IMG/VR virus record: IMGVR_UViG_3300025138_000281
Coordinates: 1-26,940 of that record
Length of the DNA stretch: 26,940 nt
Origin: a virus
Taxonomy: Duplodnaviria; Caudoviricetes
Direction: 5' to 3' (one strand)
The notes below the pieces were generated by a model. That model was not told where the DNA came from. It worked only from the letters and a program-made list of their open reading frames with translations, and made no database searches. The translations under genes and the position numbers were made by a program. How positions within the stretch are numbered: position 1 is the first letter of the stretch; each line of letters begins with the position of its first letter. Shown here in pieces: positions 1-26,940 of the stretch.

Positions 1-1383
1 CGCCTTGCTTTTGGCTCCCAGAACGGCATTAACTCCATGCGGGAAACCGCAGAACGCATGGCTAAAATGGGCCGTGGCGGCGACGATGTTATCATTCACG
101 CAAAAACAAGAGAACGTTTGATTCCTCAAGAAGTAAGTGACGGCAACCCTGAACTTATGTCTCAAGTAGATATCGCTATCGCCAACGCGGGCGCTGATCC
201 TTCGGCATATATTATTGGCAGCGAAACAAACTCAGTAAACCCTTACACAGGACAGCGGGAGTTCTTCTTAAAGAAGCTTATCTCCGGTGTTAAGAACGTG
301 TTTAAGAAGCTTGCCCCGATTATTGTGCCTATAGCGCTTAACTTTATAGCACCGGGGTTAGGTTCTATAGCTTCGGGCTTTATTGGCAGCGGAATTACTG
401 CATTGGCTCAAGGCAAGAACTTTAAGGAATCGTTAAAAGCGGGCCTTATAGGCGGCGTACTGGGCGGTATTAGCTCTGGAATGAAGGGCGTTATGGCGAA
501 AGGCGAGGGCGTAAAAGGAAATATGTTTGAAAGGTTTGGGCAAGGCTTTGAACAAGGGGCGCTTCCAGACCTTAGCGACGGTGCGAGTTCTATGTTTAAG
601 CTTGGAAAAGCGGAAGGCAGCACCCTGTTTGGCAAGCCGTATGATGTAGAAGCGGGCAACAAAGCCATAGCCGGGGGCAACACTCCCGTGATGGATAAAC
701 TTAGTGGGACGTTTTACAACGATCCCGTCGCTGCCGTTGGTCCAGACGTACAGGGCGCAGTTAATACCTTAAACGCTACTGGAAAACCGTTTGAGATGGC
801 GGACGCTATAACTCTCGCCAACCAGAGCGTTACTGCGGCCGTTCCGGGCAGCATAAAATATATACCTACTATTGCCGCTGGTTCTGCTCTTGCCTACGGC
901 TTGGGAGCTTTTGATGAAATTGAGCCTGAAAAAGTAGACGATCCATATGACAGCGCTTCGGCCTCTGAACGGCGTCTTGCTAATTTCCCTAGAAGGTACA
1001 GCACAGATACTCCTATAGCTGGTATGGGCGCTAATATGGACGACGTAATGGTTCCTTACTATGGGGAGCAAATGGCTCAACCTACGGTACAAGTTGCTCA
1101 ATCTTTGGAAGAGCAGTATCCTGATCTTTATAAGCAATACTTAGCAGAAAATCAAACTCAATTTGCCGCGGCGGGCGGTCCAATGGAATCCTTCCCACGC
1201 CGGACAGGTTATATCGCGGGCCCCGGAACAGAGACTTCTGACGATATCCCAGCGATGTTGTCTGACGGAGAGTTTGTAATGAATGCAAAGGCCGTCCGCG
1301 GTGCGGGTAACGGAAGCAGAGAGCAGGGAGTTCGTAACATGTACCAGATGATGCGAGCTTTTGAAGGGGGTGCAGTAGCATGA
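1..1383 (+). CDS. Phage virion internal/ejection (pilot-type) protein, probably 5'-truncated by the window
   Basis: Frame is open from base 1 (RLAFGSQNGINS precedes the ATG at 37). N-terminal GRGGDD..H...E / NPYTGQREFF motif, Gly-rich hydrophobic helices, and a C-terminal FAAAGG...GPGTETSDDIPAMLSDGEFV motif of the kind seen in tape-measure/virion proteins. ATGA overlap with the next gene. Confidence 0.7.
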   Translation, partial: RLAFGSQNGINSMRETAERMAKMGRGGDDVIIHAKTRERLIPQEVSDGNPELMSQVDIAIANAGADPSAYIIGSETNSVNPYTGQREFFLKKLISGVKNVFKKLAPIIVPIALNFIAPGLGSIASGFIGSGITALAQGKNFKESLKAGLIGGVLGGISSGMKGVMAKGEGVKGNMFERFGQGFEQGALPDLSDGASSMFKLGKAEGSTLFGKPYDVEAGNKAIAGGNTPVMDKLSGTFYNDPVAAVGPDVQGAVNTLNATGKPFEMADAITLANQSVTAAVPGSIKYIPTIAAGSALAYGLGAFDEIEPEKVDDPYDSASASERRLANFPRRYSTDTPIAGMGANMDDVMVPYYGEQMAQPTVQVAQSLEEQYPDLYKQYLAENQTQFAAAGGPMESFPRRTGYIAGPGTETSDDIPAMLSDGEFVMNAKAVRGAGNGSREQGVRNMYQMMRAFEGGAVA

Positions 1384-2756
1384 GTGTTAGCGAAACAGTT
1401 GTAACCAACCGCCAAGACCCGGCAATTGAAGCCTACCGTTTAGGACTTTTACAAGACGTTCAAGGCTTTACTGGCGGGCAGATTTTTGGGCAAAACGTTC
1501 AAAACTTGCGTAAGCAGGGTCTTTCTGACCAACAAATCTCTGAGCGTTTATCTACGGCGGCTACTGGGACTGAGGGCGAAGATGATTACAACGCTGGTCG
1601 AACCTATTCTTTAGACGAAGTTAGCGGAATTAATCAGGACGCCCAGTATGCTCCCCCTGACTACCAGATTGCGGGTCTTAGTGCGTCTGAACAAGCGGCG
1701 ATTACTCAGGCTCAACAGGGTTTGGGCGCATATCAGCCTTACCTTGACCGAGGGGATCAGTCAGTTCGTTCCGGTATTTCTTCTTTATATGGTACAGGGG
1801 CACAGTTTGATCCCACTAACGCAAGAAACTTTGCCAACCAAGGCATAGCGGCTTATGGCCAAACTACAGGCCAGTATGATCCGTCACGGGCTATACAAAA
1901 TACTTATGGCGCTATGGACGATCTGTCTGGAACAACGGGTGGATACGATCCGGCAAGCGCCAAAGCTTATATGAACGAGTACGAAGATGCTGCTGTGCAG
2001 CAAGCTTTAGCCGACGTGGCCCGTGCTGGAGAGGTACAGAAAACTCAACTAGGAGCAAATGCTGTAGGTGCGGGAGCGTTTGGCGGAGCGCGTCAGGGCA
2101 TTGAAAACTCAGAGCTTGGCCGTAACATTTTGATGCAACAGGGCCGAACAGCGGCTCAGATGCGGGCTGCGGGATATGAAAGCGCGGCACAGCGGTCTCA
2201 GCAAGCGTTTGAACAACAGATGGGCCGTGGTCAAAATGCGGCGGCGCAGCGGTCTCAGATGGGCTTGCAGGCTGGACAGTTTGGCAGTCAGACATACGAG
2301 CAAGCGATGGCTCGTCGTCAAGCAGCGGCACAGAACGCGGCAAATCTTGGTATGTCAGCAGAACAGTTTGCGGCAACTGGGATGGAAAATGCAATGGCTC
2401 GTCGTCAGGCGCAGGCCAGCGGATATGGTCAACTGGGCATTCAGCAAGCGGGTCTTGGAGAAATGCGGGCGAACCTTGGCAGCATGGACCTACAAAACTT
2501 AATGGGGACGGGCGCTTTAGAGCGTGGAAACCGTCAAGCGGGCTTGGATGCGCTACGTCTGTCAAACTTGCAGCGTTATACGCAACCTTATCAGCAGTAT
2601 GGCTTCCTTTCAGACATTTATTCTGGTACTCCTTCGGGGTCATCTACACTTACAGCGGCATCAGCGCCGCAAACTTCACCTTTCCAATCCATGTTAGGTT
2701 TGGGAATAGCGGGTTTAAGTGCCGCGGGCGGCGCACAAAAAGCAGGATTATTGTAA
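1380..2756 (+). CDS. Putative DNA transfer/ejection (pilot) protein, Gln/Ala/Gly-rich with internal repeats
   Basis: 458 aa. YMNEY and AGAFGGARQ motifs, helical Q/A repeats, and a C-terminal Gly-rich hydrophobic tail (SMLGLGIAGLSAAGG), as typical of podovirus ejection proteins. Confidence 0.65.
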   Translation: MSVSETVVTNRQDPAIEAYRLGLLQDVQGFTGGQIFGQNVQNLRKQGLSDQQISERLSTAATGTEGEDDYNAGRTYSLDEVSGINQDAQYAPPDYQIAGLSASEQAAITQAQQGLGAYQPYLDRGDQSVRSGISSLYGTGAQFDPTNARNFANQGIAAYGQTTGQYDPSRAIQNTYGAMDDLSGTTGGYDPASAKAYMNEYEDAAVQQALADVARAGEVQKTQLGANAVGAGAFGGARQGIENSELGRNILMQQGRTAAQMRAAGYESAAQRSQQAFEQQMGRGQNAAAQRSQMGLQAGQFGSQTYEQAMARRQAAAQNAANLGMSAEQFAATGMENAMARRQAQASGYGQLGIQQAGLGEMRANLGSMDLQNLMGTGALERGNRQAGLDALRLSNLQRYTQPYQQYGFLSDIYSGTPSGSSTLTAASAPQTSPFQSMLGLGIAGLSAAGGAQKAGLL

Positions 2757-5700
2757 ATGAACGTTCCAAACAGATACAAAGGCTTTTCTCAGTTGCCTGA
2801 AAACGTGCAACAGCGCATGGACCCTTCTTTGGCTAATAAGTACCAGATGGGTGGCTCTGTTATGCAGCGTCCGTTGTTTAGGCAAATGGGCGGTCCGACT
2901 GACATGATGCCACAAGATATGATGCCGCCACCTCCGATGGGTGGCGCTCCAATGCCCCCTCCTCCGATGGCTCCCCCTCCGATGGGCGTAGACCCTGCTA
3001 TGGAAGCGCAATTGATGGACGCCGAGAACACGGGTCAGCAAATTGGCGCACAGTTCTCTGAAGATATGATGATGAATTTGGAAGGCGCAGAAGACTATCA
3101 GTCTTTGATTGACGGGATTCGAGGCAACCAGCTTCCTATAGATGCTCGTTATCAAGAGCTTGCGGGTTACGTTGGCGAGCAAGACGCCATGGCAACACCG
3201 GAATCGGTTTTAGCCTTAACTCAGCCTACTATAATGATGACTGAGCAGGGTGCGATGGACAGCGGCATTGGTGAGTTGATGCAAGGTATTGCTGGTGACG
3301 TACCGATGGAAGGTCCGATGGACGAGGGCGTTGGCGCACTCATGGCGGCGGGGGCGGGAAACACACCACCCGTAAATTTTAGGAATGGCGGACCTGTAGA
3401 GGTCCGCGGTTACTCCAACGGTGCCGCAGTTAGCTCGGGCGGCGGAAGTCGAATTATGGCGCAGGCCGAAAGAGACGCTTCAGGTTACGAGAAATACTTT
3501 GCAGGCGGCTTAGACCAAGAAGCGCGGGCCGCGGCCCTTGCGGAGCAAAACGAGATGGCGAAGGCTCAGATGTTGTTTGACATTGCGGGCACTGCTTTAA
3601 ACTTTGCAGGCAATACGCAAGGCAATACTATTGCGGAGCGCTTGGCTAATGCCGCGGCACAAACTCAGTTAACCGACAAGATCGGAGCGCGGTCCGCGGG
3701 CATTTTGACTGCGAAACAATCGCAGGCGGCCGAAGAACGTCAGCTTCGCATGGCCGCTAGGCAGGCCAGCTTGAATCAGGCTCAAGCTGACGACACGTTT
3801 AGAAAAAACTTAGAATTAGCGTCAGCTAAAAAATCGGCAGGTACTCCAAAATTTGAAACTTTATATAACGTAAATGGGGAAGGAAACCTGACCGGGCAAG
3901 GCACTAGATACGATTTAACAGACCCTCTTTCATTGACTAGGTATAACGCCGCTCTTAGAACAGGAAAATATCGGGACGCAACAACCGCTGCCCCGTTCCT
4001 TGCGGCTTTGGGTGAAGAAATAAAACCTCAAGAGCTTACTCAAGTGCAAGTTACGGCCCCTATAACTGTTGATGGTTACACTTATAAAATAGGTGAGATT
4101 GCCAATCTCACTCCGAGACAAAAACAAGACAATGCTAGAAAATGGAGCGCTGTTCCCGAAAAAGTTGAGTTTGTAACTCTTAATAAAGGTACAGAAACCA
4201 AGCTAGTTATTACAAATGCTCCGGGGTCTGGAAAAACTCTTCAAACGTTATCTGACCTAGGCTGGAGTACAAGCACTTTAGAAGGGGAAACAGCCGCTAA
4301 GAAAGAGATTATCAGCTTTACACAAGGCTTTAACAAAGACGCTCAAGCCCGCTTGTTTGCGAACCAAAAAGAACTTGCAGGAATGTCCGACAAAACAACC
4401 CGAAGAGGTCAGGACCTGCAAGAACAGATTGCAAGGGATGGAAGAGAGCTTCAAAAAACTTTACAAGACAACAGGCAGCTATTTACAACTGGTCGAGATC
4501 AGACGTTGCAGGGTTATAAGACGGCCCTTAAATCTTACAGCGCTACTATTGACAAAGATTTGCTGGCTCTCAAAGGCCAACAAGGCGTTGAAATTGAAAA
4601 ACTTAGAGCCGAACTTAGGGATCAAAGCTCTAAAGTTTCATCTGAACTTAGTTTGGCTAATCAACTTTCTGTTGCGAAGGTTAAGCGCAGCTATGAGATT
4701 GAGCGCCTTACTACAACAAATGAACGGTCAATTGAGATTGAAAAACTTAGGTCCGCGTTAGGCGATGCTTCACGACAAGATCAAAACGTTTTCAAAGCGG
4801 CCGAATCGCTACTTAATAGAGTTGCAGATACAGAAGGTCTTTTAAGTCAACAAGAATGGAAAAACATTCAAAACGAACTTGATCGTAATTTTAAAGGCAC
4901 GGAAGCTGAGAAAAAAGCTGCGGCACTTCTTTTACAGAACATTGCAAAAAACAACATGACCGCAGAGGGCTTAGACCTGCAAGAAGCAAGAGACCTTGTT
5001 TCGAAAGCTAAGGGTGAAGCCAAAACTATTTTGGACAGAGAGCGCTTTGAACTTGAGAAAGCAGAGGAGCCGTTGCTTGCCGCTAAAGGCACGGACGCTA
5101 CGATCAAAGCGCTTTCAGATCAAGACAAGCTAGACAGATACGCTACTAACACAATGCCCGCTACTGAGGCTAATCAGTTTGACATGATTATAGAATATTG
5201 GGCAAAGAAACAAAGCGAGAAGTGGTCTAGTGCTGCAAATGATGGCCAAGGGGGCTATGTTCCTAGTGCTTTAACTCTTGGACCAGCTTTGAAAAAGGCA
5301 ATCGCGGCCCGCGTAGCTATACTTGGACAGGAAAACGTTCCTGATTTAAGTAATGCATCTAATTTTGTTGTGAGAGGAGCGCCGGGAAGCGTTGCGGCAT
5401 ATGCGTTTAACGAAGACGGAACAGTGAATCCGGACTCATTTAACTCAGATAATACACTGATAATTTCGGGTGTTGACTTGTCAAAGTCTCAGGGCATAGC
5501 TTCGGGCTTTAACCGTGTGTTTAAAAACATAGGTTCGTTTATTAAAGAAATCTCACTTGGGTTTTTTGATACGGAAGGTGGCCCTTCTAGTAAAGTTGGT
5601 GTTACTAGAAGGGCTGACGCTGAATTAGACGCTTTAGCAAGAAAAACTATTGAACTTGGAAGATCGGGCGTAGAAGGAAAAGTTTTTGCTTTAGATGTTA

Positions 5701-6041
5701 AACTTTTAGAAGAAGAAGTTAAGAACTTTAAGGCTTCGGCTTTTGGTACAGACCGAGGGGCTTTGGATCAACTGTATGTTACAAGGGCTTCAATGGCGGC
5801 ACAGTTTGGAGCTATTGTAGATGTTCTAAATGGTGGAACTAAAGGAGGTTATACGGAACTCCAAGTAACCACAGCTAGAGCAACGAAGCCAAAACTAGAA
5901 GAATTGTTAGGCGAGTATACCGCAGCAATTCTTATATATGAGCGGTCTTTGGATTCTTCTTCAAGCGCTGAAGCAAGCACCGCCAGCGACCAAGTTCAAA
6001 CGGGGGGTTCTTTGACACGCGATGCTGGAAGAGTTAATTAA
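2757..6041 (+). CDS. Large virion internal protein (Met/Pro-rich N-terminus, long coiled coil)
   Basis: 1094 aa ORF abutting the previous stop. KYQMGG, FRQMGG and FRNGG motifs, a polyPro/Met tract, and an extended helical K/E/Q/L region. Lies within the ejection-gene cluster. Confidence 0.65.
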   Translation: MNVPNRYKGFSQLPENVQQRMDPSLANKYQMGGSVMQRPLFRQMGGPTDMMPQDMMPPPPMGGAPMPPPPMAPPPMGVDPAMEAQLMDAENTGQQIGAQFSEDMMMNLEGAEDYQSLIDGIRGNQLPIDARYQELAGYVGEQDAMATPESVLALTQPTIMMTEQGAMDSGIGELMQGIAGDVPMEGPMDEGVGALMAAGAGNTPPVNFRNGGPVEVRGYSNGAAVSSGGGSRIMAQAERDASGYEKYFAGGLDQEARAAALAEQNEMAKAQMLFDIAGTALNFAGNTQGNTIAERLANAAAQTQLTDKIGARSAGILTAKQSQAAEERQLRMAARQASLNQAQADDTFRKNLELASAKKSAGTPKFETLYNVNGEGNLTGQGTRYDLTDPLSLTRYNAALRTGKYRDATTAAPFLAALGEEIKPQELTQVQVTAPITVDGYTYKIGEIANLTPRQKQDNARKWSAVPEKVEFVTLNKGTETKLVITNAPGSGKTLQTLSDLGWSTSTLEGETAAKKEIISFTQGFNKDAQARLFANQKELAGMSDKTTRRGQDLQEQIARDGRELQKTLQDNRQLFTTGRDQTLQGYKTALKSYSATIDKDLLALKGQQGVEIEKLRAELRDQSSKVSSELSLANQLSVAKVKRSYEIERLTTTNERSIEIEKLRSALGDASRQDQNVFKAAESLLNRVADTEGLLSQQEWKNIQNELDRNFKGTEAEKKAAALLLQNIAKNNMTAEGLDLQEARDLVSKAKGEAKTILDRERFELEKAEEPLLAAKGTDATIKALSDQDKLDRYATNTMPATEANQFDMIIEYWAKKQSEKWSSAANDGQGGYVPSALTLGPALKKAIAARVAILGQENVPDLSNASNFVVRGAPGSVAAYAFNEDGTVNPDSFNSDNTLIISGVDLSKSQGIASGFNRVFKNIGSFIKEISLGFFDTEGGPSSKVGVTRRADAELDALARKTIELGRSGVEGKVFALDVKLLEEEVKNFKASAFGTDRGALDQLYVTRASMAAQFGAIVDVLNGGTKGGYTELQVTTARATKPKLEELLGEYTAAILIYERSLDSSSSAEASTASDQVQTGGSLTRDAGRVN

Positions 6042-6058
6042 ATACCATAGGGGGGTTA

Positions 6059-9000
6059 ATGATGGCCGACAATAACGTTGAATTAGACCCTACCGGGGCA
6101 AACGTAGAAGAATTTATTGGAACTACGGACGTGCCTTCACTCGTGTCTGTTCCAAAGGAGCCTGCGACTTTTAAGCAAGTTTATATTAACAAAGTTATTT
6201 TAACCCCTGAACTAATGAACACGGCTCGCGATCTTTTTCCTCAAGCAAAACAGGAAGCTATAGAGGCGGGAGATATGTCATTTCCCCGGACTTCAGGCGG
6301 GTTTCTTGCAAACGACCTAGTAGATACCATGCGCGTGGATTTTAAGGATCGGCTTGCAGAAGACCCTAATTATATTACATACGAAAGCTTGAGAAACGGG
6401 ACGGCGACAATACTAGACGAAATTGAGATTTACGCTGGAAAAAGCCCAAAAGAACGTATGTTAACAGATGACGACATTGCTAAAATATTTAGCAATGCAG
6501 AGGATGCGCCGTTTGCTCGTGCTTTCTTTGGAGAACTAGCGAAAACAGTTCCCGCTTTACAGGCCGGAATGTCAACTACGGCTTTGACCGCGGGGAAACT
6601 TTATTCAAAACCGCTTTTTCCAGTTGGAACTCCTTTAAGCGGTGCGGAGTGGCTTGGTAAAACGGTTGCGGCTCTTGGGACGGGTGTTGCTGTGGGTTTT
6701 GGCGTATATAGCGCTGCTGATGCAATTGAAGAAGGTTTTTTAGGTCCCGATCCAGTAGTTGTTCCCGGACAGCGGGCCGCGTATGAGGCTTTTAGAACCG
6801 CGGGCGGCGGTGCTGCAAACATCCTTTTTCCGTTTATGTTATCGCGATACACCGTAGACAGTGGAGCAAGGTTTGTTTTAGATAATCTTGCAAGAAACAT
6901 AAAAGGCCCTATTGGTTTACGCATACAGGCCAGTTTAGATGAAATGTTGGCAGGTTCAGCAAGATTAGCCACGGGCTCTCGGACCGGAGCAATAAGCACG
7001 GCGATTGTAGAGAGTGGCGGCGCACTGGGCTCCGCGGGGGCAGCTTATCTAGCAGAGGATGCCAATGTTGGAACGGGTGGAAGGCTGCTTTCTGAGTTTA
7101 TCGGAGGCAACATAGGAGCTTTGACCGTCTTAAAAGCTCTTCCAAAAGCTTTAACGTCCCTTACAGACGCGGGCGGGGTCGAAGGAATTACAAGCTCCAT
7201 TGGAGACGCTCGTCAAAAGAAAGTTTTTTCAAAAATAAGCGAGCTTTACCAAAAATTTGGTGACCAATCTCAGTACGACGAATTGTTAGAAAATTTAACC
7301 AGCCCAGCATTTAAGGCAGAAATGGAGAAGGCTTTTCCGGGCGTTGACTTTAGTGTTGGGCAACGGTCGGGAGACCCGTTGTTCATGGCTTTAGAGGCTT
7401 CGCGGTCGGCAAAGAGTGAAGACCTTAGCGCCGCTCGCAAGAAGTCCGAAAGATTAGCGTTTGAAGCAACAAACAACTTTATAAAAGCTTTGACCGCGGA
7501 AGGTTCAGAAGCTTCATTAAATGCTGCGGCTCAGTTGCGAAAGTCTTTGTTTGACGAAGCGGTTCAAAACAACATTAGTGTTCCACTAGCCCGACTTGCT
7601 AAGTCTATAGCGCAACTAAAAAAACTTCCCGTAGTAGATGGTGATCCAACCGTTATTGCAGGATTAAGTCCGGCCGCTCTTTCCAAAAAATTAACAGACG
7701 TTTTAGAAAACCAACTCTTTACCGTGATGGGCGCTAAAGAACGCGCGTTGTACACAGCCGCGGGAGCAAGGGACCACGTTGTTTATGATCTTTCTGAAGG
7801 TGTCCCAGAATTTATTAAGGTGTTCGACGAAATATCTTATTTAAACCCGTCTGTTCAAGCCGAGTTTGAAAAATCAATGCCCGAGATTGCGCTTTTTATT
7901 AAACAAGCAAAAAGAGATTTAGGTTTAGACGTTGAAGGCGGGGAGAGTTTTAACCTTACAGCTTTGCAATCGGAAGTAGACCAAACTACAGAAATTCTTT
8001 CTAAATATGTTCCAGTGGATCGTAGAAAAGAAAGGGGCGTGGATTATCAAGTTTTTGATTTTGAAGATTTTAATATCAGTCTTTCATTTATGAAAAATAG
8101 TTTTAAAGAAAAAAACCTGTCTTTCGACGAGCAAGCAGACATTTTTGAAAAAGTTGCTAAAGATAAACTTTCTTTATCCGAAAAGATTAACGACGGTGCT
8201 AGTGCGACACCCAGCATGGCGAAAGAATCTCGTGAGGCATACGCAAACGTCTTGCTGGCGGAAGCAGGACTTGCAAGGGCCAAAGCTACGCGTGGGATGG
8301 TCGGTGACGAAGCCGAAGCTGTTGTTATAACCGCTGGAAAAATAGATGAAATCCGAAGCCGCGCGTTAGCACTGGGCAGAGAGTTTACAAGCGGGCTTTA
8401 CCCTGCAAAATCTGACTATGGAAGACGGCTTGGGCAGCTTGCAAACTCTTTGAGAGAAGGCTTGGATGCTGTTGAAGGAGGTGCGCCGGAAGCTTACAAA
8501 AACGCACTTGCTTTTACTAGGGCTAAACACGACGTGGTTAGCCGAATGGTTAACGCAAAGGCTAAGTCTAGTTTGAGAAGTGGCGCAAGGGCCATAGACC
8601 CTGAAATTCAGTTTAGTACTTATATTAACGCAAATCCTAGCGTAACGTTAGGCCGGACTCGACAACTTCAAGCCTTGGCGCAATTTGCGGACGATCAAGA
8701 CTTGGCTTCATATGCCCTTGAGGCTGGAGTTGAACCGGGTGTAGACCCCGTTTTTACAACTATAAACAACCTTACAGACGCTTATTTGAGGAAAACTCAA
8801 ATAGACAAGGTTATTACAAAAAAATTCGACTCTACTTTAAACAGGGAAGTAATAGAGGTAAACGATCAAAAGTTAGCTGAGTGGAGAGACGCTAATTCAG
8901 ATTTGTTGGAAGCTTTTCCACAGATAGATATTGATACAGCAGATGCTGTAACTTTTCAAAGGTCTTTAGAGTTTAAACAAGCTCGTAAAGCCAAGCTAGA

Positions 9001-10237
9001 TAAGAAAGGGTTGGTCCAACAACAACTGGGTTCTCTTTTAAACGGCAGGTCTCCAACCGAAGCAATCGGAGAAGCTTTTGAGGCCGCACAACCTGCGGAC
9101 GCTATGCGAAAGCTGTTTAACATTAGAAGAGTAGCCGCAGACTTCACTATAACCGGGGGTAGAACCCGGTCTCGTGTTAAACTGGGAACTCCTAAACCCA
9201 ACTCAAGAACGGCGCTAATTCAAGAGGCCGGATTAAAAGTTAAAGACGTGAACGAAGGGTTTCGGACCGCTATCTTGCAACAAGCAATGATGCGGGCTGG
9301 AGGAGAAGTTGGAGGTAAAAACAAAACCTTTGACCCAAAAACGTTTCACGAGTTTTTGTTTAAGCCTATGGGCAAGTCTAATCAGGTTTCCGTTGCAGAC
9401 CTTGCCTTAAAAAACGATATATTTACAGAGGGCCAGTTTAAACGGTTAAAATTTATGTCTACTCAGATGGTTAGAATTCAAGCTGCGGACGCGGCAGGAA
9501 GACTAAAAGACCCTGATTTTGCCGATGAGGCGGGTGCTATAGTAGATTTTTACTATTCTGTTGTGGGATCGGCGTTAGGTTCCGCAGCTTACAGTGCAAC
9601 TTCAAGTGTCCTTCCTATTTCGGGTAGCGCCGGACAATTGGCGGCGTCTTCTGCGGGCGCTAAATATATAAGAACAATTATGCAATCAATTCCGGCTGTG
9701 CAGAACTTGGAAACTTTGGATCAAGCGTTTATGGACGCAGAACTTGTCAGCAAGCTTTTGCGTAGACCTACAAATGCTGCTGATGCCGAACGTCAAAGGT
9801 TTTCCGTTGGAAACCATCTAAAAGAAATGTTCTTTACAAAAGGCGCAACGATAGGCCGAGAGATGATTCCGTTTGTGGCTAGGGAAACTTTTGAGGAAGA
9901 CGACAACACGGTTGAAGCGCCGTATCTAGGATTTCCGGGCTTTCCAGAAAACGCAGAAAAAAATCGTCAACAGTACATTGACCGTATTCGGCGCAACCTT
10001 CCTCCCAACGATCAGCAGGGGGCTTTTGTTCCACCGTCTAATTTTCCCGCGAGACCTTCGCCTGTGGTATCTCCCACCACGCAGGCGTCGGCCGTACCTA
10101 GTCCTGCCCCGGCTCCAATTAATTCTGGTCCGGTAGACAGAACTAGGTACGCAGCCCTATTCCCAAATGATTCGATTTCCGGTATGATGAAAACACAAAT
10201 GTTGTCCCGCGGCGGCATTGCAAGTTTGATGAGGTAA
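6059..10237 (+). CDS. Large internal virion/ejection protein
   Basis: 1392 aa. Several Gly/Ala-rich hydrophobic segments (e.g. VAALGTGVAVGFGVYSAA, GGALGSAGAAYLA), mostly helical, Pro-rich linker, then YAALFPND...MLSRGGIASL C-terminus. G-rich RBS upstream. No catalytic motif recognised. Confidence 0.65.
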   Translation: MMADNNVELDPTGANVEEFIGTTDVPSLVSVPKEPATFKQVYINKVILTPELMNTARDLFPQAKQEAIEAGDMSFPRTSGGFLANDLVDTMRVDFKDRLAEDPNYITYESLRNGTATILDEIEIYAGKSPKERMLTDDDIAKIFSNAEDAPFARAFFGELAKTVPALQAGMSTTALTAGKLYSKPLFPVGTPLSGAEWLGKTVAALGTGVAVGFGVYSAADAIEEGFLGPDPVVVPGQRAAYEAFRTAGGGAANILFPFMLSRYTVDSGARFVLDNLARNIKGPIGLRIQASLDEMLAGSARLATGSRTGAISTAIVESGGALGSAGAAYLAEDANVGTGGRLLSEFIGGNIGALTVLKALPKALTSLTDAGGVEGITSSIGDARQKKVFSKISELYQKFGDQSQYDELLENLTSPAFKAEMEKAFPGVDFSVGQRSGDPLFMALEASRSAKSEDLSAARKKSERLAFEATNNFIKALTAEGSEASLNAAAQLRKSLFDEAVQNNISVPLARLAKSIAQLKKLPVVDGDPTVIAGLSPAALSKKLTDVLENQLFTVMGAKERALYTAAGARDHVVYDLSEGVPEFIKVFDEISYLNPSVQAEFEKSMPEIALFIKQAKRDLGLDVEGGESFNLTALQSEVDQTTEILSKYVPVDRRKERGVDYQVFDFEDFNISLSFMKNSFKEKNLSFDEQADIFEKVAKDKLSLSEKINDGASATPSMAKESREAYANVLLAEAGLARAKATRGMVGDEAEAVVITAGKIDEIRSRALALGREFTSGLYPAKSDYGRRLGQLANSLREGLDAVEGGAPEAYKNALAFTRAKHDVVSRMVNAKAKSSLRSGARAIDPEIQFSTYINANPSVTLGRTRQLQALAQFADDQDLASYALEAGVEPGVDPVFTTINNLTDAYLRKTQIDKVITKKFDSTLNREVIEVNDQKLAEWRDANSDLLEAFPQIDIDTADAVTFQRSLEFKQARKAKLDKKGLVQQQLGSLLNGRSPTEAIGEAFEAAQPADAMRKLFNIRRVAADFTITGGRTRSRVKLGTPKPNSRTALIQEAGLKVKDVNEGFRTAILQQAMMRAGGEVGGKNKTFDPKTFHEFLFKPMGKSNQVSVADLALKNDIFTEGQFKRLKFMSTQMVRIQAADAAGRLKDPDFADEAGAIVDFYYSVVGSALGSAAYSATSSVLPISGSAGQLAASSAGAKYIRTIMQSIPAVQNLETLDQAFMDAELVSKLLRRPTNAADAERQRFSVGNHLKEMFFTKGATIGREMIPFVARETFEEDDNTVEAPYLGFPGFPENAEKNRQQYIDRIRRNLPPNDQQGAFVPPSNFPARPSPVVSPTTQASAVPSPAPAPINSGPVDRTRYAALFPNDSISGMMKTQMLSRGGIASLMR

Positions 10238-10243
10238 GTAGCT

Positions 10244-12025
10244 ATGATGAACAACATGTCACAAGGGCTCGGTTCGTTTAACAACATGATGCCTCAGAAC
10301 AACATGCAGCAAAACCCTTATGGCCAACAGATGAACCCGCAGATGATGGGTCAACAGGTTCGCTCACCAGAGATGTTCAGCGAACAGCTAATGAACCCGA
10401 TGATGCCTCAGATGCAAGACCCGTTGCAGGGCTTACAGCCGATGGCCGAGCCAGAGGGCTTTGGCGTTTACGGTCAGTCTTTATCTGGCTTCGCGGACGG
10501 CGGTGCGGCATCCAGTGGCGGCGTTCCTCGTGAGACGGTGATTGGTGGCCAGCCTCACATGTTGGCTTATATTAATCCTGAAGAGGAGCAGATGCTTTAT
10601 GCCGCTGGCGGTTCGGGCGAGCCGGGTCCGGGCGGCATTCCTGCTTTTATTCCTGACGATGGAAATCGCGGCTCCTCCTACGCGCCCAGAACTTCCCCGC
10701 GCCCAAGAGCGCGGCCCGCGGACCTTTCTTCTTCAATGCGTCGGGCCAGTAGTCAGTCCGCGGCTGAACTAGCTTATATGGCTCGGGCTAGGAGGGCTGC
10801 TCAACAATCCACGGCTGGTCAACAGGCCGAGGCTAATATAGCTACTCAACAGGCGGCTGTTAAAAAACAAGCGGCTCAACAAGCCGAGGCTGATCGTAGA
10901 CAAGTTTTGTCAGACCAACGTCTCGCGGATCAACAAAGGGCTCAACAAGGAACGGGTATTGCAGGTTTGGGCGGTCAGGGTGGTATGAGTACACCCGTAA
11001 ACGTCTCCTATAACAATCCGGGCACAGGCCTGTCCGCCGACCGCCGCGCTTTAATAACTCAGGCTTTACAAAACACTCCTGTTAACCAGCGTGATGGGGT
11101 AATGAAGGCGCTGTTAGAATTACAAGGGCCTCCAGTAGATAACGAGACCATCCCTAAGACCGTTTCTTTTCCCGGGGGGAATGTTGTTGGCGGAACCGTA
11201 CCTACTGCCGCAACTGTTGGCGGTTCCGCCGCGGAAAAACTTGCCGGGTACAGAAAAAACACGCCCAACACCTTTAGAGAATTCTTAGCAAATGCGTTAA
11301 CTCCGGGTGACCAAATGAAGTATGTAAACGGTCTATTGGTGTATGGGGATAACCATCCAAACGCTGGTCAGCCCGTTCCAGAAGACGCCACAAATTCATT
11401 TGGACTAAAGGTAGGGATGGGCAACAGCGTAGGAAACGACAATCCGGGTGCAGGAAATTTCGCTAACTCTGGAGAAGCGCAGGCCGCGAACCAAGGTGGC
11501 CTACCCGGAATTCCCGGCGCTATTGCGGGTACTTTGGGAAAGGGTATGGCCTTTCTTGGGGGCATACGACCTACAGATGTTGAGGTAGGCCGTGGCGCAG
11601 ATGGCCTACAGATTTTTCAGACAGAAGGCGCTTTTGGCGGGGCCGGAAATTTTTATGTAATTGACCCAATGACGGGTTTAGTTCGCAATGTTAAAGGTGC
11701 TAACGATTCAACCTCTCCACTTGTAGACATGAGCCAGATGATGGACGACGCCAGTAGCAACAATTCTGCGGAAGAACTGGCCTACGTTGCTAATCTTCAA
11801 GCCGAACAGGATGCTATTAATAACCCTGTGGTAGATGATCCTTACTCTCCAACTCCTTTAACAAGAGCGGGAACTGGAATGGGCTCTAATGTTGGCACTA
11901 TTTACGACACGGGAAATACGATAGTTGAATCCGGTACAAATCCTTTTGCCCAAGGAAACCAAGTTGGTGCGCTTACTTTTGAAGAGCTAATGCGGCTTAA
12001 CCAGCAACAAAATCGTATTCTTTAA
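10244..12025 (+). CDS. Virion-associated low-complexity protein
   Basis: 593 aa. M/Q/N/P-rich N-terminus, FADGG followed by HMLAYINPEE..L...GGSG...PGGIPAF. GAGG RBS upstream and TAATG coupling to the next gene. Confidence 0.6.
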   Translation: MMNNMSQGLGSFNNMMPQNNMQQNPYGQQMNPQMMGQQVRSPEMFSEQLMNPMMPQMQDPLQGLQPMAEPEGFGVYGQSLSGFADGGAASSGGVPRETVIGGQPHMLAYINPEEEQMLYAAGGSGEPGPGGIPAFIPDDGNRGSSYAPRTSPRPRARPADLSSSMRRASSQSAAELAYMARARRAAQQSTAGQQAEANIATQQAAVKKQAAQQAEADRRQVLSDQRLADQQRAQQGTGIAGLGGQGGMSTPVNVSYNNPGTGLSADRRALITQALQNTPVNQRDGVMKALLELQGPPVDNETIPKTVSFPGGNVVGGTVPTAATVGGSAAEKLAGYRKNTPNTFREFLANALTPGDQMKYVNGLLVYGDNHPNAGQPVPEDATNSFGLKVGMGNSVGNDNPGAGNFANSGEAQAANQGGLPGIPGAIAGTLGKGMAFLGGIRPTDVEVGRGADGLQIFQTEGAFGGAGNFYVIDPMTGLVRNVKGANDSTSPLVDMSQMMDDASSNNSAEELAYVANLQAEQDAINNPVVDDPYSPTPLTRAGTGMGSNVGTIYDTGNTIVESGTNPFAQGNQVGALTFEELMRLNQQQNRIL

Positions 12026-15000
12026 TGGAGCAGCTTAAACGTTTACAACTTATGGAACGTGAAATGATTTCTGATGGGAAATCAGCTTCGGAGATTGACG
12101 GTGCTAAAGCCCGCATTCGCCAGCAAGCTTATTCCGGAATACCTCCTGAGCTTAACGGCGTCGGGTCTTTAAGCGAAACGGCGCGGAATATGAACCGCGG
12201 CCCGCGGGGCATTGCCGCTTACATGGCGGAAGGCGGAGAAGCCGAGGAAGAAGTCTATGATGCAGGTGGTCGGTTTCAATTTGACCAAAACATGCAAGAA
12301 CCTTCTATCGTTAGTTTTTTAAGAAAAATGTTTAACCGGGACACTTACGATACTTCTTTAGAAAAGGCCCGCAAGATAAAAGCAGGGGAAATGCCCACAG
12401 GTTATGAACCCCCCGGTGTACGACTCTCTCGTGAGTTCATAGGAATGACTCCTATTGGGACTGCGGAAACGGGGGTCGCCATGTATGACGAGTTTAACCA
12501 AGATGACCCCAACTACTTAAAACTAGGAATTATGGGAGCAGGGGAACTGGCGGGTTATATTCCTTTGGCGGGTCCACCTATTAAAAAAATGATTCGCGGC
12601 GGTAGAGGAAATGTTCCGATTAACAAGAATGTTTTTGATGATTCCGAAGAAATTATTGAAGTGTATCATGCGACTCCTAACGCTCCTTTTGAAAAATTAG
12701 ACGCAAACATGTCAGATTTAAACAAAGATGGAGCTTTTGGGCCGGGAGATTATTTTTCGTTAGATAGCAGGTATCCGTCACAATTTGTTGGTGGAAGAGG
12801 AAGTTTATTATCTGCAAAAGTTGATGTTTCAAGAATGCTGGATGCTAGGTTGGGGGGCAAGCCGTTTACTTCAGATCAAACAGAAGGTTTAATAGAAGCT
12901 CTTTCTCGTAGAACAGACTTAGATGGAAAAAATTTAACGGTTGTAAAAAAAGATGACGTGTTGTCTGTTTCTTATGTAAGAAGACCTCTTTTTTCTGGTG
13001 AGCCGTTGGCAGACCGCAGATTAGTTCAAAGAATCCCTCTTAGAAATGCGGAAGAGGCTTTTAAAAAAATTAAAGAAATAACTAATAATATTAAAAACCC
13101 CCTTCAAAAAGATGCAGATGGATATGCCCTCGTTAGAAACAATTCAACTAATACGGAAAATTTAAAAGATGTTTTAAGTGAATCGGGTTTTACTGGCGTA
13201 GTGGGTGTACAAGAAGCAAGTAGCGGTGGAAAAAGTAATTTAGTTGTATTTGATAATTCGGTTTATAAAGATGGTGGCAAACTCGATACTGTAATAGATC
13301 AGGGAGTTATTCCAGAAGACATAGGGTTTTCTGCGTCACGATCCGCAGACGAGTATACAGCCGGAAACGATGCTAAAATAGTTGAAAATTACAGAAGACG
13401 TTTAGAGAAGGAAAACGTTTCCCCCCCGGGGTCTCCGGACTTTCGTACTTCTGAAGACATTGAACTTCTTGTACAAAACTTTGCTAGGCAACGATCACAA
13501 AAATACGCAGACGGAGGCGAAGTTATGGAAGGCATTGGTTCTTTAAACGAAACCGCACGAAACATGACTCGCGGACCGCGGGGCCTTAACTCTTTGCAAC
13601 GTTTTGCTGAAGGCGGAGAACTAAACGTTAATTTACAACCTCTTGATTTGCCCGTTGATGGCCGTATGTCATACACTAAAACAGACGACGGGGGGATGTT
13701 TGACAGTGAAGTAAGCAAAACGTTTGAGGGGGGCCTTGGATCGCTAACTCCTTCTTTTGATTATTCTACTCAAAACAGTTCTAGAGACATGGGCGACGTG
13801 GTTATAGATGAAAACGGCGAACAGATAGGCTTTGCCGTAGAGGGTGAATTGTTTTTAAACTCAGACCCTGACAGTGAAGACAAGGTTCGCGGAGCATTTG
13901 AAGTAGAAAAATCTCGTAACAACACAAATTTCACGTTTCCAGAAGGGGAGTTTGTGCGGACTAATGAGGGTCTTTTAAAACGGTTTAATCTTGGAATGGA
14001 TTTAGGGCGCTTTGGGTTAGATTTAAACCGCATGGAGGGCTCCGGTAGAGAGCCTGTAAATTCTGGGTCAGCTACTATTAGAATTGGCGAAAACGGTATT
14101 GTTAGATACAGTGATTCTGACCGAGGTGAACCGACTATTGGGTTTAATTATGCCAGAGAGTTCGCGTCTGGCGGACCTGTTTATATGAAAAACGGGGGAG
14201 AATCGTCGGAAGCTAAAGCTAGAAAGGATGTTTTAAACACCATTTACGAAATTGAGTCCAACTCAAATTATGACCAATGGAATTTAAAGGCAAAAAACCC
14301 TCCTGAAACACCTTTAAGCTCTTTGACAATTCAAGAAATAATGGATTTTCAAGGTGATGAAAACGGTCCCGCGGCGGGCGCAGGTCAAATTAAATACAAT
14401 ACTTTTAAATACTTGATTAAAAGTGGCGTACTTTCTCCTGACGATGTTTTCTCTCCGGAAAACCAAGATGCGGCAAACAGCCGTTTACTTGACCGAAGAG
14501 GTTTTGTTTCGTGGTTTAACGGAGACATTTCAACGGAAGAGTTTGGGTCAGACGTAGCCAAGGAATGGGCTTCTCTTCCACTGCTTGAAAGCAGGGATGT
14601 TTCAGGGGGGAAAAAGGAAAGAGGTGATTCTCGTTACGGGGGATCAAACAAGGCTCTTGTCGGGGCGGACTATTGGCAAGAGGCTTTAGACTCGGCAAAA
14701 GTCTCTCAACCTACAGTGGTTGCAAGTGCCGATACATCTGGAATTGCAACTTTCTTACCCCAGACAGAAACGCGGGCCACGCAGCCTCAACCCGTTTCCT
14801 ATGTCCCAAACTTTCAAGGGTTTCAAATGCAGCCTTCTCAAGCCTCTTCCATGCCGGGGCCGCTTGAACCTGAAAGACCTCCGGTAGAAGAAGCAAAACA
14901 ATACGCCAGCTTGTATGAAAAATACACCCCGCAAGCTATGCAGGATGCTTTGCAGGGACTTGGTTATTTCAACAGTCCTACGGGACCTTCTGGTTATCAA

Positions 15001-15102
15001 CAGTTCGCTTCTGGCGGCGAAGCTTTAGGACCGCCCCCGTTACGCGGACCGGACCCACAAGGCATTGGCGCTTATCAACAGTTTAACGCAGCCAACCGCT
15101 AA
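12025..15102 (+). CDS. Multidomain (polyvalent-like) virion protein: pre-toxin-like segment, ADP-ribosyltransferase-like domain, beta-rich domain, lambda-lysozyme-like muramidase
   Basis: ART-like VYHAT...F...GAFGPGDYFS...GFTGV...LVVFD (~12661-13260). Lysozyme-like L..I...ES...Y, AAGAGQI...T, FSPENQD, KEWASLP (~14221-14694). Modules are separated by YMAEGG, KYADGG, RFAEGG, EFASGG, YMKNGG and QFASGG. Confidence 0.75.
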   Translation: MEQLKRLQLMEREMISDGKSASEIDGAKARIRQQAYSGIPPELNGVGSLSETARNMNRGPRGIAAYMAEGGEAEEEVYDAGGRFQFDQNMQEPSIVSFLRKMFNRDTYDTSLEKARKIKAGEMPTGYEPPGVRLSREFIGMTPIGTAETGVAMYDEFNQDDPNYLKLGIMGAGELAGYIPLAGPPIKKMIRGGRGNVPINKNVFDDSEEIIEVYHATPNAPFEKLDANMSDLNKDGAFGPGDYFSLDSRYPSQFVGGRGSLLSAKVDVSRMLDARLGGKPFTSDQTEGLIEALSRRTDLDGKNLTVVKKDDVLSVSYVRRPLFSGEPLADRRLVQRIPLRNAEEAFKKIKEITNNIKNPLQKDADGYALVRNNSTNTENLKDVLSESGFTGVVGVQEASSGGKSNLVVFDNSVYKDGGKLDTVIDQGVIPEDIGFSASRSADEYTAGNDAKIVENYRRRLEKENVSPPGSPDFRTSEDIELLVQNFARQRSQKYADGGEVMEGIGSLNETARNMTRGPRGLNSLQRFAEGGELNVNLQPLDLPVDGRMSYTKTDDGGMFDSEVSKTFEGGLGSLTPSFDYSTQNSSRDMGDVVIDENGEQIGFAVEGELFLNSDPDSEDKVRGAFEVEKSRNNTNFTFPEGEFVRTNEGLLKRFNLGMDLGRFGLDLNRMEGSGREPVNSGSATIRIGENGIVRYSDSDRGEPTIGFNYAREFASGGPVYMKNGGESSEAKARKDVLNTIYEIESNSNYDQWNLKAKNPPETPLSSLTIQEIMDFQGDENGPAAGAGQIKYNTFKYLIKSGVLSPDDVFSPENQDAANSRLLDRRGFVSWFNGDISTEEFGSDVAKEWASLPLLESRDVSGGKKERGDSRYGGSNKALVGADYWQEALDSAKVSQPTVVASADTSGIATFLPQTETRATQPQPVSYVPNFQGFQMQPSQASSMPGPLEPERPPVEEAKQYASLYEKYTPQAMQDALQGLGYFNSPTGPSGYQQFASGGEALGPPPLRGPDPQGIGAYQQFNAANR
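12157..12213 (+). repeat. Copy 1 of 19-aa intragenic repeat GVGSLSETARNMNRGPRGI
   Basis: Near-identical peptide at 13531-13587. Nucleotide differences are mostly synonymous. Confidence 0.9.
13531..13587 (+). repeat. Copy 2 of 19-aa intragenic repeat GIGSLNETARNMTRGPRGL
   Basis: Matches 12157-12213. A weaker copy, GINSMRETAERM, lies at 25-60. Confidence 0.9.
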
Positions 15103-16525
15103 CGTCCTCTTTTAGCACCTGACCCGCTAGATCAATCTTACTGCGCAGCGCGTTCAACACCTTCTCATCTATGGTGTTGGGCGACACAAGATCAATATAA
15201 GTTACAGCATTCTTCTGCCCGATCCGGTGAGCGCGGTCCTCGGACTGTAGTCTTATCTCAAGGTCGTAAGAGTTACTGTAATAGATCACGGTGTTGGCCG
15301 CCGTCAGAGTGATGCCATAGCCGCCTGTCTTAGGCTGCCCCACAAAGAAACGCAGCGGATCATCGTCGTCTTGGAAGCGGTTAACAATCTCTTGACGTTC
15401 GTCTTGCGGCGTTGCTCCGTAATAAAGTGCGACCGAATCGGGCCCGAAACGGTCGCGCAGGGTCTGGCAAATCTGTTGGATATCGTGAGTGTACGAAGCC
15501 CAAATGATTGCCTTCCCTGATAGTTCATCTGTAATGCTCATTAGTTCATTCAGACGGTTGTTCTTTAGCTTCTGTATCTTTCCAACGTCGGGCTGGAAGA
15601 AACCGCAGCAAATCTGTTGTAGGCGCATTATTTGCGTCAAGACACTTTCTGTCGTCGCAAGCTCCCCGTTCTCAAGCTGTGCAAGAGCCAGCTTCTTCAT
15701 CTGCCCGTAAACCTTGGCCTGCTCGTCGGTCAGTTCTACGTTGCGCCGAGTATAAATTTTGTCTGGGAGGTCTAGGCAGTCTTCTTTCAAAACTCGGGTG
15801 GAGAAGGTAAACAACTTCTCGTTTAACTCGTCTAGTCGGCGGTATCCCGTTATCTCTTGAAAACTCCGCGCTCCCATCACACGTTTCTGGACTATAGCGT
15901 ACCTGTTCTGAAAAGCAAAGAAACTGTTATAACCAAGCGCCCGTTCGTCTAAGAAGTTGCACTGGCTAAACAAATCCATTGGGCTTTTGGTAACAGGAGA
16001 GCCTGTTAGTATGCGGCGGTACTTACTGTACTTCGTTAACACCATCAGGTTCTTTGTGCGTTGCGCCTTGCGGTTCTTGATAGTCGTGCTTTCGTCAATA
16101 ACCATCATGTTGTCAGGGTTCTGCACTAGAAAACGCCCCGCGGCCCGCGCACCTCTGGGAGAGGAAAACGCTTCGACATTCATTACAAATATTTTAAGAC
16201 CGTCGTAGTCTTCCATTATTAATTCTTCTAGTTCTGCGGCAAACTTCTTGCTTGAAGAGGGCGTCCAGCTTACTATCCTACGCTCAATTCGCTCTGGCAT
16301 ATGCAAGGGAATTTCGCCCAGCGCCCAGTTGTCATACACACCTTTAGGAGCCACGATTAACGCGGCCTTTATTTCGCCTTTTTCAAAAAGAACACCAATG
16401 TTATCTATAGCGACTTTACTCTTGCCCGTACCCATTTCCATGAAGTACGCATGAAAGCTCGCGGACCACGAATCTTGTAAAGCTTTCCGCTGATGCTCGA
16501 ACGGTTCTGTTTTATATTCGTACAA
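15083..16525 (-). CDS. SNF2-family (SF2) helicase/ATPase
   Basis: Walker A MEMGTGKS, Walker B IDES, LTGSP, motif VI QSEDRAHRIGQ. TTG start with AAGGA RBS. Only gene on the minus strand. Confidence 0.93.
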   Translation of the reverse strand: MYEYKTEPFEHQRKALQDSWSASFHAYFMEMGTGKSKVAIDNIGVLFEKGEIKAALIVAPKGVYDNWALGEIPLHMPERIERRIVSWTPSSSKKFAAELEELIMEDYDGLKIFVMNVEAFSSPRGARAAGRFLVQNPDNMMVIDESTTIKNRKAQRTKNLMVLTKYSKYRRILTGSPVTKSPMDLFSQCNFLDERALGYNSFFAFQNRYAIVQKRVMGARSFQEITGYRRLDELNEKLFTFSTRVLKEDCLDLPDKIYTRRNVELTDEQAKVYGQMKKLALAQLENGELATTESVLTQIMRLQQICCGFFQPDVGKIQKLKNNRLNELMSITDELSGKAIIWASYTHDIQQICQTLRDRFGPDSVALYYGATPQDERQEIVNRFQDDDDPLRFFVGQPKTGGYGITLTAANTVIYYSNSYDLEIRLQSEDRAHRIGQKNAVTYIDLVSPNTIDEKVLNALRSKIDLAGQVLKEDVSGWLR

Positions 16526-16544
16526 AGTTTTATCCTTTTGAAGC

Positions 16545-16573
16545 TTGACTATACGATCTTATGAGAATATAAG
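16545..16573 (+). promoter_or_regulatory. Sigma70-like promoter for the replication operon
   Basis: TTGACT (16545-16550), 17 bp spacer, TATAAG (16568-16573). Confidence 0.7.
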
Positions 16574-16585
16574 CGTGTTTGTCAA
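16556..16585 (-). promoter_or_regulatory. Sigma70-like promoter for the SNF2 helicase gene, overlapping the rightward promoter
   Basis: Minus-strand TTGACA (16585-16580), 18 bp spacer, TAAGAT (16561-16556). Confidence 0.65.
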
Positions 16586-16623
16586 GGCCGTAAAAGGGTC
16601 TTTAACAGCGAAAGTGAAAAAAC

Positions 16624-17193
16624 ATGACAGATATACTATCAATGATGGAAGCCGACTTTGAAGAGAACGTCGCATCTTCCATGGAAAAGGGCAACCTTGG
16701 CGGCATAGCCATACTAGCCCGCAAAATACGAACAGCCCAGCAAGAAGTCGAAGAGATTGAGAAAGACCTCAAGTCTCGCAAGAAAGACTTGCTGAAGCTG
16801 ACAGATGAAGAACTACCTTCTGCTATGCAGGAACTAGGTATTTCCTCGTTTGCTCTGGATGACGGTTCAACAGTAGACGTAAAGCCTACATATGGAGCCA
16901 GCATTTTAGTTGCCAACAGGCTTCATGCCTACGCTTGGTTGCGTGACAATGGCTACGACGACATTATTAAAAACATCGTTTCATGCGAGTTTGGTCGTGG
17001 CGAAGACGATCAAGCCAGCGCTTTTAAAGCGTTTGCTTCTAAAGAAGGGTTTCCGGCGGATCAGAACGAAAGCATCCATTCGGGCACACTAAAAGCTTTT
17101 GTACGGGAACGTGTGGAAGCTGGGGACGACTTTCCAATGGAACTTTTCGGGGCCTATATCGGTCAACGCGCTATAATCAAAGGAGCAAAATAA
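16624..17193 (+). CDS. Conserved phage replication-module protein (N-terminal coiled coil), function unknown
   Basis: 189 aa. LPSAMQELG, WLRDNGYDDIIKN and IHSGTLKAFVRE motifs resemble a phage family usually found beside SSB/helicase genes. TAATG coupling downstream. Confidence 0.7.
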   Translation: MTDILSMMEADFEENVASSMEKGNLGGIAILARKIRTAQQEVEEIEKDLKSRKKDLLKLTDEELPSAMQELGISSFALDDGSTVDVKPTYGASILVANRLHAYAWLRDNGYDDIIKNIVSCEFGRGEDDQASAFKAFASKEGFPADQNESIHSGTLKAFVRERVEAGDDFPMELFGAYIGQRAIIKGAK

Positions 17194-17974
17194 TGGCGAA
17201 TGCAGTAACAAAAAATAAAGCAGCGGATGTAGCCGTGTTTGACACATCCATGTTCGAAGCAGATGCGGGCGCGGGAAACCAAAACGTAGGGTCAGAAGAC
17301 CTCGCGCTGCCGTTTCTCAAGCTGTTGAGCGGGTTAGATTCCTTGCTGGACACACACGAAACCGCGCGTAAAGGTGACATATACAATACCGTCACAGGCA
17401 CTGTAGTGAGCGGTAAGGATGGGTTAAGCGTAATTCCTTGTGCCTATCAGCGCGTGTTCATTCAGTGGGTTCCAAGGGGCGCTGGTACAGGCGCACCGAT
17501 GAACGTCTACAAGCCGAATGACCCCGCTATGCCAAAGACTGAGCGTAGCAAAGAAGATAATAAAACTACGTTGTCGGCGGTGACGGTGACTACATCGAAG
17601 AAACTCACCAGCACTACGTTATGATCGTCAACGAAGACGGTTCAACTGAAACGGCTCTGATTGCAATGAAGTCCACGCAGCTAAAGAAAAGCCGCAAATG
17701 GAACAGCATGATACAGTCGGTAACGATGCAGGGTAAGAACGGTCCGTTCACACCACCCCGCTTCTCTCACGTTTACCGCATCAAAGCGGAATCCGAGGAG
17801 AACTCTAAAGGTAGCTGGCACGGTTGGGAAATGTCCCGAGAAAACCCTGTGCAAGACGCATCCGTATATGCCCGAGCAAAAGCTTTCTCAGAAAGTGTGC
17901 TTACTGGCGACGTGGTTGTAAAACACCAAAACGAAGATGACAAAGGCGAAGGCGCTGACGACATTCCGTTTTAA
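17193..17974 (+). CDS. Single-stranded DNA-binding-like protein, split by a -1 frameshift at ~17562-17565
   Basis: ORFs 17193-17624 and 17621-17974 join into one protein (...RSKEDNK/NYVVGGDGDYIEETHQHYVMIV...) ending in the acidic SSB-type tail DDIPF. GGAG RBS before 17193. Confidence 0.7.
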
Positions 17975-17983
17975 TGTTTACTA

Positions 17984-18005
17984 GGGGGCTGCTTCGGTAG
18001 TCCCC
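17984..18005 (+). other. Stable RNA hairpin with cUUCGg tetraloop, between the SSB and primase genes
   Basis: GGGGGCTGC-TTCG-GTAGTCCCC forms a 9-bp stem with two G-U pairs. No U-tract follows. Confidence 0.75.
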
Positions 18006-18022
18006 ACCGCAAGGACAAAACC

Positions 18023-19561
18023 ATGACAGTTAAAAAGTTCTCGTCTATCTTTGATGGACTGAAAGAAGCTTACGGCACATACCGGATAGAGAAAACTCAG
18101 TCCAACGGGAAGAACACAGGCAAAGCAGGCATCGTTCGCGAACCGCGCAACGCGGGTCTGTGGGAGGGCCACCTGTCGGGTAAGGGAAACTCTATCGGCA
18201 TTATCCCAATAAACGCAGATAACATGTGCAAGTGGGGCTGTGTAGATATTGACCAGTACCCGCTGGATCATAAACTACTCTTAGAAAAGATCAGGAAGCT
18301 AAAACTTCCGCTCGTTGTCTGTCGCTCTAAGTCTGGCGGAGCGCACTGCTTCCTATTCTGTAAGGATTGGGTTGAGGCAAAAGACATGCAAAGGTCACTC
18401 AAAAGTATAGCGGCCGCGCTGGGCTACGGTGAAAGCGAGATATTCCCAAAGCAGATTAAACTGCACCTAGATCGTGGAGATGTGGGTAACTTTCTAAATC
18501 TTCCGTACTACAACGCAGAAGACGGTCTGCGCTACGGCATCCTAGATGACGGCACTTCGGCCACTCTAAAAGAATTCTTTGAACTCTACGAGACACACGT
18601 TCAAACGCCAGAGCAAATCCAGAAGCTCCAGATAACAGAAGCAACCGAAACAACGCCCGTAAGAGACGGCCCGCCGTGCCTACAGCACTTAGTCAAAGAG
18701 AAAATCTCTGAGGGTGGGCGCAATAACGGTCTGTTTAATATAGGCGTGTACCTTCGCAAGGCGTTCCCAGATAGCTGGGAAACAGAAATCCTGACCTACA
18801 ACATGCAATACTTTGAGCCGCCGCTCCCACTGTCAGAAGTTACAGTGGTTGCAAAGCAGCTAGAGCGCAAAGATTATGCCTACCGCTGTAGTGATGCGCC
18901 GATAAACGCGCACTGTAACAAGGAACTTTGCCAAACCCGTAAGTTTGGTATTGGGAGCGCCATACAGAACGCTACAGTAGCCAATCTGCGTAAGTACAAT
19001 TCAACGCCCCCCGTCTGGTTTATGGACGTTAACGGCGAGCCTCTGGAGCTAGATACAGACGCCCTAATGAGCCAGCCGATGTTTCAGAAAGCATGTATGG
19101 AGCAACTCAACTTCATGCCGCGCAGCGTGGCAAAGCAACAGTGGGAAGGTCGGATCAGCGCACTGCTTACAGAGATGCGCGAAAACGAAAGCGCCATCAT
19201 GGAAGTGGCAGTAGACGCCAGCGTTAGCGGCCAGTTTTACGACTACTTAGAAGAATTTTGTCGTTTCCTACAGCAAGCGCAGGACAAAGAAGAAATCTTG
19301 CTCCGCCGCCCTTGGACCGACGAAGACGCAATGGTAACCTTCTTTCGCCTAAAAGACTTCGAAAACTTTCTAAAGAAGAACAAATTCTTTGAGTACAAGT
19401 CACACCGAATTGCCCAGCGCCTGCGTGACATAAACGGCGATAGCACCGTTCTGAAGATCAAAGGCCGCGCAGTGCGGGTCTGGCAGATTCCAGCGTTTGA
19501 GTCTGGCGACATAGATATAACAACTCCAGACTTCACACCAAAACAGGAGAGCCCGTTTTGA
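18023..19561 (+). CDS. Archaeo-eukaryotic-type (AEP) DNA primase with PriCT-like domain
   Basis: VDID (motif I), SKSGGAH (motif II), GNFLNLPY (motif III), and a PPCL...EGGRNNGLF PriCT-like segment. AAGGA RBS. Confidence 0.8.
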   Translation: MTVKKFSSIFDGLKEAYGTYRIEKTQSNGKNTGKAGIVREPRNAGLWEGHLSGKGNSIGIIPINADNMCKWGCVDIDQYPLDHKLLLEKIRKLKLPLVVCRSKSGGAHCFLFCKDWVEAKDMQRSLKSIAAALGYGESEIFPKQIKLHLDRGDVGNFLNLPYYNAEDGLRYGILDDGTSATLKEFFELYETHVQTPEQIQKLQITEATETTPVRDGPPCLQHLVKEKISEGGRNNGLFNIGVYLRKAFPDSWETEILTYNMQYFEPPLPLSEVTVVAKQLERKDYAYRCSDAPINAHCNKELCQTRKFGIGSAIQNATVANLRKYNSTPPVWFMDVNGEPLELDTDALMSQPMFQKACMEQLNFMPRSVAKQQWEGRISALLTEMRENESAIMEVAVDASVSGQFYDYLEEFCRFLQQAQDKEEILLRRPWTDEDAMVTFFRLKDFENFLKKNKFFEYKSHRIAQRLRDINGDSTVLKIKGRAVRVWQIPAFESGDIDITTPDFTPKQESPF

Positions 19562-19755
19562 CAACCCCAGTATTAAAAAAACTTAGAAACGTAGAGATCG
19601 TCCGGATGATCGACGAACAGCACATGACAAAAACCGCCGTCGCTAAATGGTTTAAAATAAGCAAACAGCGCGTGTGGCAGATTTACGAACGGGAGAAAGA
19701 AAATGTTCAGGATATTCGGCCCACCGGGGACGGGGAAGACAACCAGACTTCTTAA
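19558..19755 (+). CDS. Small helix-turn-helix DNA-binding protein
   Basis: RNVEI...MTKTAVAKWFKISKQRVWQI, a sigma region-4-like HTH. AGGAGA RBS and a TTG start overlapping the primase stop. Confidence 0.75.
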   Translation: MTTPVLKKLRNVEIVRMIDEQHMTKTAVAKWFKISKQRVWQIYEREKENVQDIRPTGDGEDNQTS

Positions 19756-21223
19756 TATGGTTGACGACGCGCTCCAAAAGGGTGTCGCCCCGATGAACAT
19801 AGCTTTCCTAGCTTTTACACGCAAAGCCGCCAACGAAGCAAAAGAACGCGCGGCTAAACGCTTTAACCTAGACCCCAAGAAAGACCTGTTCTATTTCCGG
19901 ACACTGCACAGCCTAGCTTTGACCTGTTCCGACATACGCACCGAACAGGTAATGCAGGACGAAAACTATAGGGAACTCTCCAGAGAGATGGGGGTGCAGC
20001 TAAACGTAGCTCGTACCAATAACTTTGATGACGATCTGCCTGAGATGACCAAAGCAACTGACCCTATCTTGGGCCTGATTAACCTTGCCCGAATGCGCAA
20101 AGTGCCGCTGCGCCAACAGTACAACGAAACCCCAATCGAAATAGAGTGGAACATTGTAACCTATGTGGACAAATGCCTGACCAGCTACAAAGAAAACATG
20201 GAGATGTACGACTTCACAGATATGCTGGAGAACTTTCCAAAAGAAGGCTACACAAGCTGCCCGCACTTTGACCTATGCTTTGTAGATGAAGCGCAAGACC
20301 TTTCACCCATACAATGGGACATAGCGCACATCCTAGACGAACGATCAAAAAGAATGTACTGCGCAGGCGATGATGACCAAGCCATATACCGCTGGGCAGG
20401 GGCAGATGTAGACCACTTTATCGGGCTGGACGGCGGATCAGAAACCCTGTCACAATCCTACCGCGTTCCATTCCTAGTACACCAACTGGCAGAACGGGTC
20501 GTGTCCCGTATCGGTAAGCGCTTCCTTAAAGAATACAAACCAAAGGTCGATGAATACGGTTCGATACGCCGTATCTTCAGCGTCGAAGAGATAGACATGT
20601 CAGAAGGATCGTGGCTCATCCTCGCCCAAGCCGGATACCAGCTACAGCCCGTAGCCGCCGAACTCCGGTCCTCCGGATACCTGTTCATCAATCGCGGCCA
20701 TCGCTCCATATCCGAAAAGATATCCGACGCCGTTAACGGTTGGGAACAACTGCGCAAAGGCAAAGAAATCACAGGAGCCGTAGCGCGTAAAATATACAGC
20801 TACATGTCAACTAAAGACCGCGTGAAAAGAGGCTTTAAAACCCTGACCGCCGTCGAAGATACAGACTTCGTAACCCTCGAAACACTGACCGCGGACCACG
20901 GACTTTTAGCAACACAAGACATGGTATGGCATATTGCCATGGACCGCGTACCAGAAAGCGACAGAGCCTATATCATTGCAATGCTTCGACGAGGCGAGCG
21001 CTTTAACGGCGAGCCACGCATAACCGTGTCAACGATACACGGGGCAAAGGGCGGAGAGGCGGACAACGTAGTTCTATTCACAGACCTTTCCCCCGCCGCC
21101 GAAGAACAAATGAATGTTAACCCAGACGACACGCACCGCGTATTCTATGTGGGCGTAACTCGCGCTAAACAAAGCCTGTTTATCGTGGAACCTCAAGACT
21201 TCACAAGGAGTTATGATCTATGA
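19703..21223 (+). CDS. UvrD/Rep-like superfamily 1 DNA helicase
   Basis: GPPGTGKT, AFTRKAA, VDEAQD, GDDDQAIY, QSYR, STIHGAKGGE, YVGVTRA. Confidence 0.93.
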   Translation: MFRIFGPPGTGKTTRLLNMVDDALQKGVAPMNIAFLAFTRKAANEAKERAAKRFNLDPKKDLFYFRTLHSLALTCSDIRTEQVMQDENYRELSREMGVQLNVARTNNFDDDLPEMTKATDPILGLINLARMRKVPLRQQYNETPIEIEWNIVTYVDKCLTSYKENMEMYDFTDMLENFPKEGYTSCPHFDLCFVDEAQDLSPIQWDIAHILDERSKRMYCAGDDDQAIYRWAGADVDHFIGLDGGSETLSQSYRVPFLVHQLAERVVSRIGKRFLKEYKPKVDEYGSIRRIFSVEEIDMSEGSWLILAQAGYQLQPVAAELRSSGYLFINRGHRSISEKISDAVNGWEQLRKGKEITGAVARKIYSYMSTKDRVKRGFKTLTAVEDTDFVTLETLTADHGLLATQDMVWHIAMDRVPESDRAYIIAMLRRGERFNGEPRITVSTIHGAKGGEADNVVLFTDLSPAAEEQMNVNPDDTHRVFYVGVTRAKQSLFIVEPQDFTRSYDL

Positions 21224-21552
21224 AACAACAAGAACGTTTTGAATTTATAGAGGCCGAGATTGACCGAGCCTATGTTCACGCTGATGACGAATGGAAACAA
21301 GAGTATTACCAGAACGCCGCTAAATATCTAGCTGAACACAAGATTGTTGAAGGCGGAAAGATTTGTGCCTTTTGCAGATCACAAGGGATGGCTGATCCGC
21401 ACCACCATAACGTTTGGGGTGCAATGATGACATCTCTAAAAAAACTAGGGTGGGTCGAGAAGATAGGAATGGTCCGCCCAACTACACGCCACACGCATAT
21501 TAACGAAGTATGCCAATGGGAAAGCAAACTATTTAAGGGAGAGAAGACGTGA
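21220..21552 (+). CDS. Hypothetical phage protein
   Basis: 110 aa, AAGGAG RBS, ATGA overlap. PHHHNVWGAMM motif. Confidence 0.7.
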   Translation: MKQQERFEFIEAEIDRAYVHADDEWKQEYYQNAAKYLAEHKIVEGGKICAFCRSQGMADPHHHNVWGAMMTSLKKLGWVEKIGMVRPTTRHTHINEVCQWESKLFKGEKT

Positions 21553-21704
21553 ATTGTTGGCATTGTAAGACAGAACTTATTTGGGGAGGAGATCACGATT
21601 GTGAGGATGACGAAGAGCATTCTATGGTCACAAACCTCTCATGCCCTAAATGCGAGAGCTTTGTATTAGTTTATTATCCAAGGGAGAAAGAAGATGAAAC
21701 GTGA
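21549..21704 (+). CDS. Small Zn-ribbon protein (not in ORF track)
   Basis: GTG start overlapping the upstream TGA, GGGAGAG RBS. 51 aa MNCWHCKTELIWGGDHD...SCPKCESF with two CxxC pairs. Confidence 0.8.
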   Translation: MNCWHCKTELIWGGDHDCEDDEEHSMVTNLSCPKCESFVLVYYPREKEDET

Positions 21705-22023
21705 TGAAATACTGGATTTGTCAAAAGAACTGATAAACGGCCAACGCGCCAAAGACTACGGCGATGCGTTCGACAACCACAACAGAATAGCGGAGGGTTG
21801 GAACATAATTACAAACAGCGCACTGGTAAGCCACGGCGCACTGACCGCGCAGCACGTTGTATTAATGATGGATTGGGTGAAGACAGCACGGCTACTTAAC
21901 ACTCTGGATCACGATGACTCTTGGATAGATAAAGTTGGTTACAGCGCTCTTGGTGGCGAGTTCTCACAAAAGAACGAAATGATCCAAGAGATAGAAGCAG
22001 TAAAGAGAAAGTTACAAAAATGA
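21694..22023 (+). CDS. DUF6378-like phage protein
   Basis: R.KDYGD...N..RIA..W, MM..VK.AR and DSWID..GY.ALG pattern. GGGAG RBS. Confidence 0.75.
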   Translation: MKRDEILDLSKELINGQRAKDYGDAFDNHNRIAEGWNIITNSALVSHGALTAQHVVLMMDWVKTARLLNTLDHDDSWIDKVGYSALGGEFSQKNEMIQEIEAVKRKLQK

Positions 22024-23912
22024 AGCTTAAAATAGCCAGCCCTTCGCTAAAGTCAGAGTGGGTTCCGCCCGCAGAACTTCCAGACCTAACAGGCGCAAGC
22101 ACAATCGCTATCGACGTAGAAACCCGTGACCCTAACATCAAAACAAGCGGTCCCGGCTGGGCTGTAGGTGACGGTGAAGTGGTCGGCTATGCAGTGGCTA
22201 CAGCAGATTGGGCAGGCTATATTCCTACAAGACACCGTGGTGGCGGAAACCTAGACGAAAAGATAGTCAATCGCTGGCTCAAGAAGGTCTTTGACTGCCC
22301 CGCCGATAAAGTAATGCACAATGCGCAATATGACGTAGGTTGGATCAAACGTATGGGGTTTGAGATAAACGGGCGGGTAATCGACACAATGGTCGTCGCT
22401 TCGCTGCTAGATGAGAATAAGTTTTCCTACGCCCTTAACTCTTTGGCGTTTGAGTATCTGGGCCTCGCAAAGAACGAAAGCCTACTTAGAGAAGCAGCCA
22501 AAGAGTTTGGCTTTGATCCCAAGGCTGACATGTGGAAAATGCCCGCCATGTACGTCGGACCCTACGCCCAGACAGATGCAGAAGTTACCCTGCAACTCTG
22601 GGACTACCTAAAAGTAGAGATCGGCAAGCAAAACCTCTGGAATATCGTCAACCTAGAGCTAGATTTGCTCCCCTGCTTGGTCAACATGACTTGGAGAGGC
22701 GTCCGCGTTGATATGGACAAAACTGAAAGAACGCGGGACGCGATCCTAAAACGCGAGAAAACTGTGCTAAAAGAGATCAAAAGCTTAGTTGGCCGTGACA
22801 TAGAGATTTGGGCGGCGAATTCTATAGCAGAAGCCTTCGATGACCTAGCAATACCTTACCCAAAGACAGAAAAAGGTGCGCCGTCGTTTAAAAAGCAGTT
22901 TTTAGCAGATCACAGCGAGAAATTACCACAACTGATCGTCCAAGCTCGCAGTTTAAACAAAACCAGCGGAACTTTTATCAATAATATCCTAAAATTCTGC
23001 CACGGCGACGGTCGAGTGCATTCGCACATCAATCAGATCAGAGGAGACGACGGGGGCACAGTTTCTGGTAGATTTTCTATGAATAACCCTAACTTACAAC
23101 AAATCCCGGCCCGCGATCCGGAGATCGGGCCACTTATACGGTCGTTGTTCCTGCCAGAAGAGGGGGAACAGTGGGCGGCAATAGATTACTCGCAACAAGA
23201 ACCGCGCATCTTGGTTCATTACGCCCATGTATATGGAAAGAGCCGCGGGATTGCTTTGCGAGGTGTTGAGGAGTTTGTAACAAGCTACAGAGAAAACCCA
23301 GACATGGATTTTCACACAATGGTTGCGGAAATGGCAGATATCCCTCGGAAACAAGCAAAAACCATCAATCTGGGCATGATGTACGGCATGGGGGTCGCTA
23401 AACTGGCAGATCAGCTAGATATCGACACAAGCGAAGCTAAAGGCTTGGTTAAACAGTACCATGACCGCGTACCGTTCGTAAAAGCACTGATGAATGGCGT
23501 TACAGAAAGACTGAACAGCAAGGCCAGCGGCGGCGCGATAAGCTCAATCTTAGGTCGTAAGTGTCGGTTTAATCTTTGGGAGCCAGACTCTTTTGAGATG
23601 ACCAAAGCTATGCCGTACCAAGAAGCAGTGCTTGAATATGGTGACACATGCCGTCTCAAGCGGGCGTTTACTTACAAAGCGTTGAACAGACTTATCCAAG
23701 CGTCCGCCGCGGACATGACCAAGAAAGCCATGGTTGATTTGTACAAAGAAGGGTATCTTCCAATGCTTCAAGTGCATGACGAACTGTGCATGTCAGTAAA
23801 AACCAGAGAAGAGGCAGAAGCTATTGCCAAGATCATGGTAAATGCAGTACCATTAGAAATCCCTAGCAAGTGTGACGTTGAAGTAGGTCCAAGCTGGGGT
23901 GAAGCTAAATAA
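22020..23912 (+). CDS. polA: Family A DNA polymerase with 3'-5' exonuclease domain
   Basis: Exo I IDVET, Exo II HNAQYD, Exo III YAQTD. Motif A DYSQQEPR, motif B KTINLGMMYG, motif C QVHDEL. Confidence 0.95.
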   Translation: MKLKIASPSLKSEWVPPAELPDLTGASTIAIDVETRDPNIKTSGPGWAVGDGEVVGYAVATADWAGYIPTRHRGGGNLDEKIVNRWLKKVFDCPADKVMHNAQYDVGWIKRMGFEINGRVIDTMVVASLLDENKFSYALNSLAFEYLGLAKNESLLREAAKEFGFDPKADMWKMPAMYVGPYAQTDAEVTLQLWDYLKVEIGKQNLWNIVNLELDLLPCLVNMTWRGVRVDMDKTERTRDAILKREKTVLKEIKSLVGRDIEIWAANSIAEAFDDLAIPYPKTEKGAPSFKKQFLADHSEKLPQLIVQARSLNKTSGTFINNILKFCHGDGRVHSHINQIRGDDGGTVSGRFSMNNPNLQQIPARDPEIGPLIRSLFLPEEGEQWAAIDYSQQEPRILVHYAHVYGKSRGIALRGVEEFVTSYRENPDMDFHTMVAEMADIPRKQAKTINLGMMYGMGVAKLADQLDIDTSEAKGLVKQYHDRVPFVKALMNGVTERLNSKASGGAISSILGRKCRFNLWEPDSFEMTKAMPYQEAVLEYGDTCRLKRAFTYKALNRLIQASAADMTKKAMVDLYKEGYLPMLQVHDELCMSVKTREEAEAIAKIMVNAVPLEIPSKCDVEVGPSWGEAK

Positions 23913-23953
23913 GCTTCGCGGTTTACTGCTCATCCACCGCCTACTTCTAACTG

Positions 23954-24004
23954 CCCTTTTGTCTGGTCAGGTTTCGCACTGCAACGACAAAAGGGTTTTT
24001 TCTT
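23954..24004 (+). terminator. Rho-independent terminator after polA (large, partly paired loop)
   Basis: CCCTTTTGTC ... GACAAAAGGG followed by TTTTTTCTT. Confidence 0.75.
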
Positions 24005-24037
24005 GCAGGTTCCCATAAACTCCTATATGATCCTATT
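24003..24037 (+). promoter_or_regulatory. Sigma70-like promoter with three tandem TCCYATW boxes
   Basis: TTGCAG (24003), 17 bp spacer, TATGAT (24026). TCCCATA 24011, TCCTATA 24021 and TCCTATT 24031 recur at a 10-bp period. Confidence 0.7.
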
Positions 24038-24060
24038 GAAAACGACAAAAGGTAAACCCA

Positions 24061-24237
24061 ATGGATACTACAAAATGGAAAAGCGTCCTTGTGCCCATTG
24101 AGGTGTACAAAGAGATTAAAGAACACTCTGTTGTTAACGGTAGAACAATAAGTGGACAACTTAGGGTCATGTTTGATGTTTATTCGAAAAGTAAGGATAA
24201 AACACTTGACGCATCCCATAAAATCGCTTACAAATAG
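24061..24237 (+). CDS. Ribbon-helix-helix (Arc/CopG-like) DNA-binding protein (not in ORF track)
   Basis: 58 aa MDTTKWKSVLVPIEVYKEIKEHSVVNGRTISGQLRVMF...: an alternating beta strand, a helix, a G-R-T-I-S turn, then a second helix. AAGG RBS and its own promoter. Confidence 0.75.
   Translation: MDTTKWKSVLVPIEVYKEIKEHSVVNGRTISGQLRVMFDVYSKSKDKTLDASHKIAYK
24206..24234 (+). promoter_or_regulatory. Sigma70-like promoter with TCCCATA box, for the candidate sRNA
   Basis: TTGACG (24206), 17 bp spacer containing TCCCATA (24214), TACAAA (24229). Confidence 0.55.
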
Positions 24238-24240
24238 CGC

Positions 24241-24307
24241 AGACATTCTCCAAATGTTTCAAAAAATGTTAAAGCCCTCAGTTTATTGTCCAAACTGAGG
24301 GTTTTTT
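24241..24307 (+). ncRNA. Candidate small regulatory RNA with anti-Shine-Dalgarno loop
   Basis: Lies between a promoter and a terminator, with no RBS-led ORF. 5' hairpin GACATT-CTCCA-AATGTT. Offers 17 bp of complementarity to 24362-24379. Confidence 0.5.
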
Positions 24308-24310
24308 CTT
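24274..24310 (+). terminator. Rho-independent terminator
   Basis: GCCCTCAGTTT-attgtcc-AAACTGAGGGT followed by a T-tract. Confidence 0.85.
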
Positions 24311-24325
24311 GTGTAAACTATTTAC

Positions 24326-24354
24326 TTGACATTCTCCCATACCATATTTATTCT
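24326..24354 (+). promoter_or_regulatory. Sigma70-like promoter for the early/accessory operon, with TCCCATA box
   Basis: TTGACA (24326), 17 bp spacer containing TCCCATA (24335), TATTCT (24349). Confidence 0.75.
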
Positions 24355-24380
24355 GTATTCATTGAAACAGGAGAAATGTA

Positions 24381-24710
24381 ATGGAAACTTATACACTAGA
24401 TATTAAGGGCGGGTTGCCAATTAAGCTAACCGCAGAACATACGCTAGGAAACTTAGAAGGTATTGACAAGACAATGCGTAAACCCCATTGGGGACCGCAC
24501 TTGTTTCGATTAAAAAGCGGGGAAATGGTTTTGTATATCGGCCTCATGCATAACTGTGGTCAACAAAAGAATTTCTTTGGTAAACTATATATGAACGTTG
24601 AAGATCTAAGCTCTGAAAATATTCTACAAATATTTGGCAATACATATTCTTCACATGCAATGAATATTATTAAAGCACTTGGTCTGCCAACTGTAGTGGA
24701 GATTTCATAA
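24381..24710 (+). CDS. Hypothetical protein
   Basis: 109 aa, AGGAGA RBS, first gene after the promoter. Confidence 0.75.
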   Translation: METYTLDIKGGLPIKLTAEHTLGNLEGIDKTMRKPHWGPHLFRLKSGEMVLYIGLMHNCGQQKNFFGKLYMNVEDLSSENILQIFGNTYSSHAMNIIKALGLPTVVEIS

Positions 24711-24973
24711 TGCCTATGACAGCAAAAATCAAACTACGGGACGTTGATAACTTAGTTATATCGTCCACGTCTATCACAGCGGACCATTACGAAGACGGTC
24801 CCGATCCCGACGAATTTCTTCATAACGCTTGGAAAATGGCCGATCAAATGGCAAACCACCTATCTTGCGCGGACGAGTGGCGCTTAACCCTAACATTCGA
24901 CTTAGATTTGCGGGAAACCATGGAAGATGTAATGGCAAGGCAACCTTGCCGTTGCAATGAGTGTGCGCCATGA
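24710..24973 (+). CDS. Hypothetical protein with C-terminal CxCxxC
   Basis: 87 aa, GGAG RBS, TAATG coupling. Confidence 0.7.
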   Translation: MPMTAKIKLRDVDNLVISSTSITADHYEDGPDPDEFLHNAWKMADQMANHLSCADEWRLTLTFDLDLRETMEDVMARQPCRCNECAP

Positions 24974-25281
24974 TGCTTGATAGGGACATGGTAAAGCGGG
25001 TTCTTGGCGGGCAAAACGGTAAGTTTGCAGGCGTAAAAGTCTTAACGAAAGGCGGTAACGAACGATATGTTTTGGGCCGCGTAGACGGCACATCTTATAA
25101 CTCAGGATATATTTGTTGTTTTTGGAACAACAGGCGCAAGCGTTTTGATTTAGGGCGCGTAATAGCCATGATGTCTGAAAACGGTCACACCTTTGTTTCG
25201 GGTCAACATTTTAGCCACGAAAAGTGGTTACAAGTAAACAAGCTCATGGGCTATAATTATCTTATTAAGGAGGCCGCGTGA
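24970..25281 (+). CDS. Hypothetical protein
   Basis: Probable start is the ATG at 24970 (ATGA overlap). Ends KEAA over the next gene's AAGGAGG RBS. Confidence 0.65.
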   Translation: MMLDRDMVKRVLGGQNGKFAGVKVLTKGGNERYVLGRVDGTSYNSGYICCFWNNRRKRFDLGRVIAMMSENGHTFVSGQHFSHEKWLQVNKLMGYNYLIKEAA

Positions 25282-25382
25282 TGAACCTCACTGACTTCGC
25301 CGCGCTGATCGGTTTCGGATGTGGAATTATCGTGGGCGGAGCAATCTGCTTTTTTACTTTAACTTTTTTATGGATATGCTGA
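25281..25382 (+). CDS. Small single-pass membrane peptide (not in ORF track)
   Basis: AAGGAGG RBS at 25267. MNLTDFAALIGFGCGIIVGGAICFFTLTFLWIC, 33 aa. An alternative GTG start lies at 25278. Confidence 0.65.
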   Translation: MNLTDFAALIGFGCGIIVGGAICFFTLTFLWIC

Positions 25383-25384
25383 AA

Positions 25385-25453
25385 ATGAGTAGTCAAGATA
25401 TGGATCGTCTGTTGGACGAAGTGTTTGCAAAAGTGTTCGGGAGTAACTGGTAA
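25385..25453 (+). CDS. Very small peptide (22 aa)
   Basis: MSSQDMDRLLDEVFAKVFGSNW. Fills the gap and is coupled by TAATG to the next ORF. Confidence 0.5.
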   Translation: MSSQDMDRLLDEVFAKVFGSNW

Positions 25454-25626
25454 TGGAAGAACTACAGCTAGACCATGAGCCTTCAATTAATCATTGGGCA
25501 AAACTAATAGCTGATGATGATATAGCTACGGGTTATCACACAAGTTGGAGCCACGCATATGAATGTGCTTGGGTAGGCTTGGAAACAGAATACAACTACA
25601 GCTACGAATATAGAGAGGGTTGGTAA
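25453..25626 (+). CDS. Small acidic/aromatic hypothetical protein (57 aa, not in ORF track)
   Basis: GGGAG RBS, TAATG overlaps at both ends. MEELQLDHEPSINHWAKLIADDD... Confidence 0.65.
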   Translation: MEELQLDHEPSINHWAKLIADDDIATGYHTSWSHAYECAWVGLETEYNYSYEYREGW

Positions 25627-25862
25627 TGGCTAAGTGGAAAGAAATCCCGCTGCGTAAACAAAAGTTCGATAACTTCGCCGCACTCGCCGCACTCCAAGAA
25701 ACTCGGCAAAAAGAATGTAGCCAATGTAGCGGTGAAGGTAAGGTCGAAACCGACGTACCGCGGTCCGCGAACTTCGGACGGGACATAGGCGAGTTGTATG
25801 TCGAATGGCTGGCCTGCGAAGAGTGCAACGGGTCAGGAAAAATTAACTTGGAAGATGAGTGA
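25626..25862 (+). CDS. Small protein with DnaJ-type CxxCxGxG zinc-finger motifs
   Basis: CSQCSGEG and CEECNGSG. GAGAGGG RBS, ATG at 25626. Confidence 0.75.
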   Translation: MAKWKEIPLRKQKFDNFAALAALQETRQKECSQCSGEGKVETDVPRSANFGRDIGELYVEWLACEECNGSGKINLEDE

Positions 25863-26758
25863 TGGGTAACGTTGTTGAGTATGCAAAACAAGTAACGCAA
25901 AATTACTCCAATCATTGGAGTGTAAAAAAACCGTGGGCATTTGAAAAGGAAGAGCTAAAAGTAACTCCTAAAGAAATTGCCAACAAAATGGTGCAACATT
26001 GTCAGTTCTTTGATGTATCAGAAATTTATAAACACGCTTTTGAAATAACAGGGAAAATTTATCCAGACAAAAATGTTCCGCCCAGCACAGACGCAATTCT
26101 TCCAGCGCCCTACACGGCTTTGTATATAGATTACAATTCTTTTGACGACGTTGAAGGAAAAGAAGAAATAATTGTGTATTTGTCTCCAACTAATCAAACG
26201 CTAGGGTCTAAAAACTTTTCTATTATAACAATAAAAAACCCCGAAACAGAAGCGCCTCGTTTACTTGGAGAAATTAAAACAAAGTTGGTTAATGGGAAAG
26301 AAGTAAAATCGTTTTGTCTAGCTTCAACAGCGCTTGCAGAAAGTAAGAAAAACCCACGTTTAGCCTACGCAGACAGCCTCTGGATTAGACAAGTATCAAC
26401 TTTGTTGCATTTGATTAACAAACCAAGAAAAGTAAAAATCAATCCGCTGGCTCAAACCAGACAAGCCAAACGCCAAATAGCCAGAGGCATGGGTTTTGCT
26501 GTTGACGCTTGGCACAGAGTGTCGTGGGACATAGACAAGCCCGTAGTTGCAAAAGAACCGTATGATAAGAAATTTCATAACATGCCTCTGCATTTTAACA
26601 GGGGTCATTGGAAGAAAGCTTTAAAAAATCACCCCAAGTCAGTTCAGAGAGACGCGGAAAACGGGTGGTGGACTTGGGTAGAAGGATACTGGGCGGGCCA
26701 CCCTGCCTTTGGAATTAAAAAAACATATCATGTTCCAAAAAGAAGCACTAAACTTTAA
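25859..26758 (+). CDS. Phage protein of unknown function with basic C-terminal H-x-x-RGH-W...W...YW-x-G motif
   Basis: 299 aa. PLHFNRGHWKK...WTWVEGYWAGHP. Confidence 0.7.
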   Translation: MMGNVVEYAKQVTQNYSNHWSVKKPWAFEKEELKVTPKEIANKMVQHCQFFDVSEIYKHAFEITGKIYPDKNVPPSTDAILPAPYTALYIDYNSFDDVEGKEEIIVYLSPTNQTLGSKNFSIITIKNPETEAPRLLGEIKTKLVNGKEVKSFCLASTALAESKKNPRLAYADSLWIRQVSTLLHLINKPRKVKINPLAQTRQAKRQIARGMGFAVDAWHRVSWDIDKPVVAKEPYDKKFHNMPLHFNRGHWKKALKNHPKSVQRDAENGWWTWVEGYWAGHPAFGIKKTYHVPKRSTKL

Positions 26759-26779
26759 AAACACAGGAGGTGAAAAACC

Positions 26780-26940
26780 ATGGACGACGTAGAAAAGATG
26801 ATAAACAAAATTTTAGAAAGTTGTCCTAAAGAAATGTCCGCACCAACAATGTCTGCAATCATAGCAAACATCATCAACCTATATAACTTCTCGCACCTCT
26901 GGCCGCTCCTAGTCGCGCAAACAACTACAATGCTCGAAAT
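26780..26940 (+). CDS. Hypothetical protein, 3'-truncated by the window
   Basis: Perfect AGGAGGTGA RBS at 26765. MDDVEKMINKILESCPKE... stays open to the end of the window. Confidence 0.7.
   Translation, partial: MDDVEKMINKILESCPKEMSAPTMSAIIANIINLYNFSHLWPLLVAQTTTMLE

Follow-up and report, generated by a model that had tools for sequence, protein, structure and literature searches.

Several described systems resemble the repeat considered here. HIP1 of cyanobacteria is a word over-represented at synonymous positions in all reading frames; its sequence is truly palindromic and contains the site of a methyltransferase. Chi and KOPS are dispersed, oriented to a fixed point and independent of the gene strand, and direction alone cannot tell signals of this type from priming sites. 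Units of seven bases occur in the heptamer arrays beside the terminal repeats of T7, near the packaging region, and in the tandem heptads near promoter regions that are bound by the omega protein, a ribbon-helix-helix protein. AEP Prim-Pols (pRN1 ORF904, NrS-1 polymerase, CAPP) start at single words of 3–8 bases. According to the available portions of PMC8718748 these are 5'-GTG for pRN1 (with a primer of about 8 nt), GTGG or GTGA for NrS-1 and CCTG for Tth and Bc, and those of PMC10345425 give 3'-RCC-5' for CAPP. No description of the 7-base-periodic, strand-biased, lineage-specific repeat reported below was found in the literature on HTVC023P-type phages or wider, as covered mainly by open-access main texts. 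The accessible parts of that literature count these phages among the most abundant in the sea and contain no studies of how they replicate or how their genomes end.

The analysed stretch, further referred to as the window, comprises 26,940 nucleotides of the viral record IMGVR_UViG_3300025138_000281. It belongs to an HTVC023P-like marine phage: the helicases, the polymerase and the terminase from the core gene list of this group (PMC9599517, available in part) are present in the shared order. HTVC023P, HTVC027P, 023Pt_psg01 and DSL-LC04 share this gene order with the window and encode polymerases 49–57%, SNF2 helicases 48–55% and large terminase subunits (TerL) 55–62% identical to its own, whereas the clade of the window differs from them by 47% GC and by the CGCG form of the repeat. 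The sites and relevant genes are listed in Table 1.

Table 1. Repeat sites and relevant genes in the window.
Feature	Position	Strand	Remark
Perfect palindromic pair (ARAA)	3523..3533		in 1094-aa putative internal virion gene
Perfect palindromic pair (ARSA)	3688..3698		
Perfect palindromic pair (IAARV)	5303..5313		
Perfect palindromic pair (ARPA)	10710..10720		
Perfect palindromic pair (RGPR)	12196..12206		peptide repeat copy 1
Perfect palindromic pair (RGPR)	13570..13580		peptide repeat copy 2
Perfect palindromic pair	16139..16149		inside minus-strand SNF2 helicase gene
Perfect palindromic pair (PRSA)	25759..25769		in 80-aa gene
Seven non-palindromic 7-spaced pairs	6220, 14771, 16460, 20890, 21130, 21485, 21846 (span 6220..21856)	-	
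Two non-palindromic pairs	2015, 19119 (span 2015..19129)	+	against general direction
Three further CGCG-N3-CGCG pairs	18137, 18144, 22732 (span 18137..22742)		
Six large fast-evolving genes, putative internal virion (ejected) proteins	1..15102	+	from position and synteny with DSL-LC04
SNF2-type helicase	15083..16525	-	
Pam3 gp34-like gene for a putative single-strand binding protein that has an acidic tail	17193..17974	+	inferred binding role; split by 1-base homopolymer deletion
AEP primase, 512 aa	18023..19561	+	candidate reader
UvrD-like helicase	19703..21223	+	
Family A DNA polymerase	22020..23912	+	

The original prediction was based on eight perfect copies of the interrupted palindrome CGCGGNCCGCG, and all eight coordinates match. 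The shuffle mean for this count is 0.03 with a maximum of 1, and the expectation across four nulls is 0.03–0.19. Among the codon-preserving ones it equals 0.13 for synonymous shuffling within each gene, 0.19 with codon-pair context kept and 0.04 for codon order; in each, none of 1000 shuffles reached eight, and the codon-preserving shuffles proposed as a check with the prediction do not reproduce the count. Allowing at most one mismatch, the window contains 21 sites against a mean of 0.67; the nine one-mismatch sites listed earlier are all present, and four more lie at 2723, 6799, 10492 and 18137. The word CCGCGG, estimated to occur about 25 times, occurs exactly 25 times; its excess is weaker than that of the palindrome (8.3 expected, or 14.5 with codon-pair context). 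CGCGGNCCGCG fills eight of the 13 positions whose peptide could encode it, whereas the corresponding figures for two control palindromes are 0 of 2 and 0 of 4, and it ranks first among spaced palindromes with 5-base arms (log10 p of −15.2; the next has −3.4). The perfect copies do fall in all three reading frames (5/2/1), and those at 12196 and 13570 do share one peptide repeat. The statement that they lie in genes on both strands holds for a single copy of the eight, the one at 16139.

Shuffles and codon-preserving nulls rule out chance or codon usage as the source of the excess. An assembly artefact is also ruled out, because the sites are carried by identical copies from other assemblies and by diverged relatives. 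The codon nulls, the synonymous retention in close relatives and the presence of the repeat throughout the family support a constraint at the level of the DNA, as originally proposed, with some protein as its reader. The retention is in excess in close relatives, with no excess beyond 70% identity. For single sites, the pair at 13570 is retained in several relatives at 32–71% protein identity, the one at 25759 is retained at 79–89% identity with the middle base changed, and the one at 16139 varies among relatives at 85–97% protein identity. The repeat is an example of a signal in the DNA itself that influences which synonymous codons, and probably which amino acids, are used in phage genes.

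The palindrome turns out to be the self-complementary variant of CG[C/T]G-N3-CG[C/T]G, a direct repeat whose period is seven bases. In the window there are 20 CG[C/T]G pairs at the 7-base spacing, 0–3 at six control spacings and five at spacing 14. In 18 records of the family, the distances between CCGYG words show maxima at 7, 14, 21 and 28 bases (119, 37, 45 and 29), with 2–20 at each other distance of at least 5. The symmetric dimer-binding site suggested earlier is not the underlying unit, because in relatives the same element takes the form of a direct repeat that is strand-biased and not palindromic; most arrangements that are inverted only show no enrichment. If CGCG stands in both copies, as it does in the clade of the window, the site would become palindromic by sequence accident. 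Nor is CCGCGG the basic unit: six records (G003, G004, G007, G008, G014, G015) have none and DSL-LC04 has one against 18 expected, yet all retain the 7-spaced repeat. General hairpin stability was rejected as well: among 64 palindromes of the same build the window has CGCGGNCCGCG alone, CACG-N3-CGTG, which can pair perfectly, stays at background level outside late genes (10 vs 2.4 in these, orthology unfiltered), and the CYTG version of the repeat is incapable of pairing. Simple slippage duplication is excluded, given that variable positions are not copied between adjacent units (identity 0.27–0.40 vs 0.27–0.37 expected, 210 contexts); lag-7 identity is hardly raised for other words.

The repeat is directional. 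From the tail-stabilisation gene to terS, 91 orthologous site groups face one way and 16 the other; between terS and terL the facing is reversed (8 vs 24). No directional bias is seen for such groups at control spacings 8, 10 and 11. Direction is independent of the gene strand and most copies lie deep in coding regions; the bias survives codon shuffles and holds in minus-strand genes (10 vs 0.9), including SNF2 (4 vs 1 groups). The array upstream of terL faces opposite to the dispersed pairs; of the 26 plus-facing groups in the terS–terL interval, 18 are no more than 600 bases away from terL, and arrays contain 2–16 units. The repeat is lacking from the tail genes. The stretch from the capsid to the stabilisation genes is at background (4 vs 2 groups, 18 records), and one pair is present in the 12 kb to the left of the window. 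In one record (G021) the repeat is sparse but found all round the genome. The sequence TTTGGTTA is present near terS in four of 16 records and therefore is not a family feature.

As the proposed check in relatives demanded, the repeat was found family-wide, in several versions. HTVC023P uses CGTG and the HTVC027P lineage C[C/T]TG in the same layout, and lineages without CCGCGG retain the CGTG form; in 023Pt_psg01 the signal (CGYG) consists of just five pairs against 0.4. HTVC023P and HTVC027P have the same host, and different motifs on one host point to a phage-encoded reader. In CRP-901 and CRP-902, whose small terminase subunit (TerS) was not detected as homologous, the repeat is weak or absent (ratios 1.2 and 2.9). 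Whatever its reader, the repeat provides a signature by which sequence fragments can be binned.

The leading candidate for the reader is the AEP primase of the phage itself: the repeats may be its preferred priming sites on a single-stranded template, which we rate at slightly less than an even chance. If a fork moved leftwards out of the terS/array region, the minus strand, which carries the motif, would be exposed as the lagging-strand template; Okazaki fragments would then be primed at the dispersed pairs, and the leading strand at the opposite-facing array. Synthesis by the primase would begin with a G-G primer across from the CC adjoining the recognised word, and the 7-base spacing could reflect the primer length or a two-site grip. 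Like the described Prim-Pols, the candidate is an AEP primase with a helix bundle encoded in the same genome. It combines an AEP-TOTE domain, a PriCT-1-like helix bundle, in which four cysteines are invariant, and C-terminal domains. The bundle, at 218–305 of the predicted model, is assigned from profiles and secondary structure, its PriCT-1 match being just below the Pfam cut-off (19.8 vs 21.1 bits). AEP-TOTE is found in 46 of 49 and PriCT-1 in 31 of 49 at E≤0.05, and the nearest solved relative is CAPP (E 1.5e-10).

The published words GTG[G/A], CCTG and 3'-RCC-5' (PMC8718748, PMC10345425, as far as available) occur within the unit of the repeat; Prim-Pol sites being just 3–4 bases, such resemblance is cheap. 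Unlike those single words, the element here forms pairs and arrays at exactly 7-base spacing and is written into codons with lineage versions; in the portions of the literature at hand tandem sites do not appear as a Prim-Pol requirement. In the HTVC023P clade CGTG is the most strand-asymmetric 4-mer and CGTGG the most strand-asymmetric 5-mer; in the clades of the window and of G003 the motif words are not the top single words, which counts against priming. The one clear motif switch goes along with the helix bundle of the primase and with none of TerS, TerL and the polymerase: 023Pt_psg01 is nearer to HTVC027P than to the window in TerL (71 vs 60%), polymerase (59 vs 52%) and the TerS HTH (47 vs 33%), whereas its helix bundle is nearer to that of the window (47 vs 27%). 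The covariation comes from this one switch, and ct3Et533, with a 47% identical bundle and no repeat, is a counter-example. An apparent primase swap in another contig (L028/G002) was discarded: its primase belongs to a lineage with 50% identical polymerase and weak 7-spaced words, and the contig is probably chimeric. GC skew shows no switch, and the origin and fork direction are only those we infer. The background level in the capsid-to-stabilisation stretch would be odd if every fork needed sites.

A broader form of the priming proposal, which we consider tentative, is a polar 7-base-periodic priming code in codons, with dispersed lagging-strand pairs and an opposite-facing leading-strand array, that would co-evolve with the helix bundle into dialects (CGCG, CGTG, CYTG) and may have spread by primer-driven conversion; each lineage would have a private replication signal readable from sequence alone. 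A directional lineage-specific repeat would predict the start and direction of replication, and two cultured phages on one host that differ in motif and primase helix bundle allow a direct test of Prim-Pol specificity.

A packaging protein was among the readers first suggested. It keeps a place among the candidates and fits the sequence comparison less well. TerS would bind the array near terS and terL, and the dispersed copies would have spread by aiding genome selection or translocation; we regard this as unlikely. The crowding of plus-facing groups near terL, the flip of direction near terS, the near-absence of the repeat in CRP-901/902 and the T7 arrays speak for it. An array does lie near the terminase genes, as at a pac-type site, but the motif does not follow TerS: its recognition-helix region varies widely among lineages sharing one motif, and the TerS of 023Pt_psg01 is nearer to its counterpart in HTVC027P, a phage with the other motif. 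Moreover, HTVC027P arrays lie 3–4 kb from terL. Read depth shows no clear twofold rise over the array (public runs, in which only assembled contigs covered the stretch). The unit here, in contrast to T7 arrays and omega operators, occurs scattered within genes as well, where it points the other way from the array.

It is likewise improbable that the repeat acts as a signal of the Chi or KOPS type, or that a different replication protein (the UvrD-like helicase, a nuclease or the putative single-strand binding protein gp34) uses it as a phased site. Polarity suits such signals equally, arrays of 2–16 units suggest an oligomer, and the CGYG lineages are in part brought together by gp34 (43 and 40% identity with the window vs 29% for HTVC027P). 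However, the gp34 of 023Pt_psg01 is as near to HTVC027P (34%) as to HTVC023P (32%), and UvrD identity fails to group these lineages (28–41% within, 31–34% to HTVC027P). Unlike Chi and KOPS, the element is internally repeated, its reader is apparently phage-encoded and about half of the genome is sparse in it.

Somewhat more doubtful is a mutational drive, by which a sequence-specific strand-biased process (e.g. retained DNA primers) would convert near-matches without site function, copies accumulating under weak protein constraint. Density is highest in the fastest-evolving genes, six of the eight perfect copies being in the putative internal virion genes; close relatives do not all have the perfect site at 16139, retention shows no excess beyond 70% identity, and a strong bias would likewise raise retention among close relatives. 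The uncopied variable positions, the hardly raised lag-7 identity of other words and the persistence of the CGTG form without CCGCGG argue against it.

An operator for a phage transcription regulator binding tandem heptads, like the omega protein, would account for arrays directly upstream of terL and for those of HTVC027P, which by sequence abut two TTGAC-type promoter-like boxes, but it sits poorly with copies deep in genes and gene-strand independence, no such regulator was identified, and we hold it to be quite improbable. The originally suggested methylation signal analogous to HIP1 is unlikely, and a HIP1-like methylation or mismatch-repair signature a very improbable explanation: dispersal at synonymous positions in all frames, excess over codon-preserving nulls and the palindromic form in the clade of the window recall HIP1, but the element is a directional direct repeat with non-palindromic forms, not a strand-neutral palindrome, its motifs differ on one host, and the phages mostly lack a methyltransferase gene (C5 in one and N4/N6 in none of five near-complete relatives).

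Beyond the family, the outgroup phages ct3Et533, Pan1 and R5C have no such repeat. G009, a contig of an unrelated phage that was selected for its motif, has a similar cluster between putative early genes and terminase genes, a position that favours packaging; no primase homolog was detected in it, which counts against priming. A scan of the collection for two palindromes within 30 bases yielded 95 stretches, mostly GC-rich and unrelated; 13 of them match family proteins, two of these weakly.

All eight perfect copies of CGCGGNCCGCG reported in the original prediction are present in the window at the positions given there; dinucleotide shuffling yields 0.03. Copies with at most one mismatch number 21 (0.67 expected). 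The excess holds against codon-based null models, which give 0.13 copies for synonymous shuffling within each gene, 0.19 when codon-pair context is kept and 0.04 for codon-order shuffling. Eight or more palindromes were reached in none of 1000 codon shuffles. The peptide sequence permits the palindrome at 13 places, and it is present at 8 of them; for two control palindromes, 0 of 2 and 0 of 4 such places are filled. Counts of CGCG, GGNCC and CG in the window are at expectation, hence the excess is not a general CG bias. CCGCGG occurs 25 times (8.3–14.5 expected). The palindrome signal is real, and it is wider than initially described.

The palindrome is the case where both copies of a seven-base direct repeat read CGCG. 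The window contains 20 pairs CG[C/T]G-N3-CG[C/T]G (CGYG pairs). Of these, 11 are symmetric; among the others, 7 lie on the minus strand and 2 on the plus strand. Control spacings 5, 8, 10, 11, 13, 16 and 17 give 0–3 pairs, and spacing 14 gives 5. In 18 family records, including some near-duplicates, CCGYG-to-CCGYG distances peak at 7, 14, 21 and 28 bases (119, 37, 45 and 29 counts), other distances of 5 or more having 2–20. The unit consensus is C-C-G-Y-G-R-N, and the lag-7 excess is specific to CGCG (152 vs 22) and CGTG (80 vs 12). The ratio of lag-7 to control-lag counts is 2.1–72 in 23 family records and 0.4–2.9 in 11 outgroup phages having only replication genes or only TerL in common with the family, the ranges overlapping at the low end (G007 2.1, DSL-LC04 2.4, CRP-902 2.9).

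The window encodes six large plus-strand genes, an SNF2 helicase (minus strand), Pam3 gp33- and gp34-like genes, an AEP primase, a UvrD-like helicase and a family A polymerase. By polymerase, the closest named phages are DSL-LC04, 023Pt_psg01, HTVC023P and HTVC027P (49–57%); judged from this similarity, the window is an HTVC023P-type marine phage. The near-identical contig G011 extends it leftwards by 12 kb (tail genes), and G001 rightwards by 11 kb (terS, putative early genes, terL). For HTVC023P and 023Pt_psg01 the analysis covered the first 50,000 of 60,878 and 59,769 bases, respectively. The split of the gp34-like gene in this record is probably an assembly error; the extra base of the A run is present in G011 and in the record L001. 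Another contig (L028/G002) combines a polymerase 96% like that of the window with a replication module from a distant lineage, and is probably chimeric.

Enrichment extends to relatives at 88% identity or above, whose non-redundant genes contain 25 perfect copies vs 0.43, orthologous sites being counted repeatedly. Conservation was assessed at third positions matching the motif in five replication genes. The suggested synonymous-site conservation was found at 70–99% identity: the window codon is kept at 0.855 vs 0.667 for the same codons elsewhere in relatives at 88–99% (25 codons, p 1e-4), and at 0.546 vs 0.406 at 70–88% (24 codons, p 0.004). It did not extend to 55–70%, where retention in these genes shows no excess, and half sites gave none either (4–6 codons). 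The only perfect copy testable in depth, at 16139, turns over among close relatives. Since the sites were picked from the window, a strong mutational bias would yield an equal retention result, and a mutational process stays among the explanations of the repeat.

The repeat is directional. With genomes oriented along terL and orthologous sites collapsed, non-palindromic pairs in the 18 records form the following numbers of minus-strand vs plus-strand groups: stabilisation gene to terS, 91 vs 16; terS to terL, 8 vs 24; terL to capsid gene, 5 vs 11; capsid gene to stabilisation gene, 4 vs 2. Control spacings 8, 10 and 11 show no strand bias in these records. Against codon shuffling, the favoured strand gives 28 vs 3.0 and 37 vs 5.1 pairs, and the opposite strand 6 vs 3.7 and 6 vs 3.0. 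The bias is also seen in minus-strand genes (SNF2, 4 vs 1 groups). Within 600 bases of terL lie 18 of the 26 plus-facing groups of the terS–terL interval, which form an array.

Coordinates of features in the window and in other phage records
Record	Coordinates	Strand	Observation
Window	17540-17570		gp34-like gene split by a 1-base deletion within an A run
Window	18023-19561	+	AEP primase; four invariant cysteines (219, 289, 298, 303)
L002 (record reaching right of the window)	6340-6620		Non-coding AT-rich element that lies upstream of terS and carries inverted GTAAC/GTTAC repeats
G012 (contig)	1-120		Contig end is a tandem array of an 8-base unit where relatives carry the 7-base array
L342 (HTVC027P)	17395-17430, 17715-17740		Heptad arrays adjoin −35 boxes of the TTGAC type that precede putative early genes
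G009/L087 (unrelated phage)	4990-5730		Dense cluster of the 7-spaced motif, with putative early genes on one side and terS/terL on the other
L204 (phage record)	7771-8043	-	90-aa putative early gene; by eye, its end resembles a helix-turn-helix of the Fis type; no match in Pfam or PHROG, no homolog in other records

Lineages differ in the repeated word. HTVC027P has no CGYG pairs (0.4 expected), and its 7-spaced words are AAGC (19 vs 0.9) and CAAG (22 vs 2.7). In the 72 records of its clade CGYG pairs are likewise absent; C[C/T]TG (CYTG) pairs form 25 minus-strand groups (control lags 14 and 11) and 17 plus-strand groups, mostly arrays (control lags 3 and 1). The complete relative G021 has 56 CYTG pairs vs 8–9, some doubled through end overlap, minus-facing around the genome and with plus-facing arrays right of terS. 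In the HTVC023P clade the CGYG groups number 22 vs 5, and lag 8 gives 0. Both HTVC023P and HTVC027P have HTCC1062 as host, so the cause of the difference is likely phage-encoded. In a distant lineage (L537-L541), 7-spaced CGAG (5 vs 0.1) is possibly a further dialect.

We consider the repeat a new form of polar replication-type signal, with the AEP primase as candidate reader. An AEP-TOTE domain is found in 46 of 49 aligned primase members and a PriCT-1-like region in 31 (E<=0.05). The nearest solved relatives of the window primase are 7NQD, 7NQF, 7P9J and 7QAZ (E 1.5e-10); 7P9J is the Marinitoga CAPP Prim-Pol domain, according to PMC10345425. In the predicted structure (pLDDT 81, pTM 0.51), positions 218-305 form a helix bundle, alongside a catalytic domain and more domains; the invariant cysteines suggest that the bundle binds a metal or an iron-sulfur cluster. 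As described in PMC8718748, the pRN1 priming word is GTG, an ~8-nt primer starting outside it, the best NrS-1 sites are GTGG and GTGA, and CCTG is the site of two other Prim-Pols. The CAPP site, given in PMC10345425 (section 6) as 3'-RCC-5', equals CCG of the phage unit; another AEP makes a defined 9-nt primer (PMC10250227). In an unbiased ranking, the most strand-asymmetric words are CGTG, GTGG and CGTGG in the HTVC023P clade, and the top five of the HTVC027P clade include CCCTG, CCTGA and CTTGG; motif words do not lead in the clades of the window and G003. 023Pt_psg01, which uses CGYG, is nearer to HTVC027P than to the window in TerL, Pol and TerS; its primase helix bundle is nearer to that of the window (47 vs 27%).

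Fork, origin and reader are each inferred in the following model. If a fork moves leftwards from the terS/array region, the motif-bearing strand would be the lagging-strand template and the array would have the orientation needed for leading-strand priming. In several genomes an AT-rich element that lies upstream of terS, and may be the replication origin, has a short run of units in front of it. In L002 this element lies 1.3–1.7 kb right of the window, is preceded by a perfect palindrome and holds the NrS-1 site TTTGGTTA; this site is not shared by the whole family. Against priming, the repeat is at background in the tail region, ct3Et533 has a similar helix bundle without the repeat, a similar cluster occurs in the unrelated G009 (gpA-type terminase, ParB-like genes), the primase words are short and the strict spacing of 7 lacks explanation. 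A packaging signal, a Chi-like signal and an operator stand as rival readings; the methylation signal of the original prediction fits worst.

No description of the repeat was found in the literature searched on this phage group, iterated phage palindromes, pac-site heptads or strand-biased primase sites, nor is it mentioned in the main-text passages covered of PMC9599517, bioRxiv 2019.12.14.876532, PMC10149686 and PMC10611076.

CCGCGG is absent or nearly so in G003, G004, G007, G008, G014, G015, DSL-LC04 (1 vs 18 expected) and CRP-901/902. Its count is zero in six relatives, which looks like restriction-site avoidance, yet the 7-base repeat is kept. One restriction-type site has opposite fates within the family, excess in the clade of the window and absence or near-absence in these records. 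In the outgroup phages Pan1 and R5C, TATA pairs spaced 11 bases apart number 16 and 6 (vs 0), which is probably promoter-related.

Follow-up and report, generated by a model that had tools for sequence, protein, structure and literature searches.

The window, that is, the whole 26,940-nt stretch of viral DNA analysed here, encodes an SNF2 helicase, an AEP primase, a UvrD-like helicase and a DNA polymerase A (22020..23912, + strand), as assigned by Pfam/PHROG. Because this polymerase is closest to those of DSL-LC04 (56% identity) and of 023Pt_psg01, HTVC023P and HTVC027P (49-52%), it marks the phage, by sequence, as a member of the HTVC023P-type group of marine phages, which is widespread and abundant. 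(A Pam3 gp34-like gene at 17193-17974 occupies two frames in the window and is a single 260-aa ORF in G001; since, in addition, a contig from RNA run X1 has one extra base at 17561 within this gene, the two-frame arrangement is probably an assembly error.)

Beyond the polymerase gene, and likewise on the + strand, the following features occur in order: a predicted promoter-like site, P1 (24003..24031), kept in clade A; a 58-aa ribbon-helix-helix (RHH)-like gene (24061..24237), to which P1 belongs; a second predicted promoter-like site, P2 (24206..24234), conserved across clades; a candidate small RNA (sRNA) of about 69 nt between its predicted ends (24240..24308), whose seed region (24241..24262) is a 5' hairpin with a CUCCA loop; an intrinsic terminator-like hairpin (24271..24310); a third promoter-like site, P3 (24326..24354), conserved in relatives and belonging to the adjacent operon; the leader, Shine-Dalgarno (SD) sequence and start codon of gene 24381 (24362..24383); and that gene itself, a 109-aa ORF (24381..24710) that is the first behind the leader and for which no Pfam, PHROG or Atlas assignment was obtained. 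P2, the candidate sRNA and the terminator are together termed here the unit.

The RHH label is based on sequence matches and on the secondary structure of a model: the protein has a weak Pfam match to RHH_5 (E 0.023), its matches to Arc, Mnt and AvtR are non-significant (E 0.5-0.9), and its modeled structure consists of an extended N-terminus followed by two helices (pLDDT 80). It has 265 homologs, PF07878 being found in many among the 120 homologs listed, and is about 53-90% identical across lineages, with a nearly invariant N-terminal strand. (Matches in metagenome-assembled genomes (MAGs) span four unrelated groups, and three of the matches look like mis-binned phage contigs; one homolog, L389:6001-6228, lies on a MAG contig of 337 kb from Burkholderiales and has no phage genes beside it.) The RHH-like ORF runs through P2, so that its last 11 codons are at the same time the sRNA promoter (window 24206-24237); this C-terminal extension is present in some clades only and may have arisen as a side effect of keeping the promoter conserved. 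The heptamer TCCCATA lies within the spacers of P1, P2 and P3 (window 24011, 24214 and 24335), and TCCCATA or TCGCATA is found again, in either orientation, in promoter spacers of different clades, with inverted copies in clade J promoters. From its sequence distribution this motif is a candidate RHH operator; with less assurance, the RHH-like protein itself is a candidate regulator of the promoters that contain it.

A preliminary description of this DNA had proposed that an anti-RBS small RNA is encoded here on the same strand as its targets, within a segment of about 67 nt that lacks an RBS-led ORF and that is flanked by a promoter (24206-24234) and a strong terminator. The sequence supports this proposal. 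The ~69-nt segment defined here was found, on inspection of sequence and ORFs, to contain no SD-led ORF; its folding energy is -21.3 kcal/mol (z = -5.55), a stability that none of 200 shuffles reached, and its predicted structure consists of two hairpins. In the 5' hairpin, nucleotides 24241-24247 pair with 24253-24259 and display CUCCA in the loop, just as had been described; the 5' arm and loop form the main seed, and the 3' arm provides the second helix of the duplex with the target. The terminator is the strongest among 17 found in 17000-26940. The promoter assignment held up less completely: P2 is conserved across clades, which makes the case for it as a promoter, but its -10 element is non-consensus, lacking the last T, and for this reason the consensus promoter scanner missed it. 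(The best scanner match was P3, at 10/12, which was the only one called among the sites at 24003, 24206 and 24326.) Thus, in sequence, the unit has the attributes expected of a trans-acting sRNA: a promoter, a terminator, no ORF and a short seed with multiple targets. Rfam yielded no match at threshold to the candidate sRNA in the window or in 10 related loci.

The terminator loop region (window 24281-24297) contains a 15-nt sequence that in the L228 clade serves as the main seed. The clade-A version of this loop is a complement of the primase RBS (window 18011-18022) over 6-7 nt, and one correlated change distinguishes the window lineage from other clade-A phages; the predicted binding is weak (-2.4 kcal/mol).

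Cofolding of the candidate sRNA with the leader of gene 24381 reproduces the 8 + 9 bp pairing that had been proposed: 9 bp with one bulge in the target and 8 bp across a 3-nt bulge in the sRNA, to which two further pairs, extending into the AUG, are added. When ranked by net binding, in which the folding of both sRNA and target is counted, this start region (-10.7 kcal/mol) is first among the 27 start regions of the window, which include one gene entered under two starts. The predicted leader alone binds at -14.7 kcal/mol, compared with a mean of -6.0 for flank shuffles that kept the SD core and start codon; none of 500 such shuffles did as well. By raw duplex energy, which ignores accessibility, the site falls outside the window's best 6, raw RNAduplex scanning being noisy as a target ranking. 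The RBS of the HTH gene (19541..19550, + strand), previously suggested as a second target, does contain the shared 10-mer, but its predicted net binding is only -0.7 to -1.1 kcal/mol, and it was rejected as a target.

Relatives place other ORFs after a leader of the 24381 type, so that a fixed leader is combined with an exchangeable first ORF; one contig from RNA run X4 omits ORF 24381 yet retains its leader. The region 24381-26758 of the window consists of hypervariable gene slots, in which relatives have different ORFs after the same leader, and X4 contigs skip window ORFs 24381, 25453 and 25859. Within clade A, 24 variants of the adjacent leader were tallied (3 loci were unparsed): helix 1 reaches 7 bp in 17 of these and helix 2 attains at least 5 bp in only 16.

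Five scans with RHH queries yielded 284 loci, many of them redundant, with the RHH gene parsed in 282. The promoter pattern follows the RHH gene in 126 of 283 sequences (window included), and a terminator was detected in 123. A scan with the clade-A seed pattern returned 67 viral stretches, 55 of them immediately behind an RHH gene; no promoter-terminator context was seen on inspection of the remaining 12. Among 15 clade-A sequences, two-sided changes occur in 7 of 19 consensus pairs, all within the terminator stem, which thus shows compensatory changes, and the 5' hairpin is nearly invariant. This hairpin is absent from some seed types, and clade-B RNAs (L059-L079, L283) possess an additional 5' hairpin with a second pyrimidine-rich loop. 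For broader comparisons, 63 representatives were drawn from 204 loci (each with at least 1.9 kb downstream), ten long records and the window; using a list of promoter patterns that was extended by hand after a first pass over these representatives, the unit was found in 59 and not in the other 4. In lineages without a unit behind the RHH gene, it lies 0.6-2.1 kb downstream. More tentatively, a terminator-adjacent segment of HTVC023P matches 4 of 33 start regions over 10-15 nt (it could alternatively be a start region on the other strand) and a 9-nt match to 2 of 37 start regions occurs in DSL-LC04; no clear unit was seen in positions 1-26000 of HTVC027P. The RHH gene is represented in contigs from RNA runs X1 and X2 and the whole unit in X3, as are other regions; these three runs consist of short assembled contigs that are scattered across the genome and show neither ends nor strand.

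The complementarity between seeds and start regions was evaluated statistically in several ways. In seven long records and the window, 21 of 126 start regions located between the RHH gene and terL pair over at least 9 nt with the RNA of the same genome, versus 2 of 248 start regions elsewhere, one of these two being a spurious ORF antisense to the unit (P = 5e-9, a value that overstates independence inasmuch as the loci are related; genes in the ten long records fetched were called by a simple script, with some starts surely wrong). Across the 59 representatives that have a unit, antisense pairing over at least 9 nt occurs at 68 of 557 start regions and sense matching at 2 of 557; SD-preserving shuffles of the same regions gave a mean of 2.8 and a maximum of 8 (200 shuffles), and only 27 of 6578 non-start windows pair with the seed. 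Seeds match start regions of their own locus in 64 of 532 cases versus 265 of 21245 for other seed classes (57 representatives), and an SD core trinucleotide lies within 52 of the 64 own-locus matches. The seed matches only about 12% of downstream start regions; at least one target match was found in 25 of 30 long loci and none in 5. Judged by these comparisons, the complementarity is a specific property of those start regions that lie between the unit and terL.

Seeds fall into about eight lineage-specific types, mostly without cross-matching between them (A and B seeds do cross-react). The seed is ACAUUCUCCAA in clade A, GUUCUCCAA in clade B and ACCUCAUAAAA in clade C, the corresponding target motifs being TTGGAGAATGT, TTGGAGAAC and TTTTATGAGGT; in L386, as judged by eye, two start regions match the seed of that locus over 7-9 nt. 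Homologous target genes swap their SD motif together with the seed: for homologs of four target genes, in 15 of 26 rows no other class matched as well as the own seed, where the misses include A/B ties and homologs that have lost the site, and where the best-other-class values are possibly inflated by one wrong HTVC023P guide (the HTVC023P rows being void). A tree of the polymerases includes 52 representatives, those with sufficient sequence; in it, classes A, B and C each form a single supported group, class J, which is common to 26 representatives, corresponds to one change with weak support, and class E is split; because the seed classes group in this way, the number of independent seed changes is estimated at about 6-7. 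The correspondence also had predictive value. In G005, G009 and G010 no unit follows the RHH gene; even so, genes of the kind that are targeted elsewhere share AACTACGGGAG, and from this shared RBS motif a complementary unit was predicted, which was then found in all three, 1.1-1.7 kb downstream, as a promoter-like site, TCCCGTAGT and a terminator. Conservation and covariation, whose absence would have counted against the preliminary description, were thus both found, and in about eight lineages a change in the seed is accompanied by a change in the target motif. These patterns point to a real, conserved family of phage sRNAs with a co-evolving set of RBS targets and with the putative function considered below.

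L342, a longer contig of the window's virus (99.98% identical over an overlap of 5025 nt), extends about 7 kb further and reveals additional sites. Among its 19 downstream start regions, 3 contain 12-nt perfect complements to the seed; these bind at -11.0 to -13.7 kcal/mol, are better matched than the adjacent leader and lie 7-9 kb downstream of the unit. Hence the adjacent leader, previously presented as the target, keeps its first rank within the window but is one of several. One of the three sites precedes a homolog of a 376-aa protein that, by language-model features, resembles DUF932 clusters, and for which there was no Pfam hit. For two of these target leaders a hairpin is predicted whose loop contains or adjoins the SD, a counterpart of the sRNA hairpin, so that loop-loop pairing with the sRNA is conceivable from the folding models. 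Because main-seed matches of 6-10 nt occur at primase start regions (G003, G004, G006, G007 and G008) and at SNF2 helicase start regions (G002 and G007), the sequences suggest weaker targets outside the early region, at replication genes.

The timing of the target genes can be gauged from HTVC027P, which is described as a lytic phage and whose gp34-38, just before terL, are classed as Early and gp21 as Middle, the early genes having no known function (PMC12753301 and its Table S3). The match of gp21 to the RHH profile is weak (probability 62.5%), and gp35 shows no homology to the 376-aa main target; the target genes here are therefore likely early by position and synteny with HTVC027P only. 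No tyrosine integrase was found in any of five near-complete relatives.

Among known systems the closest parallel is c4 of phages P1 and P7, an RNA that shares the coding strand of its target, whose loops pair around the RBS and block translation, and which differs together with its target between related phages; it has three stem-loops, is cut by RNase P from a precursor and, in a temperate phage, regulates the icd-ant operon that it heads (PMC12197685, PMC5320573 and PMC8198154). The predicted RNA of the unit is likewise on the target strand, complementary to the RBS and covarying with it between phages. Unlike c4, however, it is predicted to have a promoter and a terminator of its own, its targets are several and lie apart from one another across about 10 kb, its predicted fold has two hairpins instead of three stem-loops, and it occurs in genomes without tyrosine integrase; the layout suggests a primary transcript. 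Moreover, Rfam C4 matched neither the window (E <= 5) nor 10 related loci (E <= 2), and no antirepressor family was found by Pfam/PHROG among the window ORFs downstream of the unit. In short, the proposed mode of action of the unit is that of P1 c4, from which it is nonetheless distinct. The P4 CI RNA, also a same-strand small RNA that pairs with a leader and silences an operon, is processed from the very leader that it controls and causes premature termination; in contrast, between the unit and its target leader lie a terminator and a further promoter-like site, and there is no Rfam match in the window or the 10 related loci. Other short phage RNAs, namely sar of P22 and OOP of lambda, run from promoter to terminator and are antisense to one target (PMC12197685). 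The unit resembles these in its extent, but is trans-encoded, with several targets that are all on its own strand at separate places. The sar RNA sits near genes for the RHH repressors Arc and Mnt. Among alphaproteobacterial RNAs, MmgR/suhB (RF00519) and the cuckoo RNAs have a pyrimidine-rich anti-SD seed before a terminator; their seed is constant and acts on host genes, whereas that of the unit varies by lineage, and RF00519 gave no hit on the unit in the window or in 10 related loci. (A weak suhB hit of 31.8 bits, against a cut-off of 41, and E 0.011 does occur upstream of the RHH gene, at L096:3597-3663; it is a C-rich anti-SD stretch before the polymerase terminator, with equivalent DNA in G005, G009 and G010, and is possibly, on sequence grounds, a second small RNA.) No published description of the candidate sRNA was found in literature that took in few of the subscription journals and that excluded the 38 uncharacterised phage sRNAs in the supplement of PMC12197685, and sRNA terms had 0 matches in PMC12753301 and PMC9599517; the family is apparently undescribed.

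The explanation favored here, with a probability of roughly two in three, is that a trans-acting anti-RBS sRNA of about 69 nt caps or shuts off a set of early genes as it accumulates. The unit would be transcribed from P2 to the terminator as a discrete RNA, the seed of which would pair in trans with the extended SD motif of several likely early genes. Pairing of an sRNA over the SD represses translation; here it would block 30S loading on all target leaders at once, and the accumulating RNA would cap or shut off early host-takeover genes, which is its most likely purpose. The neighbouring RHH-like protein might, on weaker grounds, add transcriptional control through TCCCATA in P1, P2 and P3. 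The preliminary description had allowed for action either in trans or within read-through transcripts; the former is favored because better sites lie 7-9 kb downstream.

The main alternative purpose, compatible with this explanation and unlikely though not negligibly so, is lineage-specific superinfection exclusion: RNA already made in an infected or carrier cell would act on an incoming phage with a matching seed type and silence its early genes. The existence of about eight seed types that mostly fail to cross-match, while the RHH protein stays about 53-90% identical, fits this idea, as does the manner in which c4 underlies the heteroimmunity of P1 and P7 (PMC12197685 and PMC5320573). Against it stand the absence of tyrosine integrase from the near-complete relatives, the lytic description of HTVC027P, and the fact that seed type follows the polymerase tree, with type J shared so widely that the turnover is slower than immunity types suggest. 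Far less probable is that pairing occurs solely in cis, switching the P3 operon within read-through transcripts: seed and 24381 leader are about 120 nt apart, and helix 2 exhibits a C-G to G-C swap between the window and L043/L044, but a strong terminator and a separate promoter intervene, the predicted fold of the read-through RNA lacks seed-leader pairing, and the best sites are kilobases away, many of them behind their own terminator and promoter-like site. A DNA-level origin, where the motif is a protein site or part of a recombining promoter-leader cassette and the inverted copy has no RNA function, could account for leaders that are repeated while the ORFs behind them are exchanged, and for the presence of GACATTCTCC in the window's P3 promoter as well; it is rendered highly improbable by the strongly antisense orientation of the unit copy (68 matches versus 2), by the location of that copy between a promoter-like site and a terminator, where it tracks the motif of each lineage, by variation of the motif in the face of a nearly invariant RHH N-terminal strand, and by the loss of the P3 copy in most relatives. 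Finally, host mRNAs as the main targets of a general anti-SD translation shut-off, with phage sites secondary, would be in keeping with the SD core trinucleotides in most own-locus matches, which host genes likewise use, but the complementarity reaches into flanks that are particular to each lineage and occur in the early region of the phage itself, and start regions of structural genes seldom show it, making this very doubtful.

Regulation by a trans-acting anti-RBS sRNA would bear upon early-gene turn-off in lytic phages without their own RNA polymerase, which is poorly known. An sRNA seed that co-evolves with several RBSs at once can seldom be recognised from sequence; in this case such co-evolution is seen in about eight lineages and predicted a missing unit, and matched seed-leader pairs could serve as orthogonal translational switches. 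A further, rather speculative possibility, to be regarded as improbable, is that each lineage carries an early-gene RBS barcode together with a matching guide RNA, which would both time the phage's own early programme and silence co-infecting phages having the same barcode. If true, this would amount to an RNA-only, immunity-type system in non-integrating phages.
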